Positions 1-64,000 of a stretch of DNA of 64,000 bases are shown here, piece after piece; positions within the stretch are counted from its first letter, which is position 1, and each line of letters starts with the position of its first letter. A model generated the notes under the pieces. That model was not told the origin of the DNA and did no database searches. It worked only from the letters and a program-made list of their open reading frames with translations. Origin of the DNA: Planctomycetota bacterium (lineage in GTDB: Bacteria; Planctomycetota; UBA1135; GCA-002748355); assembly GCA_027021385.1 (NCBI GenBank), contig JALUUL010000079.1, forward strand, positions 126,329 through 190,328. Direction: 5' to 3'. The translations under genes were made by a program, and so were the position numbers.

Positions 1-649
1 GCCCCGTTCTCCGGACGAAATAGATATGGATCCCGAACAACCCGAGAAAGGCAAGGGGCAGGATCACCACATGCAGGGCGAAGAACCGATGGAGGGTCGG
101 TTCGCCCACGTTGGTTCCGCCTCTCACGAGTTGGACGCATTGTTCCCCGATCAGGGGGATGTCACGCAGGGTTTCGGTTCCGACGGTCGAGCCCCAATAG
201 GAGAGCTGTGTCCAGGGGAGAAGGTATCCGGAGAAGGCGAGGAAGAGGGTCAGCAGGAGGAGGATCATTCCCGTGACCCAGTGGAGTTCCCTGGGGTTCT
301 TGTACTCCGCGAAAAAGAACACCCTGAGGGCATGGAGCATGACGGCTATGATCATCGTCGTCGCGCCGAAGCTGTGCAGGCCGCGGATGAACCAGCCGAA
401 GGGGACTTCCAGGGTGATGCGCTCCACGGAATGGAACGCGCCTGCGGAGGTCGGCACGTAATGGACGAGGAGCAGGATCCCCGTCAGGAGCTGGGAAAGG
501 AAGAAGAGGATCGCGAGTCCTCCCAGGCAGAATGGGAGGCCCGTGGCGCGGGCGGGAATGCCGTAACCGGTCAGGGTCCGCTTGATGAGGTCGCCCAGGC
601 CGATCCTCTCCTCGAGCCAGGAGGCGGTTTTCGGAAAGAGTCCGGACAT
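1..649 (-). CDS. Cytochrome b6-type (cytochrome b N-terminal) subunit of a Rieske/cytb complex, 3'-truncated by the window edge
   Basis: Absent from the ORF track because no stop lies in the window. Manual translation from the ATG at 649 (TGATG overlap with the Rieske stop) gives MSGLFPK...PFCLGG...GWFIRGLHSFGA...MLHALRVF...YKNPRELHWVTG...GYLLPWTQLSYWG...TLHRFFALHVVILP...GIHIYFVRRTG, with four heme-b His ligands. Confidence 0.95.
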   Translation of the reverse strand, partial: MSGLFPKTASWLEERIGLGDLIKRTLTGYGIPARATGLPFCLGGLAILFFLSQLLTGILLLVHYVPTSAGAFHSVERITLEVPFGWFIRGLHSFGATTMIIAVMLHALRVFFFAEYKNPRELHWVTGMILLLLTLFLAFSGYLLPWTQLSYWGSTVGTETLRDIPLIGEQCVQLVRGGTNVGEPTLHRFFALHVVILPLAFLGLFGIHIYFVRRTG

Positions 650-1071
650 CAGGTCTTCTCCCCGAGCTGGATCATTCCCTCCTTGACCCCGACCGGCACC
701 TTCGGGAGGGGTTTTGGGGCGGGTCCTCCCAGGACGGTTCCGTCGAGGGCGAAGGTCGCGTCATGGCACGGACATTCGATCCTTTCCGCGTCCTCGTTCC
801 ATTTCACGAGGCAGCCCAGGTGGGTGCAGACGGCCGTCAGGGCATGGAGTTCTCCTTCGCGGTCCCGGATGATCAGCGTGGGTTTCCCCTTATGGACGAC
901 CTGGACCCCCTGGCCCGGTTTCAAACGCTCGGCGGGGATCTCCACTTCCTCCTCACCGAGCCCCTCGGGGATCGGCGCCAGGTAGTTCGCGGTGATGTAA
1001 CCGCCCGAGGCCAGGGCCGCGAGCCCGCATGCCTGGACGCTGGATACGAGAATGGTTCGGCGGTCGACCAT
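649..1071 (-). CDS. Rieske [2Fe-2S] protein of a Rieske/cytb complex
   Basis: CTHLGC and CPCH boxes, GPAPKPL motif, N-terminal RR plus hydrophobic segment (Tat anchor). Confidence 0.95.
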   Translation of the reverse strand: MVDRRTILVSSVQACGLAALASGGYITANYLAPIPEGLGEEEVEIPAERLKPGQGVQVVHKGKPTLIIRDREGELHALTAVCTHLGCLVKWNEDAERIECPCHDATFALDGTVLGGPAPKPLPKVPVGVKEGMIQLGEKT

Positions 1072-1098
1072 GGTTCGTTTCGTTTTGGCCTCCGGGGA

Positions 1099-1926
1099 TC
1101 AAGTGGTTCCGATCGGCGGTCCCTTGTGGAATACCAAGAACCCGAAGAAGGTGCCTAGGACGAGGAAGCCCATGAGACTCAGGATGAAGGGTACTTCTCT
1201 CGCCTTCTGAACCCTTCTCAGGTTCTCCCGCTCTTCAAGCTTCGTGAAGGTCTTGAGGAGTTGATCGGCGTTCGTGCCGATCTCCTGGATCTTTCCGATC
1301 TGGAAAGAATGGAAGGTTGCGATGACCCCGGCCTGATCCAGGTGGAGTTCCTTCCTTTTGGCGAGGAATGCGGCCTTTGCCACTGGAAGATGTTCGAGAT
1401 CCTCGAGTTTGGACTCCATCCGCTTCTGGAGTGTGTTCGCTTTCTCCAGGGCCTTCAGGGCTTTTTGCGGTGCCTTGAAGTCATGGCACTTCGTGCAGTT
1501 CTTCTCGGTGATGATCTTTTCCGGTTCGGGCTTGGAGATTCCATGATGGCCGTGACAGGAGATGCAGTTGGGGAGGCCATGCGAACCGTGCGGACTCCCC
1601 AGGTGTTTCTCCTTGATCTCTCCGTGACACTTTCCGCAAAAGTAGGGCACATCGTGCATCCTCGGGATGCCGACGTATCCGGTTCCCGGGCTCTTGGGAT
1701 AGCGATCGCTCTCTTTGTCCCCTCCGTGACAGTCGACGCACCCGATCTTCTGCTCGAAGTGGGTCGAACCCCGCCAATCGGAGACGGCGCGTTTCAACGC
1801 ACCGGAGAGCCGGGAATGGCATTCGAGGCAAGAGTCCTTCCCCCCGGGATTCTGGGCGTGGCTGTTCCCCCCGAGGAATCCGAACGCCGCGAGGAATCCG
1901 AGTGCGAGACGGGGAATCCCCTTCAC
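1099..1926 (-). CDS. Membrane-anchored pentaheme cytochrome c (cytochrome subunit of the Rieske/cytb module)
   Basis: 5 CxxCH (CLECH, CVDCH, CGKCH, CISCH, CTKCH), signal peptide, helical stalk and C-terminal TM helix. Start reassigned to GTG 1926 (GTGA overlap with the upstream stop). Confidence 0.9.
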   Translation of the reverse strand: MKGIPRLALGFLAAFGFLGGNSHAQNPGGKDSCLECHSRLSGALKRAVSDWRGSTHFEQKIGCVDCHGGDKESDRYPKSPGTGYVGIPRMHDVPYFCGKCHGEIKEKHLGSPHGSHGLPNCISCHGHHGISKPEPEKIITEKNCTKCHDFKAPQKALKALEKANTLQKRMESKLEDLEHLPVAKAAFLAKRKELHLDQAGVIATFHSFQIGKIQEIGTNADQLLKTFTKLEERENLRRVQKAREVPFILSLMGFLVLGTFFGFLVFHKGPPIGTT

Positions 1927-2930
1927 TTGAGGGCTCCCTGAAGATCCTGGAGAGCCTTCCTGTAGGCGGCGGCGGCGGCCTTGAAGTCCTTCTTCATTTC
2001 GAAGGCCAGGCCGCGGAGAAGAGCGATCTCCGGCTTTCTTCCGTCCATCCCCTCCAGTTTCTTCAAGCACTCTTCAGGACGGCCCTCTTCGATCGCGAAT
2101 CTGGCTTCGAGGAGGTGGAGAGTCGGCGTGCCGGGGGCCAGCTCCCGGACGCGGCGGAGCCAGGGTTCCGCTTGTTTCGTCCGTTTCTGGATCAGGAGCA
2201 CCTTCGTCAGCATTGCGGCGGCCTCTACGGAATCCGTGTCTTTCGTGATCACCTTCTCGAGAGAGGAGCGGGCCTGGGTATACATCCCGGCTGCGATCAA
2301 TTGACGGACCATCCGCAGGGTCCGTGCGAGCTTGAGAGCGTTGTGATCGCTCTTGCCGGAACCACTCTTGGTCGTTGCTGCGTAGAAGGCTTTCTCATCG
2401 ATGAGCCCGGCGGCGAGTTTCGCGGCGGCCGTGACCTTCAAGGGGAGGAGAGGTCCGAAACCCTTGTCGATATGGACGATCTTCCGGTTCTTGTCGATGA
2501 CATAGACCGTCGGGAAAGCGACGACCCTGTATCGCGCGAAGTTCTTCCGCTCCGGGTCCACCGTGATGGAGAACGAGAGCCCCGACTGTTCGAGTACCCG
2601 GGTGAGAGTTCCGAGGTCCCTTTTTCCGGAAGTGATCAGGAGAATCGCAGCTTTCCCTCCAAGCTCCTTCTCGGTCGAGAGGTCCTTGATGATCGCTCTG
2701 AGACCGCGTTCCGAATACATGATGTGCTCGGAGTGGAAGATCAGGATGACGGCCATGTTCTCCCACTGATCCCAGGACAGGGATTTGCCGTTGGCGTCCT
2801 TCGCGGTGAAGGGCGGGGCGATCTGCCCTTTCTCGAGGGATTGGCCGGGACAGGGGGCGACCGCCGGTCCTACCAGGATCGTGATCGTGAAAAGGAAGGT
2901 CCGAAGATGCTCGATCTTGAGGGTGCCCAT
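1923..2930 (-). CDS. Secreted redoxin (AhpC/TlpA-like fold) lacking CxxC, fused to TPR repeats
   Basis: GQIAPPFTAKDANG...VILIF...YRVVAFPTVYVIDKNRKI matches the redoxin fold. The active-site position reads HSEHIMYS. TPR-like helices at the C-terminus. Confidence 0.8.
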   Translation of the reverse strand: MGTLKIEHLRTFLFTITILVGPAVAPCPGQSLEKGQIAPPFTAKDANGKSLSWDQWENMAVILIFHSEHIMYSERGLRAIIKDLSTEKELGGKAAILLITSGKRDLGTLTRVLEQSGLSFSITVDPERKNFARYRVVAFPTVYVIDKNRKIVHIDKGFGPLLPLKVTAAAKLAAGLIDEKAFYAATTKSGSGKSDHNALKLARTLRMVRQLIAAGMYTQARSSLEKVITKDTDSVEAAAMLTKVLLIQKRTKQAEPWLRRVRELAPGTPTLHLLEARFAIEEGRPEECLKKLEGMDGRKPEIALLRGLAFEMKKDFKAAAAAYRKALQDLQGALK

Positions 2931-2956
2931 CGCTCGATCCTCTTATTCGGAACTGG

Positions 2957-4411
2957 CTACTTCTCTTTCCCTTTCCGGGAAGGATTGTTCTCTACGGCCT
3001 GAAGGTAGTTGTAGCTCTTTGGCGTGTGGCAGCCGGGGGCGCAGCTTCCCCCGGTCGGAAGCTTCTTGAAATTGATCGGGATCTCCCATCCCCCGAAGGG
3101 AACGCTTTTGGCGATGTGCTTCGGGAGATCGCTGGCGTGGGTGTTATGGCAGGCCCTGCAGGTCCGTCCCTTCGTCTTCTTGTTGACGTGGACGAAGTGG
3201 AGGTTACGGGTGCCGTTCCGGAAGTTCGTCAGGGTCTCGGTCCTGGGTTTGAGGAAGACCTGGGAGTCGTGGCAACTGAAGCAGAGGTTGTAGGTCTTCA
3301 TGTCGAAGGGGGCATAGAATTTCTGAGGGTATTCCTTACGGAGGATCCTGAAATTCTTGGATCCGTGGGGGTTGTGGCAGCTCGAGCAATCTCCCTCGCG
3401 GATCGGCCCATGCAGGAACTTGGATTCGCGGATCTTCTGTCCGATCGCGGCCACGACGGTCTTGTCGGGACGGACCGTCGGCTGGTCATGGCAGCTCAGA
3501 CAAAGGTCGATGACGGGTTTGTCCAGGAGCTTGGGGAATTTCGAGGCGTGGGTGTTGTGGCAGTTCTTGCATCCCTCGTTCGTCGTCAGCGCCTCGTGGA
3601 AGACCGTGGCCCCTTCGATCTCCTCTCTCTTCTCCTTGTGACAATCCAGGCAGAGAGCCTGCCTCTCGTTCTTCAGCTGGAAGGGGTGGTCGCTTGCGTG
3701 GGGGTCATGACATTTCGAACAGTCCTCGCTGACGGGGCGGTGCCAGTATTTTGCCCCTTTCAACTGCTGTTCCATGTCCGTGTGGCAGGAGAGACAGTTC
3801 GCGGAGCCTTTCTTGTTCAGAAGCTTCGGATACCAGGAAGTGTGGGGGTCGTGGCAGAGGGTGCAGGCCCCGGCGGCCACCGGGCCGTGGACGAATTTCT
3901 TCCCCATCCCCTTTCCCTGTTCATGGCACTGAGCGCAGAGCTCCCTCGTCGTCTTCGTTTTCAGAAGGGCTTCGTTTTCCGAATGGTGCGGGTTGTGGCA
4001 GGCAGTGCACATTCCATCCCGAATGGGCTTGTGCACGGTGTCATGGAGTTCCATTTCATGACAGGTCGTGCAGAGCTTCATCGGGTTCTCGATGTTCCGG
4101 AAATCGTGCTTGGTTTCTTCGACTTGCTTGTGGCAGATCCGGCATTTCCCGACCGCAACGGGTCCATGAACGTAGGTCCCTTTGGCCATTCCGGGGTGGC
4201 ATTCCGTCGTCGAGCAACTCTGTCCTTTCTTCAGGGTGGTGGGAGCACGTCCTTGAGTCCCCTGGGGAAGGAGAGGCAGGAGGTGATCCGAAAACCCGAA
4301 GGCCGGGATTCCGCTTTCGACGGCGGGGGAATCCATAGCTCCGAAGGGAAGGGACAGGAAAGGAAGGAGCGCCAACCCGAGGAAAGAGGATTTCCGCGGC
4401 ATCGCCTTCAT
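2957..4411 (-). CDS. Periplasmic ~15-heme cytochrome c (paired-CXXCH repeat type)
   Basis: 13 CxxCH plus CSTTECH and CAPGCH; repeated HGPV..G.C..CH.PH units; signal peptide; GAGGT RBS before ATG 4411. Confidence 0.93.
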   Translation of the reverse strand: MKAMPRKSSFLGLALLPFLSLPFGAMDSPAVESGIPAFGFSDHLLPLLPQGTQGRAPTTLKKGQSCSTTECHPGMAKGTYVHGPVAVGKCRICHKQVEETKHDFRNIENPMKLCTTCHEMELHDTVHKPIRDGMCTACHNPHHSENEALLKTKTTRELCAQCHEQGKGMGKKFVHGPVAAGACTLCHDPHTSWYPKLLNKKGSANCLSCHTDMEQQLKGAKYWHRPVSEDCSKCHDPHASDHPFQLKNERQALCLDCHKEKREEIEGATVFHEALTTNEGCKNCHNTHASKFPKLLDKPVIDLCLSCHDQPTVRPDKTVVAAIGQKIRESKFLHGPIREGDCSSCHNPHGSKNFRILRKEYPQKFYAPFDMKTYNLCFSCHDSQVFLKPRTETLTNFRNGTRNLHFVHVNKKTKGRTCRACHNTHASDLPKHIAKSVPFGGWEIPINFKKLPTGGSCAPGCHTPKSYNYLQAVENNPSRKGKEK

Positions 4412-4760
4412 GTGTACCTCACGGTGAAAGAGGGTCCTTCGGCCTGCTCGAAAGGGTCGTCCTGCATTCCGGGGCTCGGTGCCGGTAGGCAGATTCCCAC
4501 GATCCGGACCGAGGATCTTCAAGGGGAGGAGGCCGAGGTTCAAGAGCGTCCTCCATCCTGCGACGATCCGCCCATCGGCGGGCCTTCACCCTGCGGTCAC
4601 GCGCTCTTCGGGGAGCCATGAGCCGCGCGGAGGGCGGTTCGAACCCCCTGCGCCTGAGGGCCGACCTTCCGCCTGTGCTTCTTTCTCACAGGTTCCGGAA
4701 CGTCAAGAGACTCCGTCTCCCCGGGATTCCGGTCGAGACGGAGAGAAGCGAAGGATGGAT

Positions 4761-6485
4761 TCAATAGCCCTTTCTATGGTGGTCCTTGCCGTGGCAGAGG
4801 AGGGAGCAGCTTCCTCTCCCCATCCCCATGTCGACGAACTCAAGTTTCCCGTTCATCCTGGAGGGAGTGACGATACTGCTCCGAAAGTTGATCAGATGCG
4901 CGTTGTTCGTGCTGTTTCCCTGGTTCGCGGAGATTCCGTGTGCGTCATGGCAGGTCGCGCAGGGCGCCTTCTCTCCCTGGATGTGTTTTCGGTGCTTCCT
5001 GAAGGACTGGTCCCCCAGAATGGAGGTGCGACTGTGGCATTTGTAGCAGAGGGCGTATTGGGTCGCGGATTCGGTGATGTTGTCCTGCGTGTTATAGTTC
5101 AGGGCCAGGAGGGGGCGGTAATTGGACCCATGAGGTCCCCGAGGTCCGTTCCCTCCGAAATCTGGAGAGCTGTCGCTTTGATGGCAGTCGGTACAGGCCA
5201 TCTTGCTCGAAGTCGTCCAGGGGGGCAGGAGGCTCGGAACGTAGGAGTTCTTTCCCGCGGCCTCGATCGGATGATAGGAGGGGTTCGCCGGGTTGAATTC
5301 GAGGCGGACGTTTGTTTGTTGGATGATCCTCGAAACGTAGGCGGTCCCTCCATTCTTGTCTGCGTGACACTTGTAACAGAGCTGATAGCCGTAGGTGATC
5401 CGCTCGACCTTCTGCCCGGCGTTGTCGAGACCCGAGACTCCGAAGAGGGGGCCGGGCACTCCGGGAGGGGCGGCCGTTCCGGCCTTTGCCGTATGGGGGT
5501 TGTGGCAGTCTTGGCATTCCGCGTGCCTGGACATCGTCAGCGGATCCTCGGTCGGATCGTGGATTCCCTGCCAGCTTGAAGGGTTGTGTGCGGAGACCTT
5601 GGCGAGATCGGTGGTGATGTCCTTGGATGCGACGTTTCCGTTGTGGCATCTCAGGCAGTTCTCCTCCTCGGTGGAGAAGTTGAGGAGTCTGTGAGGTTGT
5701 CCGGCGCTGTGCGGGACATGACAGTTCGCGCAGGCGTTCTCCTGAACGGTCGTATAGGTGGTGTTGGGCCAGGGATCGGGCCCGGTCTGATTCCAGGTGG
5801 CCGAGGAGTTCGCATGCGAAGCGGTGTTCCAGTCTCTCGGGTTGTGGCAGGAGAGGCAGAGAGAACCGTTCTTGTCCGTCGTCTTGAGGAATTTCCCCAG
5901 GGAGTCGTTATGGGCGTCGTGGCATGACGTGCACTGGACGAAGCCGTTGTGGTCGAGACTCACGGGAGGCTTGATGGCCGACCCGATGAAGAAGTCGACC
6001 CCCGTTCCTCCCTTCGAAGTCGAGTAGTCGAAGGAGACGGGGTGATCATCTTGGAGATTGGTCCCAATATTGGCCTTTCCCGAGTTGAGGAACCTGGACC
6101 CGGACATCGTGATTTCAGAAGTGAGGCTCACGACTTTCCCGAGCGCGATCGTTCCATCGTGGCAGGATAGGCAGAGTTTCGTCGATCCGTTGGGCTGGCC
6201 GACGTTCCCCTTCAGGGTCGAGGAAGTATAGGGCAGGTAGGTCTGGGTGCTGTCGTCCCGATTCCATAAGGGGAATTGGGTCCGGGCCCGGTGAGGAGCA
6301 TGGCAGAAGATGCAGATTCTCTCCTCGGAGAGGGCCTTGTAGGTGCCCGGCCCGGAAACGGAGAGGTTGTGCTTCGTGTTCTTGATCGAGGTTCCGCCGC
6401 CTTGCGTGAGCGGAAGGGGGAGGGCCCCGAAGAGCAGTGTCGCCGGGCCGAGGACGACCAAGACTTTGCTGAAAACGGGAATCAT
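4761..6485 (-). CDS. ~12-heme cytochrome c with an N-terminal OmcE-like tetraheme domain
   Basis: 11 CxxCH plus CSLLCH. The N-terminal IKNTKHNLS..ICIFCHAPH..LWNR..Y.SST..KLCLSCHDG..DDHPV..QCTSCHDAH..LCLSCH follows the OmcE motif order. Confidence 0.9.
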   Translation of the reverse strand: MIPVFSKVLVVLGPATLLFGALPLPLTQGGGTSIKNTKHNLSVSGPGTYKALSEERICIFCHAPHRARTQFPLWNRDDSTQTYLPYTSSTLKGNVGQPNGSTKLCLSCHDGTIALGKVVSLTSEITMSGSRFLNSGKANIGTNLQDDHPVSFDYSTSKGGTGVDFFIGSAIKPPVSLDHNGFVQCTSCHDAHNDSLGKFLKTTDKNGSLCLSCHNPRDWNTASHANSSATWNQTGPDPWPNTTYTTVQENACANCHVPHSAGQPHRLLNFSTEEENCLRCHNGNVASKDITTDLAKVSAHNPSSWQGIHDPTEDPLTMSRHAECQDCHNPHTAKAGTAAPPGVPGPLFGVSGLDNAGQKVERITYGYQLCYKCHADKNGGTAYVSRIIQQTNVRLEFNPANPSYHPIEAAGKNSYVPSLLPPWTTSSKMACTDCHQSDSSPDFGGNGPRGPHGSNYRPLLALNYNTQDNITESATQYALCYKCHSRTSILGDQSFRKHRKHIQGEKAPCATCHDAHGISANQGNSTNNAHLINFRSSIVTPSRMNGKLEFVDMGMGRGSCSLLCHGKDHHRKGY

Positions 6486-7519
6486 GGCTCCCTCGGATGG
6501 AATTTGAGGATCTGGACCCTGGCGTTCCCACTATCGGCAACGAAGATCCTGTCCTTTGGATCGATGTAAAGCCCCGTCGGAAGGTAGAAATTCCCTAGTC
6601 CGGAACCCTTGGAGCCGACGGCAAGAAGGAGCCGGCCCTTCGGATCGAAGATCTGTATGTTGTCGAACATTCCATCTGCGACGTAGATGTGCCCTTGCGA
6701 ATCCACCGCAATTCCTTTCGGGCTGGCGAAGGTTCCCGGGCCCCGTCCGACGACCCCGAAACTCGTCAGGGGTTCGAAGGCGGGGGAGAGGATTTGGATC
6801 CGGAAGTTCATGCTGTCCGTGATATAGATCCGACTCTCGCGGTCGATACAGAGGTTCGTCGGGAAGTTGAACTCCCCGGGTTTCGCTCCTCTCCGGCCGT
6901 GCACCCCCAAGCGTTTCCCTGTGGGGTCGAAGCTCAGGATCCGTCCCCCCGTCGTGTCCAGGACCAGGAGTCTCCCCTCGTTCCGATCCCAGGCGATTCC
7001 GGTGGGTCTCCCCAACTCGTTCGGACTTCCGAACTTCCTGTGGTAGTTCCCCTCCCGGTCGAAGACGAAGATGCGTCCCAAGGTCGAATCGGAAAGGAAG
7101 ACGAGACCGCCCGGTCCGAGGGCGACCCCGATCGGGGTTTTCAGCTTGGTCCGTCCCGCATTCCGGAAGAAGAGGTGTTCGCCCGATTCGAGGTCGAGGC
7201 GATGAAGACCTCCGGCCCCGGGGTCCGCGATCCACAAGCGGTCCTTCTCGTCCACGGCGAGACCATAGGGGCTGACCAGTTGGAGTTCGTCGTGCCCGAG
7301 GAAGAAGCCGAAGATGGAGCTCCAGAACCCACGGCTACGCTCGACATCCCGCGTGGAATGATAGGCCATAAGGACTTCGACCCGGGGGTTCTCCGAGATC
7401 GGAGGCCAACTGATCCGCTCCTTCGGGACGCGGAGGAAACGTGCGGGGCCGGCGGCGCAGGAGGCGAAGGAGAGGAGGGCGAGGCAGAGGAGTCGCGGGG
7501 GACGGGGTCGAGAATCCAT
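6482..7519 (-). CDS. NHL-repeat six-bladed beta-propeller lipoprotein
   Basis: Lipobox-like FASC; repeated P.GIAVD..G.IYVAD..N.RIQIF blades; GGAGG RBS before ATG 7519. Confidence 0.9.
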   Translation of the reverse strand: MDSRPRPPRLLCLALLSFASCAAGPARFLRVPKERISWPPISENPRVEVLMAYHSTRDVERSRGFWSSIFGFFLGHDELQLVSPYGLAVDEKDRLWIADPGAGGLHRLDLESGEHLFFRNAGRTKLKTPIGVALGPGGLVFLSDSTLGRIFVFDREGNYHRKFGSPNELGRPTGIAWDRNEGRLLVLDTTGGRILSFDPTGKRLGVHGRRGAKPGEFNFPTNLCIDRESRIYITDSMNFRIQILSPAFEPLTSFGVVGRGPGTFASPKGIAVDSQGHIYVADGMFDNIQIFDPKGRLLLAVGSKGSGLGNFYLPTGLYIDPKDRIFVADSGNARVQILKFHPREP

Positions 7520-7521
7520 GC

Positions 7522-9468
7522 TCAAAACCTCCTGGCCACGGAAAGCATCGCATACAGGATCCGCTGATCGGTCGCGACGTCGAAAACCTCGTCGGAATAC
7601 CGGACTTGGAACTTCACCTCCGTAGCGCGGAATCTCTGGATCAAGTTGGACTCGAAGAGGAATCCTTTCCCTTTGTCAGTCCGATACTTGATCTTCCGCC
7701 ATTCGGCTCGGGTGTCGATCCTCGAGTTCTCGGAGAGAACCGCCAGAAGCTGGGCCTGGAGGGTCGTTCCGCGTTCCTTTCCCGTCTGGTCCTTGAATCT
7801 GGATTCGTAGGTCGTGGCGCTCGATCGGCCCTCCAGCCATTGGAGGATCCTCGTCGAGGTCGATGCGCCGAACTCCCACCTCTCGAAGGGGGTGAACTTG
7901 CTGTCGAGGTTCTCATACAGCCCGCGGACCTGATTGGGACCGGAATGGAGAGCCAGGCTGGCCTTCAACCTCGAGGAGTCGTCGAGAGTCCCCGAATCGA
8001 ATCCTCCGAGAAGGGATTGATTCGTTTCGGACCAGGCGAGTTCGATGTCGGCGAACTCCAGGATATCGAATCCGAACGTCAGGGATTGTCCGACGCTCTT
8101 GAAACGCTGCTCCGGCCGGGGAAGAAAGAGGTAATCGACGAGGATCACCTGATTCGGGAGGATTCTGCTCCCCGCTGGAATCTCGATCCTGACCCTGCCC
8201 GCCGAGACCGAGATCAGGTAATCCGTTCCGTTCTGGTAGACCGTGAGTCCGGTCGCATCGGTGATGACGATGCTGGAGAGATCCACGCTGAAGTTGTTCA
8301 GGAGAAGGGGGATGCCCGGAATATAGGTATGGCTTTCATCCAGGACGCTGACAGGCTTGTCATCACTCTGCTCGTTCTGCCAGTAGGTGTCCTGGTGGTA
8401 GTTGATGCGGAGGTTACCGAAGAAGGTCTTCTTCCGGTAATCGATATCTCCTACGTAACCCGCGCGGTTGATCGCCGCATCTCCCTGGTCCGTCCTCTGT
8501 CCCTGGAATCCGGCGCGCACGTCCAGGCTCGAAAAGAGTTCGTAGGTGAGGGTGGATGTATGCCTCCAGGTCTCATTCAGACTCGTATCGGCGTTGCGGA
8601 CCCGGAAGTGATCGAAGATGAGGTCGTGGTCGGAGGAGAGGTTCTCTCTCCATTGGAAGTGGAGACTCGCGTTTCCGATCAGGGACTCGTTGTCGTAATC
8701 GCCGTTTTGTTCCCGGTAGCGGATGGAGTTCGAGAAGGTGTCCTGGTCCTTGTTCCCGAAGTTCCACCCATGAGAAAAGAAGGCATCGAGGTCCGTGAAC
8801 TGGCTGTCGAAACTGCTGATCGTGATGTCGTTGTACTTGATCGAATACTGGAGCCTGCGTGTCTTGTCGAATCGACGTCCCTCGAACTCGAAGTTGTCCC
8901 TCGTCTCGTCGTTGTCGTCCAGCCCGCGACCTTTGTAGGTGTAATGATGGTAATGGAGCCTCGAGGGGATCCACCATTTCTTCGCGAGGAGGTCCATTCC
9001 CGTTTCGGTGACCGTGGCCTCGGTCGTTTCGAAGAAGGTCTGTCTGGTCCTCGTTTCCTGCCTGTTGGAATAGATGTGTGCGGAATAGGGATGCTGCCAG
9101 AGGATCCGGGCGTGGAAATCGTATCCAAGGTTCGTGCTGTTGATCGAACGGTTCCGGACTCCGGCCCCTCCGATCCATTGCTGTTCGAGCCCTAGCGACG
9201 TCGCGAGTTCGTATTCCAGGAGCCTGGGGTGGTAGATATCGCCGGCGAAGCGCAGGTGGAGGTCCTCTCGCAGGGTCTTCTCCTTCTCGATCAAAGTCGA
9301 ATAGTCGGTGACCCTCCGCTCGTCCCGATACTCCCCGCGGAGCTGGAAGTCTCCGCCGAACTCCGTCAGATGGAACCATGTCCGCCGCTGGGCGTTCACC
9401 GAGGACGCGGCGGCCAGGAGAACCGGCAAGACCGTGAGGCAGGCTCTCGTTCCCGCCCGGTTCTTCAT
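7522..9468 (-). CDS. Outer-membrane beta-barrel (porin of a porin-cytochrome conduit, ExtB/OmbB-like role)
   Basis: Signal peptide, many amphipathic aromatic-rich beta-strands, C-terminal ...YAMLSVARRF (terminal Phe); ATGA overlap with the upstream cytochrome gene. Confidence 0.8.
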   Translation of the reverse strand: MKNRAGTRACLTVLPVLLAAASSVNAQRRTWFHLTEFGGDFQLRGEYRDERRVTDYSTLIEKEKTLREDLHLRFAGDIYHPRLLEYELATSLGLEQQWIGGAGVRNRSINSTNLGYDFHARILWQHPYSAHIYSNRQETRTRQTFFETTEATVTETGMDLLAKKWWIPSRLHYHHYTYKGRGLDDNDETRDNFEFEGRRFDKTRRLQYSIKYNDITISSFDSQFTDLDAFFSHGWNFGNKDQDTFSNSIRYREQNGDYDNESLIGNASLHFQWRENLSSDHDLIFDHFRVRNADTSLNETWRHTSTLTYELFSSLDVRAGFQGQRTDQGDAAINRAGYVGDIDYRKKTFFGNLRINYHQDTYWQNEQSDDKPVSVLDESHTYIPGIPLLLNNFSVDLSSIVITDATGLTVYQNGTDYLISVSAGRVRIEIPAGSRILPNQVILVDYLFLPRPEQRFKSVGQSLTFGFDILEFADIELAWSETNQSLLGGFDSGTLDDSSRLKASLALHSGPNQVRGLYENLDSKFTPFERWEFGASTSTRILQWLEGRSSATTYESRFKDQTGKERGTTLQAQLLAVLSENSRIDTRAEWRKIKYRTDKGKGFLFESNLIQRFRATEVKFQVRYSDEVFDVATDQRILYAMLSVARRF

Positions 9469-10199
9469 CGATGGCCCCCTCCCTCTCCCGGGCGCCACTT
9501 CGGAGGTCTGGTCTCCATGGATTTCCGGGTTTTGCCCCTGCTTTCCTTCCCCAGGCCGGGAACGACGGTTGCCTTGATCATGTAGCGGCGCTTGGAGGAA
9601 TGGGGGTCATGACATTCCGTGCAGGATCCCTTCTCGAAGGTCTTGTGGCGTTTCCTCGTGACGAAGGTGTCCCCCGTGTGGCACCGCGCGCAGAGGGTGT
9701 CGGGATTCTTGACTTTCAGGAGGTGGGGGTATGAGGACCGGTGGTGCTCATGGCACTGGGCGCACTCGCCGGCGGCCACCGGCCCATGGACGAAGGCTTC
9801 CTCGGGGGGCTTATGGCATTTCTTGCACAGGAGCTTTTTCGGAAGGCGCAGCTCGGACAGACCCTGCCTCCAGGTGGGCTGGGAGTTTCCTCCACGGGGA
9901 GCGGTCGAATGGCAATCCCCGCATCGCTTCTCCTGGAAGGGTTTGTGGAAAAAGACCTCGACCTTCTTCAGCCGCTCCTCCTGGAGCTTGGCCCTCTCCT
10001 CTAGGGTCAGGGACCGGAGTTCAATTCGGGGAACCGGGCCGATGAAGTCGGGTGTTCCGGGAGTCCTGGGATCCGGAACCCCGTCGAAGAAGAAGGACAG
10101 GATCTCATACTTCTTGAGGGCCGTACAGGCAGCCGTCACTCCAAGGGGGCAGAAGGCCAGGAGAAGCAGGAGGGCCGGAGGACTTCGTCGGAGCGACAT
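9465..10199 (-). CDS. Lipoprotein pentaheme cytochrome c (ExtC-like partner of the porin)
   Basis: Lipobox-like VTAAC followed by LSFFFDGVP; 5 CxxCH; translationally coupled to the beta-barrel gene. Confidence 0.88.
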   Translation of the reverse strand: MSLRRSPPALLLLLAFCPLGVTAACTALKKYEILSFFFDGVPDPRTPGTPDFIGPVPRIELRSLTLEERAKLQEERLKKVEVFFHKPFQEKRCGDCHSTAPRGGNSQPTWRQGLSELRLPKKLLCKKCHKPPEEAFVHGPVAAGECAQCHEHHRSSYPHLLKVKNPDTLCARCHTGDTFVTRKRHKTFEKGSCTECHDPHSSKRRYMIKATVVPGLGKESRGKTRKSMETRPPKWRPGEGGGHR

Positions 10200-10346
10200 T
10201 CGGGAAGCCTGTCTTCGCTTGGGTCGGGAAATCGGGCGATCCGGACTCGGGCGAACCGCATCCCGAAGACCGGCCTCAGAGTCTCTTGATCCTTCCTTCC
10301 GCACCTCCGACTTCAGGAGAAAGGGAACAGGATTGCAACATGAGTG

Positions 10347-10363
10347 AGCAAGGTCCATGCCGG
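10347..10363 (-). promoter_or_regulatory. Sigma54 -24/-12 promoter for the leftward cytochrome/porin/Rieske-cytb operon
   Basis: Minus strand CCGGCATGGACCTTGCT: GG-N10-GC, close to consensus TGGCACGNNNNTTGCW, about 150 bp upstream of ATG 10199. Confidence 0.75.
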
Positions 10364-10443
10364 AGAACGGCCGTAGGGCGGACAGCTTGTCGCAAGATCA
10401 AGGAGTTCTCCCGGGGTTCCGATAGGGCTTTCGGAGGGGAAGC

Positions 10444-11199
10444 ATGCTTGGAATCGCGCGCTGGGGGGGCGCTGTCCTCTTGGGGACGATCGGGATGGCG
10501 GCCGGGGGAGAGGAAACGGTGACGGCCCTTGGCATGGAGATCTCCCCCTCCTCCCCGGTCGTCGCAGGGACCTCTGAGAGTTGCCTGTCCTGCCATCTTG
10601 ATCTTCGGGGGAGGGGGCACCCTCTTGGTGATCGAATGCCGGAGGGAAGCGGCCTGCCTGGGGAGGCGGCCTTGGGGCTCGGTTGCTTGACCTGCCATGA
10701 TTCGGGAACGGTCCGGGATGACCATCGAAAATCCCGGGCCTCCCACTTGCGGGAGATTCCTCGCGTCCTGTGCAGGCGTTGTCATCGGGATCCGGAACCG
10801 GGGTCGCGTCTGGGGCACACGATGGACCTCGGCAGGGCGCACGCTTCCGGAGGGAGGGAACGAGGGGACAGGAAGGCCTTCCTCGGTGGAGTGGACCGCA
10901 TATCCCTAGGATGCCTTGGCTGCCATGACGGAAGCGTCGCTTCGGAGGCCAAGGTCGACCTTCCCGGAGAGCCTCGGATTCCGGGAAGGGCCGGGTCGGG
11001 GCTGCAGCATCCGATCGGAGCCCGGTCCATGGTAAGAGGGGCGGAAACGACACCTCCGTCTCCGCGACCGACGAGGTCGGATGCGCGGGAAGGGATCCTC
11101 GGATGTCTGAGCTGCCACGATCCCTGGAGCCCCTGGGAATCCCAGCTCTCGAGGAACCCTGAGGACGGCGGACTCTGCAGGTCCTGCCACGTGAAATGA
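10444..11199 (+). CDS. Hexaheme cytochrome c with a C-terminal OmcE-like half
   Basis: 6 CxxCH; signal peptide; C-terminal SLGCLGCHDG..QHPIG..CLSCHDPW..LCRSCHVK. Confidence 0.85.
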   Translation: MLGIARWGGAVLLGTIGMAAGGEETVTALGMEISPSSPVVAGTSESCLSCHLDLRGRGHPLGDRMPEGSGLPGEAALGLGCLTCHDSGTVRDDHRKSRASHLREIPRVLCRRCHRDPEPGSRLGHTMDLGRAHASGGRERGDRKAFLGGVDRISLGCLGCHDGSVASEAKVDLPGEPRIPGRAGSGLQHPIGARSMVRGAETTPPSPRPTRSDAREGILGCLSCHDPWSPWESQLSRNPEDGGLCRSCHVK

Positions 11200-11245
11200 G
11201 CGGTTTCCCCGAGCCGCCAAGGGAAGCGTCATCTCTAACCGCCCA

Positions 11246-11261
11246 TGGTATGGTCTTTGCT
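11246..11261 (+). promoter_or_regulatory. Sigma54 -24/-12 promoter for the PPIase / 9-heme / NapC-like unit
   Basis: TGGTATGGTCTTTGCT (GG-N10-GC), about 30 bp upstream of ATG 11294. Confidence 0.72.
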
Positions 11262-11293
11262 CCGGACCGGAGAACCTCTTCCAGGATGCCTAC

Positions 11294-12373
11294 ATGATCT
11301 TCGCGACTCTCACCCTGAGCCTCGCTCTTCCCCTTCTTCTCCAGACGAGCCGACCCTCGGGAGGGCCGGTTACCCGGGAGTCGAAGGAGCGGGCGGGAAA
11401 ACCGGTGGAGAATCCTGTCCTTGCCGAGGTCGGGTCGGTGAAGATCCGCCAGAGCGATGTCCTTGCGGAGATCAACCGCCTGATTCCGCTGAACTTCTAT
11501 CACGGGAAGGTCCCCGTGGAGAAGATGGAATCCTTCCGGGACAAGGCCCTCCAGTCCCTGATCGAACGGGCCCTGATCCACCAGGACGCGCTCGCCTCGG
11601 GGCTGCGGGCGGGCGAGGAGGAGATCCGCGCGACATTCGAGGCCTCTCTGAAGAAGGCCGGTCCCAAGTACTCCGAACTCCCGTCCGAGGAGAAGGCGAA
11701 ACTCTTGGAAACATACCGGCCCCTCGTCGAGAGGAGGGTCTTGATCGACAAGAACGAGGCTCGTTTCGAAGCCTCCCTTCCTAAGGTCAAGGAGGAGGCC
11801 GTGAGGGCTACGTACGAGGCGAGGAAATCCAAGCTGCTGGCGCCCCGTGAGGGCCATTTCCTCCACATCCTCTTGAAGGTCGATCCCGGCGCCAGCGAGG
11901 CCGAGATCGCGAAGGCGAAGGAGAAGATGCTGAAGGCCCGGAAGGAGATCCTCGGAGGGCGCCCCTTCGCGGAGGTCGCGAAGGAGATCTCCCAGGATAT
12001 CTATGCCTCGAGGGGCGGGGACATGGGATGGGTCAAGGAGGGGAGTTTTCTCGGGGGGCCGGTCGGGGAGGCTGCGTTCAAGCTCGAGGCGGGAGAACTC
12101 TCGGAACTCGTCTCCTCGATCTATGGCTTCCATCTTGTCCAGTGTCTGGCCTGGAAACCGCGGAAGACGATGTCTTTCGAGGAAGCCAGAAAGAGTATCG
12201 AAATCGAACTCGAGGAGGCGATCCGGCGTTCGGCGCGGGAGCGCTGGCTGGCGACCCTGAGAGAGCGCTTTCCGGTGAAGATCCATCGAGTCGGGATCCT
12301 CGCGGAATCCCCGAAGGAAGAAACCGCTTCCTCGAAGCCGGCCTCCCGTCCCGGCCCGCATGGAGGGCGCTGA
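11294..12373 (+). CDS. Periplasmic PpiC/parvulin peptidyl-prolyl isomerase (SurA/PrsA-like foldase)
   Basis: Signal peptide, SurA-N-like helices, HILLKV...FAEVAKEISQD...GGDMGW...SIYGFHLV rotamase motif. Confidence 0.9.
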   Translation: MIFATLTLSLALPLLLQTSRPSGGPVTRESKERAGKPVENPVLAEVGSVKIRQSDVLAEINRLIPLNFYHGKVPVEKMESFRDKALQSLIERALIHQDALASGLRAGEEEIRATFEASLKKAGPKYSELPSEEKAKLLETYRPLVERRVLIDKNEARFEASLPKVKEEAVRATYEARKSKLLAPREGHFLHILLKVDPGASEAEIAKAKEKMLKARKEILGGRPFAEVAKEISQDIYASRGGDMGWVKEGSFLGGPVGEAAFKLEAGELSELVSSIYGFHLVQCLAWKPRKTMSFEEARKSIEIELEEAIRRSARERWLATLRERFPVKIHRVGILAESPKEETASSKPASRPGPHGGR

Positions 12374-12552
12374 CCTCCCGGCGGAACTGCGACGAACCGC
12401 CGCTTCCTTTTTCCATACTCGGGAATGGGTTTCGCCCGAAGGAAAGCAACGATGAGGACTCGAGTGCCGGGCGTTTCCAGGGCCTCGGACATGCTCCCGG
12501 TTCCGGCGCTTGGAACATCCGGGCGGAGTTCCTCCTTGGGGAGGGTCGAATC

Positions 12553-13836
12553 ATGATCTGGCCGTTCCTTTTGGCCGTCTTGTCGATCTACTCGCCGCAG
12601 GCGGGGGCGCAGGACCCTCGTAACAGCCATTGCATGTCCTGCCATCTTGCGAAGGACTCGAAGCTGCTGCACGCCTTCGAGGGGAGCGTCCATGGAATCG
12701 CGGGGATCGGCTGCATCGGTTGCCATGGAGGGGATCCTGGGGGGGAGACGAAGGAGGACGGGCATCTCCGTTCGAAAGGCTATTCGGGAGTCCTGAAGCG
12801 GCGGGACATCCCCGCATTGTGCGGGTCCTGTCACGGGGACGAGGCGGAGATGCGCAAGGTCCGCCTGGATTTCCGGGTCTACGAGGACTGGAAACGGAGC
12901 AAGCACGGGCGACTAGCGGCGAAGGGGGATCCCAGGGTTCCGATCTGCAGTGATTGTCACGGGGACCACGGGATCCTTTCGCGGCTCGATCCGGCTTCAC
13001 CGACCCACCGGCGGAACATCGCCGGAACCTGCGGCTCCTGCCACTCGGATCCGGTGAAGATGGGGGCCAGCAAGCTTCCGACGAATCAGGAGAAGGAATA
13101 CCGGGAAGGGATCCATGGGGAGATCCTTTACGGCAAGCGCAAGGGGAATCCGAACCTGGTTCCGACCTGCATCGATTGCCATGGAGGCCATGGAGCCGTT
13201 CCGCCGACCGCCCGATCCGTGCCGGAGGTCTGCGGGAGTTGCCATTTCGAGGAACGGAGGTTCCTCGCGCAGAGCCCCCACGCCGAATCCTTGCGGTTCA
13301 CGGGGGAACCTTCCTGCAAGGACTGCCACGGGAACCATCACAACACGATCCCCGAGGAAGGACTGCAGGAAAAGGTCTGTATCCCCTGCCACAACGATCC
13401 CAAGGACGTAGGTACCCGGGAGGCCAAGGCCTTCGCGAGCCTCCTGGCGCGGGGAGGCCAGGCCCTGGGGCGGCTGGACAAGGCTCTCGAAGAGGCGCAA
13501 GCGAGGGAGCCTTCCTCCCTGGTCTCCATGCTCCTCGAGGCGGAATGGAAGCGGGCCGAGACTGCCTATTCGACCCTGCGTAAGGAATCGCACACCCTGA
13601 ACCGTCCCATCGTCTCCAAGGCGGTCGAGGATCTGGAGAGCATCGTTCGGACGGTCCTGGCCGTCGCCGAGAACGGGATCGACCGTGAGAAGGGGTTTTC
13701 CGAGACGGTCACGATGATGATCCTCATTGGCGTCGGGAGCGGGCTCCTGGTCGCGAGCGTGGTCGTCGTCCTCCTGCTTCTCCGCATCCTTGGCCGAGGC
13801 AAGGACAGGAAAGCTGTAAAGGCCGGAGATTCTTGA
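12553..13836 (+). CDS. Membrane-anchored nonaheme cytochrome c
   Basis: Start reassigned to ATG 12553 (MIWPFLL signal peptide); 9 CxxCH; helical stalk and C-terminal TM helix. Confidence 0.9.
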   Translation: MIWPFLLAVLSIYSPQAGAQDPRNSHCMSCHLAKDSKLLHAFEGSVHGIAGIGCIGCHGGDPGGETKEDGHLRSKGYSGVLKRRDIPALCGSCHGDEAEMRKVRLDFRVYEDWKRSKHGRLAAKGDPRVPICSDCHGDHGILSRLDPASPTHRRNIAGTCGSCHSDPVKMGASKLPTNQEKEYREGIHGEILYGKRKGNPNLVPTCIDCHGGHGAVPPTARSVPEVCGSCHFEERRFLAQSPHAESLRFTGEPSCKDCHGNHHNTIPEEGLQEKVCIPCHNDPKDVGTREAKAFASLLARGGQALGRLDKALEEAQAREPSSLVSMLLEAEWKRAETAYSTLRKESHTLNRPIVSKAVEDLESIVRTVLAVAENGIDREKGFSETVTMMILIGVGSGLLVASVVVVLLLLRILGRGKDRKAVKAGDS

Positions 13837-13837
13837 C

Positions 13838-15499
13838 ATGAGGTCGGTTCTCCTCTTTCCGTTCCGGGTTCCCTTCCTCCTTCTCAAGTGGATGTTCGCG
13901 GGACGATACCGTTTCGTGTTCCTCCTCATCCTCGTATTCGGCGGCATGGTCTTCGGGACCGTCGAGGGATGGCATTACGCTTCCAGCCCGGATTTCTGCC
14001 GATCCTGCCACCACATGGAGCCCTACTGGCAGTCCTGGTCCCGCTCGACCCACAAGCACGTCCAATGCATCGGCTGCCATTTCGAACCGGGGCTCGGCAA
14101 CGAGTTCCATGCCAAGTTCCAGGCCCTGAAACAGCTCGCCAGCGCGGTGACGGGGATGTACAGCTCCAGACCCTTCGCGGAGGTCAGCGACCGTTCTTGT
14201 CTCCGGTCGGGTTGTCACAGTACGAGGGGGCTGGGGAAGGAAGTGGAGTTCTCGAAACGGGGGGTCTTTTTCGACCATCCGAAGCATCTGGGGGAGCTGC
14301 CCTTCGGGATCAAGCTGGCCTGCATCTCCTGTCATTCCCAGGTGACCGTCGACAACCACATGGAAGTGGACCGGAACACCTGTTTCCTGTGCCATTTCAA
14401 GGGTAGCAAGGCCCCCGACGGCACCCCCGACCCGATGGAGGCCTGCGGCGTCTGTCATGGAGCCCCCCGGAAGGAACTCTCGGTCGGGGGGTTGAAGATC
14501 GACCACAAGGATTTCCTGAAGCGCGGGATGGAATGCGCCCAATGCCACCTGGAGGTCGTGTCAGGAACCGGGGAGGTCGGCCGGGGGAGGTGTCTGGGTT
14601 GCCACAACCAGCCTTCCTATCTCGAGGAGTTCGGGGACGTGGAGGCCCTGCACCTCAAGCACGTGTCGATCCACAAATTGAACTGCTATCTGTGCCACGA
14701 ACGGATCGAGCACCGTTTCCGAACCGAGGAAGGAACTGTGGCAGAGTCCCATCCTAAGGGGCTCCCGGACGGGGACTGTTCCAAATGCCACCTGGAACCG
14801 CATAGCCCCCAAGCGGCCTTCTACGCCGGAAAGGGTGCAGTCTCCGTGCAAGGCGAGCCGGATCCGATGTCCAAATACGGGTTGGACTGCTCCGCCTGTC
14901 ACGGTCTGGCCCGCCGTTCCAAGGCCGAGATCAACGCCCATTCCCGCGTGGATTCGGCGACTCTCGCCCGGGGGTCTTGCAACGGATGTCACGGGCAGGG
15001 GTACAGTGAGTTCGTGGGTCCCTTCCTCGAGAGGGTCGGGGAGGTTCAGCACCATCTCGAAAAGCGTCTCGACCGCGTGCTGGAGACCTTCCGCGGGATC
15101 GAGGAGAGAGAAGATGTCGTTCCCAGGAAGACGTTCCACACCGCGAAGAACACGGAGAAAGACCTGGCATTCCTCCGGAGGGCGCGTCCTATACACAATC
15201 CCTTCTTCGCGGTCGCTATCCTGAGGCGGGCCGACAGGGATTTGGCCGTCGTCGAAAAGGACCTTGGAGTCCCTGTCCTACCCGGACGCCCCAAGGACTT
15301 CCCGAAGGAGGGATGCCTCGTCTGCCACGAGGCCCTGCCCCCCCCGGGGAAGATCAAGCTCAAGGACGGGAAGGTCTTTTCGCACCGGATGGCCTTCAAG
15401 GCCGACGGGCCGACCTGCACGGCCTGTCACAAGGGCCCGAACCATCCGGCCAAGCCCGTCGTTCCTTACGGGGTCTGCTCCACCTGCCACAAGAAATGA
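13838..15499 (+). CDS. NapC/NirT-family quinol dehydrogenase extended to ~15 hemes
   Basis: N-terminal TM helix, then SSPDFCRSCHHMEPY..W..STHKHVQCIGCH (NapC/NirT signature); 14 CxxCH plus CLRSGCH. Confidence 0.9.
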   Translation: MRSVLLFPFRVPFLLLKWMFAGRYRFVFLLILVFGGMVFGTVEGWHYASSPDFCRSCHHMEPYWQSWSRSTHKHVQCIGCHFEPGLGNEFHAKFQALKQLASAVTGMYSSRPFAEVSDRSCLRSGCHSTRGLGKEVEFSKRGVFFDHPKHLGELPFGIKLACISCHSQVTVDNHMEVDRNTCFLCHFKGSKAPDGTPDPMEACGVCHGAPRKELSVGGLKIDHKDFLKRGMECAQCHLEVVSGTGEVGRGRCLGCHNQPSYLEEFGDVEALHLKHVSIHKLNCYLCHERIEHRFRTEEGTVAESHPKGLPDGDCSKCHLEPHSPQAAFYAGKGAVSVQGEPDPMSKYGLDCSACHGLARRSKAEINAHSRVDSATLARGSCNGCHGQGYSEFVGPFLERVGEVQHHLEKRLDRVLETFRGIEEREDVVPRKTFHTAKNTEKDLAFLRRARPIHNPFFAVAILRRADRDLAVVEKDLGVPVLPGRPKDFPKEGCLVCHEALPPPGKIKLKDGKVFSHRMAFKADGPTCTACHKGPNHPAKPVVPYGVCSTCHKK

Positions 15500-15520
15500 G
15501 CGAGGGATCCCTCGGCTTTC

Positions 15521-18500
15521 TCAAGGAGTGAGTTCCAGCTTGGGGCGGATGGCCGAGCGATATCTGAGATAGGACAGCACGATGACGGCGATCTCGAAGA
15601 TGCAGAAGAGGGCCGCATAGAGCAGTCCTCCTTCCGAGGAGCCGTAGGAATGCAGGCCCGCGGCGAGAACGAAGTTGACCCCGTAATACGTCATGACGAC
15701 GGAGAGGAAGCTGGCGATCGAAGAGACGGCCAGTCCGAAGGGGTGGAGCCAGCCCGCGAAGCGTGCATGCACGATGCCCAGGTAGACGAAGAAGGTGATC
15801 AGGGACCAGGTTTCCTTCGGATCCCAACCCCAGTACCTCCCCCAACTTTCGTTGGCCCAAATGGCGCCGAAGACGATCCCGGCCGCGAGAAAGAGGAGTC
15901 CGACCTGCATCGTCTTGTAGGTGAGGTTCGTGAGGGTCCGGAGCATCTCGGTCCTCCCGGGCCGGAACAACTGGACCCAGATGACGATATGACCGAGTCC
16001 CATGTTCAGGGCGAAGGCGGAATAGGCCAGCATGATCGTCATCACGTGGACCGACAACCAGTAGGTGTGGGCCAGGACGGGCACGAGGGGGTTGATCGAG
16101 GAATCCAGGGGCAGGTGCTCCGAGAAGAGAAGGCAGAGGAAGCCCATCAGGCTTGCAACGAGTCCGAAGAAACGCTTGCGGTAGAGGAACTCGAGGAAGA
16201 GCCCGATCGCGATCGTGCCCCAACCCATGAAAACCAGGGATTCGTACATGTCCGAGACCGGAGCCCTTTCGGCGATTGCCCATCTGAGTCCGATGCCGGT
16301 CGTGTGAGCGGCGAAACCGAGGATCAGGGCCGTCATGCCCGCCCAATATCCCTTCCGGTTCTTGACGAAACCGAAGAAGAGGATCAGCAGGAAGCTCAGC
16401 AGATAGGCCTTCCAGGCCTTCCCGAAGGCCTCGAACTCTTCGTAAAAGATCTCCAGGGATAGGGCTTCCTCCGGAGGGTAGGTCTCGGGGCCCGCTTCCC
16501 GGAGAATTCCCGTCAGTTCTTCGGCGGCCTTGCCGAAGTCCTGTGGATCCTTGTCCCTCCATGCCTTGGACATCCGGATGAAACCGGCAAAGATCCGTTT
16601 TTGCAGGTCCGACTTCGCGTCCTTGAAGTCGTTCGGAGTTTCCCATTTTCCCTGGGAATCCTTGACGGGAACGATACGGAGGGATGTGCCGCGGAGAATC
16701 CCGGAGAGTAGTTCCAGGCGGCGGTAGACCTCGAGGGCGTCCTTCTCGATCTTCGTCAGGTCTTCGTGATTGCGGTCCTTGGTGATCGCGCGACCGGCGA
16801 CCTCTTGGAACCGCGGATGCATCATGAGCCGCAGGAAGGAGAAGCGTTTCTTCCCCTCCTCCAACTCCATCAAGGCCTTGAGTTCCTTACTGTCGATCCG
16901 GATATACGGTCGATTCCGGAAATCCTCCGGGGCGAGGTTGTAGCCCCAGAGCAGTTCGAGAGAGCTCAGGCCGTCGTGCTTCCTATGCCCGGTGATCGCG
17001 GTCGCGAACTCGTTCGCGAAAGTGAGAAGGGGTTTGATTCTTCCCGAGGACTGGATGGCCCAGGCCTTGGTCTTCTCGACCGGCATTCCCGTCGGGCCGC
17101 CTGAGGCCTTCGCGGGCACGGAGGAGAGCAGGACCGCGGCCAGGAACCAGAAACCCGTCAATGCCCCCTTCGTTGCGGTATGACCCATGTTCGTGGCCTC
17201 CTGTGCGGGGTTCTTTTCCATGTTCGTCACCGACTCCTTCCTGTTCATGGGTTCCGGCCCGTCGATCCCGGGCCTCCTCGGTTTTCCGTGTCCGCGCAGA
17301 TACCAGGCGATTCCCAGGATGATCAGAAAGAAACTCGGGTAGACGATCGGGACTCCCGGGTCCTTGGAGACGGAGAGGATCGTCATGTCCGGGCCGCCTC
17401 TCTCCCCGAGCTGGTAACTGCTTTGGAAGAGCCGGAAGCCTCCGTAGTCGAGCGGGCGGTTCATCGAGATCACGGTCTCGATAGGCTCCTCGTCGATCCC
17501 GTGCGGAGTCACCTTGACCTTCGAGGCATAGGTCTTGGGACGCCTCGAACCGGGGTAGAACTCCAGGATGAAGTCCTCGAGTTCGAGACTGAAGGGCAGT
17601 TCCTTCGTCGAGCGTTTATAGGCGAAGAGGAGCGAGCCTCCTTCGAGTCCGATTTCGTCGTCCCAACCCCGGCCGATCCAGAAGGTGTTTTCCTTCCCCT
17701 TCCAGTGGGCCTTCAGTTTCAGGAAGGCGCGATTCGTCTCTTTCCCCTTCTTGGAGGATTCGACCCGGACCTCGGCCTTGGCGCTCTTCACGAACCGTTC
17801 GAGTTTGAAATCCAATCCGAGGTTTCCGACTGCGATTGTCTGCCCCTCGATGATTTCGAGGGCGGGCCCCCGCCCGATCGAGGCCGAGAGTTGGATCCAG
17901 AACCTCTTGCCTCCGTCATGGAGGATCGAGACCAAGGGCTTCTTGCCGGCGGAATTCGCCTCGAGGCGGATCCTTTGAACGAGGGGGGCTCCCTTCTGGC
18001 CCCGGATCGAGTTGAAGGTAGGGAAATTGGCGAAGACCTTGTGGATCTCTGTGTGGCTCTTCCCCCGGACCTCGACGACGGCGGCGGGATTACTGCCCGA
18101 TCCGGGGACGTTGCGCAGCTTGCCCTGGACGATCTTGGCTTCAGGCATGAAGGACAGGACCTTCACCGAGATTCCTTCCCCGGCCTGGACGACCTTCCCG
18201 AGAGAAGCGGGAAGGGGGAGGTCCAGGGGGGAACCTTTCTCGGACACGAGGACACGGATGCTGGAGCCACCGGTCTTTCGCTCGGGGAGACGGCCTTTCA
18301 AGGCTTCCGGGTCCCGGATCACGAGGAACTCGATCTCGACCGGGCCGACGTCCTTCCTGCGGAAGTCGGCATGGTCGGCGATCAGCCATTGCCTGCCCTC
18401 GACACCCATCCCGGAGAGCTGGAACTGGATGCCTGGGCTCCCCTCCACCCCGGCGTCCGTAAGGTGGACGTAAGGGGTCCCATCCTCGAGGAAGCGTTCG

Positions 18501-19024
18501 ATCGAGAGGCCGGGATGCCCTTCCTCCTCCTCGAGGAGGGTGATCCCCGCGAGTCGCACGGTGTCGGGGAGTTCGAGGATCTCGTGGTAGGGCTTTCCTT
18601 TCAGGGGCTTCCAGCGTAGATCGAGGTGGCTGCGATCCAGGAAGAGGGTCCTCGATTCGGTTCCCTCCTGCACGGCCATCCGCCCCTCGTATCCGAAGGT
18701 CCGGGACACCCAACCTCCGAAGAGGAGCAGGACGATCGAGAAGTGGGTGAGGACGAAGGCCCACTGATGCCGTTTGATCGGGATCCGGTTGATGACCGCC
18801 ACGATCAAGTTGACGGCGATCAGGAAGAGGAAGAGATCGAACCAGGCCGTCCGGTAGACCCAGGATTGGGCGAAGGCCCTTGAGGTCGAGGATTCGATCA
18901 GGGTCCCGACGATCATCGCGACCACCCCGAAGATGAGCAGGACCATCGTGAACTGGACCTTGCCCAGGAAGCGGAGGAAGCGGAGGGCCGCGGGTTCTGT
19001 CTTCGTGCTCATGCGGGCGTCCAT
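15521..19024 (-). CDS. ccsBA: Fused System II cytochrome c synthase (ResB/CcsB plus CcsA/ResC)
   Basis: N-terminal ResB-like TMs (GTLIES, LTHFS, ISMNRPL..GGFRLFQSSY) and C-terminal WWD domain GAIWANESWGRYWGWDPKETW, GLHSYG. Start could be 19012, 19024 or 19033. Confidence 0.95.
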   Translation of the reverse strand: MDARMSTKTEPAALRFLRFLGKVQFTMVLLIFGVVAMIVGTLIESSTSRAFAQSWVYRTAWFDLFLFLIAVNLIVAVINRIPIKRHQWAFVLTHFSIVLLLFGGWVSRTFGYEGRMAVQEGTESRTLFLDRSHLDLRWKPLKGKPYHEILELPDTVRLAGITLLEEEEGHPGLSIERFLEDGTPYVHLTDAGVEGSPGIQFQLSGMGVEGRQWLIADHADFRRKDVGPVEIEFLVIRDPEALKGRLPERKTGGSSIRVLVSEKGSPLDLPLPASLGKVVQAGEGISVKVLSFMPEAKIVQGKLRNVPGSGSNPAAVVEVRGKSHTEIHKVFANFPTFNSIRGQKGAPLVQRIRLEANSAGKKPLVSILHDGGKRFWIQLSASIGRGPALEIIEGQTIAVGNLGLDFKLERFVKSAKAEVRVESSKKGKETNRAFLKLKAHWKGKENTFWIGRGWDDEIGLEGGSLLFAYKRSTKELPFSLELEDFILEFYPGSRRPKTYASKVKVTPHGIDEEPIETVISMNRPLDYGGFRLFQSSYQLGERGGPDMTILSVSKDPGVPIVYPSFFLIILGIAWYLRGHGKPRRPGIDGPEPMNRKESVTNMEKNPAQEATNMGHTATKGALTGFWFLAAVLLSSVPAKASGGPTGMPVEKTKAWAIQSSGRIKPLLTFANEFATAITGHRKHDGLSSLELLWGYNLAPEDFRNRPYIRIDSKELKALMELEEGKKRFSFLRLMMHPRFQEVAGRAITKDRNHEDLTKIEKDALEVYRRLELLSGILRGTSLRIVPVKDSQGKWETPNDFKDAKSDLQKRIFAGFIRMSKAWRDKDPQDFGKAAEELTGILREAGPETYPPEEALSLEIFYEEFEAFGKAWKAYLLSFLLILFFGFVKNRKGYWAGMTALILGFAAHTTGIGLRWAIAERAPVSDMYESLVFMGWGTIAIGLFLEFLYRKRFFGLVASLMGFLCLLFSEHLPLDSSINPLVPVLAHTYWLSVHVMTIMLAYSAFALNMGLGHIVIWVQLFRPGRTEMLRTLTNLTYKTMQVGLLFLAAGIVFGAIWANESWGRYWGWDPKETWSLITFFVYLGIVHARFAGWLHPFGLAVSSIASFLSVVMTYYGVNFVLAAGLHSYGSSEGGLLYAALFCIFEIAVIVLSYLRYRSAIRPKLELTP

Positions 19025-19153
19025 CCCGGTCAACCGGGTACGGAGGAAGGCTCGGTCCGCCCTTCCCCGGGAGGCTTCCCCCCCCCGGGAGGTCCGGCGG
19101 TCATTCGGGTCCGAGGGAACCCGAGCGGAACGATGTCGGCGACGCGGAGGTAG

Positions 19154-19170
19154 TGCAAGGCACGTGCCGG
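19154..19170 (-). promoter_or_regulatory. Sigma54 -24/-12 promoter for ccsBA
   Basis: Minus strand CCGGCACGTGCCTTGCA, a near-perfect match to TGGCACGNNNNTTGCW. Confidence 0.82.
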
Positions 19171-19344
19171 GAAGCGGCCTTTTTTCGATCGGATTTCCCG
19201 AAGAGAAGGAAGGTGGACGATCTGCCGAAGTCTCGGCGAGTCTGCCAAGAACTCGTCGTCACGGAGGATTGATTCAGGAAAAAATGCCGTGGCCCCTTCC
19301 GGGGTGGGGTATTTTTCCATGCCTGCCCGAGCCTCGCAAAACTT

Positions 19345-19363
19345 TGTCATCGCAATGTCATCG
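19345..19363. promoter_or_regulatory. 11-bp-spaced direct repeat TGTCATCG (Pho-box/OmpR-family-like operator)
   Basis: TGTCATCG at 19345-19352 and 19356-19363, in the divergent ccsBA/omcE-like intergenic region. Confidence 0.45.
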
Positions 19364-19431
19364 AATGCATGGCGGGGACCCGGAAAAGGATGCGGCAATT
19401 GCGCACGAGGTCCGGGGCCGTCTTTTCCGGG

Positions 19432-19447
19432 TGGCCTGCTTGTTGCT
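19432..19447 (+). promoter_or_regulatory. Sigma54 -24/-12 promoter for the omcE-like gene
   Basis: TGGCCTGCTTGTTGCT (GG-N10-GC), about 120 bp upstream of the start. Confidence 0.75.
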
Positions 19448-19567
19448 CTTCTCCCGGTCGCTCACCTCGGAGGCGGCTCCGAGGAGCCCGCCTAGGGGCG
19501 GGAAGACGAGAAACTGAAAACCGTTCGTTGGACACCTTCCCTGCCACAGATGGAAAGGATGAAAGTC

Positions 19568-20251
19568 ATGAAACTAACCGCCGGACTCCTGTCCTTGGGT
19601 TGCCTGATCGCGCTGAGCGCCCCCGCTTCTGCGCAGATCAAGAACTCCACCCACGACTTCAGCACGAAGACCTGGAACTTCCGTGCGGAAATTTGCCGGG
19701 TCTGCCACGTTCCTCACGACCATGACTACACCACCAAGCGCGGCCTTGTCTCAGGTCTGTTGTGGAACCACGCGCTCTCCAGCGCGACCTACACGATGTA
19801 TACCAGCCCCTCCCTGGATGGAGCCATCGACTCCGCGCCGACCGGGACCTCGAAGCTCTGCCTCGGCTGCCATGACGGCACTGTCGCCCTCGACGCCTTC
19901 GACAAGAACCCGGACAACTGGGTCGGCAGCTACCTCGGCGGCAGCGCCCGGGTGCCGGGGAGCAACTACTGGAGCGGCAGCACCGGCGACTTGAGGGCCA
20001 CGCACCCGATCTCCATCGTCTACGACGAGACGAAGGACAAGGGGCTGGCACCGAAGACCACGACCTTCGGCGGCTCCGGGACGATCGCGGACGTCCTCGA
20101 GGGTGGGACCAAGGTCCAGTGCTCGACCTGCCACGATGTCCACAACGAAGCGGGCGAGGCCGTTCCCGGCACCCACCTGCTCCGCATCGCCCAGACCACG
20201 GCACAGGGCGGCACGGCTTCCGGGCTCTGCCTCACCTGCCACGTGAAGTAA
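19568..20251 (+). CDS. OmcE-like tetraheme cytochrome c (candidate nanowire subunit)
   Basis: Signal peptide ending ASA-Q. The mature chain IKNSTHDFS..ICRVCHVPH..LWNH..YTMYTS..SKLCLGCHDG..DL..THPI..VQCSTCHDVH..LLR..LCLTCHVK has the same motif order and similar length as Geobacter OmcE. GAAAGGA RBS; alternative starts 19550/19559. Confidence 0.88.
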   Translation: MKLTAGLLSLGCLIALSAPASAQIKNSTHDFSTKTWNFRAEICRVCHVPHDHDYTTKRGLVSGLLWNHALSSATYTMYTSPSLDGAIDSAPTGTSKLCLGCHDGTVALDAFDKNPDNWVGSYLGGSARVPGSNYWSGSTGDLRATHPISIVYDETKDKGLAPKTTTFGGSGTIADVLEGGTKVQCSTCHDVHNEAGEAVPGTHLLRIAQTTAQGGTASGLCLTCHVK

Positions 20252-20276
20252 CGCATATCCATCCTCTGAGGTGGGA

Positions 20277-20309
20277 AAGGGCGCCGGACCCTTCGGGTTC
20301 GGCGCCCTT
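20277..20309 (+). terminator. Strong stem-loop after the omcE-like gene (terminator or mRNA-stabilising hairpin)
   Basis: AAGGGCGCCGGACC-CTTCG-GGTTCGGCGCCCTT, 14-bp stem with one G-U pair; no long U-tract. Confidence 0.65.
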
Positions 20310-20460
20310 CGCATGTCCGGATCGGATCTTGCTCCGTTGCTTTCCGGCGGAACCCGAGAGGCCCGTGAGTGCCGTTCCGGCCGGGAACGAGCTGCGGCTT
20401 TTTCCCGCTCCGGGGGGCCGCTAGCCTGGAGCCGTCCCTCTCCTGGAGAGCCTGAATACG

Positions 20461-21690
20461 ATGAACCCTTCCTTCCAAGCCAGCATGCGCCGGTTTTCGA
20501 GAGCCTGTCGGTTCTCCCTCAGCTGCAGCGTCATCTTCCTCCTCGGATCCTGCGCCTCCGCGGGTTCGAGGGAGGGGGAGCAGGAGAAGGTCTTCTACCC
20601 CGAACCGCCCGATCCTCCGAGGATCCAGTTCCTGATGGCGATCGCCGACGGTGAAGACCTGGAGGGAGGACCCTCCGGTCTGGACAGCCTCCTCTTCGGC
20701 GGGAAGAAGAAAGGAGGCAAGCCCCTACTGCGGCCCTTCGGGGTGACCTTCCATGAGGGAAAGGCCTACATCACGGACACCCGTCTCGGAGTCGTGATCA
20801 TCGCCGACCTCGAGAAGAAGAAGGTGGACCTCGCTCCCGTCAAAGGAAGAGGGCGGACGATGAAGCCGATGGCCGTCGAAGTACTCGAGGACGGTCGGAT
20901 CCTCGTTGCGGACGCCGGCAGGCGCCAGATCGTCTTCTACGACCGGAACTGGAAGTACCAGGCGGAATGGGGTCCCTTCGGCAAGGGGAGCGTCCCCGTC
21001 GACGTGAAGGTCAAGGGGAACCGGGTCTACGTCGTCGACGGGAACCGGAAGGGGGGAAGCCTCCGTGTGCTGGACCTGAAAACGGGGAAGGAACTGTTCG
21101 TTCTGGGGAAGAAGGAGACCCGGGCCGAATTCCTCCGGGGTCCGACGAGCGTAGCAGTCGATGACAAGGGATTCATCTACGTCGTCGACACGATCTACTG
21201 CCAGGTCTACGTCTGGGACAAGGACGGAAATTTCGTCCGCCACATCGGAGAACCGGGGGACATGGCGGGGCAGTTCGGGCGCCCCAAGGGGATCGGGGTC
21301 AGCGAGAACCTCCTCTTCGTCCTGGACACAGCCTTCGAGAACTGTCAGCTCTTCGATCTGGACGGGCGGATCCTGATGTTCTTCGGTGGGCCGGGGACGG
21401 GTCCCGGTCAGATGTACATGCCCGCGAAGATCTGGGTCGGGGACGAGGGTCTCGAATACTTCAAGGACAGGATCGATCCGGATTTCAAAGCCGAACATCT
21501 GATCCTCGTGACGAACCAGTTCGGCCCGAACAAGCTTGCATTCTACGCGTTGGGTCACCACAAGAAGTTCAAGTATCCGAAGAGCGAGCTACCGGAAGTT
21601 CCCTCCAAGCAGGCCCCCGAGGAAGATCCCGCGAAGAAGGGGCCCGGCGCCCCCCGAAAGGGAGCCGGGTCCGGGGAAATGCTGGACTAG
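20461..21690 (+). CDS. NHL-repeat beta-propeller lipoprotein
   Basis: LLGSC lipobox, FYPEPPDPPRIQFL, NHL blades (GPTSVAVDDKGFIYVVD, QFGRPKGIGV). Confidence 0.9.
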   Translation: MNPSFQASMRRFSRACRFSLSCSVIFLLGSCASAGSREGEQEKVFYPEPPDPPRIQFLMAIADGEDLEGGPSGLDSLLFGGKKKGGKPLLRPFGVTFHEGKAYITDTRLGVVIIADLEKKKVDLAPVKGRGRTMKPMAVEVLEDGRILVADAGRRQIVFYDRNWKYQAEWGPFGKGSVPVDVKVKGNRVYVVDGNRKGGSLRVLDLKTGKELFVLGKKETRAEFLRGPTSVAVDDKGFIYVVDTIYCQVYVWDKDGNFVRHIGEPGDMAGQFGRPKGIGVSENLLFVLDTAFENCQLFDLDGRILMFFGGPGTGPGQMYMPAKIWVGDEGLEYFKDRIDPDFKAEHLILVTNQFGPNKLAFYALGHHKKFKYPKSELPEVPSKQAPEEDPAKKGPGAPRKGAGSGEMLD

Positions 21691-21699
21691 GCCGCGAAC

Positions 21700-23154
21700 T
21701 TGACGAACGACGCTCCGCGATCGACCGGGGAAACCGCCGCCTCTCCCTCTTCCACCGAGGAGAAGAAGGTCCTCGGTCCTCTCCTCAGGAAAGGCGAGGC
21801 GGGGGGGCTGCCATCCTCGATGGCCTGGTTGATCCAGTTGCGCTGGATCGCGGTCCTCTGCGTCTCCCTGACCCTCGTCCTGGCTTTCGGACTGGGGGTC
21901 ATCGACCACCTCCTTCCCCCCCTGGGCGTGGTCTTCGGGCTGTCCCTGTTCAACGCGACGCTCTGGGCCGCAGGGAGGAAGCACCTTCCGATCGCCATCC
22001 CGGGGCCTCCCAAGAGCCGATACCGGCGTGTGATCGCCCTGCAGCTCCATGTGGACCTGTTCGCCCTCACGCTCCTGTTGCATTGGTCGGGCGGGGTCGA
22101 GAACCCGTTCTCCCTGTTCTACCTTTTCCACATCGCGATCGGTTCGATCCTCCTGACCACGAGGCAGACCGCCGTGCTCGTCGCCAGCGGTTGCCTGATG
22201 TTCTGTGTCCTGAGCCTCGGGGAATACGGGGGATTCCTGGAACACCATCCGATCAAGCTGATCTCGGGGATCGACGGAGAGGACTCCTCCCTGCTTGCGA
22301 TCTCCCCTTTCTTCGTGCTTGGAAAGGTCTTCGCGACCTGCCTGACGATGGTCGGAGTCGCCTTCTTCCTCCAATCGGTCGTGCGCCGGCAACGGGAAGC
22401 GGAGATCCTCCGCCGGCAGCACGAGAGGATCGCCGTCTCGAGGCAGCGCCTGGCCCGGATCGGCGAGATCTCCGCCGGGCTCGCTCACAGCATCCGCAAT
22501 CCCCTCCATGGCGTCCTCAACTGCCTCGAGATGGTTCCCGAGGAGGCTCTGGATGAGTCTGATCGAGAGAACCTCGCGCTGATGAGGGAGGGTTTGTACC
22601 GGATCCAGGGAGTCACGGACCGCCTCTTGGTCCTGACGCGGGACGCCCCTCTCCGGAGGCAACCGGGCGATCTCATCGACCAGGTTCGGGAGCTGATCCG
22701 TTACGTCGAGCCCCAGGCCGCGAAGGCGGGGATCGAGATTCGGTCCGAACTGGCTCCCGTTCCCTCCCTGATGCTCGATCCGGACCGCATCCACGAGGTC
22801 CTTTTCAATATTCTCGACAACGCCCTCGACGCCTGCCGGGAATCCGGCGGCCGGCGGATCACGATCCGTGGGGGCACGGCGTCAGGGGACGGCGGCAAGG
22901 CCTTCATCGAGATCGAGGACGAGGGGCCGGGCCTCGAGGAGGGCTGGATCGAGAAGATTTTCGACCCCTTTTTCACGACGAAGGCCATCGGAGAGGGAAC
23001 TGGCCTCGGACTTGCAATCGCAAGGAGGGTCGTGGAAGAACATGGAGGCCGGATCCTCGTCCGGAGCAAAAAGGGCAGGGGGTGTTGCTTCAGGGTCGAG
23101 CTTCCTCTCGGGGACCGGCCTCTGGCCCAGGAACTCGAAGGGGAGGACGCATGA
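21700..23154 (+). CDS. Membrane sensor histidine kinase with a RegB-type GGxxNPF motif
   Basis: About 6 TM helices with SGGVENPF; H-box AGLAHSIRNPL; N, G1, F and G2 boxes (NILDNALDA, DEGPG, IFDPFFTTK, GTGLGL). Confidence 0.92.
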   Translation: MTNDAPRSTGETAASPSSTEEKKVLGPLLRKGEAGGLPSSMAWLIQLRWIAVLCVSLTLVLAFGLGVIDHLLPPLGVVFGLSLFNATLWAAGRKHLPIAIPGPPKSRYRRVIALQLHVDLFALTLLLHWSGGVENPFSLFYLFHIAIGSILLTTRQTAVLVASGCLMFCVLSLGEYGGFLEHHPIKLISGIDGEDSSLLAISPFFVLGKVFATCLTMVGVAFFLQSVVRRQREAEILRRQHERIAVSRQRLARIGEISAGLAHSIRNPLHGVLNCLEMVPEEALDESDRENLALMREGLYRIQGVTDRLLVLTRDAPLRRQPGDLIDQVRELIRYVEPQAAKAGIEIRSELAPVPSLMLDPDRIHEVLFNILDNALDACRESGGRRITIRGGTASGDGGKAFIEIEDEGPGLEEGWIEKIFDPFFTTKAIGEGTGLGLAIARRVVEEHGGRILVRSKKGRGCCFRVELPLGDRPLAQELEGEDA

Positions 23155-24542
23155 AGCCGAATCTGCAAGTCCTCGTTGTGGACGACGACCGGATCAGCCG
23201 CCTGACGACTGCGCAGCGATTGCGGAAAGGGGGGTACGGCGCGGATGCCGTCGAGAATCCCTTTCTGGCTCTCCAGAGGCTCGGCGAGGAGCGCTGGGAC
23301 GTCGTGCTCACGGATCTGCGCATGCCTCGCATGTCAGGCATCGAGTTCCTGAAGAAGGTCAAGGAGAAGCATCCGGAAGTCGAAGTCATCTTGATGACGG
23401 CCTTCGCGACGGTCGAGACGGCAGTCGAAGCGATGCAGTCGGGCGCGTCGGACTATCTCGTGAAACCCTTCCGGTTCGAAGAGTTGGATCTACGTCTGAA
23501 GAAACTGCAGGAGCTGAAGGAAGCGCACAAGGAACTCGACCATCTCCATGCGATCCTCGGTGATGCGAAGGGTTTCGGAGGGTTGGTCGGGCATTCCCCC
23601 CTGATCCGTGAGGTCTATGAGAGGATCCAGATCTTCGCGGATCATGACGCTCCGGTCCTGATCACCGGGGAGACCGGGACGGGAAAGGAACTGGTCGCGC
23701 GGGCGCTGCACCAGGGGAGTTCGAGGGCACAAGGCCCCTTCGTGCCGATCGCCTGCGGGACAATCCCTCCGGAACTGGCGGAAAGCGAACTCTTCGGCCA
23801 TGAGAAAGGAGCGTTCACCGGCGCCCACCAGCGCAGGGAGGGAAGCTTCGGGCGGGCGGACGGCGGCACCGTCCTGCTCGACGACATCGATGACCTGCCC
23901 TTGAACATCCAAGTCAAGCTGCTCCGCGTCCTCCAGGAAGGGACCCTGATCCGGGTCGGGGGGACGGAGGAGATCCGGATCGACGTCCGCGTGATCGCGA
24001 CGACGAAGGTGGACCTCGCCGAGGAGGTCGAGCACGGCAGGTTCCGGGACGACCTCTTCTATCGACTGCGGGGCCTGGAGATCCGCCTGCCTCCGCTCCG
24101 AGAGCGGGGGGAGGACGTGCTCCTGCTCGCCAAACACTTCATCGATCTCGTCGCTTCCCGGGAGGGGAAGGAACCGAAGCCCTTGTCCCTCGAGGCCGCC
24201 CGACTGCTCCGGGAATACCACTGGCCCGGCAACGTGCGTGAGTTGCGCCGGGCGATGGAGTCGGCCTTCATCTTGTGCCGGGGCGAGGAGATCCTTCCCG
24301 AGCATTTCCCCGCCTTTCTGCCCCGCCGGAGGGGGGAGCCCGGGAAGGATCTCCAACCTTTCTCCCTCCACCTCGACGGGCTCGAGCGCATCGATTTCAA
24401 CGAGATGGTCCAGACCTTCGAGGATGCGATGATCCTTTGGGCCCTTTCTCAAGCAGGCGGGCAGCAGACGAAGGCGGCGGAACTCCTCGGCCTCCCTCGC
24501 ACGACCTTTCAGAGCAAGCTGAACCGTACCCATCCCGGGTGA
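23151..24542 (+). CDS. Sigma54-dependent response regulator (NtrC/AtoC family)
   Basis: Receiver domain, GETGTGKE Walker A, ESELFGHEKGAFTGA, WPGNVREL, Fis-type HTH; ATGA overlap with the kinase. Confidence 0.95.
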   Translation: MKPNLQVLVVDDDRISRLTTAQRLRKGGYGADAVENPFLALQRLGEERWDVVLTDLRMPRMSGIEFLKKVKEKHPEVEVILMTAFATVETAVEAMQSGASDYLVKPFRFEELDLRLKKLQELKEAHKELDHLHAILGDAKGFGGLVGHSPLIREVYERIQIFADHDAPVLITGETGTGKELVARALHQGSSRAQGPFVPIACGTIPPELAESELFGHEKGAFTGAHQRREGSFGRADGGTVLLDDIDDLPLNIQVKLLRVLQEGTLIRVGGTEEIRIDVRVIATTKVDLAEEVEHGRFRDDLFYRLRGLEIRLPPLRERGEDVLLLAKHFIDLVASREGKEPKPLSLEAARLLREYHWPGNVRELRRAMESAFILCRGEEILPEHFPAFLPRRRGEPGKDLQPFSLHLDGLERIDFNEMVQTFEDAMILWALSQAGGQQTKAAELLGLPRTTFQSKLNRTHPG

Positions 24543-24786
24543 AACGCCGAACTCTCGGCATGGTTGCCGGTGGGGCGGCAGATTTTGTAAGTTGCTGCCA
24601 GAAGGCCGCTTGTGGACTTCACGGAAGTCATGAGTCCGTGGTGCGCCGAAAAACCGGCAGGGGTGTCGGTCGGGGGAAGCCGGCCGAGGGGCCGATGGTC
24701 GAGGCACCCTGCGGCGGGTTCCCCGGGGCGTTCCGAGAAGACCGCGGGAAAGGAGTCGGGCCATCGGAATGCCCGACCCTCGGGAT

Positions 24787-24863
24787 TGGTGGGCGATACT
24801 GGACTTGAACCAGTGACCCCTAGCTTGTCGAGCTAGTGCTCTAGCCAACTGAGCTAATCGCCC
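24787..24863 (-). tRNA. tRNA-Val(GAC)
   Basis: Minus strand GGGCGATTAGCTCAGTTGGCTAGAGCACTAGCTCGACAAGCTAGGGGTCACTGGTTCAAGTCCAGTATCGCCCACCA: full cloverleaf, anticodon GAC, A73, encoded CCA. Confidence 0.95.
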
Positions 24864-25140
24864 TTTCGGAGTGCCGCTCCACGGAGGTTCACGTCCCCGC
24901 GGGCCGGACATCGAAGCGGGTGTTCGGGGCCCATGCAAGCCCTTTCCGTTCGCTCTTCTCCTGGGACGGGGAAGGGATGGGGGGCGGTGCGGCTCCTACT
25001 CGGAAGCTCGAATCCCCTTCCCAACGAGCTTTCGGCGGGCGTTGACGCGGAGGGGGGAAGGGGAATACTGGCCGGGCCCTTTCTCCTGATCCTCGCGGCG
25101 CAGTGATCCTCCGCCCGGGAACCGCGGTCCGCCATTCTCG

Positions 25141-25836
25141 ATGAACCTCGACCTGGATGTACGAGTCCCGTCTTCCGGCGAACCCCGGCGTGTGGATTGC
25201 GCGGGGATCCAGATCCTGTTCGAGCGCAGCATGCGCGGGGTCCGGGTCGTGGCCCTGGAAAGCGATCCGATCTGGAAGGCCGTTCTCGGGCTTCCGGAAA
25301 CGGGGGTGATCCGGATCGCCCCGAGGCTTCCCCGGCATCCGCTCGAATGGGAACTCGAGAGTCGCGTCCTCCTCGTGCCTGGGGGGAGGGTCCGAGGCTG
25401 GTTGAAGGTTCCGGTACTCCTTCACCTCTTCTGGGTCGAACCCGGCCGGGACCCTCTCCCGCTGGCCGTTCTTCCGGATGCCTCGTTGAAGACCGGCTGG
25501 AGGGAGGAAGGCGGCTACTTCCACCCATGGTCCGCTCCCCTCAGCGAAGGACCGTGGGGAGGGAGGACGCTCCCCTCCCGGCGATGCTGGGTGCGGGTCG
25601 TCCTCGAACAGAGTTCCGAGGGAGGACCGGAGGCTTTCCCGATCGAGCGGCTCGGCCTGCACTTCGAGGGGCTTTCCCCGAAACGTCTGCGGGGGGATCT
25701 GATCGGACCCTGCGTCCGGTGGACCCGGGGGCCGGGAGGCGGCCAGCGCCTGCGGCTCCTTCCCGAATGGGGGAACGGGGATCTCCCCCAGCGTCCCATA
25801 CGGTCCGCGGTCCGGAAGGAGGCCGCGCCGCGATGA
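25141..25836 (+). CDS. Hypothetical protein (weak DUF432-like appearance)
   Basis: Protein-like composition; stop overlaps the next ATG (ATGA). Family call is tentative. Confidence 0.55.
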   Translation: MNLDLDVRVPSSGEPRRVDCAGIQILFERSMRGVRVVALESDPIWKAVLGLPETGVIRIAPRLPRHPLEWELESRVLLVPGGRVRGWLKVPVLLHLFWVEPGRDPLPLAVLPDASLKTGWREEGGYFHPWSAPLSEGPWGGRTLPSRRCWVRVVLEQSSEGGPEAFPIERLGLHFEGLSPKRLRGDLIGPCVRWTRGPGGGQRLRLLPEWGNGDLPQRPIRSAVRKEAAPR

Positions 25837-27326
25837 GCCTCCGACGGTTCCTTCCCCGCGGACTCGTTCTCCTCCTCCTCCTTTCCGGAGTCTTCGGGAG
25901 TTGCGTCCTGCCTCCCGCCGGCGTCCGCGACCGCGGGTTGCAGGAGAGGATCCGGGACCTCGAGACCCGCCTCGCCGTGCGGGAACGGGAAGCCCGGGAA
26001 CGGGAAATCCGGGAATTCGTCTCCGAGGAGAATGCCCGGATCCTCCGTTTCCTCGAGAAGGGGCTCGAGGCAGCGAGAAGAGAGTCCGAGCAGAGGACGC
26101 GACGGCTCGAGGAAGGCTTGAAGAAGGAACTGGAAAGCGTCCTCGTCAAGGTCACGGAAATCCGGAACGCGGCGAGGGCCGCGGAGACGGCGCGCGGGCG
26201 GAAGGACGCCGATCTCCTCGCCAGGGTCGCGGAGAGGTTGCGGGATCTCGAAACGGGTCTCGAGGATCTCCGGAAGGAATTCGGGACGGCGATCGAACAC
26301 GCCGCGGAGAGCCGGGCCCGGATCCTCCGCTCCCTGGACGAGCGACGAAGAGCCCTCGCGGAAATGCGGGGTGCCTCGAGGATGCAGGAAGCTCGGCTGA
26401 CGAAACTCGAACGGGAGTTGGACCTGTTCCGCGGGGTCCGGGAAACGGATCGGGAGGAACTCCGAAACCTCCTTCGGAGCTTGAAGGCGGAGGTCGATGG
26501 GCAGGGAATCCGGATCGAGGCGCTGGGAAGGGAGATCAGGAAGGGCACGGGGGTCCGCTCCCGAGGGGAGCGGAAGGAGGCGGCCGGCCGGGAGGAGAGT
26601 GGAAGGGAGGAAGCCGCTTCCGCTTCCCGGAAGGAAGAAGAGGAGCCTCCCCGGAAGGAGAAGAGGAAGGAAGGAGAAGTTCGGGAGAGCGGTCCACGAA
26701 AAGAGACCCGGAAGGTCTCGGGAGACTTCGGGAGGGTCCCCCCCCCGAAGTCCCGGAGGGAGGAGTCGGACGGGGATACCGGGAAGCCGGAGGTAGTCGC
26801 CGCCCTTGGTCCCCGGAGGGAGAAGGAATCCGGAAAGGTATCCGGTCCCGGCATTTTCTGGGAGGACCCCTGGTCCTGGGGACCGGGCCTTCTCGCCCTC
26901 CTCTGTCTTCTCTGGCTCGTGCTCCGAAGGCCGGGGGAAGGAGCTGAGGCCGAGGATCGGGTCCTTTCGGTTCCGCCTTCCTCCTCGGAGAGGAAGGGGC
27001 CGTTCCCGGGGGAACCCCCGAGGGGGGTCGGGGCTCTTCTCGGGGACGGAGAGGGAGCGGAGGAGGGAGGGCGTCCGCCCCTCTGCCTGCGGCTCCGGAT
27101 CCCGGCCGAGGAGTGCCGGGAGGACGCCTTCTCTCGGATCTCGGATTGGTTGCGGGGGGAATCGAGGATCCTCTGCGAGCCTCCGCCGCGCGTGGAGGTC
27201 CGGGGGGACGGATCGTTGTCCCTTCGTTGCTACCTGCCCGGTGACCTCCCTGAGGCCCAGGTCGAGGCCCTACGGAAGGAGAGCGCGGAACGGGTCCGCC
27301 TCCCCGCGAAGAGAACGGAGGCCTGA
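25833..27326 (+). CDS. Coiled-coil lipoprotein with an internal TM helix, unknown function
   Basis: MSLRRFL..LLLLLSGVFGSC lipobox, long E/R/L heptad region, charged linker, WGPGLLALLCLLWLVL helix. Confidence 0.7.
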   Translation: MSLRRFLPRGLVLLLLLSGVFGSCVLPPAGVRDRGLQERIRDLETRLAVREREAREREIREFVSEENARILRFLEKGLEAARRESEQRTRRLEEGLKKELESVLVKVTEIRNAARAAETARGRKDADLLARVAERLRDLETGLEDLRKEFGTAIEHAAESRARILRSLDERRRALAEMRGASRMQEARLTKLERELDLFRGVRETDREELRNLLRSLKAEVDGQGIRIEALGREIRKGTGVRSRGERKEAAGREESGREEAASASRKEEEEPPRKEKRKEGEVRESGPRKETRKVSGDFGRVPPPKSRREESDGDTGKPEVVAALGPRREKESGKVSGPGIFWEDPWSWGPGLLALLCLLWLVLRRPGEGAEAEDRVLSVPPSSSERKGPFPGEPPRGVGALLGDGEGAEEGGRPPLCLRLRIPAEECREDAFSRISDWLRGESRILCEPPPRVEVRGDGSLSLRCYLPGDLPEAQVEALRKESAERVRLPAKRTEA

Positions 27327-27434
27327 GGAAGTCCCCGTCCCCCTCCGGCTACCCCGCGCGCTTTCCTTGACCTCGCGGGCTCCCTAGGATGCCGGCCCGC
27401 GAAGGAACGGCCCCACGAGGATTTCGACGGAGGC

Positions 27435-28553
27435 ATGACGATGATTCTGGGTGTTCCCAAGGAGATCAAACCGCAGGAAGGCCGAGTCGGCATGGTTCCG
27501 GCGGGGGTCCATCGCCTCGTCGGCGAAGGGCACGAGGTCCTGGTCGAGGAGGGGGCGGGTCTCGGGGCCGGGATCGAGGATCGGGAGTTCCGTGAGGCCG
27601 GGGCCGAACTGGTCCGGGGTCCGGAGGAGGTCTTCGGGCGCGCGGATCTGATCGTCAAGGTCAAGGAACCCCTCCCCGAGGAGTTCGGGAGGATCCGGGA
27701 AGGTCAGGTCCTGTTCACGTATTTCCACTTCGCCGCGGATCGGGTCCTTACGGACGCGATCCTCGCCTCCAAGGCCTTCGCCTTTGCCTACGAGACCCTC
27801 GAAGTGCCGGGTCAGGGGCTGCCTCTCCTTACCCCGATGAGCGAGGTCGCGGGGAGGATGGCCGTCCAGGTCGGGGCCTACCACCTGGAGGCTCCCCGGG
27901 GCGGAAACGGAACCCTGCTCGGGGGGGTGCCGGGGGTCCGTCCCGGGCGGGTCGTCATCCTGGGGGGGGGAGTCGTCGGTACGGAGGCGGCACGCATGGC
28001 TTCGGGTCTCGGAGCCGAGGTCACGATCCTCGACATCGACCTCGAACGGCTCCGGGATCTCTCCTTCCTCCTGCCTCCGAACGTGCATGGGCTGTATTCG
28101 AACGCCTACGCGATCCAGCAGCAGTTGGCGGGGGCCGATCTCCTCGTCGGGGCGGTCCTGATCAAGGGGCATCGGGCTCCGCGGCTCGTCCGCCGGGAGG
28201 ACCTGAACCTGATGAAACCGGGTTCGGTCATCGTGGATGTCGCCGTGGACCAGGGAGGCTGCATCGAGACCTGCCGGCCGACAACGCACGAGGATCCGAC
28301 TTTCGTCGTGGACGGGATCGTCCACTACTGCGTGGCGAACATGCCCGGGGGCGTTCCCCGGACCTCGACCTTCGCGCTGACCAACGCGACCCTCCCTTTC
28401 ATCAGCCGCCTCGCGAACCTCGGCCCGGAACGAGCGATCCGCGAGGACGGTCCGCTTTCCACGGCCGCGAGCATGGTGAGGGGGGTGTTGACCGACGAGG
28501 CCGTCGCCTCGAGTTTCGGGATGGAATGGGCTCCGGCCTCCAGCGCTCTCTGA
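27435..28553 (+). CDS. ald: Alanine dehydrogenase
   Basis: [46 protein letters not shown]. Confidence 0.97.
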
Positions 28554-28560
28554 ACCGGAC

Positions 28561-29097
28561 ATGACGGAAACCGCGAGGATCGGGATCCTGACCGTTTCGG
28601 ACCGCGCGAGCCGTGGCGAATACGAGGACCTGGGGGGGCCGGCGGTCCGCGAGGAATTGTCCCGGATCCTCGCGTCCCCCTGGGAGCCCGTCTGCGGGGT
28701 CGTCCCGGACGAGAAGGAGCGGATCGAGGAAGCCCTCCTCCGGATGGCCGACGAGGAGGGGTGCTGTCTCGTCGTGACGACCGGGGGCACGGGACCCGCC
28801 GCCAGAGATGTCACCCCCGAGGCCACGCTCGCGGTCGGGGACAGGGAGATGCCGGGTTTTGGGGAACTGATGCGGAAGGTGTCGTTGGAGGTCGTTCCGA
28901 CCGCAATCCTCTCCCGGCAGACGGCCGTGACCCGGGGCCGCTGTCTGATCGTCAACCTTCCGGGGAAGCCCTCGGCCATCCATGACTGTCTCGCCGCGGT
29001 CTTCCCGGCGATTCCCTACTGCCTCGATCTCCTGGGAGCGGCGCGGCTCGAGACGGATCCGACGGAATGCGTGGCCTTCCGCCCCCGTTCGAAGTAG
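28561..29097 (+). CDS. mog: Molybdopterin adenylyltransferase
   Basis: [47 protein letters not shown]. Confidence 0.96.
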
Positions 29098-29370
29098 TCG
29101 GGATACGCCCATTCGAGGGCCGCCCTCGAGGCCGCTCGGCCGCGATCTACCGGGCCCGGGGAGATTCCTCCGCCGTGAACCTTCCCTGCTGCCGGAGGAT
29201 CCCCTCGGCTTGCGGGTCTTCGCTTCCCTGCTAGGTTCATGGGCTGTTCAACCGCCTCCCGTGGTTTCTGGCGGGAGTCTTTCCCAGGCGTGTATCCTGG
29301 AACACCGGCCTCGTTTTCGTCCTCCAGTCCGGGTTTCGAGTTCGCTACCGATCGTCCTGGTTCCGACTGC

Positions 29371-31419
29371 ATGAATCTCCCATTCCGCCTGCGTCCGATC
29401 GTGGTCCTTCTCTCGTTGCTCGTGGGGCAGGGGGTCCTCCATGCCCAGACGAGCCAGGCGAGTTCCCTTTCGGCCCAACACCGGTTCGGACAGACCTTTC
29501 TCACCTGGAAGGAAGCGGCCGGGATCACTCCCCCGGATGCCTATCGCGTCTATCGTTCGAACAAGCCGATCGCAAAGACGGCGGACCTGACCAGCGCCGT
29601 TCTGGTCGCCGAGGTGCCGAAAGGAAGCTACTGGAACACCCGGGCGAACCGTCCCTTCACTCTCGCGCAGGGGAAGCCTCCTCTTGCCAAGGGCATGGGC
29701 TTCCTCGTGACGACACCGGTGACGGGTGGAATCCGATACTACGCGGTCCTCGCGGTCAAGCAGGGGAGGGAGAATCGGACGATCGTATCCGGCGCGGGGG
29801 GGAACGTGGCGGGGCCGGTGACCGAATTGATCTCGATGCCCAAGCCCGTCCTCCAGGCGACGACGAACGGGGGAAAGGAGAAGTTCTTCGTCCATTTCGC
29901 GACCTCCCGGGATCGAACCGGGATGCCCGCGCAGGCCAACCGTGAAGGAAGGGTCTTCAACTATCGGATCTATATGGATCCGAACGCTCCCGGCCCTCGT
30001 CCCGTTCATGTCCTCCTCCATGCCCATTCCCAGGATTTTCGGGCCTACCCCCTTCCGACCTGGGCGGATCGGAACGCGATCTTCATCTTCTTCGATGACG
30101 ACAACCCCCCCGTAACCCACAGCCTGTGGTTCGGTTACCACCAGCAATACGGAAAGGGGACCCCATCGGGGAAGGTCGTCGATTACACCGAACGCCGGAT
30201 CCTCTGGGTGCTCGATCTGATCCTGGCGGATACGACGTACAACGCGGACCGCAACCGCGTCTACGCCTTCGGAGCTTCCTTAGGAGCCATGGGGGCGCTG
30301 GGACTCGGTTTCCGTCATGCGGACCGCTTCGCCGCGGTGGGAGGGGTGGTTCCGGCCTTCGGGATCGTCCACAAGGATTTCTCCCTGAAGTCGGAGGTCG
30401 ACAAGATCTTCGGGACGAAGACCCTGAACCTCTTTTCCTCCCTCGGGCCGCGGATCTACGACCTTTTCGACTATACAGCACAATGTGCGAACCTGGCCGC
30501 GAGCGGAGTTGCCCCGATGGTGTTCACCGCCGGTCGCGGCGACGCGGTGACCGGTTGGTCCGAAAAGCCGGCTTTCTTCCTGGCGTCGAATCGATTCCGG
30601 CAGCCCGGGACCTTCTATTGGGACTACAGGACCCACAGCGTTCCGGGAACCTGGAGCGCAATCGAAGGTCGTTTGTTCCGTGAGCTGAGCCGGATCCGTC
30701 TGGATCGGCCTCTTCCGGTCTTCTCGAATCTCGATCTCAGTGACGATCCGGGAGACGGAAACCGTCTCAAGGGGGACGGGATCGGATCCTTGAACGGATA
30801 TGCCTACTTCAATCCTCGGACCGTCGTCGAGACTGCTGCGAAGATCACCGCGGAGGTCGGCCTGAAGAACGATCCGAGCCGCCGCGATTACGCGATGAAG
30901 ACCCTCGGATACGCCGATCTCACGTTCCGCAGACTCCGGACCTTCACGCCTAAGGCGGGGACCTATTACCTGTTGAGGACGACGGGACTGGCTTCCAACA
31001 CCGTCATCGAGGAACGCATCCTGACGACCGACGCGAACGGACTCTTGACCGTGCCGAAGGTCGAACTCAGCCGGACTCCCCGGAGGCTCACGATCGTCCC
31101 GATGAACCTGACTCTCCCCTACAACCACATCGGGGGCTCGCGTTCGGTGGGAGGGAGCCTGGCGGTCAGTCTGGAGGCGAAGGGCGGCCAGCCGGCCATT
31201 CTCACGGTGGGCACGAGGAAAGGGGCCATCTCGACCCCCTTCGGGGTCTGGGGGATCCTGGATCCGATCATCGCCTGGGCCGGGGTCACGCCGAAGACGG
31301 GGATCGTTCAACTCTTCATGAGGGTTCCCTCGGATCCGAGGCTCCGGGGGCTCACCCTCCTGGCCCAGTCCATGGTCGGAACGAAGTTCGCCCCCCTCGT
31401 CTCGTTCAAGATCCGCTGA
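29371..31419 (+). CDS. Secreted alpha/beta-hydrolase (esterase/peptidase-like) with N-terminal beta domain and C-terminal add-on domain
   Basis: Signal peptide, DAYRVYRS fibronectin-like segment, DRNRVYAFGASLGAMGA nucleophile elbow, GRGD and H motifs. Confidence 0.75.
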   Translation: MNLPFRLRPIVVLLSLLVGQGVLHAQTSQASSLSAQHRFGQTFLTWKEAAGITPPDAYRVYRSNKPIAKTADLTSAVLVAEVPKGSYWNTRANRPFTLAQGKPPLAKGMGFLVTTPVTGGIRYYAVLAVKQGRENRTIVSGAGGNVAGPVTELISMPKPVLQATTNGGKEKFFVHFATSRDRTGMPAQANREGRVFNYRIYMDPNAPGPRPVHVLLHAHSQDFRAYPLPTWADRNAIFIFFDDDNPPVTHSLWFGYHQQYGKGTPSGKVVDYTERRILWVLDLILADTTYNADRNRVYAFGASLGAMGALGLGFRHADRFAAVGGVVPAFGIVHKDFSLKSEVDKIFGTKTLNLFSSLGPRIYDLFDYTAQCANLAASGVAPMVFTAGRGDAVTGWSEKPAFFLASNRFRQPGTFYWDYRTHSVPGTWSAIEGRLFRELSRIRLDRPLPVFSNLDLSDDPGDGNRLKGDGIGSLNGYAYFNPRTVVETAAKITAEVGLKNDPSRRDYAMKTLGYADLTFRRLRTFTPKAGTYYLLRTTGLASNTVIEERILTTDANGLLTVPKVELSRTPRRLTIVPMNLTLPYNHIGGSRSVGGSLAVSLEAKGGQPAILTVGTRKGAISTPFGVWGILDPIIAWAGVTPKTGIVQLFMRVPSDPRLRGLTLLAQSMVGTKFAPLVSFKIR

Positions 31420-32515
31420 TCCCGTCCAAGGGGGGCGATGTCGCGGATCGAACGAGGTCGGGAAAGCGCTTCCTGATCCATGAGACCAGGGGGAGGAGGT
31501 TCCGGCCCGGGCATGCCGTCGCTCCCGGACCTTTCGGATGGATCTCCCTGTGCGTGAGTATGCGGGCGGGGGGGATCCGGTATCGAGAGGTCAGGGCGAG
31601 AAGGAGATTCAGGAGCGCCTCGGTTTGAGGGCGGGTCGCGAACTGCCCCCCTCCTCTTCCCGGCTGGAAATTCCCGAGCAGGCAGATTCCGATGTTGTGA
31701 CGGTTCGTCGAGCCGTTTCCCGCATGGGCTCCCTGGAATCGGAACTCACGTCCTTCGAAGACTCTTCCCATCCTGTCGATCAGGAAGTGGTACCCGATAT
31801 CCGCCCAGTGCATGTCGCGGATATGGTTGCGTTGGATCGCTCTCAACTGGGATTCCGCGTCCGAACCGTCATCGGCGGCCAGCATCGCGCTGTGATGAAT
31901 CGTGATCTTCGTGGGACGGCCCATCGGGTCCATACGGCTCGCATCCCCCCGCCGGCTCTTCCACTGGGCGCGGGTGATCAGGGGAGGCATGGGAAAGATC
32001 CGGTTCGCGGGGATGGAAACCGTCTTCTCCGGCAGTCCCCACCGTTTCCGCAGCCCGGCGACGAGCTTCCCGAACCTGTTCCTTCCTCCTTTCTCCACGG
32101 CCGCATCGAGGGACTTGACGGCCCCGATCCTGTCTCCTCGTTCCATCTCGATGCGCGCCCTGAGGATCCAGGCGAGGGGCGCGGCCTCGGAGACTCCCGC
32201 GTGGTCCCTGACGAGGGCGTCCAGGGTGGATAGAGCCCGCTCCCTCTTGCCGAGCAGAGATTGGAGACGTGCGATTCTGAGTTCGAGGGCGGCTTCCTCT
32301 TGTCGATCCAGGCGGAACGTTCGTTTTCCGGATTCGAGCCTCTCCTGTAGGCCTTGCAGTTCGAGGCTGGCCGATCCCCGCGGGACCGCCAGCAAGGATT
32401 CCGCGGAGAGAGGAGGTGCGGGGAAGAGGGGGGAGGAATAGGGCCCCGGTCGCGAACGGCAGCCCAGGAGGGAGGCCGTGAGTCCCAGAATCAGGATTCC
32501 GCCCTTGAGATGCAT
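31406..32515 (-). CDS. Lipoprotein N-acetylmuramoyl-L-alanine amidase (Amidase_2/PGRP) with TPR
   Basis: LLGC lipobox, ITIHHSA, WADIGYHFLID..GRVFEGR, GAHA, IGICLLGNF, HREI, TACPG. Confidence 0.93.
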   Translation of the reverse strand: MHLKGGILILGLTASLLGCRSRPGPYSSPLFPAPPLSAESLLAVPRGSASLELQGLQERLESGKRTFRLDRQEEAALELRIARLQSLLGKRERALSTLDALVRDHAGVSEAAPLAWILRARIEMERGDRIGAVKSLDAAVEKGGRNRFGKLVAGLRKRWGLPEKTVSIPANRIFPMPPLITRAQWKSRRGDASRMDPMGRPTKITIHHSAMLAADDGSDAESQLRAIQRNHIRDMHWADIGYHFLIDRMGRVFEGREFRFQGAHAGNGSTNRHNIGICLLGNFQPGRGGGQFATRPQTEALLNLLLALTSRYRIPPARILTHREIHPKGPGATACPGRNLLPLVSWIRKRFPDLVRSATSPPLDGISGS

Positions 32516-32725
32516 GCGCTTCCCCTCCGTTTCCGCTCACGAGACGGGAGACCTTCCCGAAAGGGCGATCATAACGGCCGCAGGGGAACGGGCCAGGATC
32601 GGCTTCCGCGTTTCGGGTCTTCCCGTGGCCCCTCGGGTTCAGGAATCCTCCCGGGATGTCCGAAGGAATCAGAGATCCCCGATGTCGTCACCTTAGACCT
32701 CGGGATTGGAATCCTGGAGTGCCAG

Positions 32726-33175
32726 ATGAATGCAGAAGTCGACCTGGAGCTGAACGGCGAACTGGATTTCCTTCGCCTCGCCTGGCAAGCCGCGGAATGC
32801 GTCCTGGATCGGATCCTCTTCGAGGAGGACGAGGAACAGTGTCGCTACAACCTTCTGCTGGCTATACAAGAAGCCTTGACGAACTCCCTCCGGCACGGAT
32901 ACGGGGATGAGGCCCCGGAACGGAAGTGGATCGGTCTCCGGATCCGGGTGCACGAAGGCTGTCTCAGGATCGAGATCCGTGACCGGGCCTTCCCCTTCGA
33001 CCCGACCGTCGTGCCGGATCTCCAGGACACTCCGGAAGGTGAGGTCCTTCCTGAAGGTGGATACGGACTCAGGATCATCCGCGCCGTCACGGACCGTCTG
33101 ACCTATCGGCGGGAAGAGGAGATGAACGTCTTGGTCCTCGAGAAACAGCTCCTCGGAGCCGTCACGAGAGCCTGA
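32726..33175 (+). CDS. Anti-sigma factor / Ser kinase (RsbW-like HATPase)
   Basis: LAIQEALTNSLRHG, IRDRAFPFDP, EGGYGLRII..VTD. Confidence 0.88.
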   Translation: MNAEVDLELNGELDFLRLAWQAAECVLDRILFEEDEEQCRYNLLLAIQEALTNSLRHGYGDEAPERKWIGLRIRVHEGCLRIEIRDRAFPFDPTVVPDLQDTPEGEVLPEGGYGLRIIRAVTDRLTYRREEEMNVLVLEKQLLGAVTRA

Positions 33176-33191
33176 GGCGGCGAAAGATACG

Positions 33192-34871
33192 ATGATCGGG
33201 GTCGGTTTGAGGGACCTGGCGGACGGGCTCGCCCTGGTCGCCACGCACTTTTCGCGTGGGGACGGGGAGGAGGCTTTTTACATCCTGGACGAGAATTTCC
33301 AGGTGCTCGCCCGGGGGGGCGCCGCTTCTCTGGATCGCCGCCGCGCTCTCGTTTCCACCTCCGAATCGGGGAAGCCTCGGCTTCGACTCGACAAGGATCG
33401 GATCGGAGTGCTCGAGAGCGTCGATCTTTCCAACGGGGAGCAATGTCACGTCGTCGTGACCTCGGGGAAGGAGGGGGATCTCGAGCGGTTGAAGGTCTTC
33501 GCGGCCTGGCTCGGCGATGTCCTCCAAAGGGAGGGACTCAGGGATTTCGAGTCCGAGGATACGACGGCCCACCTCCTGGGGTGCTTCGAGCAGATTCGCG
33601 CGGTGCACGACTTGGCGGACCGGCTTCCCGAACGGGAAAGCGCCTCGGAGATGGCGAGGTTGTGTCTCCGATCCCTGATCCGAGCGGTTCCGGCACGCCG
33701 CGCAGGGGTCTATTTCGAAGGAGGGGGGGAGGGTGAAGGGCTGACGCTCCTGTTCGATGAGCAGGGTCGGGACTGCGAGGAAGAGCTTCCTCCGCGCCCG
33801 ATCGTACTCGGCCCGACCCGCGAAGTCCTGGAGACGGGGACCGTGGCCTATGGTCCGATCGACCGGTACGGGATTCCTCCGGGAAGCCTGGAGGAGCTTG
33901 CGGAGAGAGATCTCTGCATCGTTCCGATCGGTCAGGGGAGGGGCCCGAAGGGCGCTCCCTTGGGAGCGATCTTCCTCTTCGACCATATTCGGTCGGTCGG
34001 CGGGCGATGCATCCCCTTCGGGAATCCGGAAGCGGAGATGGCCCAATCGGTGGCCGTGCTTCTCGGGTTGGCGGTCGACACCCGAAGAAGGGTCGCCGCG
34101 GAAAAGGAACTCCAGATCGCCCGGACGATCCAGGAGACCTTGAATCCGCGAAACCCTCCTCGTTGGAGGGGCTTGGAACTCGCGGGCGTGAACCGCCTCG
34201 CGAATCAGGTCGGCGGCGACTACTTCGACTGGCTGGAAGGGCCTCGGGGGAGGAAGCATTTACTGATCGCTGACGTCTCCGGACACAACATGGCCTCAGC
34301 CATGGCCATGGTCATGGCCAGGTCCCAGATCCGCCTCTTGGTCGAAAGCGAATCCTCTCCTTCGGCCATCCTCGGAAGACTCGCTGCGGCCTTGCACAAG
34401 GACTTGACCCGGAACGAACTCTTCCTGACCGCATTCCACATGACCCTCGAGAAGAGTCGCACAGGTTGGGTCATGCGGTACACGAATGCAGGGCACAACC
34501 CGCCTTTGCTCCTTCGGGCGGACGGTTCCCTGGAATGGTTGGAAGGGGGAGGACCCGTCGTCGGCTTCCTCCCCTCCGTCGAATACGAGGAAATGAAAGG
34601 CCGGTTGGAGCCGGGGGACCTGCTGGTGCTCTACACGGACGGGGTCACCGAGGCCCAGGATCCACGCGGCGAGATGTTGGGGGAAGAAGGTCTCAGGGTC
34701 CGCGTCGGGGACCTCCGGGACGAATCCGCGGAAGGGATCCTCGGGGGGATCCTCGAAGCGGTGGAAGCGCGGAGCGGCCCCGGCGGACAGGAGGACGACG
34801 TCACCGTACTCGTACTCAAGGTTCCGGGGGGGGGGGCGCCGAAAGAGGACATCGAGGAGCCTGCATCATGA
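33192..34871 (+). CDS. GAF-domain PP2C/SpoIIE phosphatase (RsbU-like)
   Basis: ELQIARTIQ, VGGDYFD, IADVSGH, NAGHNPP, LYTDGVTE, DDVT. Confidence 0.92.
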   Translation: MIGVGLRDLADGLALVATHFSRGDGEEAFYILDENFQVLARGGAASLDRRRALVSTSESGKPRLRLDKDRIGVLESVDLSNGEQCHVVVTSGKEGDLERLKVFAAWLGDVLQREGLRDFESEDTTAHLLGCFEQIRAVHDLADRLPERESASEMARLCLRSLIRAVPARRAGVYFEGGGEGEGLTLLFDEQGRDCEEELPPRPIVLGPTREVLETGTVAYGPIDRYGIPPGSLEELAERDLCIVPIGQGRGPKGAPLGAIFLFDHIRSVGGRCIPFGNPEAEMAQSVAVLLGLAVDTRRRVAAEKELQIARTIQETLNPRNPPRWRGLELAGVNRLANQVGGDYFDWLEGPRGRKHLLIADVSGHNMASAMAMVMARSQIRLLVESESSPSAILGRLAAALHKDLTRNELFLTAFHMTLEKSRTGWVMRYTNAGHNPPLLLRADGSLEWLEGGGPVVGFLPSVEYEEMKGRLEPGDLLVLYTDGVTEAQDPRGEMLGEEGLRVRVGDLRDESAEGILGGILEAVEARSGPGGQEDDVTVLVLKVPGGGAPKEDIEEPAS

Positions 34872-35242
34872 CCGAAAACCTCAAGGTCCTTGTCGTCGAC
34901 GACGAGCCCTTCATCCTCCGTTCCTTGACCTTCGTCCTCCAGAAGGGGGGGTTCGAGGTCCTGGAGGCGCGGGATGGAGAGGAGGCCCTCGAGATGATCC
35001 GGCGTCACCGTCCCGGTCTCGTGTTCCTGGACGTTATGATGCCGAAAATGAACGGATACGACGTCGTCCGCGAGGTCCGCGAGGACGAGGAATTGAACGA
35101 GGTCCATGTCATTCTGTTGACGGCGAAGGGTCAGGAATCGGACCGGGCCCTGGGCCTGGACGCGGGCGCCAACGATTACCTGACGAAACCCTTCAGCCCC
35201 AGCAGGATTCTCCAGATGGCCAAGGAGGTCCTGGAGGGCTGA
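34868..35242 (+). CDS. Single-domain response regulator
   Basis: VLVVDDEP, LDVMMP, LTAKG, KPF; ATGA overlap with the phosphatase. Confidence 0.92.
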   Translation: MTENLKVLVVDDEPFILRSLTFVLQKGGFEVLEARDGEEALEMIRRHRPGLVFLDVMMPKMNGYDVVREVREDEELNEVHVILLTAKGQESDRALGLDAGANDYLTKPFSPSRILQMAKEVLEG

Positions 35243-35399
35243 GCCTCGCGGAGCCCCCGCGTCCGGTCTCGGTCCGGGAAAAAAGGATCGGATGGCCGTG
35301 GGGAAAGCGGGCGGCGGATGGACGTGAAAGCCTCGGGGCATTCCGGAGGCTCCGAGGAAAACCCTTTCGAGGCGGAGGAGTTCGGCCCAATATGCGGGT

Positions 35400-36170
35400 A
35401 TGGAAGCTTCCCGTCCCTTCGTCTTCGATACCGGAGAGAGCGATTTCACGACCACGGTCCTCGATGCGAGCCGGAGGGTCCCGGTGCTCGTCGATTTCTG
35501 GGCGGATTGGTGCGGTCCGTGCAAGGTCCTCGGCCCTCGGCTTGAGGCTCTTGCCGAGGAGTACGGGGGGGGGTTCCTTCTCGCCAAGGTCGATACCGAG
35601 AAGGAGGTCCGCCTGGCGACTGCCTTCCAGGTCCAGAGCATCCCCTTCGTCGTGGCCTTCAAGGACGGAAGACCCGTGGACGCCTTCATGGGGGCCCTTC
35701 CCGAACCCAAGCTCCGTGATTTCCTCGACCGGATCGGGGCCGCACTCAGGGGCGCTGCGGAGAAGGAGGAGCCGACGGGAGCCGCGGGGCCTCTCGAGGA
35801 GGCTCTCGATCGGATTCGGGAAGGCGATCCCGAGGGCTTGAAGGAGGCGATGGAGGGCCTTTCCGGGATCGAGGAGGAGGGGCCGGATCAAGAAGACGCG
35901 CGCCGCTTGGAGGAGGCCCTTTCCTTTTTCGTGACCGACCCTCCCCCGGGGGAGGAGGCGGCGGAGGCCCTGCGATCCGCCCGCGGGGCCTGGGTCGCGA
36001 AGGACCTCCCCAGGTCGATGGAACTGCTCCTGGAGTCGATCGCGGCCGATCGAGGGTTTCGGGACCAGTTGGCCAGGAAGGCCCTCGTCGTCCTGCTGAG
36101 GGCTCTCGAGGACCGCAGCGCGGAACTCGTCGAGGAGACCCGGAGCCGCCTGGCGAATCTCCTCTACTGA
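35400..36170 (+). CDS. Thioredoxin-TPR chaperedoxin (CnoX/YbbN-like)
   Basis: VLVDFWADWCGPC thioredoxin plus C-terminal ARKALV...RSRLANLLY. Confidence 0.9.
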   Translation: MEASRPFVFDTGESDFTTTVLDASRRVPVLVDFWADWCGPCKVLGPRLEALAEEYGGGFLLAKVDTEKEVRLATAFQVQSIPFVVAFKDGRPVDAFMGALPEPKLRDFLDRIGAALRGAAEKEEPTGAAGPLEEALDRIREGDPEGLKEAMEGLSGIEEEGPDQEDARRLEEALSFFVTDPPPGEEAAEALRSARGAWVAKDLPRSMELLLESIAADRGFRDQLARKALVVLLRALEDRSAELVEETRSRLANLLY

Positions 36171-36470
36171 TTTCCGGATCCTCGTTCGAGGGTGGTCGAG
36201 GGACTTCCCTGGCTCGGAAGGAGCCGCTCCAAGAGGCGCGGAGGCCCTCGACCCCTCGCGGAACCGATCCGGAAGTTACAAGCCCGACACGTTCCGAGGC
36301 CGCATCGCCACTGCTTCGCATTAGAATGGCGGCAGGGTTTCCGCCCCGGGGCGATCACCTTTCTCGTTTCCCGTTCCGCGTGGACCCTCCCGGTTCCCTC
36401 GTTCCCTTCCTATCGAATCCCCGCTTCCGGAGCTTCTCCACCGGAAGTGCTTCTCCAAGGAGGCTCGTCG

Positions 36471-37982
36471 ATGACGACCCAGATCACCGGACCGGTCTTC
36501 ACCCGGCATCGCGCTTCCGCAGTGCGCGGCGGCGGAGGGATCTCCAACCCCCAGATGGCCAATGAAGACCTGACGCCATGGCAACCGACGGCGACCGATC
36601 CCTGGGACGAGAAGAAGGCCCGGCACCTCTTCCGCCGGGCCGGCTTCGGAGGACGCCCGAGCGAGATCGCCACCCTCGTCAAGTTGGGGGTGGACCGCGC
36701 GGTGGACCTCTTCCTGGTCGTTCCCAACCTCACGATCCCCGAAACCGGGACACACATGTTGCCCACCGGGGAAGTCCTCAACCTGAGCACCTATTCCGGC
36801 CAGGTCGCGGCCTGGCTGTGGCTCATGGCGAACTCCTCCTGGCAACTCCAGGAGAAGATGGCGCTCTTCTTCCATGACCATTACGCGACCGGGATCAACA
36901 AGGTCCGCTACCCGGAGATGATGGGAAAGCAGATCAACCTGTTCCGAAGGACGGCGCTCGGACGCTTCCGGGACCAGTTGATCGCCGTCTCCGCGGATCC
37001 CGCGATGCTCTACTGGCTCGACAACCGCCTCAACCGTCGGGGGAGGCCGAATGAGAACTACGGTCGGGAGATCATGGAGCTGTTCTCGATGGGGGTCGGG
37101 AACGGATACACCGAAAACGACGTGAAGGAAGCTGCGCGGGCCTTCACCGGCTGGACGGCGATTCTCGGCTACTTCTATTTCAACCCCTCGGCGCATGACT
37201 CGGGGAACAAGACCTTCCTGGGTTCGACGATCACCGGAAGAACGGGAACCTCCGGGGTCCTCGAGGGCTTCGATGTCGTCGACATCATCCTCAAGCAGAA
37301 GGCGCCGGCCGAGTTCATGGTCAAGAAGATCTGGGAGTGGTTCGTCTACGAGAACCCGAGCCGGGTCCTGATCACGAAGCTGGCGAACAGGTTCCGGCAG
37401 GACGGCTACAACTTCCGATCTTTGATGGAGTTGATCTTCCGTTCGAAGGCTTTCTATTCCTCCTCGGCGATGAAGGCCCTCGTCAAGAACCCGGTCGAAT
37501 ACGTTATCGGGGCCCTTCGGAACACCGATCAGCGCAACGTCAGCTACACGAGGGTCGCGAACCGATTCCTCCGCATGGGGTGGCCGCTGCTCAACTTCGC
37601 GGGTCCCGACGGCCTGCCCGACGGCACGTCTTGGATCAATTCCCAAAACGTCATCAATCGATCCAACTTTGCCTCCGAACTCAATACCCGGAGCACGAGG
37701 GGCTATCTGCGGACCGTCATCAGCGGGTTCTACCTGAACCGCCATGATTGGGTGGCCGAAGCCAAGACCCTGGGGCTCACGACTCCGACGAAGATCGTCG
37801 ACCACTACCTGAAACGGCTCGTGGACGGGGAAGTGCCCGCCTCCGTCAGGACGGCCTTGATCGATTACATGACCCGGACCGACACGGGTCGGCTCACCTG
37901 GAATCTGACGCTCTACGGACAGCAGAAGATCTCCGGGCTCGTTTACCTGATCATGAATCTTCCCGAATACCACATGAACTGA
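36471..37982 (+). CDS. DUF1800 family protein
   Basis: HLFRRAGFG, LQEKMALFFHDHY, DPAMLYWLDN..N....PNENYGREIMELFSMG, ARAFTGW. Confidence 0.93.
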   Translation: MTTQITGPVFTRHRASAVRGGGGISNPQMANEDLTPWQPTATDPWDEKKARHLFRRAGFGGRPSEIATLVKLGVDRAVDLFLVVPNLTIPETGTHMLPTGEVLNLSTYSGQVAAWLWLMANSSWQLQEKMALFFHDHYATGINKVRYPEMMGKQINLFRRTALGRFRDQLIAVSADPAMLYWLDNRLNRRGRPNENYGREIMELFSMGVGNGYTENDVKEAARAFTGWTAILGYFYFNPSAHDSGNKTFLGSTITGRTGTSGVLEGFDVVDIILKQKAPAEFMVKKIWEWFVYENPSRVLITKLANRFRQDGYNFRSLMELIFRSKAFYSSSAMKALVKNPVEYVIGALRNTDQRNVSYTRVANRFLRMGWPLLNFAGPDGLPDGTSWINSQNVINRSNFASELNTRSTRGYLRTVISGFYLNRHDWVAEAKTLGLTTPTKIVDHYLKRLVDGEVPASVRTALIDYMTRTDTGRLTWNLTLYGQQKISGLVYLIMNLPEYHMN

Positions 37983-37992
37983 GGAGGCGACG

Positions 37993-39264
37993 ATGGAAAC
38001 CACGAGACGAGAACTCCTCGCGGGCGGCCTCGGCGCCGGCCTCGCACTCCCCCTGGTCCGGGGCGGGCTCGCCCCTTCCTGGATGACCGCCGGGAGCGGC
38101 ACGGAAGACATCCTGGTCATCCTGCAGCTTCGTGGAGGGAATGACTTCATCCACAACCTTTTCCATCCAGACGAGCCGAAGTACGCCGCCGCGCGGCCGA
38201 CCTTGAAGATTCCGAAGACCAAGGCCATCCAGCTGCAGACCAACGGGGCCCTGTACCTGAATCCGAACCTGGCCGCGTTCAAGGCCCTGTTCGATGCCGG
38301 AGATCTGGCGATCATCCCCGGGGTCGGCTACCCCAATCCCAACTTTTCCCATTTCCGCTCCCTCGACATCTGGGCGACGGCGGATCCTACGGCCACCTCG
38401 GCCTATTCCGGGTGGCTGGCCCGTTACCTGCAGAAGGCCTATACGGGAGGGTTCGGCGTGCCGGCGATGGACTTTGAGAGTTCCCTGAACCGCTGGTTCA
38501 CCGGGAATCCCGTCCCCACGTTCACGAGCATCTCGACCTTCCAGTTCCTTCCGGATCCCGCGACCAGTTTCGATCGGAAGCTGGAGATCGCGCTCCTCGA
38601 GTCGAATGCGAAGGCCCTGCGCCCTCTGGCGGGCCCCAACCTGAAGTTCGTCGCGAATGCCGTCGGGAAGACCCCCGGGGATGTCGGCCTGATCCAGAAG
38701 ACGGGCGCCAACTACAAGCCCCTGGTCACCTATCCCTCCGCGAATTCGAAGGAGCGCGCGGTCTCGAAATACCTCCAGATGGCGGCCCGCTACATCACCG
38801 GCGGCCTCCGTACGCATCTCTACCAGATGTCCATCGGAGGTTTCGACAACCATGCGAACGAGGTCACCTCGACGGATCCGACCGCCGGAACCCTGAACGA
38901 GTTGCTCGCGGCGGTGAGCAAGGGGGTCAAGGCCTTCCTGGACGATCTCAAGAAACAGGGGGTGACCCGGAAGGTCGTTGTCATGGTCTTCTCGGAGTTC
39001 GGCCGCCGGGTCGGCGAGAACGGGAACCTGGGAACCGACCACGGAGCGGCGGGCATCACCTACGTCGCGGGAACCCCCGTCAAGGGCGGACTCCATGGCG
39101 CCTATCCGGACTGGACGAAATACAGCGGGCCCGCGTGGAACCGCGTGAACTTCGCCTACACGACGGATTTCCGTTCGGTCTATGCGACCTTCCTTGAGAG
39201 GTACTGGCTCGTGAACTCCGCGCTGGTCCTCGGGAAGAAGTGGACCCCGCTCTCCTTCCTGTGA
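37993..39264 (+). CDS. DUF1501 family Tat-exported protein
   Basis: TRRELL Tat motif, LQLRGGND, GYPNPNFSHFRS, GGFDNH, SEFGRR..EN...GTDHG, DFRSVYA. Confidence 0.93.
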   Translation: METTRRELLAGGLGAGLALPLVRGGLAPSWMTAGSGTEDILVILQLRGGNDFIHNLFHPDEPKYAAARPTLKIPKTKAIQLQTNGALYLNPNLAAFKALFDAGDLAIIPGVGYPNPNFSHFRSLDIWATADPTATSAYSGWLARYLQKAYTGGFGVPAMDFESSLNRWFTGNPVPTFTSISTFQFLPDPATSFDRKLEIALLESNAKALRPLAGPNLKFVANAVGKTPGDVGLIQKTGANYKPLVTYPSANSKERAVSKYLQMAARYITGGLRTHLYQMSIGGFDNHANEVTSTDPTAGTLNELLAAVSKGVKAFLDDLKKQGVTRKVVVMVFSEFGRRVGENGNLGTDHGAAGITYVAGTPVKGGLHGAYPDWTKYSGPAWNRVNFAYTTDFRSVYATFLERYWLVNSALVLGKKWTPLSFL

Positions 39265-39298
39265 TCCGGCCCTGGGGGAAGGGTACGGCAGCCGGGGA

Positions 39299-40969
39299 TT
39301 ACCTCTCCGGCTTCTCCTTCCCTTCTCCGCCGGGGTTCCCGGGATCCTCGTCCTGGAGCCGGAGTTCGACCGGGTCCGGGCCCGGGAGGATCCATGACCT
39401 CCGTGCGAGTTCGGACCGCGTTCCGCGGCTTCGCTGGGCTTCGCAGCGAAAACCGAGGTCGGGAGGGAGCCCGTCGAACTGGAATTCCCCCCGCTCATCG
39501 CTCAGAAGATCCTTGCGCAACAGGGCGAGGATTGGGGACTCCTTTACTCCGGCGACCGGCCTCAACCTGACGACTACTCCGGGGGCGGGGCGACCGTCGG
39601 GGGCCTTCACGATCCCGTGGATCCTCGCTCCCTTGTCGAGTTCCAGGTGGAGTTCCGATTCCTCGCCCGCCCGGATCCGGATCTCCGCTGCAGCCGGCAC
39701 GAGACGCGGCCCCGTCGCGAGGACGAGGTGCCTTCCGGCCGGGAGCCGTGGCAGATAAGCGCGCCCCCTCCGGTCGGGGAAGGCGAGCCTGGAGGGGAGC
39801 AGAGAGGTCCAGTCCGCGGCCAATCCCTCGAGGGATCGCGGGCGGATCCGGAGCCTGAGGTCGAACGGAGGGGAAAGGTCGTTCGTCCGGACCTCGAGGG
39901 CGAGGGAGCCGGTCGGGATTCTTGAGAATCCCGCCGTGCGGGCCCCGCTGCGGACCGGAGCGAGGTAACGGAAGGAAGTCCCCGCGGACTCCAGGAGGAG
40001 GTCACCCGGGGGCAGCCCGGCCAGGGTCCGGGCTCGGGGTTCCAGGTAGCAGTCGAAGCGGGAGGGGAGCGGGCCCGCCCTCCGATGCCCGAGGATGTGG
40101 AGAGGGGGGCGGGGGGAGGGGAGTCCCTCGAGTTCGAGTGTCCTCGGAGTCCAGGGGGGAAGATCCAGGACCCTGTCCTCTCCTTCCGCGGGGAGGGCGA
40201 GGTCGAAGGCGGGCCCGGTCCCGGCCCGGGATTCCCAGCGGACCCGGAGAAGGAGGCCCAGGGCCGGGATCGTGCAGGGGCCCTCCCCTGGATCGAGGAA
40301 GGCCGCTCCGGGAGGGGCGAAGGAGGTCGGGAGACGGAGACGCCCTCCCTCGGGAACCCGGGCCTCGGGGAAGAAGACCCTGCGCGGGGGCGACCAGCGG
40401 GGGCGGATCGTGAAAGTTTCCCGGGGCCGGAGACGCAACTCGGCCTTCCAGGAGAAGGCGTCCTCCCGGACCAGGAGGAGCCGGTAGGGGCCCGGGGGAA
40501 GGAGCAGGCGGAGTCCCCGGCCTTCATCCGAGGTTCCGTGGAGATGGAGAAAGGATCCTCCGGTCTCCCGATCCCTGGCGAAGCAGGTCCATCGGAAACG
40601 GTGCCCGGGGTCTCCGGGGATCACGAGCGTGGAGGCGGGAAAGAGACGGAGCGCCGAGAGGGAATGGGGACTCCTGCGGTGAAGGATCGTGGAGACCCGT
40701 CCCTCCCCCGGGGCGACCGCCCAGATCCGGTAGAGGTTCCCGGGGGGGACCTTGAGTCTCCATCGATTCCGGGAATCCGTCCGGGTTTCGTAGATCTTCG
40801 TCCGGCCGAAACCCGGATCGGAGGGGAGGTCCGTCTCGAAGACCTCCTCTTCGGCTCGGGCGAGCACGAGGGTCCTTCCTGGCGAACCCCCCTCCACCCT
40901 CCCTCGCAACACGAGCCCTCCCGCCGGGGTCTGCGCCTGGCAGAGGAAGAGGGGGAGGAGGAGGAGCAT
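39299..40969 (-). CDS. Secreted protein with carboxypeptidase-regulatory-like (prealbumin-fold) domains
   Basis: Signal peptide; repeated LPPGPYRL / IHGIVKAPDGRPAPGVVV / SDERGEFQFDGLPP motifs. Confidence 0.7.
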   Translation of the reverse strand: MLLLLPLFLCQAQTPAGGLVLRGRVEGGSPGRTLVLARAEEEVFETDLPSDPGFGRTKIYETRTDSRNRWRLKVPPGNLYRIWAVAPGEGRVSTILHRRSPHSLSALRLFPASTLVIPGDPGHRFRWTCFARDRETGGSFLHLHGTSDEGRGLRLLLPPGPYRLLLVREDAFSWKAELRLRPRETFTIRPRWSPPRRVFFPEARVPEGGRLRLPTSFAPPGAAFLDPGEGPCTIPALGLLLRVRWESRAGTGPAFDLALPAEGEDRVLDLPPWTPRTLELEGLPSPRPPLHILGHRRAGPLPSRFDCYLEPRARTLAGLPPGDLLLESAGTSFRYLAPVRSGARTAGFSRIPTGSLALEVRTNDLSPPFDLRLRIRPRSLEGLAADWTSLLPSRLAFPDRRGRAYLPRLPAGRHLVLATGPRLVPAAAEIRIRAGEESELHLELDKGARIHGIVKAPDGRPAPGVVVRLRPVAGVKESPILALLRKDLLSDERGEFQFDGLPPDLGFRCEAQRSRGTRSELARRSWILPGPDPVELRLQDEDPGNPGGEGKEKPER

Positions 40970-40973
40970 CGGA

Positions 40974-41606
40974 TCAGAGTTCGGATCGCCGCGTCAGGAT
41001 CCGGGAGACGAGGCCGTAGTCGACGGCTTCCTCCGCGTCCAGCCAGAAGTCGCGGGAGGCGTCTTCCAGGACCTCCGCTTCCTTCTTCCCCGTGGCCTCG
41101 GAGACGATGTGGTTGTAGCGGTCCCTGAGCTTGAGGACCTGCTGGGCGGTGATCCGCAGGTCCGAGGCGGTCCCCTGCCCCGCGGTCGAGGGCTGGTGGA
41201 TCAGGAAGCGGCTGTGGGGGAGACAGAGCCTAGACTCCCGGTCGCCGGCCAGGAAGACGAGGACGGCGGCCGAGGCGCAGAGCCCGTTCACGATCGTCCG
41301 CACCGGGCAGCGGACGAAGCGGATCATGTCGTACATCGCGAAACCCGAGTCCGCGCTCCCCCCGGGGGAATTGATGTAGACGGAGATCGGGGATTCCGGA
41401 TCCTTGTCCTCGAGGAGGAGAAGCTGTCCGACCACCGTCCGGCACATCTTGTCGGTCACGGGGCCGCTGACCAGGAGGGTCCGCGATTCGAGGAGTTCAT
41501 GCTCGATCCCCGGGGACCAGGGCCCTTCGCGCTTCTGGGTCTCCTCGTCGTCTTGCTGGCGGGTCGGGGTGCCGGTGATGTCCACGCGAGTCCTGTCCTG
41601 AACCAT
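40974..41606 (-). CDS. clpP: ATP-dependent Clp protease proteolytic subunit
   Basis: YINSPGG, CASAA (Ser), LIHQP (His), RDFWL..EEAVDYGLV (Asp); start reassigned to ATG 41606. Confidence 0.95.
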   Translation of the reverse strand: MVQDRTRVDITGTPTRQQDDEETQKREGPWSPGIEHELLESRTLLVSGPVTDKMCRTVVGQLLLLEDKDPESPISVYINSPGGSADSGFAMYDMIRFVRCPVRTIVNGLCASAAVLVFLAGDRESRLCLPHSRFLIHQPSTAGQGTASDLRITAQQVLKLRDRYNHIVSEATGKKEAEVLEDASRDFWLDAEEAVDYGLVSRILTRRSEL

Positions 41607-42374
41607 GCTCGTTCGATACCTCGGGTTGGGGCGGGTGTTCCGCCGGGTTGTCGGGGTCCTGCGCTCCCGCCCTCGGAGGCCGGATTCCCCGGCCCCCGCG
41701 GGAGGAGAACGTCCGGACCCGCCGGATGTTCTCGGGTTCCCATTCTTAGGGCCCCTTTCCTTATCGACCAAGCATTCCCCTCTCCGGAGGGTCCGGGGCC
41801 GCGAGACCGAAGTCCCGATGGGGCGGAGGGATTCGGCTCCCGGGGCTCGGAGGGGAGGGCCGGGAAGGGGAAGGAGGGGGGAGACTCCGGGAATTTTTCG
41901 TCCCTCGCTGGCGGATCTCCATGGTCTGTGCTAACAAGGTAGCAGCGATCCCCGGCGGAAGCCGGGAGCTCGCGACGGGAGAAGCGGGAGGCTTCCCCCG
42001 TAAACGGCAAGGATCCTACGATCGGGGCTAAGGAGCCCCCCTGCCGATGGTCGAAACGATCCATGCCGGTCGTCCACCCGGACTCCCGACCTTTCCGGCG
42101 CCGCCGCTCTCGAAAAGAAGTGACGGGGCTGTGCGGAGGGAGACCGCCGAATCCAGGGACCCCGTTCCGGATGCGGCGAGGAGTCCGTTCGAATGCGGGA
42201 TTTCCGCGGAGCGCGGTCCCGGCCGCAGGCTCCGCATCCAACTGCAGAATGGAAAAGGGTGACCTCGGAGCCGGGCGGTTTCCGGAGTGACCCGCACACG
42301 TTCGCCAACCCTTGGTAAGCACCGGTCCGGTTTCCTCCTGCGGAGGGGCCGGGAGCGTGCAAGGAAGGTCCGTG

Positions 42375-43616
42375 TTGACCGAGACCACCACGAACACGAA
42401 GAAGAAGCCGTACGGAAACAAACGGCGAGGGAACCGCCGGAGGAACCAGAGAAAACGCCGGCTCAGTCCCAACCAGATGCCCAAGATCGAAGGGCCGACC
42501 GAACCCGGCGGCGGAGTCCTCGAACTCCAGAACGACGGGAGCGGCTTCCTCCGATTCTATGAGAACAGCTACCTGGCCGGAGAGGAGGATATCTACGTTC
42601 CCCCGTTCCTGATCCGAACCCACGGGCTCCAGTACGGGTCCTACATCGAGGGCCTGGTCGCCCAGCCTCGTAAGCCCGGCCAGAAGCGGCTGCTGGCCGA
42701 GGTCACGAAGGTCGACGGGATGGATCCCGAGGAGAGGCGGAAGCTCCCCCCCTTCGGGCGCCTGACCGTCGTCGATCCCCAGCCCCAATTCGTTCTCGAA
42801 TCCGGGGACGGGGACCTGAGCCTTAGGATCGTGGACCTTCTCGCCCCGATCGGATACGGGCAGCGGGGCCTGATCGTCGCCCCCCCGCGTTCCGGCAAGA
42901 CCGTCCTTCTTCAGAAGGTTTCGAATGCGATCGCTCAGGCCGACCCCGACTGCCACCTCATCGTCCTCCTGATCGACGAACGCCCCGAGGAGGCCACGGG
43001 CTGGCGCAGGTCGGTGGGGGACGGCGGGGAAGTGCTCGTCTCGACCCTGGACGAGGGGCCCCGGAACCACGTCAAGCTCTCCGAGATCACCCTCCAGCGG
43101 GCCATGCGGTTGGTCGAATGCGGGAAGGACGTCGTCATCGTCCTGGACTCGATCACCCGGCTCGCCCGCGCCTACAACTCGGAGAATCGAGGCGGCGGAG
43201 GCATCCTCTCCGGCGGGCTCGGGGCCAAGGTCCTCGAAAAGCCGAAGAAGTTCTTCGGCTCCGCCCGCAACATCGAGAACGGCGGTTCCCTGACGATCCT
43301 GGGGACGGCCCTGATCGAGACCGGTTCGAAGATGGACACCGTGATTTTCGAGGAGTTCAAGGGGACAGGGAACATGGAACTGGTCCTGTCCCGGCAACTC
43401 GCCGAGCGGAGGATCTTCCCCGCCTTCGACATCGAACTCTCGGGAACCCGCAAGGAGGAACTCCTGCTGCCGAAGCCCGTCCTCGATCGGGTCTACACCC
43501 TGAGGCGGGTCCTCGCGACGATGCATTCCCTGGATTCGATGCCCCTGCTCCTCGAGAAACTGGGCCAGACCAAGAGCAACGCCGAGTTTCTGGCTTCCTT
43601 CCGGGTGAACCAGTAG
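42375..43616 (+). CDS. rho: Transcription termination factor Rho
   Basis: GFLR, DIYV, PIGYGQRGLIVAPPRSGKT, LLIDERPEE, DSITRLARAYN, EEFKGTGNME; start near the AAGGAAGG RBS (42372/42375). Confidence 0.97.
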   Translation: MTETTTNTKKKPYGNKRRGNRRRNQRKRRLSPNQMPKIEGPTEPGGGVLELQNDGSGFLRFYENSYLAGEEDIYVPPFLIRTHGLQYGSYIEGLVAQPRKPGQKRLLAEVTKVDGMDPEERRKLPPFGRLTVVDPQPQFVLESGDGDLSLRIVDLLAPIGYGQRGLIVAPPRSGKTVLLQKVSNAIAQADPDCHLIVLLIDERPEEATGWRRSVGDGGEVLVSTLDEGPRNHVKLSEITLQRAMRLVECGKDVVIVLDSITRLARAYNSENRGGGGILSGGLGAKVLEKPKKFFGSARNIENGGSLTILGTALIETGSKMDTVIFEEFKGTGNMELVLSRQLAERRIFPAFDIELSGTRKEELLLPKPVLDRVYTLRRVLATMHSLDSMPLLLEKLGQTKSNAEFLASFRVNQ

Positions 43617-43972
43617 GGACCGGGACCCGCTCCAAAGCCTCGTCTTCGGGCGGTGTCGAGTTCGGTTTTCGCAGAAAGTCCGGAAGGTCCCCCGGGGAGG
43701 CCGGGCGTTTCCCCTCGAAAAGAGCCCCGGGGCGGGAGTATCCCATCCGGAAATGCGTCGGGCGGGGCCTGGTCTCTTGCAAGCCTTTCCGGGGACCCGA
43801 GCTTCGTTGACAGTCCGAAGGAAGGTTCCTACTCTCTTCCCTCCCTTTGGTTTCCGTCCGTCCGGTCCCCTCCCCCCCGAATCCCGGGACCGGCGGTTCC
43901 GAGGGGGTCCGTCCCCCTCCGACCGCCCGGCGGAAAGCCGGATTCCCGGATCCTTCTGAGAGCGATACGCCG

Positions 43973-44950
43973 ATGATCCAGGTTGAGAATCTCGTCAAGT
44001 ACTACGGGACCTTCGCGGCCCTCCAGGGGATCGATTTCCAGGTCCCCTCGGGGCAGGTGCTCGGCTTCCTCGGACCCAACGGAGCCGGCAAATCGACGAC
44101 GATGAAGATCCTGACCGGCTACCTGATCCCCAGTTCGGGAACGGTCACGATCGACGGCATCGACGTCCTCGAGGATCCGATCCGGGTCCGGAAGAAGGTC
44201 GGCTATCTCCCCGAGAACAACCCTCTCTACCACGACATGCGGGTCGACGATTACCTGGGGTTCATCGCCGACGTCCGCGGAATGTCGTCGGGCGGAAGCA
44301 AGACCTCCGCGATCGACCGTGTCGTCGATGTCTGCGGCCTGAAGCGGGTCTGGCGGAAGGGGATCAAGGAGCTGTCGAAGGGTTTCCGGCAGAGGGTCGG
44401 CCTCGCCCAGGCGATGATCCACGACCCCGAGATCCTGATCCTCGACGAACCGACCTCGGGACTCGATCCGAACCAGATCGTCGAAATCCGCGAGCTGATC
44501 CGCTCCCTCGGGGCGGACCGGACCGTTCTCCTCTCGACGCACTACCTCCAGGAGGTCGAGGCCACATGCGATCGGATCATGATCATCGCCCATGGCCGGA
44601 TCGTCGCGGACGGCACCCTCGAGGAGCTGACGGGCAGCCTCCCTCCCGGCGAACTGAAGGTCACGGTCAAGGGGCCCAGGGAGGATGTCGAGAAGCAGTT
44701 CGCCGAACTCTTCCCCGGAGGGGAGGTCCGCTTCCGGCCGGCCGAACACGACGGCGAGGTGTCCCTGCGGATCGAATCCAAGCCGGAAAACGACGAAAAC
44801 GTGCTCGAGGCCGTCTTCGACCTCGCCAAGGGGAATGGATGGAAGCTGCTCGAACTCCACAGGGAGAATGCGACCCTCGAGCAGGTCTTCCGCAGGCTGA
44901 CGATGGATCCGGTCGAACAACCGCTCGTCATGGGAGGTTCCGGTGTCTGA
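43973..44950 (+). CDS. ABC transporter ATP-binding protein (GldA-like)
   Basis: GPNGAGKST, LSKGFRQRVGLAQA, ILDEPTSGLDPNQ. Confidence 0.93.
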   Translation: MIQVENLVKYYGTFAALQGIDFQVPSGQVLGFLGPNGAGKSTTMKILTGYLIPSSGTVTIDGIDVLEDPIRVRKKVGYLPENNPLYHDMRVDDYLGFIADVRGMSSGGSKTSAIDRVVDVCGLKRVWRKGIKELSKGFRQRVGLAQAMIHDPEILILDEPTSGLDPNQIVEIRELIRSLGADRTVLLSTHYLQEVEATCDRIMIIAHGRIVADGTLEELTGSLPPGELKVTVKGPREDVEKQFAELFPGGEVRFRPAEHDGEVSLRIESKPENDENVLEAVFDLAKGNGWKLLELHRENATLEQVFRRLTMDPVEQPLVMGGSGV

Positions 44951-45668
44951 TACCCTGGTGATCCTCAAGCGCGAGTTCCGCTCCTATTTCCTCTCCCCGA
45001 TCGCCTACGTCGTCGGCGCCCTCTTCCTCGGCATCGGCGGATGGCTGTTCTTCGAGGGCCTGTTCTTCGATACGGGACAGGCGGCCGAAGCCAAGATGGA
45101 GTCCTACTTCGGTCTTCTTCCCCTCTTCTTCATGGTCCTCGTGCCGGCGCTCTCGATGCGGCTCTGGGCCGAGGAGCGGAAGCTGGGGACCCTGGAACTC
45201 CTGATGACCTTCCCGGTCAAGACGATGCACCTGATCCTCGGGAAGTTCTGCGGAGCGCTCTGCTTCGTCGCCGTGCTCCTGGCCCTGACCCTGTTCTACC
45301 CCGTGACCCTGGCGTCCCTGGGCAACCTGGATTGGGGGCCGGTGCTCGGGGGCTATCTCGCGACCCTGCTCCTGGCCGCTTCCTACCTCGCGCTGGGGAT
45401 GTTCATTTCGAGCCTGACGCAGGACCAGATCATCGCCCTCCTCGTGACGGTCTCGGTCCTCCTCCTCCTGATCCTGATGCGGCAGGTCGGCATGCTCATC
45501 GGTCCGTGGTGGGCCGAGGTCTTCGCGATCGCGAGCCCCCGCGAACATTTCAGTTCGATCGCCCGCGGAGTCATCGATCTCCGCGACATGCTCTATTACG
45601 GCGCCTTCTGCGGGTTCTTCCTCTACCTGAATTCCCTGGTCCTCGAGGCCAAGAAGCAAGTCGGCTGA
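44943..45668 (+). CDS. ABC-2 permease (GldF-like)
   Basis: REFRSYFLSPIAY, MRLWAEERKLGTLELLMT, six TM helices. Confidence 0.92.
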   Translation: MSDTLVILKREFRSYFLSPIAYVVGALFLGIGGWLFFEGLFFDTGQAAEAKMESYFGLLPLFFMVLVPALSMRLWAEERKLGTLELLMTFPVKTMHLILGKFCGALCFVAVLLALTLFYPVTLASLGNLDWGPVLGGYLATLLLAASYLALGMFISSLTQDQIIALLVTVSVLLLLILMRQVGMLIGPWWAEVFAIASPREHFSSIARGVIDLRDMLYYGAFCGFFLYLNSLVLEAKKQVG

Positions 45669-45687
45669 GGCGAGGGAGGGTGCGAAG

Positions 45688-47829
45688 ATGACAAAGACGG
45701 AACGGAAACTCAGCTACGCCGAGACCCACGGGACCGGGAACCTCCTCGTCACGATCCTCCTCGTGCTCGGGATCCTCGTCGAGATCCTCTACTTGACGAA
45801 GGACGTCTCGATCCGGCTCGACCTGACCGAGGAAGGCCTCTACAGCCTTTCGCCTTCGACGAAGAAGGTCCTGAACAAGCTCGAACAGCCTCTCGTCATC
45901 GAGGCCTACCTGAGCAAGAAAATCCCGGGCTTCATGGTCGAGGAGCGCAAGAAGATCCGCAACCTGCTCGACGAATACAAGCAGGCCGGACGAGGGAAGG
46001 TCAAGCTGGTCTTCCTCGATCCCCTCGAGGACCAGACGATTCGTGACAAGGCCGCGCGCCTCGGGATCCAGGCCTCCCAGATGCCCGATGTCAGTTCGGG
46101 AAGCTTCTCGGTCATGGAGGTCTGGCAGGGGCTCCGGATGACCTACGGCGGGGACAAGCAATACGTCGTACAGGTCATCCCCAACGCCTCCGCCCTGGAG
46201 TCGACCCTGACCCCGAAGATCCAGGAACTCGTCCTCGGCCGGCGGCCCAAGATCGCGATTCTCTCCCGGAAGACGCAACCGGCGCCGACGAACCCCTTCA
46301 TGGCCCAGCAGCAGCGCGGAGGTCCCGGATGGGATCTCGTCCAACGGCCGATGCAGGGGCGTTTCGATATCGTCCAGATGGACGTCTCCGACGGGAAGCT
46401 TCTGCCCGAGGATCTCGATCTGCTGGTGCTGATCGAACCCAAGAAGCTGACCGACTGGGAGAAATACTGCATCGACCAGCATGTCATGCGAGGGGGGAAC
46501 CTCCTCGTCCTCGAGGATGTCGCCGATTATCAGGTCGACAATTTCGGCAGTTTCATGCGCAACAGCTTCGATCTGGACGCGGCCGACTCGGCCTACAAAT
46601 GGAAGGACCAGCTGGCGGCGTATGGGGTCGAGGCCAGCGGGAAGCTCGTGGCGGATCTCCTCCAGCAGGCGATGCTTCCCTACTACAAGATCGGCTATCA
46701 GATGGGCCAGCCAACCCTGGCCGGCATCGTTCCCTATCCCTACTGGTTCCGGATCCTTCCGGTCGACTGGTCGGAATACGCGAGCAAGCTTGTCGACGAT
46801 CCTTCCGCGGCCCCCGAACTCGCGAAGCGCCTCGGTCCGTCGATCGATCCGAAGCATCCGGTCCTCGAAGGCTTGCAGAAGATCCGGGTGTTCTGGCCGA
46901 CCGAGGTGAATCTCGCGGAGAAACTCCCCGAGGGCGTCGAGGGGAAGGTCCTTCTCCGGTCCTCGGCGCTCGGACTCGTCGAGGACCCGCCGCAGAGCGC
47001 CGTGCCCGACGCGCCCGGGTTTTTCAAGGGTCTGGCGGATCGTCTCAAGAACGAGCCGAAACGTCAGATCCCCTTGATGGTCGCTCTCAAGGGGAAGTTC
47101 CCCTCCTTCTTCAAGGGCAAACCGATGCCGGAGCGGCCGGGACAGGAGAAGGAGAGCGACGAGAACGGAGGTCTTCTGCAAGGAACCGAGACGGGGGGCG
47201 ACGCGCCGGCGGCCCAGGATTCCGGAGGGAAGACCGGAAAGTCCGGGACCGCCGGGGACCAGGCCGGGGAGAAGGCGGGGGACCAGGCCGGGGAGAAGCC
47301 CGATGCGAATGCGGCTCCCCAGGGGCCTCCGGCTCCGGAGGGCGGAGCCGGGGAGCAGGCCGAAAAGGGCGGGAAGGACGAGCTTCCGGCCAGGATCGAC
47401 CAGGGAGAGAAGGAGTGCCGGGTCGTCGTCGTCGGGGACAGCAGCTTCATCCGGGATGACTTCCTCCAGGGTGTCGGTCCGGCCCGACAGCCCAACAGCG
47501 GACAGGGGGGACCGGCCCTGTTCATGAACCTGCTCGATTGGTTGACGATGGATCTCGACCTCGTCGAACTCCGGACTCAGAGGACCGTGGATCGGACGAT
47601 GACCTACGTCTCCCAGGATTTCCTGGGCGAGTCACAGGAGGAATACAAGGAACGGGTCGCGGCGAAGAAGACCCTCCTCCGGTTCCTGAACGTTCTCGGG
47701 CCCGTCATTCTTCTCGTCGCCTTCGGGTTCCTGACCTGGTCCAAGCGGATCGGGGAGAAGCGGCGCTTCCTGGCCGAGGTCCAGGCCGACCTCGACAAGA
47801 GGGAAGTGGTGAAGGGAGGTGCGAAGTGA
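45688..47829 (+). CDS. GldG-family ABC auxiliary protein
   Basis: RLDLTEEGLYSLS.STKKVL..L, DQHVMRGG, VVVVGDSSF, NLLDWL, C-terminal TM. Confidence 0.9.
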   Translation: MTKTERKLSYAETHGTGNLLVTILLVLGILVEILYLTKDVSIRLDLTEEGLYSLSPSTKKVLNKLEQPLVIEAYLSKKIPGFMVEERKKIRNLLDEYKQAGRGKVKLVFLDPLEDQTIRDKAARLGIQASQMPDVSSGSFSVMEVWQGLRMTYGGDKQYVVQVIPNASALESTLTPKIQELVLGRRPKIAILSRKTQPAPTNPFMAQQQRGGPGWDLVQRPMQGRFDIVQMDVSDGKLLPEDLDLLVLIEPKKLTDWEKYCIDQHVMRGGNLLVLEDVADYQVDNFGSFMRNSFDLDAADSAYKWKDQLAAYGVEASGKLVADLLQQAMLPYYKIGYQMGQPTLAGIVPYPYWFRILPVDWSEYASKLVDDPSAAPELAKRLGPSIDPKHPVLEGLQKIRVFWPTEVNLAEKLPEGVEGKVLLRSSALGLVEDPPQSAVPDAPGFFKGLADRLKNEPKRQIPLMVALKGKFPSFFKGKPMPERPGQEKESDENGGLLQGTETGGDAPAAQDSGGKTGKSGTAGDQAGEKAGDQAGEKPDANAAPQGPPAPEGGAGEQAEKGGKDELPARIDQGEKECRVVVVGDSSFIRDDFLQGVGPARQPNSGQGGPALFMNLLDWLTMDLDLVELRTQRTVDRTMTYVSQDFLGESQEEYKERVAAKKTLLRFLNVLGPVILLVAFGFLTWSKRIGEKRRFLAEVQADLDKREVVKGGAK
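47251..47298 (+). repeat. 24-bp coding tandem repeat x2 (AGDQAGEK)
   Basis: GCCGGGGACCAGGCCGGGGAGAAG followed by GCGGGGGACCAGGCCGGGGAGAAG, in a low-complexity insert of the GldG-like gene. Confidence 0.85.
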
Positions 47830-49073
47830 GGAATCAGTATTTGCTTCTGGTCGTCTTCCTCGGCCTCGGGGTTCTCTCCGTCGTCAAGGCCGTCGCGGAC
47901 CGCAAGGACTACGTCTCGATCGAATCGATCCCCCGGATGTTCCCCGGCTTCACGGCGGACAACGTCTCGAAGATCGTGATCTCGAAACCGAAAGGGGAGG
48001 CTAAGGTTCCGGGGTCCGAGGAGGAGATTCCGAGGGAATCCCTGGCCTTCGTCCGGCAGGAAGGGAAGTGGATTCTCGGCTCCGGCAACTTCGCGGGGAT
48101 TCCGGCCAGGGAGAGCGAGATCAAGTCCCGGATCCTGGAGAAGATCCCCGAGATCGAGATCTCGACCTCCTCGCTGATCGTCGAGAAGGCGGACGACATC
48201 AAGCTCAAGGACTTCGAACTCGACGAGGCTTCGGCGGCCCTGATCGAATGTTACGGAGCCGACGGGGGAATGCTCGCGGGCCTCTACATCGGACGTACGG
48301 CCGGCGGGGCGGATCTGGGGGAGAAGTCGGCGGACGGAGTCTTCGTTCGAAAGAAGGGGGACAAGCTCGTCGTGAGGTTCGAGGACCGCTTCGACCTCGA
48401 TCTCGATCCTCAATCCTGGATCGATAAATCGATGCTGGACCTTCCCGAGGCGGATATCCGGGAGATCACCCTTCGGAACGAGAAGGGGGAAATCCAGTTC
48501 AAGCGTGAGGAAGGCAAGGGTTGGAAGGCGGTCAAGGGTAAGCCGAAGGACATGGGCAAACTCCGCGAATTCGAGGTCACCGCGCTCCTCGGGCGGGCGC
48601 GGAGCGTCTACGCCCAGGACTTCATCGCGATCAACGACCCGAAGCTCTGGCCTCGTTTCGGACTCGAGCCCCCGAAGATCGAGGTCCTCGTCAAGACGAA
48701 GGATGGAAAGGTCCACGGCCTGCGGATCGGCAAGATGGTCGAAGGAAAGCAGGAATACCATGCCGTCATCGCGGAGGGCCGTCTGATTTTCACGATGCCG
48801 GATTGGGACGTCACCGCCTTCGAGAAGGACCCGAAGGATTTCTTCGATCCCGCCTCCGCGAAGGAAGAAGGAGACTCGAAGAAGGAGAGTTCGGATGGCG
48901 CCGGAAAGAAGGACGGCGGGGATAAGGACGGAGAGGCTGCCGAGGTGGGCGGCCCGGGAAAGGGGGAGACCGGAAAGAACGAGGTCGACGCGGCGACGAA
49001 AGAAGGGGCCGGGAAGGCCGCGACGCCCGGCTCCGGGAAGCCAACGACCCGACCCGCGGGCGGCGGGAAATGA
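47826..49073 (+). CDS. DUF4340 domain protein
   Basis: GTG start overlapping the GldG stop, N-terminal TM, two FGL..P-type repeats; usual fourth gene of GldA/F/G modules. Confidence 0.8.
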   Translation: MRNQYLLLVVFLGLGVLSVVKAVADRKDYVSIESIPRMFPGFTADNVSKIVISKPKGEAKVPGSEEEIPRESLAFVRQEGKWILGSGNFAGIPARESEIKSRILEKIPEIEISTSSLIVEKADDIKLKDFELDEASAALIECYGADGGMLAGLYIGRTAGGADLGEKSADGVFVRKKGDKLVVRFEDRFDLDLDPQSWIDKSMLDLPEADIREITLRNEKGEIQFKREEGKGWKAVKGKPKDMGKLREFEVTALLGRARSVYAQDFIAINDPKLWPRFGLEPPKIEVLVKTKDGKVHGLRIGKMVEGKQEYHAVIAEGRLIFTMPDWDVTAFEKDPKDFFDPASAKEEGDSKKESSDGAGKKDGGDKDGEAAEVGGPGKGETGKNEVDAATKEGAGKAATPGSGKPTTRPAGGGK

Positions 49074-49230
49074 TTTTCCATGGAGTCCGACTTGCTAGGA
49101 TCCGTTTCATGAGGGGCCAGCGGTTCCGGCCCTTCCGCCGGAACCGCTCCCGCACGCTTCGAGGGGGGGGACCGGCGGCGGCTTCCCCCGGACCCTTTCC
49201 CCACTATCCCCTTCCCGGAGTCTTCTCCTG

Positions 49231-50850
49231 ATGTCCGCCTTCCGCCTCCTTCACTCCCTCGTCCTTCCTTTCCTCGCGTCCTCCTGGGTCGTACTCCCCG
49301 GTTCGGCGCAGGCGCCCTCCTCTGCTTCCGAAACCCCGATGCAGGTCGTCGAAGAATCCCCGAAGGGGAACGAAGGGCTTCGGAAGGCCATTCGGCGGGC
49401 TCTAGAGATCGAGAAGTCGCTGACCCCTTCGATCCGCGTCAACGGTGTGCTCCTGGACCCCGAGGAAATCGACCGCCAGACGATCTATCTCATCGGTCAG
49501 CGGCAGATGAGGCAGAAGCTCGTCGAGCTCCTCGTCGACGATCAGATGGACCAGCTCATCAAGGAGGGGAAGCGGAAGCCCGAGGATTTCAAGATCCTGG
49601 AGAAGGAAGTCCAGGCCTTCATCGCGAAGCAGGTCAAGGAATACAAGGAGAAGAATCCCGACAAGGACTTCTGGGAACAGCTCCGCAGGTCCAACACCTC
49701 GAAGGAGGAGTTCCTGTCGATGAACCGCAGCACCTTGTTGTTCGACAAGGTGTTCTTCCCCGGAATTCCGTCCAAGTGGCCGGACCTGACGAAGGAGGCG
49801 ATCATCGCGGCCGGAGGCGCCCAGGGGGAGGCCTTCTACAACCGTTTCGCCGACAACGTGAAGGAGGGGCAGGAGGTCCCGGGGCTCCTTCTGGCCATCT
49901 GCCGCCAGTGGGTCATGCAGCAACTCCAGAAGTGGTCGGATGTGCGCTATGCCTCCGACGGGCTTCCTCCCTCGATCATCATGCAGGTCAATGGCAGGGT
50001 CTGGAGGACGAAGGACGCGATCAAGGCCCTTTCCCTCAGGATCACGAAGGAGGACCGGGAGCGCGCCCTCGTCGAGATTGCCTTGAACGAGGCCCTGAAG
50101 GCCGAGTTGAAGAAGAAGGGGAAGTGGCTGACCGAGGAGGAATTCGCGAAGGCCTACGAGGAGTTCCGCAAGCCCTACGAGGGGTCGCCGTTCACCGTCG
50201 AGGTCGTGGCCTTGAACTTCAAGGGCTTTCCCTCCCTCGAAGCCTACAAGCAGCGCTGGCGCCTGGAGACCGCATTCTCCCGGATGATCGCGGCCGAGGT
50301 CAACGACGACAACCTCGCCAAACATGCGGAGCGCGCGAAGTCCTTCCTGGGAGACGGCCGTGTCTCGGTGGACTTCATCCGCCTTCCCGCGATGTCCAAC
50401 GCGACCGGGAAGTGGATCCCCGGCGGCTTCGAGAAGGCCATGAGCCTCGGGAGAAGGATCATGGACGATCTCGCCGCCGGAAAGCTCGGTTTCGAGGAGG
50501 CGATGAAGCGCTACTCGGAATGGCCCCCCGAACAGAAGCACCAGGGCCGCTTGAGTTCGAAGTCCTTCAACGAACTCCGCGGAGAACTGCGGGAGACGGA
50601 CTACACGGACTTCGTCCACGGATTCTCGATCGGCGCGATCTTCTTCTATGACATCGAAGTCGGATCGATCGCGGGTCCCTTCCGGGGCCAGGACGGCGTC
50701 TACATCGGAAGGGTGAACAGCCGTCAGCCGCCCACGGGAACCGTTTCGATCGACGACAAGAACATGCGGGACCTCGTCAAGCAGGATTACTTGAGCACCC
50801 GGTTTTTGAAATGGGCGAACGAGGTCGCCTCCAGGATCGAGATCCGTTGA
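49231..50850 (+). CDS. Secreted SurA/PPIase-like chaperone
   Basis: Signal peptide, two VNG-started helical domains, degenerate rotamase region (FEEAMKRYSE...IAGPFRGQDGVYI). Confidence 0.65.
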   Translation: MSAFRLLHSLVLPFLASSWVVLPGSAQAPSSASETPMQVVEESPKGNEGLRKAIRRALEIEKSLTPSIRVNGVLLDPEEIDRQTIYLIGQRQMRQKLVELLVDDQMDQLIKEGKRKPEDFKILEKEVQAFIAKQVKEYKEKNPDKDFWEQLRRSNTSKEEFLSMNRSTLLFDKVFFPGIPSKWPDLTKEAIIAAGGAQGEAFYNRFADNVKEGQEVPGLLLAICRQWVMQQLQKWSDVRYASDGLPPSIIMQVNGRVWRTKDAIKALSLRITKEDRERALVEIALNEALKAELKKKGKWLTEEEFAKAYEEFRKPYEGSPFTVEVVALNFKGFPSLEAYKQRWRLETAFSRMIAAEVNDDNLAKHAERAKSFLGDGRVSVDFIRLPAMSNATGKWIPGGFEKAMSLGRRIMDDLAAGKLGFEEAMKRYSEWPPEQKHQGRLSSKSFNELRGELRETDYTDFVHGFSIGAIFFYDIEVGSIAGPFRGQDGVYIGRVNSRQPPTGTVSIDDKNMRDLVKQDYLSTRFLKWANEVASRIEIR

Positions 50851-50931
50851 CCTCGAGAGGGGGCGGCCGGTACACCTGAGGAGACGGTCGCGGTTTTCCG
50901 GGGAAACGGAAGCCGCGCCGAGGGTGCTTGG

Positions 50932-52776
50932 ATGGGTGATTCCGGTCGAGGCCAGGGAGCGTCCCTGGGCCAGCTCCTGGCCCTGCTCGGGGGCTATCTC
51001 CTCCGTTATCGGGGGCTGGTGGCCGGGATCCTCACCCTCGGTGTCCTCCAGGCCGCCATCACGAAGGCCCCGTATTTATTGATCAAGGACGTCGTCGACG
51101 TCTTCAGTCCCCCGAGTTCCGGAGGGTCGGGATCGCTGCCCCTCTACGAAGCCCTCGAGAGCTTCAAGGACAGCCTCCTGGGGGCTCTGGGGCTCGAGGC
51201 CCTCCAGGGTTCGAGGGGGGTCGGGAATCGGCTCGCGGGGTCCTCCCTCCTCCTGGCGGTGCTCGCGGTCCTCGGGGGTGTCGTCATCTATTTCTACCGC
51301 TACCTCTCGAATCTCGCGGCGACCAGGGTCGTCGTCGACATGAGGAACCGGCTCTGCAGCCATCTCCTGTTCCTACCTTCCGGCTACTTCGGGAAACAGA
51401 GGACGGGAGACCTGATTTCCAGGGTCTCGAACGATACGAACACGATCCGCCATTCGTTCACGCTCGTCTTCGAGAACGCGGTCCTGGAACCCCTTTTCCT
51501 GCTCGTGAACATGGCGATCGCGTTCTCGGTGAACGCGGCGATGGGATGGTTCGTCGTATCGATGGTGCCGATCCTGGGCTTTCCGATGGCCCGTTTCGGC
51601 CGGAAGGTCCGGAAGGGGTCGGGGAAGAGCCTCGAGGCCCTCTCGGAGGCCACGGATGCGATGGCGCAGATGTTCGTGGGATACAGGACCGTCAAGTCCT
51701 ACCGCCTGGAAGAGCAGGAACTCGAGGAGTTCGAACGGGTCAACCTGCGCTTCCTGAGACGGACGATGCGGATGGTGCGGGCCAAGGGGGCCTCCCAGGG
51801 CCTCCTCTACTTGACCTACATGCTCGGGTTCGCGGGCATGCTCTACGGTCTGCAGTTCCTACCCCGGGGGGACCTGGCGGCTCTCGGGATCGGACTCGCG
51901 GCGGTCGGGACGAGCTACACGCACATCAAGCGGGCGGCCCGGACCTTCAACCTCCTGAAGGAATCCCAGGGCGCCCTGGATCGGATCCAGGAACTCATGA
52001 CCCTGCCGAAGACGAAATCCGCCGGAGAGGGTGGAGTGCGACTCGAGCATCCGGAGGGGAGAGTCGTCTTCGAGAACGTGACCTTCGCCTACGAGGAGGA
52101 AGCCGTTCTGTCGGACCTCAGTTTCGCCGTCGCTCCGGGGGAGAAGGTGGCCTTCGTGGGGCCGAGCGGCGCGGGCAAATCCACGATCCTGAACCTCCTG
52201 GCGCGCTTCCATTCCCCGAACGAGGGGCGCATCCTCTTCGACGGAATCCCGCTGGAGGAGATCGATCTGGATTCCTACCTCCGGCACGTCGCCCTCGTCG
52301 ACCAGAGCCCCTTCCTGTTCCACAGATCGATCCGGGAGAACATCCTCCTGGGAAGGCCCGAGGCGAGCGGGGAAGAAGTGCGGGCCGCCGCCGAGGCCGC
52401 GCGGGTCATGGAGTTCGCCGAGCGGCTTCCCGAGGGGCTGGACACGATCGTGGGAGAGGCCGGGAGTCTCCTGTCGGGGGGGCAGCGCCAGAGGGTGACG
52501 ATCGCGCGCGCGATGCTCCGCAATCCGGTGCTCCTTCTGCTCGACGAGGCGACGAGCGCCCTCGACACCGAGAGCGAACGGCTCGTCCAGGAGGCCCTGG
52601 ACCGCCTGATGGAAGGGAAGACCTCGATCGTCATCGCCCACCGCCTCTCGACCGTCCGGAGCGCGGACCGGATCTTCGTGCTCGAGGGAGGGAGGATCCG
52701 GGAGGCCGGGAATCACGAGGACCTGATGCGGAAGGAGAACGGGCTCTACCGGCACCTGCACAGCCTGCAGTCCTGA
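50932..52776 (+). CDS. MsbA-like ABC exporter (TMD plus NBD)
   Basis: TGDLISR..ND, GPSGAGKST, LSGGQRQR, LDEATSALD, IAHRLST. Confidence 0.92.
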   Translation: MGDSGRGQGASLGQLLALLGGYLLRYRGLVAGILTLGVLQAAITKAPYLLIKDVVDVFSPPSSGGSGSLPLYEALESFKDSLLGALGLEALQGSRGVGNRLAGSSLLLAVLAVLGGVVIYFYRYLSNLAATRVVVDMRNRLCSHLLFLPSGYFGKQRTGDLISRVSNDTNTIRHSFTLVFENAVLEPLFLLVNMAIAFSVNAAMGWFVVSMVPILGFPMARFGRKVRKGSGKSLEALSEATDAMAQMFVGYRTVKSYRLEEQELEEFERVNLRFLRRTMRMVRAKGASQGLLYLTYMLGFAGMLYGLQFLPRGDLAALGIGLAAVGTSYTHIKRAARTFNLLKESQGALDRIQELMTLPKTKSAGEGGVRLEHPEGRVVFENVTFAYEEEAVLSDLSFAVAPGEKVAFVGPSGAGKSTILNLLARFHSPNEGRILFDGIPLEEIDLDSYLRHVALVDQSPFLFHRSIRENILLGRPEASGEEVRAAAEAARVMEFAERLPEGLDTIVGEAGSLLSGGQRQRVTIARAMLRNPVLLLLDEATSALDTESERLVQEALDRLMEGKTSIVIAHRLSTVRSADRIFVLEGGRIREAGNHEDLMRKENGLYRHLHSLQS

Positions 52777-52798
52777 GGGGAGGACCTGCGGGCAGGAG

Positions 52799-53314
52799 TC
52801 AGGCCCCGGTCTCGGGGTCCGGCCCCAGGAGGACGACGGCCTGGACCTGGCAGAGTCCGGAAGCCTCCGATCTCCCTTCCCAGGTCTTTCCCTTGAGGTT
52901 GACGCGGTCCTCGGGAAGGTCGAGGCGTCGGGCCAGCGCCCTGCGGAGGAGGGGCCTGTGGGGGGCGATCCGGGGGCGATCGCAGACGAGGACGAGGTCG
53001 GCGGACAGGGGGCGCAAACCTCGCTCCCGGCACCGTTCGAGGGCCTCCTCGAGGAAGGTTCCCGAGTCCGCGTCCTTCCACCTGGGGGCGGTGTCGGGGA
53101 AGAGGGTCCCGAGGTCGTCGAGACCGGCCCCTCCGAGGAGGGCGTCGGTCAGGGCGTGGAGAAGGACGTCCCCGTCGGAGTGGCCCGCCGGGCCGACCTC
53201 GGAGTCGAGGACGACGCCCCCGAGGCGGCAGGGGCGCCCGGGCACGAGAACGTGGGTGTCGAGCCCGAGTCCGACTCGAGGAACGTTTCTCCAGGGGTCG
53301 GGTCTCGCGTTCAT
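52799..53314 (-). CDS. ispF: 2-C-methyl-D-erythritol 2,4-cyclodiphosphate synthase
   Basis: RVGLGLDTH, GHSDGDVLLHALTDALLG, DLGTLFPD, VNLKGKT. Confidence 0.95.
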   Translation of the reverse strand: MNARPDPWRNVPRVGLGLDTHVLVPGRPCRLGGVVLDSEVGPAGHSDGDVLLHALTDALLGGAGLDDLGTLFPDTAPRWKDADSGTFLEEALERCRERGLRPLSADLVLVCDRPRIAPHRPLLRRALARRLDLPEDRVNLKGKTWEGRSEASGLCQVQAVVLLGPDPETGA

Positions 53315-54048
53315 GTCTCCTCCCGGTCGTGACGAAGGGTCTCCCGGGCGAGGGGCTCCAGGAGGGGCAGATCTTCCGGATAGGTCACCTTGAGGTTCGT
53401 CGTAGGTCCGAGCACGCAGCGGACCTCGAAGCCGAGGCGTTCCGCGAGGGAACTCTCGTCCGTTCCGCGGAGATCCCGGGTCCGGATCGCCTCCTGCATC
53501 CGTTCGAAGACCTCACGGCGGAAGACCTGGGGCGTGGCCGCGGCGCGGATCTCGCTTCTCGGAAGGGTCTCCTGGATCCGCCCCTCCGGATCGACCCGCT
53601 TCAGCGTGTCCCGGACCGGATGGGCGCAGATCGCGGCTCCGGTCCGAAGGGCCGAGGAAAGGGCCTCGAGAGCCTGGCGTCGCGGAAAGAAGGGGCGAGC
53701 GGCGTCGTGGACGAGCACGAGATCGCAGGCGGAGAGTCCGGCCCCGCAGAGGGCGGCGTAGGCCTTCGCGCAGGATTCCTGGCGGTCGGCGCCGCCGTCG
53801 ACGACCGCGAGGACCCGGGCGCGCTCGAGGGCCGGCCACAGGGGGGGAAGACCTCCGCTCCGCGCCGCGGGGTCGATCGTGAGGATCGTCCCGAGATGCC
53901 CGGGGAGAGCGGCGAGTCGCTCCGCGCACCACTGGAGAAGAGGACGCCCCTCGACCTCGAGGAAGGGTTTCGGGATCTCCCCGCCGAGCCGGGAACCCGA
54001 GCCCGCGGCGAGGAGGAGGGCGGCGAATCCGAAGCTCTCGTTCTCCAC
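53311..54048 (-). CDS. ispD: 2-C-methyl-D-erythritol 4-phosphate cytidylyltransferase
   Basis: LLAAGSGSRLG..PK, GGADRQES, VLVHDAARP, DTLK, TPQVF, TDE, NLKVTYPEDL. Confidence 0.95.
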   Translation of the reverse strand: MENESFGFAALLLAAGSGSRLGGEIPKPFLEVEGRPLLQWCAERLAALPGHLGTILTIDPAARSGGLPPLWPALERARVLAVVDGGADRQESCAKAYAALCGAGLSACDLVLVHDAARPFFPRRQALEALSSALRTGAAICAHPVRDTLKRVDPEGRIQETLPRSEIRAAATPQVFRREVFERMQEAIRTRDLRGTDESSLAERLGFEVRCVLGPTTNLKVTYPEDLPLLEPLARETLRHDREET

Positions 54049-54095
54049 CCGCGCATGATCGCCTCTCCCCCTTCGTTCTGCTAGCTTGGTCCGCG

Positions 54096-54680
54096 ATGCG
54101 CATCCTCGGTATCGATCCCGGGACCCGGGTCGCGGGGTACGGCTGCCTCGACCTTCCGGAAGCCGGACCGCGTCCGGAGGGCGGGGGGAACTTCGCGAAC
54201 GAGCGGGCCCCCGTGGGAGGGGGACGGCCCAGGCTCCGGGAGGCGGGACTCCTTCGCCTGGGACCTTCCTCCCTGCCCGTTCCGCGACGCCTCCTTCGCC
54301 TGGCGGAACTCCTCGAGGAACGGATCGAGGCGCTTCGGCCGCGGGTCCTCGTCGTCGAGGAGGCCTTCGCGGGGCGTGGCCTCCAGGCCGCCTTGCGTCT
54401 CGGTGAAGCGCGGGGGGTCGTGCTCCTGACCGCGATCCGGGCGGGCCTGGAGATCGCGCAGTATCCGCCGGCGACGATCAAGCGGAGGGTGGCCGGAAAC
54501 GGGCGCAGCAGCAAGGAGCAGATGGCCCGCCTCCTGGCGGCCAGCCTCGAGGCCCCTCCGAGGGCCATGGAGGGCATGCCCCTCGATGCCTCCGACGCTC
54601 TCGCCGCCGCTCTTTGCCACGCGCTGAGCCTCGGGGGTAGGGTGGAAAAAGTCCCGACCCCCGGCCCCGGCCGCACTTGA
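54096..54680 (+). CDS. ruvC: Crossover junction endodeoxyribonuclease RuvC
   Basis: ILGIDPG, VVEEAF, LGEARGV, GNGRSSKEQM, DASDALAAALCH. Confidence 0.95.
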   Translation: MRILGIDPGTRVAGYGCLDLPEAGPRPEGGGNFANERAPVGGGRPRLREAGLLRLGPSSLPVPRRLLRLAELLEERIEALRPRVLVVEEAFAGRGLQAALRLGEARGVVLLTAIRAGLEIAQYPPATIKRRVAGNGRSSKEQMARLLAASLEAPPRAMEGMPLDASDALAAALCHALSLGGRVEKVPTPGPGRT

Positions 54681-54853
54681 ACCCCCCTTGCCGCCGTGGT
54701 AACAAGAACGGGCTTCCAGGTGGGAACCCTTCGCAAAGGGGGACTGAGGACCGGTACTTTTCTTTCGAGGAAGGGGGCGGGCCGCGAGGCACCGTCCTCC
54801 GGAGGTCCGGAGGAGAGGATCTTCCGGGCGATCCGGGAACCCAGGTCCCGAAC

Positions 54854-55846
54854 ATGATTTCCGGTCCGATACCACCTCATCCCCGTCTCGTGGTCGAAGG
54901 TCTGCTCCGCTTCCACCGGAGCCGGAAGCAGGGGGAGGCGGCCCCGCCGGCCGAGGACCCCGGTCTTCCGGTCCCCTCCGGCGCCGATTTCCTCGAAGAA
55001 GGTCTCGAACTCTTCGAGCAGGACCTCGTCCTCGAGGAGGGTTTGGCCATCGATTTCTTCGGAAAGGACGCGGGGGGGGCTCCGGTCGCCGTCCTCGCCA
55101 GCGAGGAGGAGGAGCAGGATGAACTCCCGCTTCGTCTCCTCGACCTCGATGCATGGTTCCGGCGCGGGCGGACCCTGCCCCGGGGTCTCCTGGCCCAGGC
55201 CTGTCCCGCCCTCGCGAAGGTCGAACTCGGGCATGGACTGCGCTTTGTCCTCGTCGCACATTCCTATGAGTCCCGATTCCTCGAACGCCTCCAGGGGCTG
55301 GACGCCCTGGACCTGACCGTCCTCGAGTTCGGAAGGCTCAGGGTGAGGGGCGAGGGGCTCTGGTTCCTGCGCGCCCTTCCCCCCTGGGACGGGGACCGGG
55401 ACGGCCGGCGTCCGCTGCCCGAGGGCCTGGCCGACGAGGACATGCGGGGGCTCGTGGCCCGCCTGATGGATCGGGTGCACGAGATCGATCCCCGGCCCGT
55501 GATCCAGGGCGATCGCTACCACCGTGAAATCTGGCTGCGAGGGGGCGTGCACTTCCGGGTGGAAGTGGACGGCGCTTCCGTGGAGATTCGGATCCCCGAG
55601 AAGGGGCAGCATTGGATCCTCGGGGACGAGGGGGACATCGACAGGATCCTCGACGCCCTGCTCCGGGTGGAGCTCGAGAGGGAAGCTCTCGGCGTGCCTT
55701 CCCGGGACGGGGACGCAGAATGGGAATCGCCGAGGAGGAAGAACGGCTCCCTGTCCACCCGCTCGGAGGACTCCGGGTCCGGGGGGACTCTCGGGGGGCG
55801 GGTTCATCTCTCCGAGGAGGAAATGGCGGCCTTCTTTCCAGATTGA
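54854..55846 (+). CDS. Hypothetical protein
   Basis: Acidic, protein-like ORF with host-like codon usage; ends HLSEEEMAAFF; no family recognised. Confidence 0.6.
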   Translation: MISGPIPPHPRLVVEGLLRFHRSRKQGEAAPPAEDPGLPVPSGADFLEEGLELFEQDLVLEEGLAIDFFGKDAGGAPVAVLASEEEEQDELPLRLLDLDAWFRRGRTLPRGLLAQACPALAKVELGHGLRFVLVAHSYESRFLERLQGLDALDLTVLEFGRLRVRGEGLWFLRALPPWDGDRDGRRPLPEGLADEDMRGLVARLMDRVHEIDPRPVIQGDRYHREIWLRGGVHFRVEVDGASVEIRIPEKGQHWILGDEGDIDRILDALLRVELEREALGVPSRDGDAEWESPRRKNGSLSTRSEDSGSGGTLGGRVHLSEEEMAAFFPD

Positions 55847-56103
55847 ACGAAGACCGCCCGGCTCTTTTCCGGGATGAAGCCGGCCCTCCCCGGGCTCCTC
55901 GAGTCGCGGGGAAACGGCCGGGGAACGGCCGCCCTTTTTCAGGGGGGCGGCGAGGACCAGCGCGGACCGGGAGTCCGGCGGGGAGGTCCATCGAGGATCC
56001 CCCGCCGGGGTCGCGGACCGCCGGAATCCGGAGTCAGGGTCATGACCACGATTCCTTCGAGCGGATCGCCGTTTGGCGCCCCCTGGGGGCGGGAGGAGGG
56101 GCG

Positions 56104-57039
56104 ATGAGTCTCCAGGACCTCCTCCAGGGCCGGATGCCCCGCATCTTCGACCGTCTCCGGGGAGGACGGGATCCGAGCCTTCGGCTGGGGAAGGGGATTC
56201 CGACGATCGGGGTCGCCTCGGGGAAGGGGGGGACCGGAAAGACCTTCTGCACCGTGAATCTCGGCGTTCTGCTCGCGGGGGAGCGGGAACGCGTCACGGT
56301 CCTCGACGCCGACCTCGGGCTCGGGAACGCCCATCTCCTGCTGGGCCTGCGCCCGACGAAGAACCTTCAGGACTTCCTCGAGGAACGGAGCGGGCTTCGG
56401 GAACTCCTGCAGGTCTCGAAATACGGGGTCGACGTCCTTCCCGGAGGTTCGGGGATCAGTCGCCTCTGCCAGCTCGAGGATGTGGAGATGCGCCGTCTTG
56501 CACGGAGTCTTTCCGGAGAGCTGCCCCGGGCCCGCACCCTGCTCGTGGATTCGGCCGCCGGCATCTCGCCCCAGACCTTGAAGTTTCTGATAGCCGCCGA
56601 TCTCGTCCTCCTGGTCGTCACCCCGGAGGTGACGTCCTTGACGGACGCCTACGCGATGATCAAGTGCCTGCACCTTCGCGGGATGGAATCGCGAATCGCC
56701 GTGCTCGTGAACCGGGCGGATGACGAGGGACAGGCCCTGGAAGCCATGCACAGGGTCCAGGAAGTCGCGAAACGTTTCCTGGACCTGCACGTCGAAGGTT
56801 GCGGTTGGGTTCCCGAGGATCCGGCGGTGCGAGGGGCCTTGGCCTCCAGGATCCCGATCGTCGTCAGGGCGCCCCATGCTCCGGCTTCCCGGGGATTGAG
56901 GCTTTGCGCGCAACGTCTCGAGGAGATGCTCATCGGACTCCCCGCGCGTAGGACCTTCCCTTCCCGGGTGCCGGGTCGTTCCGCATCCGCCTTCTCCGAG
57001 ACCGGAGGAAGGGGGGGGAGGAGACGGCGAACGCGCTGA
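56104..57039 (+). CDS. MinD/FlhG(FleN)-family ATPase
   Basis: ASGKGGTGKT, LDADLGLGN, PGGSG, DSAAGI, TPEVTSLTDAYAMIK; GGAGG RBS. Confidence 0.9.
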   Translation: MSLQDLLQGRMPRIFDRLRGGRDPSLRLGKGIPTIGVASGKGGTGKTFCTVNLGVLLAGERERVTVLDADLGLGNAHLLLGLRPTKNLQDFLEERSGLRELLQVSKYGVDVLPGGSGISRLCQLEDVEMRRLARSLSGELPRARTLLVDSAAGISPQTLKFLIAADLVLLVVTPEVTSLTDAYAMIKCLHLRGMESRIAVLVNRADDEGQALEAMHRVQEVAKRFLDLHVEGCGWVPEDPAVRGALASRIPIVVRAPHAPASRGLRLCAQRLEEMLIGLPARRTFPSRVPGRSASAFSETGGRGGRRRRTR

Positions 57040-57105
57040 GTCGACGTCGCTCCTGCCGTGAGGAGAGGCAGAGGGAAAGACTCCGCGGTTTCCGGAAGGA
57101 GGGGA

Positions 57106-57468
57106 ATGGCTCCGGGATCGAATCCAAGGACCCGCCGGACGGGACGGGTCGCCGTTGCGATCCTGTGCGCCTGCATGGTGGCCAGGGCCTTCGTATCGGG
57201 GGTCACACGGGACCTCGGGCCCCCGGTGGATCGCGAGGGGATCCTGATCCCCCTGCGGCTGGATCCTGCCCGCTGCTCCTGGAGGGATCTGACCGTGCTG
57301 CCGGGACTCGGAGAGGCGAGGGCGAGAGTCCTCTGGACCGCGTGGAGGAGGAGGGGCCCTCTGAGTCGCGGAGATCTCCGTTCCCTTCCGGGCTTCGGCG
57401 AGGAAACGGTCGAAGGCCTGCGTGATTTCCTGCGGGTCGCGGAGGAGGTTGATCTCCACGGTCGTTGA
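57106..57468 (+). CDS. ComEA-like helix-hairpin-helix protein
   Basis: TM segment then LTVLPGLGEARA and LRSLPGFGEETV HhH pairs; AGGAGG RBS. Confidence 0.75.
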   Translation: MAPGSNPRTRRTGRVAVAILCACMVARAFVSGVTRDLGPPVDREGILIPLRLDPARCSWRDLTVLPGLGEARARVLWTAWRRRGPLSRGDLRSLPGFGEETVEGLRDFLRVAEEVDLHGR

Positions 57469-57563
57469 GCAGGGACGACATTCCTTGGAAACCGGGACCT
57501 TTTCGCGGTTCGGGTCCTCCTTCGATACGGAATCCCGGGTCGTGGGGGATAGAATCCCGTCCC

Positions 57564-58466
57564 ATGCATCTTCCCCAAGACCTCGTCCGCAAGCACGTGG
57601 CCCTGGCCCTCGAGGAGGACCTCGGGGAACGAGGGGACCTGAGTTCGGAGGCGGTGATCCCCGAGGAACGCCGGGTTTCCGGGCGGATCCTCGCGCGCCG
57701 TCCGGGGATTCTCGCCGGCGTCGACCTCGCGCGCGCGACCTTCCGGCAGCTGGACCCCGAAATCCTGTTCCCCGAGGGGAAGCGGGACGGGGAGTTCTTC
57801 GAACCGGGGGAGATCCTCCTCTCGATCGAGGGGAAGGCCAGGACCCTGCTCGCGGGGGAGCGGACGGCGCTCAATTTCCTCCAGCACCTCTGCGGAGTCG
57901 CGACCTTGACCCGTTCCTTCGTCGAGGCCCTCCGGGGAAGCGGCGCGATCCTCCTCGACACGCGGAAGACGACCCCCGGGCTCCGCTTCCTGGAGAAATA
58001 CGCGGTCAAGGTCGGCGGGGGGGAGAATCACCGCTTCGGGCTCTTCGACCGGGTCCTCCTCAAGGAGAACCATTTCGCCCTCTCCGGGAACGGTCTCGAT
58101 GCCGAGGGGTTCCAGAGGACCGTGGCGGCTGCGGTCGACCATTCGGGACATGCGGGCCCGGTGGCCGTCGAAGTCCGGGACCTGGAGGAGGCCCGGGCCG
58201 CTCTGGAGGGCGGGGCTGACATCCTCCTCCTCGATAATTTCGATCTCGAGACCCTGCGGAGGACGGTCCCCATCCTCCGCGAGACCGCTCGGGCTCTCGA
58301 TCGGGAGGTCGAGATCGAGGCGAGCGGAGGGATCACGCTGGAGAACGCCGCCGCCGTCGCCGCCTCCGGGGTGGATCGGATCTCGGTCGGAGCCTTGACC
58401 CACTCCGCTCCGGCCGTCGACCTGAGTCTCCTGGTCGAGGGGCTGCCCTTCGACGGGGTTTCGTGA
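57564..58466 (+). CDS. nadC: Nicotinate-nucleotide pyrophosphorylase (carboxylating)
   Basis: ALEEDL, ERTALNFLQ, DTRKTTPGLR.LEKYAV..GGG.NHR, LLDNF, EASGGI, SVGALTHS. Confidence 0.96.
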   Translation: MHLPQDLVRKHVALALEEDLGERGDLSSEAVIPEERRVSGRILARRPGILAGVDLARATFRQLDPEILFPEGKRDGEFFEPGEILLSIEGKARTLLAGERTALNFLQHLCGVATLTRSFVEALRGSGAILLDTRKTTPGLRFLEKYAVKVGGGENHRFGLFDRVLLKENHFALSGNGLDAEGFQRTVAAAVDHSGHAGPVAVEVRDLEEARAALEGGADILLLDNFDLETLRRTVPILRETARALDREVEIEASGGITLENAAAVAASGVDRISVGALTHSAPAVDLSLLVEGLPFDGVS

Positions 58467-58930
58467 GCGGGACACCGGCCAGGTCGTTCGCGTCCCGCCT
58501 TTTCTATCTCTTCTTGGCCCTCCTCTGGGGAACGGGGATCCACTTCCTGACCGTGGCCCCCCCGAGGGTGGGTCCGTCCTCGTTCCTCTGGACCTACCTG
58601 CGGAACGGAGGCCACGCCTTCCTCTTTTCCGTTCTTGCCCTCCTCCTCGGGCTGGGATTCCCGGGAGGCGGAAAGCGAAGGTCGATCCTCTGGATCCTGG
58701 CCAGCGCCTTCGGCTTCTTCGAGGAATGGAGCCAGCTCTCGGTCCCGGGGCGGAGCGCCAGCCTTTTCGACGCGGCGACGGATGCTGCCGGCGCGGCCTT
58801 CGGGGCCGAAATCGCCGCCTGGGTGCTCGCCGGGAACCCCCTGCGGGAGTCGGGGATCCGGATCCGGCGTCTGATCCTCCTCGCCCTCCCCTGTCTCCTC
58901 TTCCCTCTCGCGGACACCTTCTTCGGCTGA
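58463..58930 (+). CDS. VanZ-like membrane protein
   Basis: RNGGHAFLF, EEWSQ..VPGRSAS..D. Confidence 0.8.
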   Translation: MSGTPARSFASRLFYLFLALLWGTGIHFLTVAPPRVGPSSFLWTYLRNGGHAFLFSVLALLLGLGFPGGGKRRSILWILASAFGFFEEWSQLSVPGRSASLFDAATDAAGAAFGAEIAAWVLAGNPLRESGIRIRRLILLALPCLLFPLADTFFG

Positions 58931-59062
58931 GCTTCCCTTCCCGACCGTCCCGCCGGGAGGACGGGGGTCCCCGGCGGAGGGCGTTCCCGGGGAGGATCCG
59001 GGGGGCTCCCGGCGGCACGCGGTCTGCGGACCCGTTCCCGGTCACCATCCAGGAGGTGAATC

Positions 59063-59377
59063 ATGCGGGTCGGGTTGACGGTGTTGCTTCTCGTTCTTTC
59101 CGCTTCCCCCTCGAGATCCCAGGTCCGAGTGACGGGGGGCGTCGTTCTCGGCCGGAATCCGGGGCTGAGGGTCCACGTGGATCTCGGCGGCCATCGAAGA
59201 CGCCTGAGGGTCTGCAAGGGGCACTACCTGCGGCGGAGGGTCCGCGTCCATCTGCCTCCGCGTTACGTCTGGCGCCGCCTGCGCCATGGCGGGTTCCGGA
59301 GAATCCGTCTCCGAGCCGGAGGCTATGTCTGGCGCTGGCGCCTCGCGCGCGTCGCCTGCGACGGCTCGTGCCGTTGA
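59063..59377 (+). CDS. Small secreted Arg-rich protein
   Basis: AGGAGG RBS, signal peptide, Arg/Val/Trp/Tyr-rich mature part with 3 Cys. Confidence 0.7.
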   Translation: MRVGLTVLLLVLSASPSRSQVRVTGGVVLGRNPGLRVHVDLGGHRRRLRVCKGHYLRRRVRVHLPPRYVWRRLRHGGFRRIRLRAGGYVWRWRLARVACDGSCR

Positions 59378-59430
59378 GCGTCCCCGACCCCCGGAATCCG
59401 GGAACCCTGAGCTTCTCGGGAGAGGGGGCT

Positions 59431-60888
59431 ATGATTCCCCGCATGAGCCAGGCACAAGTCGATCGGGATCGGGACTACCAGAACCCCCTTGTGACGCGCT
59501 ACGCGGGCCGTGAGATGCGCGAACTCTTCTCTCCGCGGCGCCGCGCCCTCGTCTGGCGCGAATGCTGGATCGCGCTGGCCCGCGCCCAGCGGGAACTCGG
59601 GCTCGAGATCTCCGCCTCCCAGATCGAGGCCCTCGAGGCCCGGAAGGAGGACCTCGATCTCGATCGGGTCGCCGAACTGGAGGCCGAACTCCGCCACGAC
59701 GTCATGGCCCACATCCATCATTACGGCGAGGTCGCTCCCGAGGCCCGGGGCATCCTCCACCTCGGGGCGACCTCCTGCTTCGTGACCGACAACGCCGATC
59801 TCTGGATCTTCCGCGAAGGTCTGCGCCTTCTCGCCAGGAGGATCCGGGGCCTTCTCGGAACGATGGCCCGCAGGGCGGAGGAGTGGCGGGATCTGCCCTG
59901 TCTGTCTTGGACCCATTACCAGCCGGCCCAGCCGACGACGATGGGACGGCGGGTCTGCACCTGGGCTCAGGATCTGAAACTGGATCTCGAGAGGATCGAG
60001 ACCCTGGCCCGGAATCTCCCGTTCCGGGGGGCAAAGGGCACGACCGGAACCCAGGCCTCCTACCTTTCCCTCTTCGACGGGGACCACCGGAAGGTCCGCC
60101 TTCTGGACCGCAAGGTCGCCGAGGCCCTGGGTTTCGGAGATGTCCTCCCGCTCACGACCCAGACCTATCCGAGGAAGCTGGACCACGATCTCCTCGCAGC
60201 CCTCTCCGGGCTGGCGCAGTCCTGCGCGCGGTTCGGGATCGACGTTCGCCTCCTCTCCCACGAGGGGGAGGTCGAAGAACCCTTCGAGAAGAAGCAGATC
60301 GGATCCTCGGCCATGGCCTACAAGCGGAACCCGATGCGATCGGAGCGGATCTGCTCGCTGGCCCGGCTCGTCCTCGCCCTGTCCTCGACCGCCGGCGAGA
60401 CCGCGGCCAACCAATGGCTCGAGCGCAGTCTCGATGATTCGGCGATCCGCAGGATCGCGATTCCCGAGGCCTTTCTTGCCCTCGACGCCTGCCTGCAGCT
60501 CGAGACGAACGTCCTGGCCGGCCTGCGCGTCTGGCCGAGGATGATGGAGCGTCATCTCCTCGAACACCTTCCCTTCATGATCACCGAGGAGGTTCTGATG
60601 GAAGGCGTCCGGAAGGGCGCGGATCGACAGGATCTCCACGAGAGGATCAGGCGACACGCGGTGGAGGCCGCCCGGAGAATGAAGGAAGAGGGGGCCAACA
60701 ATCCTCTCCTCGGGATGCTCGAAGAGGACCCGGCCTTCGGCTTCATCCGGGGAAGGCTGCGGGATCTATGCCGGCCCGAGCGGCTTGTCGGCCGTTCACG
60801 GGAGCAGGTGGACGAGTTTCTGGAAGAGGTGCTCGGGCCGATTCTCGCCGAGGACGGCGGGGCGGCGAGTGACGAGATCAGGGTCTAG
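59431..60888 (+). CDS. purB: Adenylosuccinate lyase
   Basis: RHDVMAH, HLGATS, THYQPAQ, GSSAMAYKRNP, WLERSLDDSA; start 59431 or 59443. Confidence 0.97.
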   Translation: MIPRMSQAQVDRDRDYQNPLVTRYAGREMRELFSPRRRALVWRECWIALARAQRELGLEISASQIEALEARKEDLDLDRVAELEAELRHDVMAHIHHYGEVAPEARGILHLGATSCFVTDNADLWIFREGLRLLARRIRGLLGTMARRAEEWRDLPCLSWTHYQPAQPTTMGRRVCTWAQDLKLDLERIETLARNLPFRGAKGTTGTQASYLSLFDGDHRKVRLLDRKVAEALGFGDVLPLTTQTYPRKLDHDLLAALSGLAQSCARFGIDVRLLSHEGEVEEPFEKKQIGSSAMAYKRNPMRSERICSLARLVLALSSTAGETAANQWLERSLDDSAIRRIAIPEAFLALDACLQLETNVLAGLRVWPRMMERHLLEHLPFMITEEVLMEGVRKGADRQDLHERIRRHAVEAARRMKEEGANNPLLGMLEEDPAFGFIRGRLRDLCRPERLVGRSREQVDEFLEEVLGPILAEDGGAASDEIRV

Positions 60889-61999
60889 AGGGGCCGCGGT
60901 CGGAGGTCTCCCCCCTCTTCCTCCGTTTCTTCGATTCCTCGATCCTCGTCAGGTAGGCGGAGGCCTCGCGGACCTTGGGCGCGTCGAAAGGAAGAGAGGT
61001 CAGACGGAGGAAGTCCTGGAAATCCCGCGAGGCTTCCTCGAGATGCCCGAGTTTGTAGTGACAGAGGGCGCGATTGTAGTACTCAGGGGCCCTCGTCGGG
61101 TCGAGGGCGATCAAGGCATCGAGGTGCTGGATGGCCTTCGCATATCGCCCCGAATGGTAGTAAAGGGCGTGGAGGATGCCGCGGCATTCGATCTCCTGCA
61201 TCTCGTATTCCCGCCTCCGCCTCCGCGCCTCGTTCTCGAGGTCGATTTGAAGGGGAGCGGGAAGTCCGGCCGCTCCTTCCTCTTCCTTGTTCCGGTAGTG
61301 CTTCTTGCGGGCCAGAACGAGATCGAGATAGGCGAGCCCCTTCGAAATGGCCTCGTCGAACTGGCGCTCACGCGCCTTGCCCTCCAGGTCCTGGATACGG
61401 TCCGCCGCGATCTTGAACAGGTACCGGCGAGCCTGGACGAGCCCGTCTCCGAGTTCGACCATGTGCTGGAAGGCCCGCTCCGCGGCGTCGAGGTAGCGCC
61501 GTGCCAGTCGGAGGTTCTCCTCGGCCTTGGCCCGGGCCTCTCTCCGTTCGGGGCTTCCCTTCGGACTGCGGCCGGCCTTGGCCTGGAACTCCCTCCATCT
61601 CCTCCGGTGGAGTTGATAGAGCCCCTGGTTGGCCTGTCCGAGTCCCAGGAAGGTCAAGTAGTCGTGTTCGCCGTCGCTGCGAAGTCCGCGGACCCTTTCG
61701 AACTGGCGAAGCGCGTCCCGGAATCGAGCCGGGTCGGAACGAGCCTGCCTGAGGAGGATCTGACCGCGAAGCTGGTTCAAGCGATAGTCGTAGGCGTCGA
61801 CCTTCAGCCCCTTCTCGATCTGCTGGGAGGCGCGGGGGTAATCCTTGGAGGCGAAGTACCGCTCGGCCCTCTCGGTGTAGCCGGCCAGACGCTCCGACTC
61901 CTCGTTCGAGAGGCCTCCGAAGGCGGTACAGGAGCCCGCGAGGAGCGACAGCGCGACCGCGAGGAATCGGCGCGGGGAAGGATGGTGGGCAGCTCTCAT
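60878..61999 (-). CDS. TPR-repeat lipoprotein
   Basis: LLAGSC lipobox, TPR motifs (YYNRALCHYKLG). Confidence 0.8.
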   Translation of the reverse strand: MRAAHHPSPRRFLAVALSLLAGSCTAFGGLSNEESERLAGYTERAERYFASKDYPRASQQIEKGLKVDAYDYRLNQLRGQILLRQARSDPARFRDALRQFERVRGLRSDGEHDYLTFLGLGQANQGLYQLHRRRWREFQAKAGRSPKGSPERREARAKAEENLRLARRYLDAAERAFQHMVELGDGLVQARRYLFKIAADRIQDLEGKARERQFDEAISKGLAYLDLVLARKKHYRNKEEEGAAGLPAPLQIDLENEARRRRREYEMQEIECRGILHALYYHSGRYAKAIQHLDALIALDPTRAPEYYNRALCHYKLGHLEEASRDFQDFLRLTSLPFDAPKVREASAYLTRIEESKKRRKRGETSDRGPSRP

Positions 62000-63216
62000 C
62001 GAGGTCCTCGTTCGAGGAAGGCGACCAGTTCGAGCCGGCCGCTGTGCGGAAACAGGTCCGCGGCCTGGAGGGCCCGGAGATCATAGCCCCTCGCGCGGAG
62101 GGGAGGGAGATCCCTGCAGAGGCTCGAAGGGTCGCAGGAGACGAGGACGAGCCGCCTGGGCGCTTTCGAGCGGAGAACCTCGATCCCCTCCTCCCCGAGG
62201 CCCTTCCGGGGCGGGTCACAGAGACAGAGGTCGAGACCTTCCGGAAGGTCCGAGACGGCGGGGGGACCGAACCCGCCTCCATGGAAACGGAAGACCCCGG
62301 CGAAACCGTTGCGCGCGGCGTTGTGCCGGGCGTCTCTGAGAGCCGTCCGGTTCCGTTCGAAGAGGTGGACCTCCCGGGCTCCCGCGGCGGCCATCCTGAG
62401 GCCGAAGACCCCGACCCCGCCGAAGACATCGGCCGTCCGCGCCCCGTCCAGTTCTCCGATGCGGTCCATGACCGGGTCGAGGAGGAGCCGGTCGGCGCGA
62501 AGGTGACTCTGGTAGAAGGAGCCCGCCGAGATCCGGAATCGGAGTTCGCGGTCGCGGAATACGACGCGGTCCGTCAAGTAGTCCCGCCCGGCCAGGGGGA
62601 CTTGCCGCCTCCCCAGGTGACGGTTCCCCGGTTCGTCGTGGAGGCTCCGAACGACCCCGACCGGATGGAAGCCCCGCGGCCGGGGGAGCTCGAGGAGATC
62701 CTTCGCGAGGGCCGGCCCCTCGGGCCAGCGCCCGCCGAGGGTCGCGAGGACGATGAGCCCCTCGCCGGTCGAGGGCATCCAGCGGATCTCGAGACTCCGG
62801 GCGAAGCCCCGGCCCGATCCCTCGTCGTAGGCCTGGACCCCCCGGTCGCGGAGCAGCCGGAGGATCGAGAGGGCGGCTTTCGTCAGGACTCCGTGCTGGA
62901 TCTCGCAGCGCCGGATCGGGACGAGTTCATGGCTGTTTCTCGCGAAGAGCCCGCCCTGAAGACGTCCCTCACGATCGGGGCGGAGCGGGTAGAGGAGGCG
63001 GTTGCGGAAATGACGGGGCGGACCGGGGAGAACGGGGTGGAGCCATCCGATCTCGGGGCAGGAGGCTCCGAGCACCCGGCGCAGCCGCTCCTGCAGGTCG
63101 CTCCGCAGCTCCTCGCAGCGGGATTCGTGATCCGCGAGAAAGTCGAGACAGCCCCCGCATCGGCCGAGGTGAGGGCATGGGCGGACGGCCTGTTTCCGGG
63201 CTTCCTTCCGCCTCAT
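61996..63216 (-). CDS. rlmD: 23S rRNA m5U methyltransferase (RlmD/TrmA family)
   Basis: CPHLGRCGGC Fe-S motif, SFYQ, DVFGGVG, DPPRKG, VSCDP..L.RD, DLFPHS..LE; start ATG 63216. Confidence 0.88.
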   Translation of the reverse strand: MRRKEARKQAVRPCPHLGRCGGCLDFLADHESRCEELRSDLQERLRRVLGASCPEIGWLHPVLPGPPRHFRNRLLYPLRPDREGRLQGGLFARNSHELVPIRRCEIQHGVLTKAALSILRLLRDRGVQAYDEGSGRGFARSLEIRWMPSTGEGLIVLATLGGRWPEGPALAKDLLELPRPRGFHPVGVVRSLHDEPGNRHLGRRQVPLAGRDYLTDRVVFRDRELRFRISAGSFYQSHLRADRLLLDPVMDRIGELDGARTADVFGGVGVFGLRMAAAGAREVHLFERNRTALRDARHNAARNGFAGVFRFHGGGFGPPAVSDLPEGLDLCLCDPPRKGLGEEGIEVLRSKAPRRLVLVSCDPSSLCRDLPPLRARGYDLRALQAADLFPHSGRLELVAFLERGPR

Positions 63217-64000
63217 GTCTTCTCCCCGTTCCGGGCGAGGAGGCGCCGCAGTCGGTCCTCCTCGAAACGAAGCTTCAAGGTCTTGTGGGTCCTGAGTTCG
63301 ACCTTCCCCGGGGGGGCCCCCTTGGGCTTGTGGACCTCCTTGATCTTCGTGTAGAGGATCTCGCAGGTCGTCGCTCCGCGGATCCTGCTGAAGTGGAGGG
63401 CCAGGGTCGCGGCGTCGAGGAGGCTCTCTTGCGGGAGCGAGCGGCCCTTCGGGATCCTGAGGACGACGTGACTCCCGGCATGGCCGCCTCCGACATGGAG
63501 CCAGAGGTCGTTCCCCTTCGCGAGGCGGAGGGTCAGGACGTCGTTGTCCGTGTTCGATTTCCCGACCAGGACCTCGAGTCCATCCCTCGTCCGGAAGCGG
63601 CGGCAGTGGCGGAGGACGCGGTCCTTCCGGGACGGCTCCCCGCCGCGCCCGGTTCCGCTCTTCTTTCCCGGAAGGGGGAGGGATCGGGCCAGGGAGCGGA
63701 GGGTCCCGAGGTCCCCGCGATCGAAGGCTTCGCGGACTTCGGCCAGGCGGGTCTCCACCTCCCTCGCCCGGGTCCTTGCCTCCTCGAGCCCTCGAAGGGT
63801 GTGGGCGGCCCCCTCCCGCAAACGGCGGGCGCGGTCGAAGCAACGCTCCGCGTTCTCGCGGAGGTCGAGCCTCGGATCGAGCGGGATCCTGCGGGGGAGG
63901 CCCTCTTCGTACCAGTCACGGACCTCGATCTCGGTCCGTCCCCGCTCCTGGAGCCTAGGACAGGTGAGAAGGAGGTCCCCCCGGCGTTTCCATTCCTCCC
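63213..64000 (-). CDS. rqcH: RqcH/NFACT (FbpA-like) ribosome quality control protein, 5'-truncated by the window edge
   Basis: The frame is open to the window end (..RGDLLL..IPLDPRLDLRENA..F..ARR) and continues into the NFACT-R domain (VGKSNTDND.LT, DLWLHV...GSHVV). Confidence 0.88.
   Translation of the reverse strand, partial: EEWKRRGDLLLTCPRLQERGRTEIEVRDWYEEGLPRRIPLDPRLDLRENAERCFDRARRLREGAAHTLRGLEEARTRAREVETRLAEVREAFDRGDLGTLRSLARSLPLPGKKSGTGRGGEPSRKDRVLRHCRRFRTRDGLEVLVGKSNTDNDVLTLRLAKGNDLWLHVGGGHAGSHVVLRIPKGRSLPQESLLDAATLALHFSRIRGATTCEILYTKIKEVHKPKGAPPGKVELRTHKTLKLRFEEDRLRRLLARNGEKT

Follow-up and report, generated by a model that had tools for sequence, protein, structure and literature searches.

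A planctomycete locus that probably encodes a sigma54-regulated, OmcE-type route for extracellular electron transfer

We report that a set of 18 genes in a planctomycete genome, eight of them encoding multiheme cytochromes, probably serves extracellular electron transfer under sigma54 control and has as its base an OmcE-type nanowire cassette of patchy distribution (tetraheme, two NHL lipoproteins, pentaheme lipoprotein, 28-strand barrel and 12-heme fusion), joined by maturation genes and two quinol modules. To judge from sequence, the cassette core is already known in kind, matching the Desulfuromonadia omcE cluster, and the Tenderiales uet cluster by gene classes only. Added in this copy are the two co-located quinol modules, a fused CcsBA, the sigma54-type sites and the 12-heme OmcE-fusion. 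In the route that we propose, menaquinol would be oxidized either by Rieske/cytochrome b with an anchored pentaheme or by an ImcH-like 15-heme protein with an anchored nonaheme. An MtrA-like 15-heme rod would carry the electrons across the periplasm, and the outer membrane would be passed at the barrel. Beyond it, the path would be a filament of tetrahemes joined head to tail, the open heme of each subunit being ligated by one His of its neighbor, a cross-subunit ligation that has been shown in Geobacter and Desulfuromonas OmcE filaments (PMC13712944). The 12-heme protein would most likely close one filament end, and each OmcE-domain protein would be assembled with its own adjacent propeller.

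The features below are numbered in the window, the whole 64,000-nucleotide stretch of DNA that was analyzed; the left end of the locus lies 400 nt outside it, where the cytochrome b gene crosses the edge.

1..649, continuing 400 nt left of the window, minus strand: cytochrome b, petB and petD fused, 349 aa (PF00033/PF00032)
649..1071, minus strand: Rieske [2Fe-2S] protein (PF00355)
1099..2070, minus strand: pentaheme cytochrome, C-terminal membrane anchor (heme motifs, anchor prediction)
1923..2930, minus strand: thioredoxin-fold (AhpC/TSA, TlpA-like) and TPR protein (domain match)
2957..4411, minus strand: 15-heme periplasmic doubled-CXXCH cytochrome, MtrA-like (6R2Q chain A, E 6.6e-17)
4761..6485, minus strand: 12-heme cytochrome, 574 aa (11 CxxCH and 1 CX3CH)
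6482..7525, minus strand: NHL beta-propeller lipoprotein 1, NHL1 (NHL domain, lipobox-like Cys)
7522..9468, minus strand: outer-membrane beta-barrel (AF2 pLDDT 90.4)
9465..10199, minus strand: pentaheme lipoprotein cytochrome, overlapping the barrel start (heme motifs, lipid Cys)
10347..10362, minus strand: sigma54-type -24/-12 site, upstream of the nine-gene lipoprotein-to-cytochrome b unit (pattern scan)
10444..11199, plus strand: hexaheme cytochrome (heme motifs)
11294..12373, plus strand: PpiC/SurA-type peptidyl-prolyl isomerase, PPIase (domain match)
12553..13836, plus strand: nonaheme cytochrome, C-terminal membrane anchor (heme motifs, anchor prediction)
13838..15499, plus strand: 15-heme NapC/NirT-type membrane cytochrome (PF03264)
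15521..19033, minus strand: fused System II cytochrome c synthase CcsBA (ResB and CcsA, WWD motif; domain and motif match)
19154..19169, minus strand: sigma54-type site, upstream of ccsBA (pattern scan)
19432..19447, plus strand: sigma54-type site, upstream of the OmcE-like gene (pattern scan)
19550..20251, plus strand: OmcE-like tetraheme, candidate filament subunit (9YUQ, E 1.5e-12; 7TFS, E 5.9e-11)
20461..21690, plus strand: NHL beta-propeller lipoprotein 2, NHL2 (NHL domain, lipobox-like Cys)
21700..23154, plus strand: histidine kinase with PilS-like transmembrane domain (PF25323, 28.7 bits against a cut-off of 27; HisKA, HATPase)
23082..24542, plus strand: NtrC-family sigma54-dependent response regulator, likely start 23151 (domain match)

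An earlier note on this DNA had described quinone-to-surface parts with their maturation and regulation in a single locus, and all of these genes are indeed co-located: the barrel, lipoprotein cytochrome, quinol modules, OmcE-like subunit, propellers, foldase and two-component system each lie where it had placed them. Its ‘heme lyase’ stands as a cytochrome c maturation gene, the identity of which is instead a fused System II CcsBA (ResB and Cytochrom_C_asm); the genome has one other PF01578 gene. The note’s figure of eight multiheme cytochromes with about 71 heme motifs agrees with our count of eight proteins with 5, 15, 12, 5, 6, 9, 15 and 4 motifs, 71 in total (67 CxxCH and 4 CX3-4CH). A six-frame search found 69 CxxCH in positions 1-24542 and none elsewhere in the window, against a genome mean of 1.4 per equal length, so the density is far above chance. 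The planctomycete host that it proposed is borne out by a tree of a single gene, RpoB, which resolves the phylum: the host falls inside a 100/100 clade with 14 Planctomycetota-labelled genomes, 12 genomes of other phyla having been compared. On this placement we rejected a Desulfobacterota host. The assembly contains no 16S rRNA, and the genome is 93% complete.

Records of about nine phyla contain the cassette, among them the phylum of a Thermodesulfobacteriota-labelled genome (L170, L172, L173), and we therefore rejected the idea of a locus confined to this one genome. Planctomycetota account for 35 of the 80 best loci. Among these 80, NHL1 occurs in all, the barrel in at least 60, the tetraheme in at least 53, NHL2 in at least 52 and the lipoprotein in at least 41, counts that are lower bounds, many contigs ending early. 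In every one of the 80, the 12-heme gene has the NHL1 gene immediately upstream, and the tetraheme gene is followed by an NHL gene in 49 of 52 loci. Two claims of the earlier note find no support in this comparison: that the locus is exceptional, as the same cassette is found in many phyla and the uet cluster holds the same gene classes, and that Geobacter-like organisms always scatter the parts, as Desulfuromonadia omcE clusters already group cytochromes, propellers, OmcE, barrel and resB/ccsB. Its description of a lineage not known for cytochrome nanowires does fit the literature, in which Planctomycetota lie outside the five phyla given for OmcE homologs (PMC13712944).

The Desulfuromonadia omcE cluster comprises two multiheme cytochromes, two propeller lipoproteins, OmcE and a large barrel beside resB/ccsB, and sits between purHDE/resB-ccsB and ffh (PMC13712944). 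With the clusters of G. sulfurreducens (7TFS) and D. soudanensis (9YUQ), the planctomycete locus shares an OmcE-type tetraheme, two propeller lipoproteins, adjacent ccs genes and a large barrel nearby, the last a likeness of class. Further multiheme cytochromes number at least two in the omcE cluster and seven in the planctomycete locus. It differs in host phylum, in a ninth His in the subunit and in having the 12-heme OmcE-fusion inside the cluster; it adds quinol modules, a PPIase and a sigma54 two-component system, whereas its 18 annotated genes include no glycosylation genes. The uetA-J, ccsAB and nrfG genes of Tenderiales and Gallionella (10.1101/2022.05.06.490989; PMC10734462) share with it, by gene class only, a tetraheme, a PPIase, two NHL proteins, CcsAB and a TPR protein. 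UetC is likewise predicted to have 28 strands, and UetJ, a doubled-CXXCH undecaheme (11 CXXCH) encoded right after an NHL gene, resembles the 12-heme protein by motif count only. Gene order differs, however, and the three c7 trihemes, cupredoxin UetF and BatABD of uet are absent from the 18 planctomycete genes, which instead include the 15-heme MtrA-like protein, the pentaheme lipoprotein and the quinol modules. Tenderia-named proteins number zero among the 120 matches listed in either homolog search, most matches carrying no name. Compared by description, three other large multiheme clusters are similar: OetABI/OmcX of ANME partner bacteria, with putative extracellular/filament cytochromes and a porin (PMC10553843); D. 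ferrophilus DFE_448-465, with NHL propellers and described without a barrel (PMC5815863); and occA-S, with NHL propellers and an OccP of 922 aa against the 574 aa of the 12-heme protein (10.1101/695007).

It counts against the filament that the stand-alone tetraheme shares only about 30% identity with solved OmcE and that tetrahemes of the OmcE-like kind are widely distributed. Its four CxxCH and four distal His preserve, however, the full set of eight ligand His of the omcE cluster. The solved filaments have a rise of 31-34 A. In 58 of 58 locus copies its C-terminus falls 2-3 residues past heme 4, as in solved OmcE, and among 120 homologs 118 end 2 residues past heme 4 and the other two after 5. 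With a barrel and propeller nearby, it passes the filter of Petersen et al. for filament-capable homologs. The hexaheme is weakly OmcE-related (E 1.5e-5 to the tetraheme) and also ends 2 residues past its last CxxCH, as OmcE subunits do. A ninth His, at position 74, is present in 86% of the 58 stand-alone tetrahemes of related loci, whereas 7TFS, 9YUQ and the 12-heme protein have Arg there. Nine His is the count predicted by Petersen et al. for a non-extending anchor (PMC13712944), so the tetraheme may not polymerize. The ninth His could satisfy the tetraheme’s own open heme, as would suit an alternative that we consider unlikely, a porin-cytochrome conduit without a filament. The barrel would then hold the MtrA-like or the lipoprotein cytochrome, and the tetraheme, hexaheme and 12-heme proteins would be monomeric surface cytochromes, an arrangement proposed by the uet authors in the published Uet model. 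By analogy with heme 5 of OmcS, however, the heme left open should be the penultimate one, and the position of His74 is between hemes 1 and 2. It also speaks against the conduit that a sigma54-type site and a propeller gene belong to the tetraheme alone and that its C-terminus is trimmed exactly like that of polymerizing OmcE.

The fold of the barrel fits the proposed outer-membrane passage but speaks for the conduit too. Its best fold match is MtrB, itself a conduit (Z 20.3, rmsd 8.1, 394 aligned), above the usher PapC (Z 14.9), and the 15-heme periplasmic protein is homologous to MtrA, although it scores below the cut-off for the DmsE-family decaheme TIGR03508 (148 against 192.2 bits). Compared with MtrCAB (6R2Q), the barrel is predicted to have 28 rather than 26 strands (counted in the AF2 model) and has a beta-sandwich inserted after strand 17; there is no MtrC. 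The barrel matches no Pfam family, and PF11854 (MtrB/PioB) is unmatched by this protein or anywhere in the genome; Foldseek returned generic barrels only (TM up to about 0.4), and a profile search of PDB sequences gave no match. The lipid Cys25 of the overlapping pentaheme lipoprotein is invariant (35/35). The TlpA/TPR protein, the gene for which was overlooked in the earlier note, has no CxxC motif and has Cys at 27 and 288 only.

The 12-heme protein consists of an N-terminal OmcE domain (about 30-216) and eight further hemes; this second OmcE domain had previously been overlooked. 7TFS is closer to it (E 1.7e-32) than to the stand-alone tetraheme (E 5.9e-11). An invariant His569 lies past the last heme, a His that stand-alone OmcE-like subunits never have. 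In other loci the protein is split as two genes. Its predicted model is about as close to MtrA (Z 9.8) as to OmcE (Z 9.3), which is again compatible with the conduit, and a barrel (30-648) and 12-heme (222-574) complex prediction from alignments, with scores of 0.01 and 0.00 against a mark of 0.32, was used neither for nor against binding. The 2026 OmcE structure paper counts export, start, end and cell wiring of cytochrome nanowires among the open questions, and the OmcE literature lists the filament end part as unidentified, with no tip candidate in OmcE operons and an anchor candidate that is unlinked (PMC13712944). On its anatomy, the 12-heme protein may be a one-ended filament cap, tip or anchor. 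We tentatively extend this into a joint reading, possible but doubtful as a whole, in which the 12-heme protein is the missing OmcE-nanowire end piece. Its OmcE domain would dock on the last subunit and lend His65, which we take to be the donor His of OmcE-type filaments here, to that subunit’s open penultimate heme, and the chain would be closed because His569 takes the next subunit’s place, much as a pilus tip or anchor of two domains would be. Assembly would run along an usher/chaperone-like line made up of the barrel and two dedicated propellers, in a system common to uncultured bacteria of about nine phyla, planctomycetes included.

At the inner membrane, cytochrome b carries PEWY at 277 and a b6-type Cys41. 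The best NCBIfam match is ExtP, recalling Cbc6/ExtMNOPQ, although all Ext scores are below cut-off (ExtP 212.6 against 290 bits; ExtN, ExtO and ExtM about 20 bits). Ser/Tyr in the Rieske box marks high-potential proteins, and the box here, CPCHDATF, has neither, which suggests a menaquinol type. The anchored pentaheme, the true start of which is probably inside the ORF, is the likely partner of Rieske/cytochrome b and is related to the nonaheme at 12553 (E 2.7e-14). The NapC/NirT-type protein (NrfH 2J7A, E 0.0021) has a K93/Q99/Y108 spacing equal to K173/Q179/Y188 of Geobacter ImcH, a likeness judged by spacing. It differs from ImcH, which has three TM helices and seven hemes (five to nine in homologs), in having one TM helix, 15 motifs and CxxCHxM at heme 1. 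The module type varies among relatives: an Fe-S protein and a 7-TM protein lie nearby in L016, a 19-heme cytochrome b561 fusion near the cassette in L098, and Rieske/cytochrome b in L025 and L062. Within 10 kb, Rieske was found in 2, cytochrome b in 3 and NapC-type proteins in 2 of 80 loci; the quinol modules are not conserved with the cassette core.

The window holds four sigma54-type sites against 0.22 expected, all inside the locus and three of them upstream of transcription units, of which the locus has four, by a pattern fixed only after two sites had been spotted by eye. Such a site also precedes 10 of 56 related tetraheme genes (0.006 expected per segment), and the genome has two rpoN matches. 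Sigma70 and terminator scans of the locus stayed at chance level. The earlier note had overlooked the sigma54-type sites.

The usual flow would probably be outward, with minerals or partner cells as acceptors and a facultative respirer as host, and on sequence grounds we regard outward flow as more likely than inward. In its favor, the genome, which is 93% complete, encodes aa3- and cbb3-type oxidases and NorB-like and ArrA-like enzymes, and RuBisCO, CdhC and NiFe hydrogenase were not found in it. That the same hardware works mainly inward, with Fe(II) minerals, sulfides or partner cells as donors of electrons to quinone or to cbb3/aa3 oxidases for supplementary energy, seems to us improbable. 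It is favored by the uet cluster, expressed in a cathode electroautotroph, present in Gallionella and linked to uptake (10.1101/2022.05.06.490989; PMC10734462), by the D. ferrophilus multiheme/propeller cluster, also tied to uptake (PMC5815863), by a 12-heme homolog in Thiohalobacter sp. IOR34, and by the host’s own aa3- and cbb3-type oxidases and QrcB/C-like alternative-complex gene. Against it, the carbon-fixation search, which was aimed at RuBisCO and CdhC rather than rTCA or 3-HP, found neither; ImcH-type proteins are said to recycle menaquinol in outward transfer, and the solved OmcE filaments are from metal reducers. If the locus formed a heme capacitor in the periplasm, or served adhesion or biofilm formation, without any net respiratory export of electrons, the large heme number and the links of NHL proteins to adhesion and of OmcE bundles to biofilm formation would be accommodated, but this is very improbable given that differing quinol-interacting modules are repeatedly co-located with an MtrB-like barrel.

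For the nanowire reading, the cassette offers a linked end-piece candidate with named residues (His65, His259 and His569), and the compact gene set could be expressed as one unit. If true, OmcE-type wires would extend to Planctomycetota, Bacteroidota, Acidobacteriota, Verrucomicrobiota and others, with a bearing on which organisms cycle metals in sediments. Should the cap idea not hold, what is left is a tidy but ordinary representative of the widely distributed multiheme/barrel clusters. One run, of DNA, labelled hydrothermal vent metagenome and flagged as a possible source, is listed as carrying the locus, and no RNA runs are. Its contigs cover 1-16330 and 16314-20000 at even depth with zero differing letters, an agreement that is not independent support. 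GC content is 61.5% in the locus against 66.8% genome-wide; neighboring stretches are also GC-poor and no att-like repeat was found on the contig, so a recent insertion as a genomic island lacks support. A tRNA-Val lies beside the locus, at 24787-24863.

The multiheme cytochrome locus is real and well formed. Its contig measures 214 kb and belongs to a genome of 3.69 Mb (completeness 93%, contamination 1.5%). The locus starts 400 nt beyond the left edge of the window, ends at position 24542 and holds 18 genes in four units:

Unit (a), minus strand: pentaheme lipoprotein, barrel, NHL propeller lipoprotein NHL1, 12-heme protein (4761-6485), 15-heme protein, TlpA/TPR protein, anchored pentaheme, Rieske protein, cytochrome b
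Unit (b), plus strand: hexaheme (10444-11199), PPIase, anchored nonaheme, NapC-type 15-heme
Unit (c), minus strand: fused ccsBA
Unit (d), plus strand: OmcE-like tetraheme (19550-20251), NHL propeller lipoprotein NHL2, kinase, sigma54 regulator

Across the eight cytochromes there are 71 heme motifs, 67 of them CxxCH and four CX3-4CH, and a six-frame count found zero CxxCH in the remainder of the window outside the locus. The inventory in the earlier note (eight multiheme cytochromes, about 71 heme motifs and the accompanying parts) was accurate. The hexaheme ends in a C-terminal CHVK identical to the end of the tetraheme, to which it is weakly related, and may be a minor filament subunit. A tRNA-Val(GAC) gene at 24787-24863 (minus strand) turns its 3′ end towards the locus; no att-like repeat for it was found across the contig.

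The barrel model is confident (pLDDT 90.4) and has 28 strands. Strand 17 is followed by an inserted beta-sandwich, some 80 residues long, which would lie on the outside provided that strand 1 begins in the periplasm. In structure the barrel most closely resembles MtrB (Z 20.3, rmsd 8.1, 394 aligned), followed by TonB-dependent receptors (Z 17.6 and below) and PapC (Z 14.9); it falls in unnamed Atlas clusters whose members are mainly Planctomycetota, Pseudomonadota, Bacteroidota and Thermodesulfobacteriota. The 15-heme protein of unit (a) is MtrA-like, and the tetraheme matches the solved OmcE filaments 9YUQ and 7TFS. Residues 18-215 of the 12-heme protein also match 7TFS. The protein was modelled at pLDDT 80, with lower values in the OmcE domain, and structural alignment pairs the model with MtrA (Z 9.8), with OmcE over residues 38-215 (Z 9.3) and with OmcS over residues 219-487 (Z 6.4).

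We predict that the locus works like the envelope-spanning electron transfer systems of the omcE and uet type. It contains the genes by which a minimal omcE cluster has been described, in a source whose available portion lists five phyla, Planctomycetota not among them, notes that various uncultured phyla have variants with five hemes, and states that OmcE operons hold no tip candidate (PMC13712944). One genome fits that last remark: L175 encodes an OmcE near-identical to 7TFS at the C-terminus, with ccs, 9-heme, 8-heme and NHL genes, and lacks a 12-heme gene within 20 kb, the split version of that gene in the same genome lying at a separate locus, L158. The uet cluster, with a 28-strand barrel and a doubled-CXXCH protein of 11-12 motifs, has the same gene classes as our locus; its authors already propose that UetA or UetJ might polymerise, and the available parts of their descriptions do not mention an OmcE domain (10.1101/2022.05.06.490989; PMC10734462). 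OetABI (PMC10553843), occ and DFE (PMC5815863) are similar by description, as far as the accessible text of those sources goes. Membership in MtrCAB, or in uet in the strict sense, was rejected. Iron-reduction genes have been reported in four Planctomycetota MAGs in a study whose supplement may list parts of the cassette, since several loci found here share its OFTM isolate series (PMC10732223). The accessible portions of PMC12133095, PMC11475568 and PMC11492766 added nothing on planctomycetes or on a filament cap, and a literature search that covered few subscription papers found neither OmcE clusters in Planctomycetota nor an OmcE-domain fusion proposed as a cap. What gives the locus its value is a broader range of phyla, together with a concrete candidate for a filament end piece.

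That candidate is the 12-heme protein, which on the cap hypothesis closes one end, tip or anchor, of an OmcE-type filament. The argument turns on a donor His, which in OmcS we take to be His16, three residues past the first CxxCH, and which by analogy would occupy the same position in OmcE. One heme of each subunit in OmcS and OmcE filaments is ligated by a His of the neighbour (PMC12954529, PMC9473688); in OmcS it is heme 5, the last but one, and the hemes stack in sequence order (PMC6584659). A His after the last heme occurs in none of the stand-alone tetrahemes (0/58 locus copies, 0/120 homologs) and in every member of the 12-heme family (57/57 aligned sequences and 120/120 further homologs), all of which also retain the putative donor His65. 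On the logic of a cap, the 12-heme protein could therefore lend to the filament and not be extended itself. In 11 inspected loci the 12-heme gene is split in two, one gene encoding a tetraheme and the other an octaheme that has a signal peptide of its own; this pattern of fusion and fission suggests that the two parts bind each other. The equivalent of His259, the would-be donor, is kept in four of the 11 split octahemes, exactly those whose tetraheme ends 2 residues past heme 4; in the other seven loci the tetraheme tails run 7-27 residues past it. This match is only suggestive of a cap because three of the four loci belong to one family. A propeller gene adjoins the OmcE-domain gene in 80/80 cases for the 12-heme protein and 49/52 for the tetraheme.

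Two observations count against a cap. Other His residues of the 12-heme protein (309, 321, 498 and 501) are invariant too, so conservation alone is no proof of heme ligation. Additionally, a ninth His (His74) is present in 86% of stand-alone tetrahemes (LWNH: 47/58), the position being Arg in solved OmcE and in the 12-heme fusion, and the available text of Petersen et al. assigns that His count to an anchor (PMC13712944). Taken from sequence, the 12-heme protein is a candidate end piece of the filament, for tip or base alike.

The earlier note overstated the rarity of the locus. The core cassette (tetraheme, both NHL proteins, pentaheme lipoprotein, barrel and 12-heme protein) recurs across many phyla. 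Among 450 candidates from a species-genome collection, 361 were confirmed as relatives of the 12-heme protein. A homolog is also encoded by Thiohalobacter sp. IOR34, a cultured environmental bacterium. By hand count from record titles, the best 80 of the 361 comprise 35 Planctomycetota, 16 Pseudomonadota, nine Nitrospirota, eight Bacteroidota/Ignavibacteria, four Acidobacteriota, four Verrucomicrobiota and kin, and one each from Myxococcota, Thermodesulfobacteriota, Calditrichota and a record without phylum label. Neighbours within 10 kb of the 12-heme gene in these 80 loci, all lower bounds as contigs often end early, were:

NHL1: 80/80
Barrel: 60
Tetraheme: 53
NHL2: 52
15-heme-like protein: 43
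Lipoprotein: 41
CcsBA: 15
PPIase: 6
Cytochrome b: 3
Rieske protein: 2
NapC type: 2

Distribution is patchy, with the cassette full-length in 5/40 relatives. Scoring only four candidates per genome, we found a match in 14/301 sampled genomes of the host phylum, seven full-length including the host. For the phylum to which a Thermodesulfobacteriota-labelled genome belongs, 35/201 matched at E 0.001 and eight fell below 1e-100, and three inspected loci bear the same cassette. Seven loci (L158, L159, L161-L165) show a variant without the barrel in the retrieved stretches, with NHL, a long-tailed tetraheme, an octaheme lacking the donor His, often a uet-like triheme and, in two, a PPIase.

The link to the quinone pool recurs among relatives and its parts are interchangeable: the inner-membrane module consists in L016 of an Fe-S protein and a 7-TM protein, in L098 of a cytochrome b561 fusion with 19 hemes, and in L025 and L062 of Rieske/cytochrome b. 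The NapC-type 15-heme protein of our locus keeps CxxCHxM, and the spacing of its K93/Q99/Y108 equals that of K173/Q179/Y188 in ImcH.

The locus also appears to be under sigma54-type control. The motif YGGCMY-N5-TTGCW, fixed once two sites had been spotted by eye (the site at 10347 emerged later), occurs four times in the window against 0.22 expected from shuffles, a count reached in 0/100 shuffles. All four sites lie in the locus, before unit (a), ccsBA and the tetraheme, with one inside the kinase gene; genome-wide there are 29. Of 56 related tetraheme genes, 10 also have the motif upstream, where chance predicts 0.006 per segment. The host has two rpoN genes above cut-off (C70:17168-18544 and C14:95464-96729), and the kinase has a PilS-like membrane domain. 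We infer that the sigma54 regulator within the locus drives the predicted sites.

The planctomycete-like host proposed earlier was borne out by one gene, RpoB, whose identity is 84%, 74% and 72% to its counterparts in genomes labelled Planctomycetota against 50-59% for other phyla. In a 27-row tree, without named Planctomycetia or anammox references, the host and all 14 Planctomycetota-labelled rows formed one 100/100 group, the host falling outside the Phycisphaerae-labelled subgroup; of 24 genomes searched for RpoB, two had no hit, and a single fragmentary locus was excluded. A genome labelled Candidatus Acidoferrum (L089 / L189) grouped with Verrucomicrobiota (100/100) and may be wrongly labelled or a mixed bin.

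The host has genes for aa3-like and cbb3 oxidases, a NorB-like enzyme, a QrcB/C-like protein, and ArrA-like and nitrate-reductase-like molybdoenzymes, and the queries used for RuBisCO, CdhC and NiFe hydrogenase found no match in its genome. This gene content suggests a flexible heterotrophic respirer. Contig C8 (L119:4626-8601) encodes a DmsE-family cytochrome with 18 hemes that passes the TIGR03508 cut-off and, after it, a 759-aa protein with three hemes and no Pfam family; the pair may represent a second porin-cytochrome conduit, in fused form, although PF11854 matches nothing anywhere in the genome. One operon on contig C73 (L120:4432-9116) encodes an octaheme HAO-like cytochrome, NrfD, a tetraheme and a protein with a TAT-like start. 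The ArrA-like respiratory arsenate reductase, on contig C37 (L116:595-4149), scores 1170 bits against a cut-off of 1600, and its gene sits between an Fe-S-like gene and one for a membrane protein.

Follow-up and report, generated by a model that had tools for sequence, protein, structure and literature searches.

The gene at 4761..6485 on the minus strand of the window, by which we mean the whole stretch of 64,000 nucleotides that was analysed, encodes P0001, a secreted dodecaheme cytochrome of 574 aa of the UetJ type. In sequence, the four-heme module at its N-terminus is genuinely homologous to the OmcE nanowire subunit, and the eight-heme extension that follows looks MtrA-like in its model, resembling a heme wire that crosses the membrane. 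The explanation we propose, which we hold at about an even chance, is that P0001 is a low-copy base joining an OmcE-type filament to an outer-membrane conduit. By gene content it is the UetJ-type "undecaheme" already named in the literature, and not a newly found fusion. Recent reviews (PMC12307469) and Petersen et al. (2026, PMC13712944) list the anchoring of nanowires and the entry of electrons among the open questions, and the P0001 family is a concrete anchor candidate whose predicted polarity and specified residues are open to testing.

The coordinates given for this gene by an earlier sequence-only reading were correct, but the strand is minus and not plus: the plus-strand frame contains stops, while the minus ORF runs for 574 aa. 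A signal peptide (approximately residues 1-28, 6402..6485, minus strand), from which the lipobox Cys is absent, was recognized in the translation, with a predicted cleavage site. The OmcE-homologous tetraheme module (residues 31-216, 5838..6395, minus strand) was delimited by homology to 7tfs_A, the family profile, invariance, and the predicted contact face at residues 33-73, 178-179, and 192-193, and contains H39, hemes 1-4, H65, H148, and H192. The eight-heme extension (residues 217-574, 4764..5837, minus strand) was delimited by its AF2 model and its match to 6r2q_A. The CxxCH motifs are found at residues 58, 105, 185, 210, 252, 277, 324, 370, 431, 480, and 509, and a single CX3CH at residue 560, giving a total of 11 CxxCH and one CX3CH; this agrees with the count of four plus seven CxxCH and one CX3CH made from the letters alone. 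The protein ends with an invariant C-x3-CHG-xx-H-xxxx-Y.

The ATG of P0001 overlaps the TGA of the gene for a six-bladed NHL propeller, a probable lipoprotein (6482..7525, minus strand; Pfam NHL 1e-32), in the sequence ATGA, and a GGGAG box lies 5 nt ahead of it. The propeller gene itself abuts that of a 658-aa, UetC-like outer-membrane barrel candidate (7522..9498, minus strand), which bears out the proposed location in a porin operon directly after the NHL propeller. The product has the size of such a barrel; it had no Pfam match, and the search of PDB sequences returned nothing below E 0.1. Directly upstream of the barrel is a pentaheme cytochrome with a lipobox-like VTAAC in its translation (9465..10358, minus strand), and downstream of P0001 is a 528-aa cytochrome with 13 CxxCH, one CX3CH, and one CX4CH, which is DmsE/MtrA-like below the cut-off (2957..4543, minus strand). 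Domain searches also identified a SurA-like, UetB-like peptidyl-prolyl isomerase (11294..12373, plus strand), and a fused ResB-CcsA cytochrome c maturation protein of 1170 aa is encoded at 15521..19033 (minus strand), with homologues beside the cluster in other loci.

The homology to OmcE covers the whole chain of that subunit. Residues 18-215 of P0001 aligned with residues 10-231 of the 232 residues of 7tfs_A, the Geobacter sulfurreducens OmcE nanowire subunit (7TFS), with an E value of 1.7e-32. When a profile was built from 62 P0001 relatives, the E values were 2.4e-46 for 7tfs_A and 3e-35 for 9yuq_N, probably the OmcE nanowire subunit of Desulfuromonas soudanensis. Foldseek matched the P0001 model to 7tfs with a probability of 1.00. 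Besides the four CxxCH, P0001 shares the N-terminal K-H-N/D-L-S arm and the four further ligand His of OmcE (H39, H65, H148, and H192), which are invariant in 74 of 74 family members from the best 80 of 372 loci. The suggestion that the full OmcE motif set with all distal His recurs at this N-terminus is thus upheld, as all eight heme-ligand His are there. P0001 includes an OmcE module without itself being an OmcE subunit, because its chain continues for 358 residues and eight hemes past heme 4, where the OmcE-type stand-alone proteins (solos) stop. In the AF2 model of the whole protein, which lacks hemes, the OmcE head was poor (pLDDT <50 at residues 56-148).

From approximately residue 160 onward, by contrast, the pLDDT was mostly >85, and the extension superposed on MtrA (PDB 6R2Q chain A, 6r2q_A), which runs through a porin as a heme wire across the outer membrane. 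The Z score was 9.6, with an rmsd of 3.9 A over 215 of 265 residues, and the next row had a Z of 5.2. The alignment was co-linear, with model residues 142-533 matching MtrA residues 78-333. By Foldseek alone the match of P0001 to MtrA was weak (E 0.078), and P0001 scored below the NCBIfam TIGR03508 (DmsE/MtrA) cut-off (60.4 vs 192.2 bits). Like MtrA, the extension forms a linear heme wire and is encoded together with a large barrel, but MtrA has 10 hemes and P0001 has 12 in addition to its OmcE head, and the position of mtrA, directly upstream of the barrel, is occupied here by the pentaheme cytochrome. The earlier suggestion that the extension connects to the conduit is in keeping with this MtrA-like shape, and either end of P0001 may face out.

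The architecture of P0001 is widely conserved. The family was surveyed in the best 80 of 372 loci, spread over many phyla, of which six were truncated at the edge of a contig and one (L017) was broken; the set of 11 CxxCH and one CX3CH was found in all 73 of the complete relatives, far beyond chance, and the architecture is therefore no one-off fusion. In the 74 sequences obtained from these loci, invariance extends to the 12 His of the motifs and to 15 others, and the NHL gene lies directly upstream of the P0001 relative in 69 of 74. A barrel homologue was found upstream by tblastn in 39 of 58 loci and the pentaheme cytochrome in 35 of 56, again from the best 80 of 372. In wider searches, 539 clusters at 50% identity matched the family at E 1e-30 or better, and the public names of the relatives were only "cytochrome c3 family protein", "predicted CXXCH cytochrome family protein", and "hypothetical protein". 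Neither the length nor the sequence of the C-terminus varies, long variants included. The N-terminus is not free in every member, since some from Nitrospirota carry a poly-proline stretch ahead of the N-terminal His motif and one relative (P0094) has 515 residues there; a long variant (P0111) carries in front approximately eight repeats of a domain of ~100 aa without a Pfam match. A tblastn search of the plasmid collection gave no match.

A second OmcE-like gene lies in the window at 19550..20251 (plus strand). It encodes a tetraheme cytochrome of 233 aa, of the UetA type, which is a candidate filament subunit (E 1.5e-12 to 9yuq_N and 5.9e-11 to 7tfs_A) and is 31% identical to the P0001 head. 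A strong hairpin follows right after its stop codon (20252..20330, plus strand; dG -47.7 kcal/mol, z -5.8, with 0 of 200 shuffles as stable), and it is paired with the gene of a second NHL propeller lipoprotein, with the lipobox LLGSC (20461..21690, plus strand), recognized by Pfam and cluster comparison. Stable hairpins (z < -2) were found after 20 of 52 solo genes and only 2 of 74 fused genes, which fits the solo being the major and the fused protein the minor subunit.

The two forms are usually found together. A separate four-heme OmcE-like gene was present in 45 of the 48 loci whose upstream flank measured 7 kb or more (from the best 80 of 372), and the solo gene was located elsewhere in the genome in 4 of 5 further genomes tested. 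In another test set, both forms co-occurred in 5 of 5 genomes; long and short OmcE-domain frames were found together in 8 of 9 positive genomes among 251 of one betaproteobacterial order, and Planctomycetota gave three clear cases among five positive genomes of 201. The earlier proposal of a filament adaptor, which was open to refutation had most homologues come without an OmcE-like subunit, therefore survives this survey. In the tree, the fused heads (n=74) form a clade separate from the solos (n=52), on the opposite side of one branch with an SH-aLRT of 96.5; because of this well-supported branch, we regard the fused and solo modules as old paralogues inherited together. In 48 of 49 cases the solo ends exactly two residues past its last CxxCH, the very point at which P0001 continues.

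A complex of P0001 with the solo protein (19550-20251) was modelled with ipSAE values of 0.78, 0.79, and 0.80, against 0.00 for the best of three controls, passing a mark that 116 of 157 solved complexes attain, as do 2 of 215 mismatched pairs, although this pass may reflect memory of the solved OmcE filaments (7TFS, 9YUQ) and speaks for likeness, not for binding. The partner pLDDT was at least 84, and the runs shared at least 95% of contacts. In the predicted interface, residues 33-73 and 178-193 of P0001 face residues 84-88, 132-152, 194, and 215-233 of the solo protein, and C58 (heme 1 of P0001) is brought against C227 (heme 4 of the solo). The predicted contact is thus between the heme-4/C-terminal face of the solo and the N-terminal heme-1 face of P0001, in a filament-like, head-to-tail geometry in a model without hemes, and the extension takes no part in it. 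Docking by the OmcE-like end, as had been suggested, gains a predicted N-terminal interface from this model, which suits a nucleator and a "last-in anchor" alike.

According to our proposal, the overlapping stop and start codons couple the synthesis of P0001 to that of the barrel and one NHL propeller. The solo gene is a unit apart, closed by a hairpin and accompanied by a second propeller. The solo subunits would polymerise head to tail in this organism as OmcE does in Geobacter, and P0001 would stand in for a further subunit at the heme-4/C-terminal end of the final solo, docking through its heme-1 face and the N-terminal arm near H39, with H39 as the probable trans ligand. Because the chain continues into hemes 5-12, the heme-4 end of P0001 would be closed to a further subunit, which would make it a one-ended, low-copy base. 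Electrons would then pass along hemes 5-12 between the filament on one side and the barrel and periplasmic cytochromes on the other, the extension probably being inserted in the barrel, in an orientation that is likewise presumed. Petersen et al. (PMC13712944) postulate an OmcE-like anchor, describe its expected look, and raise the analogy of the terminator or anchor of chaperone-usher pili, also a minor paralogue with one-sided binding that stays at the outer-membrane pore; there is no relation in sequence or fold, and here the contact would be heme-His and heme-heme, with electron conduction.

A simpler explanation, which we consider unlikely but by no means negligible, would make P0001 a long outer-membrane or surface cytochrome of an ordinary Uet/Mtr-like porin-cytochrome conduit, with the solo as a monomeric partner or shuttle, the OmcE likeness as a shared heme-packing module, and no filament. 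It agrees with the MtrA-like extension, with the Uet literature, whose model has UetJ and UetA as extracellular cytochromes of a conduit and which in its accessible part gives no polymer evidence (bioRxiv 10.1101/2022.05.06.490989), and with the view that OmcE-like tetrahemes are widespread and not all necessarily nanowires (Petersen et al., PMC13712944). It is less easily reconciled with the predicted hetero-interface and its filament-like geometry, with a cluster content that is that of proven omcE nanowire clusters, and with the solos, which keep the two-residue tail and the eight ligand His, a count that is partly circular because the solos were chosen with the motif pattern. The opposite end of P0001 could also be the one that faces outwards. 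In MtrA the N-terminus is periplasmic, and since the match of P0001 to MtrA is co-linear, direct analogy would place the OmcE head in the periplasm and not outside, which speaks against our proposal.

With such reversed polarity, the end with heme 12, the CX3CH, H569, and the terminal Tyr would be outward, and the head would dock periplasmic partners or a periplasmic stack of solos. The invariance of the C-terminus even in long variants argues for this, and the variable heme-rich N-terminal additions could span the periplasm, as proposed for PCC3 (PMC10734462); yet in Geobacter and Desulfuromonas the OmcE filaments lie outside the cell (PMC13712944), only the N-terminal face is involved in the predicted contact with the solo, and the ~100-aa repeats of P0111 look, weakly, more like those of surface proteins, so that we find this arrangement improbable. 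Least probable of all, with only a slight chance, is that P0001 caps the far end of the filament or is scattered along it, with the extra hemes serving contact with minerals. Mixing into the filament is unlikely because its own chain occupies the heme-4 face. As for the distal tip, a one-ended subunit fits either end of a polar filament and Petersen et al. (PMC13712944) ask whether an OmcE-like tip protein with more exposed hemes exists, but the coupled translation of P0001 with the barrel and propeller, together with an extension shaped like MtrA, favours a place at the membrane end.

The surroundings of P0001 resemble two described clusters. As with UetJ of Ca. Tenderia electrophaga, also reported from Gallionella and Leptothrix, P0001 is a secreted cytochrome of ~570 aa with 11 CxxCH and no other named domain, a likeness that rests on the published description and gene content and not on the Tenderia UetJ sequence. 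A paper on Gallionellaceae gives 11-12 motifs in UetJ once the CX3CH is counted. In the uet cluster, UetJ comes after NHL genes and is accompanied by the UetA tetraheme, UetB PPIase, UetC barrel, and CcsAB, and the window holds between 2957 and 21690 a tetraheme cytochrome, a PPIase, a barrel, two NHL proteins, and CcsAB. The order differs from that in Tenderia, and no cupredoxin or triheme c7 gene was seen here. According to Petersen et al. (2026, PMC13712944), an omcE cluster of Desulfuromonadia comprises OmcE, a large barrel, and a pair each of multiheme cytochromes and propeller lipoproteins, the same six parts as in the P0001 cluster, where the gene likewise stands with a large barrel and propeller lipoproteins; unlike here, the accessible part of that study reports no OmcE-like anchor or tip candidate in the operons. 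In the accessible text of the Uet papers OmcE is mentioned 0 times, our literature search for a link between Uet and OmcE found none, and one review that covers both does not connect them. A figure legend in a preprint on peat (10.64898/2026.05.27.727921) names some cytochromes of 8-13 hemes from clusters of Acidobacteriota and Verrucomicrobiota "OmcE-like", and this preprint may already cover members of the P0001 family.

Taken together, the uet and omcE clusters may tentatively be read as one ancient machine of at least 10 phyla with a 12-heme anchor, a joint claim that we put at rather less than even. The uet clusters would be its version in iron oxidisers and electrode-feeding bacteria and the omcE clusters that of metal reducers. 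The 12-heme protein would form a covalent stub of the filament, meeting the last OmcE-type subunit by the same head-to-tail, His-to-heme contact as between subunits, and would then thread the barrel to the periplasm as an MtrA-like wire. A dedicated NHL propeller would act as holding chaperone for each protein of the OmcE fold, as in chaperone-usher pili. The P0001 family also suggests roles for OmcE-type wires in electron uptake and in iron oxidation, in Uet organisms, besides metal reduction. No filaments have been reported from the phyla of the P0001 family.

The motif order of hemes 5-8 mirrors that of hemes 1-4, and hhalign aligned unit 1 with unit 2 in register (97.2%, E 3.7e-11, 116 columns) and unit 2 with the solos (98.1%), placing H224 on the N-terminal His of the solos. 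Three tandem OmcE-like units were kept as an idea only, as unrelated cytochrome controls scored nearly as high (96.5%, E 9.4e-10 for unit 2 against the 528-aa cytochrome of the window); the family profile matched 7tfs in one stretch only, and a part-search of the ESM Atlas for repeat units returned only the P0001 family itself. The last ~300 residues of the P0001 type also end longer proteins with other heme repeats in front. Five apparently free-standing extensions (P0077, P0079, P0084, P0102, and P0032) seem to be fragments or miscalled starts and were set aside. A structure neighbour in the ESM Atlas hints that Thermodesulfobacteriota, the phylum of Geobacter, have a 369-aa form consisting of the extension alone; if real, it would mean that filaments there attach without a fused head.

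The gene that the sequence-only reading had placed at 4761–6485 keeps that span, but it is on the minus strand: the plus strand is riddled with stops, and the minus-strand ORF encodes a secreted cytochrome of 574 aa (P0001) whose signal peptide has no lipobox. A motif count on the translation gave CxxCH at residues 58, 105, 185, 210, 252, 277, 324, 370, 431, 480, and 509 and CX3CH at residue 560, i.e., the four of the N-terminal head followed by the seven CxxCH and one CX3CH that had been read in the extension. Its position directly after an NHL propeller was also borne out, as its ATG overlaps the TGA of the propeller gene (6482–7525), which in turn abuts the stop codon of the gene for a 658-aa protein (7522–9498), the barrel candidate, for which no match was found in Pfam or the PDB. 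From these junctions, translation of P0001 is coupled to that of the propeller and the barrel. Upstream of the 658-aa protein gene is a pentaheme cytochrome with a lipobox-like motif (9465–10358), and downstream of P0001 is a 528-aa cytochrome with 13 CxxCH (2957–4543).

The head had been said to repeat the whole OmcE motif set with all distal histidines, and this was upheld. Residues 18–215 of P0001 aligned along almost the full length of 7tfs_A, the OmcE nanowire subunit of G. sulfurreducens (E 1.7e-32); a 62-sequence family profile detected 7tfs_A at E 2.4e-46 and the likewise solved 9yuq_N at 3e-35; and 7tfs ranked top in Foldseek for the P0001 model (E 1.5e-5, prob 1.00). The four motif histidines of the head and the other ligand histidines, H39, H65, H148, and H192, were invariant in 74/74 sequences. 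By homology, the OmcE module in P0001 is real. The only OmcE-like matches in the 3.7-Mb genome were this head and the stand-alone, four-heme protein (hereafter, solo) encoded at 19550–20251 (+), with 233 aa and four CxxCH (9yuq_N, 1.5e-12; 7tfs_A, 5.9e-11), the two being 31% identical. A 251-aa six-heme cytochrome at 10444–11199 (+), adjoining a PPIase gene and kept beside it across Planctomycetota loci, would bring the OmcE-related genes to three: in its C-terminal half it is similar to hemes 2–4 of OmcE (hhalign 96.7% over 103 columns with the fused-head profile and 96.1% over 104 columns with the solos, although controls showed such scores to be inflated among heme proteins), and it terminates in ...CHVK, as do the solos. 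The idea of hemes 5–8 of P0001 as a second OmcE-like unit failed its controls.

The fused architecture is not a one-off. Species-representative genomes yielded 372 relatives on scanning, and the 80 best loci were taken forward; these are from Planctomycetota, Acidobacteriota, Nitrospirota, Pseudomonadota, Verrucomicrobiota, Bacteroidota, Myxococcota, Calditrichota, Zixibacteria, and others, and the closest among them are Planctomycetota MAGs (57%–66% identity; G+C of the window, 64%). All 73 complete ORFs among these 80 have exactly 11 CxxCH and one CX3CH, the remaining loci being six cut by contig ends and one broken (L017). Because the CX3CH is invariant, the sequences suggest that the "undecaheme" cytochrome binds twelve hemes in fact. 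A profile-free search, run exhaustively, turned up 5629 representatives at E ≤0.001 and 539 at ≤1e-30, and in a word-indexed search 7794 of 8000 scored candidates reached 1e-20 or better, with "cytochrome c3 family protein," "predicted CXXCH cytochrome family protein," and "hypothetical protein" as the only names on the matches.

Some members carry additional parts. In five Nitrospirota (Thermodesulfovibrionia) loci (L018, L019, L022, L023, and L024), the fused protein has a poly-proline stretch of 20–25 residues that follows its signal peptide and precedes the TKHNLS motif; the solos of L019 and L022–L024 have no such stretch. In P0094, a multiheme domain of 515 aa runs straight into the STVHNLS motif, and P0015 (919 aa) holds an NHL propeller and the full 12-heme protein in a single frame, whether by genuine fusion of the two coupled genes or because two gene calls were merged. 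Six genomes of a betaproteobacterial order (G224, G248, G264, G294, G403, and G412) encode the OmcE-headed protein in frames of 820–960 aa, and an 895-aa Pseudomonadota cluster in the ESM Atlas matches P0001 residues 6–574. By its description, OccP of Ca. Dechloromonas occultata, a 922-aa "undecaheme" cytochrome (bioRxiv 10.1101/695007), may be of this long-frame kind.

A tblastn search of the 80 loci with the window proteins showed a recurring order of solo, NHL propeller 2, small cytochrome, barrel, NHL propeller 1, and 12-heme gene. An NHL gene is directly upstream of the 12-heme gene in 69 of the 74 loci with room for one, while the divergent barrel was found in 39/58 loci and the small cytochrome in 35/56. 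In the window and other Planctomycetota, the solo and NHL2 genes form a pair away from the remaining cluster, with the PPIase, additional cytochromes, and a fused ResB-CcsA in between (for system II maturation of cytochrome c; here one 1170-aa ORF at 15521–19033, −); ResB/CcsA, split or fused, also flanks the cluster in several other loci. The content is that of the minimal omcE cluster of Desulfuromonadia (PMC13712944), whose parts are OmcE, a large barrel, and two each of multiheme cytochromes and propeller lipoproteins, and that of the uet cluster of Ca. Tenderia, which comprises UetA (tetraheme), UetB (PPIase), UetC (barrel), UetH/I (NHL), and UetJ (undecaheme), then CcsAB (bioRxiv 10.1101/2022.05.06.490989). 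The uet cluster is also reported from Leptothrix (PMC13386937) and Gallionella (PMC10734462). Since the cluster contents are the same, P0001 is read as the UetJ type and the solo as the UetA type, by gene content and motif counts.

The fused form was mostly not found without a separate OmcE-like subunit, in line with the proposed link between the two. Among loci with at least 7 kb of upstream flank, 45/48 have a separate OmcE-like gene (in L007, counted here, a six-heme relative rather than a four-heme solo), as do 6/32 with shorter flanks. In whole-genome searches of five genomes with a solo-less locus, a short-frame solo was found elsewhere in four; the Acidobacteriota chromosome G001 (L017) was the sole searched genome without one and also has the sole broken fused gene (a 511-aa ORF with 6 CxxCH), so that both may be decaying together. 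Both forms were present in 5/5 further genomes. An even sample of 201 Planctomycetota gave OmcE-like matches in five: three carry both forms clearly, a fragmented one shows the long form alone, and the fifth shows solos and a 287-aa frame at the expected distance. In the order of a Thiobacillus-labelled MAG, 9/251 genomes matched, eight of them with both long (≥665 aa) and short (≤360 aa) frames. Kin among these counts are not independent, and the perfect histidine conservation of the solos is partly circular because they were chosen by motif pattern. A tree with 74 fused-head and 52 solo sequences has the two kinds on either side of a single branch (SH-aLRT 96.5, quick method), which argues that the pair is old and inherited together.

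The suggestion that the OmcE-like end docks the filament, made for the product then placed at 19568–20251, found partial backing. Mature P0001 (29–574) was folded with the mature solo (29–233), with an alignment for each and without hemes, and a compatible interface was predicted via the head, with ipSAE values of 0.78, 0.79, and 0.80 against 0.00 in all three controls, partner pLDDT of at least 84, and at least 95% of contacts agreeing between runs. The mark, a rough guide with own alignments, was reached by 116/157 solved complexes and 2/215 mismatched pairs. Confident contacts are at P0001 residues 33–35, 40, 42, 44, 55–59, 62, 64–69, 71–73, 178–179, and 192–193 and solo residues 84–88, 132–152, 194, 215–218, 223–228, and 233; in the model P0001 uses its N-terminal arm and heme-1 face to meet the heme-4/C-terminal face of the solo, C58 touching C227, and the extension takes no part. 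Successive filament subunits would be expected to meet in this predicted geometry, P0001 standing in for the following subunit. Because OmcE filaments have been solved (7TFS, 9YUQ), the result may be memory of those structures. The model points to a fused head that keeps a filament-type face; it does not show binding.

Other signs suggest the solo as the major and the fused protein as the minor subunit, namely, C-terminal tails, hairpins, and translational coupling. The last CxxCH is followed by exactly two residues in 48 of 49 four-heme solos and by three in the other, ending where the P0001 chain goes on. Directly 3′ of the solo gene (20252–20330, +) is a hairpin (−47.7 kcal/mol, z −5.8) resembling the terminator or stabilizer after major pilin genes. 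Across L003–L082, the 80 nt after solo genes have a median fold z of −1.6 (20/52 below −2), a trend that extends to other phyla, and those after fused genes, +0.48 (2/74).

The extension was modeled better than the head. With a 62-row alignment, AF2 gave a mean pLDDT of 77.9 and a pTM of 0.73, mostly above 85 for residues ∼160–574 and below 50 for 56–148 in the head; the ESM Atlas model has a pLDDT of 0.85. In a structure search against all representatives, the only strong match was MtrA (6r2q_A, Z 9.6; rmsd 3.9 Å over 215 aligned residues, model 142–533 on MtrA 78–333), followed by OmcS (Z 5.2), OcwA (4.9), and OmcE (4.3). With Foldseek by itself the MtrA match was weak (E 0.078), and the score with the DmsE/MtrA NCBIfam model was far under the cut-off. 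The last ∼300 residues also close far longer proteins (P0086, P0111, P0113, and P0147; 900–1760 aa), behind Geobacter-type CX4CH...CXXCH repeats or unnamed 100-aa repeats, and these and P0094 all terminate in C-x3-CHG-xx-H-xxxx-Y. ESM Atlas neighbors include clusters of 331–369 aa, one commonest in Thermodesulfobacteriota, that match residues 215/269–574 only. P0001 therefore reads, at the sequence level, as a conserved C-terminal module carrying a variable front part.

As a mechanism, the solos would polymerize head to tail. In OmcS the trans ligand is reportedly an N-terminal histidine, and by analogy we guess the same for OmcE. In OmcE filaments, one interfacial heme is ligated by a histidine from the adjacent subunit (PMC9473688, PMC12954529). 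P0001, as a nucleus for growth or as a last addition, would join solely at the heme-4 end of the solo and offer no heme-4 face of its own, and so would end the filament on one side and carry the heme chain on for eight more hemes. With a filament rise of 29–34 Å, ∼30 Å per four hemes, the extension would span ∼60 Å, enough to cross a barrel. Petersen et al. (2026) call for an OmcE-like "anchor" and see none in Desulfuromonadia operons (PMC13712944), whereas a candidate is encoded within the cluster here. By analogy with MtrA, the head could instead be periplasmic, the MtrA alignment of P0001 being co-linear. The N-terminus of MtrA is periplasmic. Also against the anchor reading, the gene in the mtrA position encodes the pentaheme cytochrome and not P0001, the head of some members is preceded by poly-proline or by a heme domain of 515 residues, and no filament is known from these phyla.

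The family (UetJ), the clusters (uet, omcE), and the folds (OmcE, MtrA-like) are already known. Three points appear new: proteins of the UetJ type contain a genuine OmcE module, the uet and omcE clusters are made of the same parts, and the head, by prediction, accepts a solo subunit through a single face. A literature search, with most subscription journals outside its reach, found no paper linking Uet with OmcE, and "OmcE" is absent from the searched text of bioRxiv 10.1101/2022.05.06.490989 and PMC13386937. A peat preprint (10.64898/2026.05.27.727921) calls some 8–13-heme cytochromes "OmcE-like" in a figure legend and may bear on priority.

Further respiratory genes surround the cluster at 1–2930 and 12562–15499. 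Besides a cytochrome b truncated at the window start, they encode two cytochromes with five and nine hemes, the former with a C-terminal membrane helix, as well as an AhpC/TSA-TPR protein and a NapC/NirT-type cytochrome (553 aa, 14 CxxCH). All of these together could be the inner-membrane end of the pathway.

Follow-up and report, generated by a model that had tools for sequence, protein, structure and literature searches.

The window analysed here, a 64-kb stretch of DNA from a Planctomycetota bacterium, carries a multiheme cytochrome cluster that belongs to the already described Uet/OmcE class. At its centre a predicted plug-less outer-membrane beta-barrel of 28 strands, interrupted by an 86-residue insert, is coupled to a predicted lipoprotein pentaheme cytochrome. 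Across related genomes the constant partners of this barrel are the parts of an OmcE-type wire, and the pentaheme is replaceable. We lean, at slightly less than even confidence, towards a role for the barrel as exit and anchor of such a wire, with OmcE-domain cytochromes in its lumen and the pentaheme as an optional feed at its periplasmic rim. Three things appear to be new: the barrel subfamily that bears the insert, a tagged adaptor that can be swapped and has natural fusions to the barrel, and the occurrence in Planctomycetota.

Gene content of the cluster

The pentaheme gene (9465..10199, minus strand) encodes a paired-CxxCH cytochrome of 244 aa with five CxxCH motifs, a proposed periplasmic adaptor. 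Its TGA is overlapped by the ATG of the barrel gene (ATGA; 7522..9468, minus strand), and further 4-nt overlaps continue the chain through an NHL beta-propeller coupled to the barrel (6482..7525, minus strand; predicted lipoprotein, FASC) to a UetJ-like 12-heme cytochrome (4761..6485, minus strand; 11 CxxCH and one longer motif). The start of a likely periplasmic 15-heme paired-CxxCH cytochrome (2957..4411, minus strand; 13 CxxCH and two longer motifs) lies 350 nt beyond. The first-pass annotation had described a lipoprotein pentaheme coupled to a 648-aa protein ending in Phe; the five motifs, a conserved Cys25 and the ATGA overlap bear this out, the lipoprotein assignment being a prediction. 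It had also placed a 15-heme cytochrome downstream, which is real but is the third gene along, with the NHL and 12-heme genes in between.

Also on the minus strand, the left part of the window encodes a redoxin-like and TPR protein (1923..2930), a second pentaheme cytochrome whose hydrophobic C-terminus is likely a membrane anchor (1099..2070), a Rieske 2Fe-2S protein (649..1071) and a cytochrome b cut by the window end (1..649; PF00033, E 2.6e-51). Divergent from the pentaheme-barrel genes, the plus strand carries a hexaheme cytochrome (10444..11199), a UetB-like PPIase of the SurA/PpiC type (11294..12373), a 9-heme cytochrome (12028..13836, the limits of the ORF, with the real start probably further in) and a NapC/NirT-type membrane-anchored multiheme cytochrome (13838..15499; 14 CxxCH and one longer motif). 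A fused ResB/CcsA (CcsBA) cytochrome c maturation protein follows on the minus strand (15521..19033). Beyond it, on the plus strand, are an OmcE-like, UetA-like tetraheme (19550..20251; 9YUQ, E 1.5e-12; 7TFS, E 5.9e-11), which is the candidate wire subunit, a second NHL beta-propeller (20461..21690; predicted lipoprotein, LGSC), and a sensor kinase with a sigma-54-type response regulator (21700..24542), predicted from sequence and with homologues recurring in related loci.

Residues 18-215 of the 12-heme cytochrome form an N-terminal OmcE domain that matches the OmcE structure 7TFS (E 1.7e-32), and all eight heme-ligand His of OmcE are kept both here and in the tetraheme. No triheme ORF occurs in the 64-kb window, no cupredoxin was found among the 15 locus proteins scanned, and the divergent gap between the pentaheme and hexaheme genes yielded no sigma-70-type promoter. 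As noted at first pass, no other secretion channel is seen within the locus; the genome has six secretin-domain matches outside it.

Fold and family of the barrel

The AlphaFold2 model of the 648-aa protein (pLDDT 95.8, pTM 0.84; 138 aligned sequences) consists of 17 strands, a beta-rich insert of 86 residues (residues 368-453; 8110..8367, minus strand) and 11 further strands. All 28 strands are amphipathic in the model, with alternating hydrophobic and polar residues, the remaining loops are short, at 2-8 residues, and a plug domain is absent. The transmembrane barrel proposed from the sequence is thus supported by the predicted fold, and the suspected non-barrel insert corresponds to a single beta-sandwich, present in 138/138 aligned family members. 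The C-terminal residue is Phe, which in outer-membrane barrels lies on the periplasmic side, and the inferred topology therefore puts the insert outside the cell. Positions above 2.5 bits are concentrated on the inferred periplasmic side (17/131, vs 3/131 on the outer side) and in the insert (17/86).

The C-alpha diameter, estimated by formula with assumed shear numbers, is 50-55 A for 28 strands vs 48-50 A for 26. Since MtrB holds MtrA inside a barrel of 26 strands (available text of PMC12133095), the larger barrel can accommodate a heme chain, and the estimate sustains the suggestion that the lumen is wide enough for one. Lacking a plug and having only short loops, the barrel must be filled by something.

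The insert resembles an accessory domain of phage tail tubes. It matches the phage tail-tube model NF052337 at E 7.6e-7, which is below the cut-off of that model, as well as phrog_807 in 2/5 proteins scanned, and aligns with PF27730-type phage domains at TM 0.77-0.86 (Atlas). In phage YSD1 an inserted Ig-like domain 2 latches adjacent subunits, as described in the available text of PMC7385642, and by analogy the barrel insert may act as a latch.

A profile search recovered 2,533 representatives of the barrel family (50% identity clusters, E <=0.001). A weak match of this profile to a barrel in uet gene order (locus L055) led to a set of 30 barrels from uet-ordered loci, all with a three-heme ORF behind them and 27/30 with a PPIase match ahead, which serve as a proxy for the UetC of Tenderia itself. 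HHalign aligned the two families end to end (98.6%, E 1.4e-15, 531 columns), at a sequence identity of about 11% and with no counterpart of the insert on the uet side. The control profile of 15 MtrB sequences reached 56% over 141 columns, and the barrel does not match the MtrB/PioB family TIGR03509, in agreement with the first-pass view that this is not an MtrAB type. No MtrB was found in the genome, which is 93% complete. MtrB is nevertheless the best structural neighbour (VIA-align Z 20.8, rmsd 8.2 A, 392 residues, 10% identity; next Z 17.8), a rank that we read as an effect of size.

The barrel downstream of omcE in Geobacter clusters with GSU0619, a family of about 750 aa that has about 34 strands by our own count on a predicted fold and has no sandwich insert. 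HHalign against this family gave 75-77% (E about 2e-5; 2.6e-5 at 75%) over the C-terminal half only, and the GSU0619 profile matched none of the barrels from the related loci then collected; with about 34 vs 28 strands, orthology to GSU0619 was rejected. The end-to-end profile alignment, set against the MtrB control, instead identifies the barrel by sequence homology as a member of the UetC superfamily with an added insert, neither MtrB nor GSU0619. Pfam has no family for it, a PDB sequence search with a 10-sequence profile returned no match at E 10, and Foldseek retrieved generic barrels only (TM <=0.38 among the matches listed).

The pentaheme, its tag and the partners of the barrel

The predicted signal of the pentaheme ends in VTAAC and is followed by LSFFFDGVP. 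This lipid-Cys and tag segment (residues 25-42; 10074..10127, minus strand) is proposed to be a barrel-docking module. Among the 68 five-heme, motif-bearing homologues within the 120 matches listed, Cys25 shows a conservation of 90% or more, and F37-G40 together with ten His are invariant, so that all five hemes can be bis-His. The sequence has some likeness to MtrA (E 4.6e-5), but its 57 bits against TIGR03508 fall below the cut-off of 192, which, with five hemes, sets it apart from the decaheme DmsE/MtrA partners.

The FFDGVP tag also occurs on homologues with 7-13 hemes, so that tagged partners span 5 to 13 hemes, and they include a large multidomain c7 protein (locus L013). A profile of the Cys-FFDGVP tag scored at least 8 bits on 21/140 heme ORFs near the insert-bearing barrel family and on 0/70 near uet-type barrels (flanks of 1.5 kb). 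Two of the 21 matches are c7-type proteins at only 12-14 bits; as one non-heme ORF among the 18,715 ORFs of the genome itself also reaches 14 bits, these are suggestive only. A similar stretch can be seen by eye in two further c7 proteins. No tag-bearing homologue was found in one of the genomes (G304).

Single-chain fusions of lipoprotein pentaheme, linker and barrel were found three times among the best 150 of the 2,533 barrel homologues. The linkers, of 65-125 aa, are free of any second signal-like stretch, and identity in the barrel parts is 33-44%. These natural fusions support a putative physical complex of pentaheme and barrel. A 930-aa frame in another locus (L024) was rejected as a fusion, the pentaheme there lying in another frame.

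Among 301 genomes of the same phylum, 19 match the barrel, nine of them at full length, our own genome included. The OmcE-domain 12-heme cytochrome is matched in 9/9 of these full-length-barrel genomes; four further genomes match its C-terminal part only, and in two the cytochrome is divided between an OmcE-like gene and one with 7 CxxCH. Another class, sampled with 401 genomes, gave 18 matches to the barrel, nine of them near full length. Of 33 loci tallied, the 17 flanked by 6 kb or more on either side were counted and the 16 shorter ones left out. An OmcE-like tetraheme, at least two NHL genes and an undecaheme are kept in 16/17, the lone exception having its undecaheme elsewhere in the genome. 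The gene directly upstream of the barrel is more variable, being a pentaheme in 6/17, one or more c7 trihemes in 3/17 and an NHL gene, with no cytochrome, in 8/17; in a single one of these eight a tagged 9-heme cytochrome lies 3 kb away. The genomes are related, which makes these counts descriptive only, and five of the eight cytochrome-less loci come from one class sample and are not independent.

Related systems and candidate roles of the barrel

A close relative in gene content is uetA-J of Tenderiales, in which a tetraheme, a PPIase, a 28-strand barrel, c7 trihemes, a cupredoxin, two NHL proteins and an undecaheme are encoded ahead of ccsAB (bioRxiv 10.1101/2022.05.06.490989, available text). 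Carriers named in the available text of that preprint and of PMC10734462 are 'Ca. Tenderia electrophaga', Tenderiales and Gallionella. The present locus shares the tetraheme, the PPIase, the 28-strand barrel, two NHL propellers, an 11-CxxCH cytochrome, system II maturation and a TPR protein, whereas a tagged lipoprotein pentaheme stands in place of the c7 trihemes (UetDEG) and the cupredoxin UetF, the gene order is not that of uetA-J, the 86-aa insert has no match in the barrels from uet-ordered loci, and the nearest labelled relatives of the host are Planctomycetota.

A minimal OmcE cluster has been defined as OmcE with a pair of multiheme cytochromes, a pair of propeller lipoproteins and a large barrel, for which a role as secretion pore or anchor is proposed (PMC13712944, available text). 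Like the clusters of Geobacter sulfurreducens and Desulfuromonas soudanensis (7TFS, 9YUQ), the present one has an OmcE homologue with four CxxCH and four distal His, two propeller lipoproteins, at least two multiheme cytochromes, a large barrel and a nearby resB/ccsB. It differs in its barrel, which is not of the GSU0619 family, and in having an OmcE-domain 12-heme cytochrome inside the cluster; according to the available text of PMC13712944, the OmcE operons examined there contain no tip candidate of this kind, and Planctomycetota are absent from the five phyla it lists. The OmcE filament is proven in Geobacter; the wire proposed here is a candidate. OmcE-type clusters are seen to employ three or more kinds of barrel, and their range extends to Planctomycetota. 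No description of a Planctomycetota Uet/OmcE cluster was found in the part of the literature searched (including PMC10732223 and a preprint on peat), and the barrel type may already be described.

Other systems are less close. MtrAB, MtoAB and PioAB likewise combine a large barrel with a paired-CxxCH cytochrome, and MtrB is the top VIA-align match, yet their barrels have 26 strands rather than 28 and here TIGR03509 is not matched and the partner is a five-heme lipoprotein. The first-pass annotation had likened the arrangement to ExtABCD of G. sulfurreducens, in which ExtA is periplasmic and ExtC/D extracellular (PMC8357294). Both have a pentaheme lipoprotein, a 12-heme cytochrome and a barrel, but by published description, strand number being the only point compared for the barrels, ExtB has 18 strands vs 28 and no propellers or OmcE are described; the likeness gives way to that of a UetC-type homologue in an OmcE/Uet gene set. 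The osc cluster accompanying OmcS (Shen et al. 2025) resembles the locus, by description in the text available, in joining wire-type cytochromes with helper genes, and the DFE_448-465 clusters of D. ferrophilus in pairing multiheme cytochromes with NHL propellers (PMC5815863, available text); no porin-cytochrome conduit genes are apparent in D. ferrophilus according to the available part of PMC9769857. PCC3 and PCC4 differ, as far as PMC5566968 describes them in the text available, in having a five-helix inner-membrane protein and no propellers.

In the tentatively favoured exit and anchor model, the PPIase and the two NHL lipoproteins would chaperone OmcE-type subunits to the barrel, polymerisation of the tetraheme would proceed through the pore or start out from it, and the wire may be begun or capped by the OmcE-domain 12-heme cytochrome. 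The lipid-Cys and FFDGVP tag would tether the pentaheme to the barrel, electrons would travel, be it outwards or inwards, along a path that links the quinone pool (cytochrome b/Rieske, NapC-type) and the 15-heme with the pentaheme and the lumenal chain, and the outer insert would brace the emerging wire. The constancy of the wire parts in the well-flanked loci and of the 12-heme cytochrome in the full-length-barrel genomes favours this reading, as does the retention of all eight His in both OmcE domains. Replacement of the pentaheme and the range of hemes in tagged partners point to an adaptor, and partners so diverse, the large multidomain c7 protein of L013 among them, would be hard to fit into one lumen. 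The concentration of conserved positions on the inferred periplasmic side and in the insert is consistent with an exit and anchor that has an adaptor at its rim. Against this reading, GSU0619, the barrel beside the proven OmcE filament, is larger, belongs to another family and matches the present barrel only generically; a pore of 28 strands may leave too little room for folded OmcE; and the secretins of the genome could export the subunits. Reduction of Fe(III) oxide by D. ferrophilus did not suffer when similar cytochrome-NHL clusters were deleted (PMC9769857, available text), a further point against it.

The fusions and the MtrA likeness fit a pentaheme inserted in the barrel equally well, and an MtrAB-like conduit, passing electrons across the membrane to an outer cytochrome, would also account for the ATGA coupling, for linkers devoid of a second signal, for a self-contained bis-His pentaheme and for the Z 20.8 match to MtrB. 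We consider it rather unlikely, given that the pentaheme is absent or replaced beside the barrel in 11/17 loci, that no tag-bearing homologue turned up in G304, that partner heme number varies from 5 to 13 and that the middle and outer strand positions of the barrel are less conserved. Somewhat less doubtful, if still unlikely, is a static conduit without polymer, in which the 12-heme rod, or a single tetraheme, would run through the barrel and the pentaheme would act as a periplasmic relay. The Uet authors favour such an inserted conduit, with UetJ or UetA in UetC, and their model shows a bar-shaped wire for UetJ and, for UetC, a pore of some 5 nm (bioRxiv 10.1101/2022.05.06.490989, available text); the undecaheme is here a constant partner, translationally coupled through the NHL gene, and the estimated diameter suits a heme rod. 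This would leave unexplained a separate OmcE-like tetraheme with all the filament His in 16/17 loci, as well as the PPIase and two propellers.

Export of nanowire subunits by the barrel, raised at first pass, is a live option. A pure usher-like secretion pore, releasing cytochromes or holding them by the insert while electrons cross the membrane elsewhere, would agree with a large plug-less barrel accompanied by a PPIase and propellers, and with the secretion roles given to Osc proteins in a secondary description (PMC13194489, available text). It is nonetheless improbable, as the barrel has a heme protein fused to it or tagged for it, the 93%-complete genome yielded no MtrB, and an empty pore so wide would presumably leak. 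Extended to the whole family of 2,533 clusters, the exit and anchor model suggests a dedicated cytochrome-nanowire usher with a phage-tail-like outer latch, interchangeable cytochromes docking through the lipid-Cys/FFDGVP tag and the OmcE-domain 12-heme as tip or initiator, a speculative proposal to which we give a modest chance, well short of even.

Secretion, anchoring and charging of nanowires are stated as open questions in the available text of PMC13712944 and PMC12307469. For these questions the family offers several handles, namely single-chain fusions suited to structural work, natural loci that have or lack the adaptor, a short tag that may serve for docking, an insert on the outer face and a protein that is a candidate for the tip. 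The locus had no match among plasmids, and a search of sequencing runs, which listed no RNA match, returned one DNA match, in a hydrothermal-vent metagenome that may be its source.

Candidate quinone-pool links and the 12-heme cytochrome

Two gene sets in the one locus are candidate links to the quinone pool, one comprising cytochrome b, a Rieske protein and an anchored pentaheme cytochrome (1-2070, minus strand) and the other a 9-heme and a NapC-type 15-heme cytochrome (12028-15499, plus strand). The 12-heme cytochrome (4761-6485, minus strand), in which an OmcE module is fused to a further multiheme module, may act as the tip or the initiator of a filament. The corresponding stretches in two related loci are L031:9248-11181 and L032:4703-6786. 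In genomes G162 and G289 the OmcE module and the second multiheme module are encoded by two separate genes.

Related barrels and the insert domain

A further barrel subfamily (603-628 aa; L054:6575-8419, L056:1265-3151) has an OmcE-like tetraheme on one side and an NHL gene on the other, and matches the profile of the window's barrel family everywhere but in the insert region. In the single-contig genome G702 (L050:8453-13757), the genes flanking the barrel are an 807-aa frame containing NHL sequence, a short NHL fragment and one resembling a PPIase. The part of the locus that was covered has no cytochrome ORF; the undecaheme is located about 0.9 Mb away. This cluster is possibly a rearranged one.

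The insert domain also occurs without a barrel, in proteins of about 250 aa (L017:9713-10465; G225 and G212, from the phylum of the window's genome; several genomes in a 401-genome sample of another class). Bacteroidota-labelled records also contain tagged 9-heme lipoproteins and insert-bearing barrels (P0174, P0189 and two Atlas structural matches to the insert). Loci L046 and L048 lack the tagged adaptor; downstream they have a third NHL gene together with cytochromes of 8, 7, 3 and 22-23 hemes.

Other genes

A single 1,170-aa ORF (15521-19033, minus strand) encodes a ResB-CcsA fusion, unlike locus L003, where ResB and CcsA occupy separate frames. Elsewhere in the window's genome (C8:68502-72600), an 18-heme ORF is followed by a 765-aa frame with three CxxCH motifs.

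Follow-up and report, generated by a model that had tools for sequence, protein, structure and literature searches.

An OmcE-family tetraheme cytochrome gene and its omcE/Uet-type gene cluster in a Planctomycetota metagenome-assembled genome

Cytochrome nanowire structures have been solved from only a few organisms. A small tetraheme cytochrome gene in a Planctomycetota metagenome-assembled genome (MAG) raises the question of whether its product could be a further filament subunit, and of what the genes around it would contribute to such a structure. We analysed the gene within a 64,000-nucleotide stretch of contig JALUUL010000079.1, and use 'the window' for that whole stretch. The protein family and the cluster type are both known; what is new is this Planctomycetota member. 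Two members of the family, the subunits of 7TFS and 9YUQ, are the only ones known to polymerise.

The tetraheme protein and its relation to OmcE

19568 to 20251, forward strand: OmcE-family tetraheme c-type cytochrome, 227 aa (translation, alignment and PDB matches)

The gene product belongs to the OmcE family: it is a tetraheme cytochrome made of a single module and predicted to be exported by Sec. Two features favour a start at 19568 over an ATG further upstream, at 19550: a GGAAAGGA Shine-Dalgarno sequence lies 8-15 nt before 19568, and homologues have the equivalent Met. Residues 1-22 read by eye as a predicted Sec signal peptide with an ASA/Q cleavage site; the translation further contains the CxxCH cysteines C43, C98, C185 and C221, four additional histidines (H29 in THDF, H50 in CHVPH, H146 in THPI and H192 in CHDVH), and the contexts LWN, Y-x-S, CHDG and a C-terminal LC..CH.K. 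All eight heme-ligand positions, which suggest bis-His ligation, are invariant across an alignment of 26 homologues chosen out of 268 retrieved and spanning 37-85% identity, as are W66, Y78, D103/G104, P147 and D190.

The initial annotation had likened this succession of four CxxCH motifs and four histidines to that of Geobacter sulfurreducens OmcE (7TFS), and end-to-end alignments with 7tfs_A bear out the likeness, showing KHDL, CHTPH, DHPV, CHKVH and LC..CHK in the same order. Contexts common to the two proteins are HD-x-S, CH-x-PH, LWN, CHDG, HP, CH-x-VH and LC..CH-K; OmcE, at 232 aa, is close to the tetraheme in size, and each of the two begins with a signal peptide. The best single-sequence match in the PDB is the bundle subunit of Desulfuromonas soudanensis WTL OmcE (9YUQ, chain 9yuq_N; phmmer, E=1.5e-12), with 7tfs_A at E=5.9e-11 (45.7 bits), both over residues 5-227; single-sequence similarity to the latter is low and the loops differ. 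According to the available portion of a 2026 mBio paper (PMC13712944), the bundling loops of 9YUQ are not conserved among homologues. A tetraheme-family profile matches both OmcE chains at full length (HMMER, E=2.9e-38 and 3.6e-35), and the four distal histidines align with the corresponding histidines of 7tfs_A and 9yuq_N. The first description of the protein as an OmcE-like tetraheme thus holds for both solved filament subunits, which match it along their full length with all eight ligands kept. Polymerisation has been seen for OmcE and is a prediction for the tetraheme, whose host is a Planctomycetota MAG.

OmcS (6EF8) forms a filament of multiheme subunits, its hemes bis-His ligated and His ligation crossing from one subunit to the next, but it belongs to a different family. 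It is a hexaheme of 407 aa without full-length homology to the tetraheme, and the likeness is confined to the C-terminal CxxCH pair, where the local alignment is weak (E=1.7e-3, or 5.4e-7 with the profile).

Pfam returns only generic multiheme families for the tetraheme (PF09699 at 22.9 bits, PF14522 and PF22113), a result that, together with its small size and Sec signal peptide, would suit a soluble periplasmic shuttle of the c3/STC type with merely incidental homology to OmcE. We consider such a shuttle highly improbable, since it is OmcE, and not the c3/c7 structures, that the protein matches at full length and ligand for ligand, and since linkage to barrel and propeller genes is kept across phyla (see below). 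A PDB sequence search with the tetraheme gave no c3/c7 chain at E<=10 except NrfB, at 4.6.

An AF2 model of the tetraheme without hemes reached a pLDDT of 43 and was unusable for superposition on OmcE. A two-copy model of residues 23-227, with only four of the eight hemes supplied, gave ipSAE values of 0.01 and 0.16 and a mark of 0.42, which speak neither for nor against oligomerisation.

The family is very large: at E<=1e-3 it counts 3599 representative clusters, of which 1603 remain at 1e-10. It is rare in Planctomycetota, where 9 of 301 sampled genomes, this MAG among them, contain a match at E<=1e-10.

The gene cluster and its counterparts in other phyla

The tetraheme had at first been called stand-alone. 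The protein is indeed single-domain, but its gene sits in a conserved multi-gene cluster, all of it inside the window, for which the following features were identified in addition to the tetraheme gene and the regulatory genes listed further below.

1099 to 2070, reverse strand: cytochrome with 5 CxxCH (homologue in 0 of 80 related loci)
1923 to 2930, reverse strand: protein with AhpC/TSA thioredoxin fold and TPR (domain scan)
2957 to 4543, reverse strand: cytochrome with 13 CxxCH (CxxCH count and domain scan; homologue in 57 of 80 related loci)
4761 to 6485, reverse strand: undecaheme cytochrome, an OmcE-like tetraheme module followed by seven CxxCH and a conserved CxxxCH (7tfs_A, E=1.7e-32)
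6482 to 7525, reverse strand: NHLa, second NHL beta-propeller, probable lipoprotein with LSFASC lipobox (PF01436, 9.9e-33)
7522 to 9498, reverse strand: large outer-membrane beta-barrel, ~28 long strands, signal peptide, C-terminal ...RRF (AF2 and Foldseek)
9465 to 10358, reverse strand: c5b, cytochrome with 5 CxxCH, the barrel's partner (CxxCH count and domain scan)
11294 to 12373, forward strand: SurA-like peptidyl-prolyl isomerase, PPIase (PF00639, 7.3e-18)
12028 to 13836, forward strand: cytochrome with 9 CxxCH (start uncertain, ORF overlaps the PPIase gene)
13838 to 15499, forward strand: cytochrome with 14 CxxCH and a NapC/NirT-type N-terminus (PF03264, 6.1e-13, residues 28-109)
15521 to 19033, reverse strand: fused ResB/CcsB system II cytochrome c maturation protein (PF05140, 2.5e-26; PF01578, 1.4e-34)
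20461 to 21690, forward strand: NHLb, NHL-repeat beta-propeller, probable lipoprotein with LLGSC lipobox (PF01436, E=2.4e-11)

The smallest omcE cluster, as given in the available portion of the mBio paper (PMC13712944), has besides OmcE a large beta-barrel, a pair of multiheme cytochromes and a pair of lipoproteins with beta-propellers, with resB/ccsB flanking. The window matches all of these, and every part of the published omcE/Uet-type cluster is encoded in it; the tetraheme gene, by its position beside NHLb, is the counterpart of the cluster's subunit gene. In contrast to the D. soudanensis cluster, the genes are split here into two divergent blocks, 9 kb apart. The ResB/CcsB fusion forms one ORF of 1170 aa, divergent from the OmcE-like gene, and the 14-CxxCH protein is a probable inner-membrane quinol dehydrogenase. 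Pfam gave no match for the barrel ORF (7522-9498); its AF2 model (pLDDT 88.9) is all-beta with ~28 long strands, and the top Foldseek matches are Cir, LptD, MtrB (6r2q_B) and FimD, at a TM of only 0.30-0.35, those listed being mainly large outer-membrane barrels. OmcE homologues with cluster context are placed in five phyla by the available portion of the same paper (PMC13712944), Planctomycetota not being among those named there; the complete cluster is now seen in a Planctomycetota MAG.

For comparison, 80 related loci were retained from 568 confirmed matches. An undecaheme homologue is present in all 80 (with coverage of at least 50% in 46), and homologues of NHLb occur in 71, of NHLa in 70, of c5b in 47 and of the barrel in 40. 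Barrel, c5b, undecaheme and two NHL genes occur together in only 15 of the 30 loci of at least 18 kb. The initial annotation had also pointed to an NHL gene next downstream of the tetraheme gene, which is the case in the window and likewise, within 700 nt of the OmcE-like gene, in 43 of the 59 loci with at least 1.5 kb of downstream sequence. The commonest order is an optional histidine kinase and response regulator, then the OmcE-like gene, NHLb, c5b, barrel, NHLa and undecaheme, with c5b mostly sitting between NHLb and the barrel gene. This order is kept in a Geobacter MAG (L056) and reaches Bacteroidota, Ignavibacteriota, Calditrichota, Gemmatimonadota, Verrucomicrobiota, Acidobacteriota and others; a second Planctomycetota locus (L009) has the same split, inverted layout as the window. 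The homologue in a Gallionella locus (L065) is 45% identical to the tetraheme.

The inventory also matches the undecaheme electron transfer (Uet) cluster of Ca. Tenderia electrophaga and Gallionella, an equivalence by gene inventory and not by sequence, in which the SurA-like PPIase corresponds by description to UetB (available portion of bioRxiv 10.1101/2022.05.06.490989). Triheme c7 proteins and a cupredoxin, which the Tenderiales form has as UetD/E/G and UetF, were not found among the cluster ORFs scanned, and the place of the three triheme proteins and the cupredoxin is taken by a pentaheme whose Pfam hits are c7-like. Their absence says nothing about the Desulfuromonadia form of the cluster. 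No link between UetA and OmcE was found in the literature searched, where a single paper mentions both, in unrelated contexts, and Uet is not mentioned in the available portion of the mBio 2026 paper (PMC13712944).

Electron uptake has been proposed for the Uet cluster of cathode-oxidising Tenderiales and for Gallionella, and the same hardware could run inward here, with Fe(II), reduced minerals or a partner cell as the electron source. We regard this as possible but doubtful. The gene content fits that of Uet, which has a tetraheme and an undecaheme, two NHL proteins, a 28-strand barrel, a PPIase, CcsA/B and a TPR protein, and lineages of iron or sulfur oxidisers occur among the related loci (Gallionella L065, Thiobacillaceae L037, Thiodiazotropha L070, L073, L075); yet Geobacteraceae carry the same cluster, and the OmcE filaments with solved structures are those of metal reducers. 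A single sequencing run is listed with this DNA, and no RNA run; its label, hydrothermal vent metagenome, would be in keeping with uptake, but the NapC/NirT-type quinol dehydrogenase beside the cluster suits outward flow equally well. Uptake is a question of direction and fits a polymer or a monomer alike.

Expression signals around the tetraheme gene

19432 to 19446, forward strand: sigma-54-type -24/-12 promoter element TGGC-N7-TTGC (exact motif match, 122 nt before the start)
20257 to 20327, forward strand: 3' stem-loop with a 13-bp G+C core at 20279-20307 and no T-tract (folding energy against shuffles)
21700 to 23154, forward strand: membrane sensor histidine kinase (AtoS/ZraS-like matches, all under equivalog cut-offs)
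23082 to 24542, forward strand: NtrC-family sigma-54-dependent response regulator (TIGR01818, E=2.6e-128, under the equivalog cut-off)

The gene had been credited with its own sigma-54 promoter and a strong 3' hairpin; a sigma-54-type promoter motif and such a hairpin were both recovered. Two matches to the promoter motif occur in the window against 0.76 expected, a count that is weak by itself because 17 of 100 shuffles reach two or more. The motif recurs in relatives: in 10 of 78 related loci its strict form occurs in the 300 nt before the orthologous gene, where the background rate of 0.0076 per 300 nt predicts ~0.6 such loci. What sigma-54 would require is present, namely GG at -24 and GC at -12 in correct spacing, rpoN (two copies in the genome, both above the family cut-off) and an enhancer-binding protein, and use of the promoter is predicted. 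A promoter scan found no sigma-70-like site in 19000-21800, and the search for upstream activator sites returned two weak inverted repeats only (19275-19321 and 19378-19432). Homologues of the histidine kinase lie near the OmcE-like gene in 20 of the 80 loci, and those of the response regulator, whose true start is probably a Met near 23151, in 26, often immediately upstream. This dedicated sigma-54 two-component pair is the likely regulatory input; no such control is described for OmcE in the available portions of the literature compared.

The 3' hairpin folds at -47.7 kcal/mol (z = -5.8), a value equalled in 0 of 200 shuffles; for want of a T-tract it went uncalled in the terminator scan. 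Of 79 loci, 44 have comparable structure (z <= -3) behind the orthologous tetraheme gene, while such structure follows NHLb in 2 of 62 cases and the undecaheme gene in 2 of 41; the conserved hairpin is specific to the tetraheme gene in comparison with these two controls. An NHLb neighbour and a conserved 3' hairpin together provide a context rule for probable filament subunits among the thousands of OmcE-like sequences. Gene context was also what limited the filament candidates of the mBio 2026 authors (PMC13712944, available portion).

The preference for C-ending codons noted at the outset is real but does not mark the gene out, its four-fold-site C (0.55) and GC3 (0.88) falling at the 83rd percentile of the genome. 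The high expression and abundance read from that bias found no support in the codon adaptation index (CAI), which at 0.696 lies at the 53rd percentile of 2233 genes. Median CAI is barely higher for ribosomal genes (0.734) than for the genome (0.690), and neither CAI nor four-fold C is informative as an expression proxy in this genome.

Possible roles as filament subunit, docked component and end-piece

Relatedness to OmcE and a gene cluster common to many phyla make it probable that the tetraheme forms, or else caps, a conduit for electrons outside the cell. We moderately favour the reading that it is an extracellular, head-to-tail subunit of an OmcE-type filament, made by the cluster under sigma-54 control, and we infer its polymerisation and inter-subunit His ligation by analogy with OmcE. 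Transcription from the sigma-54 promoter would be turned on by the adjacent sensor kinase and NtrC-type activator, and the 3' hairpin would hold the subunit mRNA above that of the downstream accessory genes. Hemes would be attached by ResB/CcsB in the periplasm, where the PPIase and the thioredoxin-like protein may aid maturation, and the ~28-strand barrel, aided by the two propeller lipoproteins, would pass the tetraheme outward, through or onto itself. Outside the cell the subunits would stack head to tail, with H29, on a short N-terminal arm, completing the bis-His ligation of a heme close to the C-terminal CxxCH in the subunit before it, so that the hemes would form one unbroken chain, as they do in OmcE filaments. 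Electrons could come from the quinol-oxidising NapC/NirT-type 14-heme protein by way of periplasmic multihemes and the barrel-bound pentaheme.

Natural fusions within the family offer indirect backing for polymerisation. In these, two to four family modules are joined head to tail with 0-3 residues between them (the four-module protein P0121 has its modules at 13-226, 228-410, 412-593 and 597-799), and at the junctions the His of the next module's HD(F/L)S lies 9-10 residues past the last CxxCH His of the module before. The 2-residue C-terminal tail and 6-residue mature N-terminal arm of the tetraheme together come nearly to the length of such a junction.

A comparable module occurs within the cluster itself. 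Residues ~17-214 of the undecaheme are an OmcE-like tetraheme module that matches 7TFS at 116 bits (E=1.7e-32), above the tetraheme's own single-sequence score. Among 45 extracted undecaheme homologues, exactly 11 CxxCH are found in 38 and a complete OmcE-like N-terminal module in 41. The module would offer a matching face to which an exported tetraheme might dock, at fixed stoichiometry and without polymerising, on the undecaheme or else on the barrel-pentaheme complex. Docking would add four hemes to an extracellular rod without a long filament, which is the UetA/UetJ model: the available portion of the Tenderiales study predicts that the tetraheme UetA is extracellular, states that it and the undecaheme UetJ 'may interact', and proposes no polymer (bioRxiv 10.1101/2022.05.06.490989). 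The average CAI of the tetraheme gene is in line with this, and some Geobacteraceae have the undecaheme as two separate proteins, one OmcE-like and the other a heptaheme, a split that shows 1:1 complexes of such modules to exist. We nonetheless think docking unlikely, given that two homologues polymerise (PDB 7TFS, 9YUQ), that concatemers of up to four modules indicate a family able to chain serially, and that an own promoter motif and a hairpin conserved solely after the tetraheme gene suggest production in excess over its partners.

Since it begins with an OmcE-like module, the undecaheme is a candidate filament cap or anchor. We advance, tentatively, that the conserved undecaheme is the end-piece of OmcE-type nanowires, either a cap or tip or a basal anchor. 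The His on the N-terminal arm of its module could supply the ligand that the heme at one end of the filament lacks, a conserved His found 10 residues downstream of the module's last heme site would complete that heme in cis, as at the concatemer junctions, and the seven or eight further hemes would prolong the chain. Counting histidines in the undecaheme for a donated ligand was uninformative, there being 16 conserved non-motif His for 12 motifs. The discussion in the available portion of the mBio 2026 paper (PMC13712944) states that OmcE operons appear to encode no tip or anchor candidate; the undecaheme offers a concrete one for a filament end-piece that the field lists as unknown. If this proposal is true, the 'Uet' clusters of electron-uptake bacteria and the 'omcE' clusters of metal reducers would be one ancient, horizontally mobile nanowire machine, spanning well over a dozen phyla.

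Profiles of the stand-alone proteins (A1) and of the undecaheme N-modules (A3) score 135 and 125 bits, and 170 and 136 bits, respectively, against the two solved OmcE chains, values that do not assign the solved subunits to either lineage. An origin of G. sulfurreducens OmcE by fission of an undecaheme was considered and dropped, the OmcE-like half of the split form matching 7TFS weakly (2.9e-13). In a module tree built without the solved OmcE sequences, the undecaheme N-modules form a clade of their own (FastTree, support 0.946).

The OmcE-like tetraheme

The OmcE-like gene encodes a tetraheme cytochrome:

19568-20251, plus strand: OmcE-like tetraheme cytochrome, open frame of 227 codons

An alternative in-frame ATG lies upstream at 19550 and is the less likely start; 19568 is favoured because a Shine-Dalgarno sequence (GGAAAGGA) lies 8-15 nt before it and homologues start at the equivalent Met. 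A typical Sec signal peptide, whose last residues are ASA, precedes Q23 of the product, which carries the four CxxCH motifs (C43, C98, C185, C221) and four additional histidines (H29, H50, H146, H192) that the initial annotation had listed. All are invariant in an alignment of 26 homologues (selected out of 268 retrieved, covering 37-85% identity), as are P49, W66, Y78, D103, G104, P147, D190 and L205. The four CxxCH motifs and four additional histidines would provide the axial-ligand count required by four bis-His hemes. A heme-free AF2 model of the tetraheme has a pLDDT of 43.

When all PDB chains were searched with the single sequence, only two matched strongly, both over the full length: the Desulfuromonas soudanensis OmcE bundle chain (9yuq_N, E=1.5e-12) and the Geobacter sulfurreducens OmcE filament chain (7tfs_A, E=5.9e-11). 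The next match, OmcS, was weak and local (E=1.7e-3), and a profile of the 26 homologues matched the two OmcE chains at 2.9e-38 and 3.6e-35. Each CxxCH and extra His aligns on the corresponding OmcE residue, which bears out the motif order previously given for OmcE. Pfam and NCBIfam yield generic multiheme signatures only. Judged by sequence, the tetraheme is a genuine OmcE-family member.

A word-indexed search gave 3235 candidates, of which 2368 proteins matched at E<=1e-3, the closest being 85% identical. Among 50%-identity representatives, searched exhaustively, 3599 matched at E<=1e-3, 1603 of them at 1e-10 and 89 at 1e-30. The host is a Planctomycetota MAG (3.69 Mb, 86 contigs, 93% complete) whose RpoC has best matches up to 93% identical, 32 of 33 organism-named matches being Planctomycetota or Planctomycetes. 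The family is rare in that phylum, with a match at E<=1e-10 in 9 of 301 sampled genomes, host counted.

The cytochrome island and its counterparts

The gene had been called stand-alone; it is not isolated, and sits in a cytochrome island together with a barrel and propellers. We scanned one genome per species, confirmed 568 relatives among 599 matched stretches, and counted homologues near the OmcE-like gene in the best 80 of the 568 loci by tblastn with the window proteins. These 80 loci are all from MAGs and represent Planctomycetota, Nitrospirota, Bacteroidota, Ignavibacteriota, Calditrichota, Gemmatimonadota, Verrucomicrobiota, Acidobacteriota, Pseudomonadota, Thermodesulfobacteriota and others.

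Table. Genes around the OmcE-like gene, with the number of related loci (best 80 of 568) holding a homologue where counted
1099-2070, minus strand: 5-heme protein; 0/80
minus-strand block: AhpC/TSA-TPR protein
minus-strand block: 13-heme protein (c13); 57/80
4761-6485, minus strand: 11-heme protein (undecaheme); 80/80, in 46 as one piece with 50% coverage or more
6482-7525, minus strand: NHL propeller (NHLa); 70/80
7522-9498, minus strand: 657-aa barrel protein, no Pfam hit; 40/80
9465-10358, minus strand: 5-heme protein (pentaheme c5b); 47/80
plus strand: SurA-like PPIase
plus strand: 9-heme protein
13838-15499, plus strand: 14-CxxCH protein, NapC/NirT domain at the N-terminus, N-terminal transmembrane helix
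15521-19033, minus strand: fused ResB/CcsB, divergent from the OmcE-like gene; ResB 10/80
After the OmcE-like gene, in this order:
20461-21690, plus strand: second NHL propeller (NHLb); 71/80
histidine kinase; 20/80
NtrC-family sigma-54 activator

Homologues of the activator, a response regulator, occur in 26 of the 80 loci. The 657-aa protein has a signal peptide, a C-terminus reading ...RRF and a predicted all-beta structure of about 28 long strands (pLDDT 88.9), for which most Foldseek matches were large outer-membrane barrels, among them Cir, LptD, MtrB and the FimD usher, at low TM (0.30-0.35). Both NHL propellers carry lipoboxes.

One gene order recurs, with histidine kinase and response regulator (HK, RR) at its head: [HK RR] OmcE-like, NHLb, c5b, barrel, (c13), NHLa, undecaheme. 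It is found unaltered in a Geobacter MAG (L056), and a Planctomycetota locus (L009) has the split and inverted arrangement of the window. An NHL gene after the OmcE-like gene, as formerly noted, begins no more than 700 nt downstream of it in 43 of the 59 loci with enough sequence, and barrel, c5b, undecaheme and two NHL genes occur together in 15 of 30 loci of at least 18 kb.

Two published clusters resemble this one. According to the accessible text of the D. soudanensis bundle paper (mBio 2026, PMC13712944), a minimal omcE cluster comprises OmcE, two beta-propeller lipoproteins, two multiheme cytochromes and a large beta-barrel, and adjoins resB/ccsB; barrel plus propeller serves there as the criterion for nanowire candidates, and the OmcE homologues so selected span five phyla, Planctomycetota not included. 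The Uet cluster of Ca. Tenderia electrophaga, in the available portion of its description (bioRxiv 10.1101/2022.05.06.490989), encodes the tetraheme UetA, the PPIase UetB, the 28-strand barrel UetC, NHL proteins UetH/I, the undecaheme UetJ, CcsA/B and a TPR protein, and is reported in Gallionella too (accessible part of PMC10734462). Compared by gene inventory, and as far as these partial texts describe them, the Uet and omcE clusters appear to be one machine. The literature searched yielded no link between OmcE and UetA, the two names co-occurring in just one paper and there in unrelated places, and the accessible text of PMC13712944 has no mention of Uet. The window tetraheme occupies the subunit position of a complete, widely shared omcE/Uet-type cluster, which places an OmcE-family protein with its cluster in a phylum outside those given for OmcE clusters in that text.

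Several loci, L011, L022, L041, L066, L067 and L075 among them, have two or three OmcE-like genes of the stand-alone kind, either in tandem or one at each end of the cluster; paralogy of the subunits may be common. Five-heme variants are also mentioned in the accessible text of PMC13712944.

ResB and CcsB are joined in one 1170-aa ORF, separated from the OmcE-like gene by a 534-bp intergenic region. The 14-CxxCH NapC/NirT protein, with homologues in just 2 of the 80 loci, is a candidate for the quinol dehydrogenase that supplies the conduit. The minus-strand block 1099-10358 (c13, undecaheme, NHLa, barrel, c5b) has a GC3 lower than that of the genome (0.72-0.79, versus 0.88 for the OmcE-like gene) and a low CAI, in the 8th-23rd percentile; these values, together with a tree that places the tetraheme among sequences of several other phyla, suggest horizontal acquisition.

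Module chains and the head of the undecaheme

Some natural proteins, such as P0121 (1400 aa), P0169 (965 aa) and P0173 (459 aa), are chains of 2-4 modules of the family, separated by 0-3 residues. At each junction the H-D-(F/L)-S His of the following module stands a constant 9-10 residues past the final CxxCH His of the preceding one. The window tetraheme has a 2-residue C-terminal tail and a 6-residue mature N-terminal arm, their sum nearly equal to this linker, so that its ends resemble the product expected from cutting a module chain between modules. The concatemers may be likened to a covalent piece of 'nanowire'.

The undecaheme itself starts with a complete OmcE-like tetraheme module (E=1.7e-32 against 7tfs_A, 1e-22 against the window tetraheme). 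This N-module lies at about residues 10-212 in 41 of 45 extracted undecaheme homologues, and a conserved His stands 10 residues past its last CxxCH; 38 of the 45 have exactly 11 CxxCH. In a tree, 42 N-modules form one clade (support 0.946) apart from 85 stand-alone tetrahemes. By position the two solved OmcE subunits should belong to the stand-alone lineage; by score, the N-module profile matches them at least as well (170 and 136 bits, versus 135 and 125 for the stand-alone profile). A conserved CxxxCH at undecaheme residues 560-565 could bind a 12th heme.

In Geobacteraceae, an undecaheme homologue was found at E<=1e-30 in 28 of 61 sampled genomes; among the 34 matches listed, 14 are close to full length on the query and 13 are confined to its C-terminal part. 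In all five loci inspected (L086-L090, from genomes G328, G318, G306, G349 and G311) the N-module is a separate 300-aa OmcE-like gene, located after NHLa and directly upstream of a heptaheme of ~369 aa that has a separate signal peptide; the OmcE-like half matches 7TFS weakly (2.9e-13). Concatemers, undecaheme N-module and split genes together argue, indirectly, that OmcE-family modules would dock in head-to-tail fashion, in cis as well as in trans. The window tetraheme is a plausible filament subunit, somewhat more likely than not to be one. The OmcE-like head of the undecaheme is the lead of greatest worth. According to the discussion in the accessible text of PMC13712944, OmcE operons appear to encode no tip or anchor candidate.

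Expression signals

The abundance formerly read from codon bias is not reflected in codon usage: among 2233 genes its CAI of 0.696 ranks at the 53rd percentile, as computed with a reference set (27 ribosomal and elongation-factor genes) hardly distinct from the genome, and C at four-fold sites reaches the 83rd percentile. No RNA sequencing runs containing the window sequence were found. The strong hairpin described 3' of the gene is real and conserved in kind: the stretch of 90 nt past the stop codon has a folding z<=-3 in 44 of 79 orthologous loci (median z -3.4), versus 2 of 62 NHLb and 2 of 41 undecaheme control genes. Such a placement would be expected of a subunit that is produced in larger amounts than its accessory proteins.

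The proposed sigma-54 promoter corresponds to a TGGC-N7-TTGC motif at 19432-19446. Its count in the window is by itself not significant (2 seen, 0.76 expected; 17 of 100 shuffles have at least 2). In 10 of 78 loci, versus about 0.6 expected, the orthologous gene has the strict motif in the 300 nt upstream of it, several of these motifs being of the TGGCAC...TTGC consensus type; since the host also has two rpoN genes and a sigma-54 activator gene adjacent, the OmcE-like gene is probably under sigma-54 control. The second exact motif (23001-23015, plus strand) falls within the 3' end of the histidine-kinase gene, some 135 nt ahead of the likely activator start, and may reflect autoregulation or chance.
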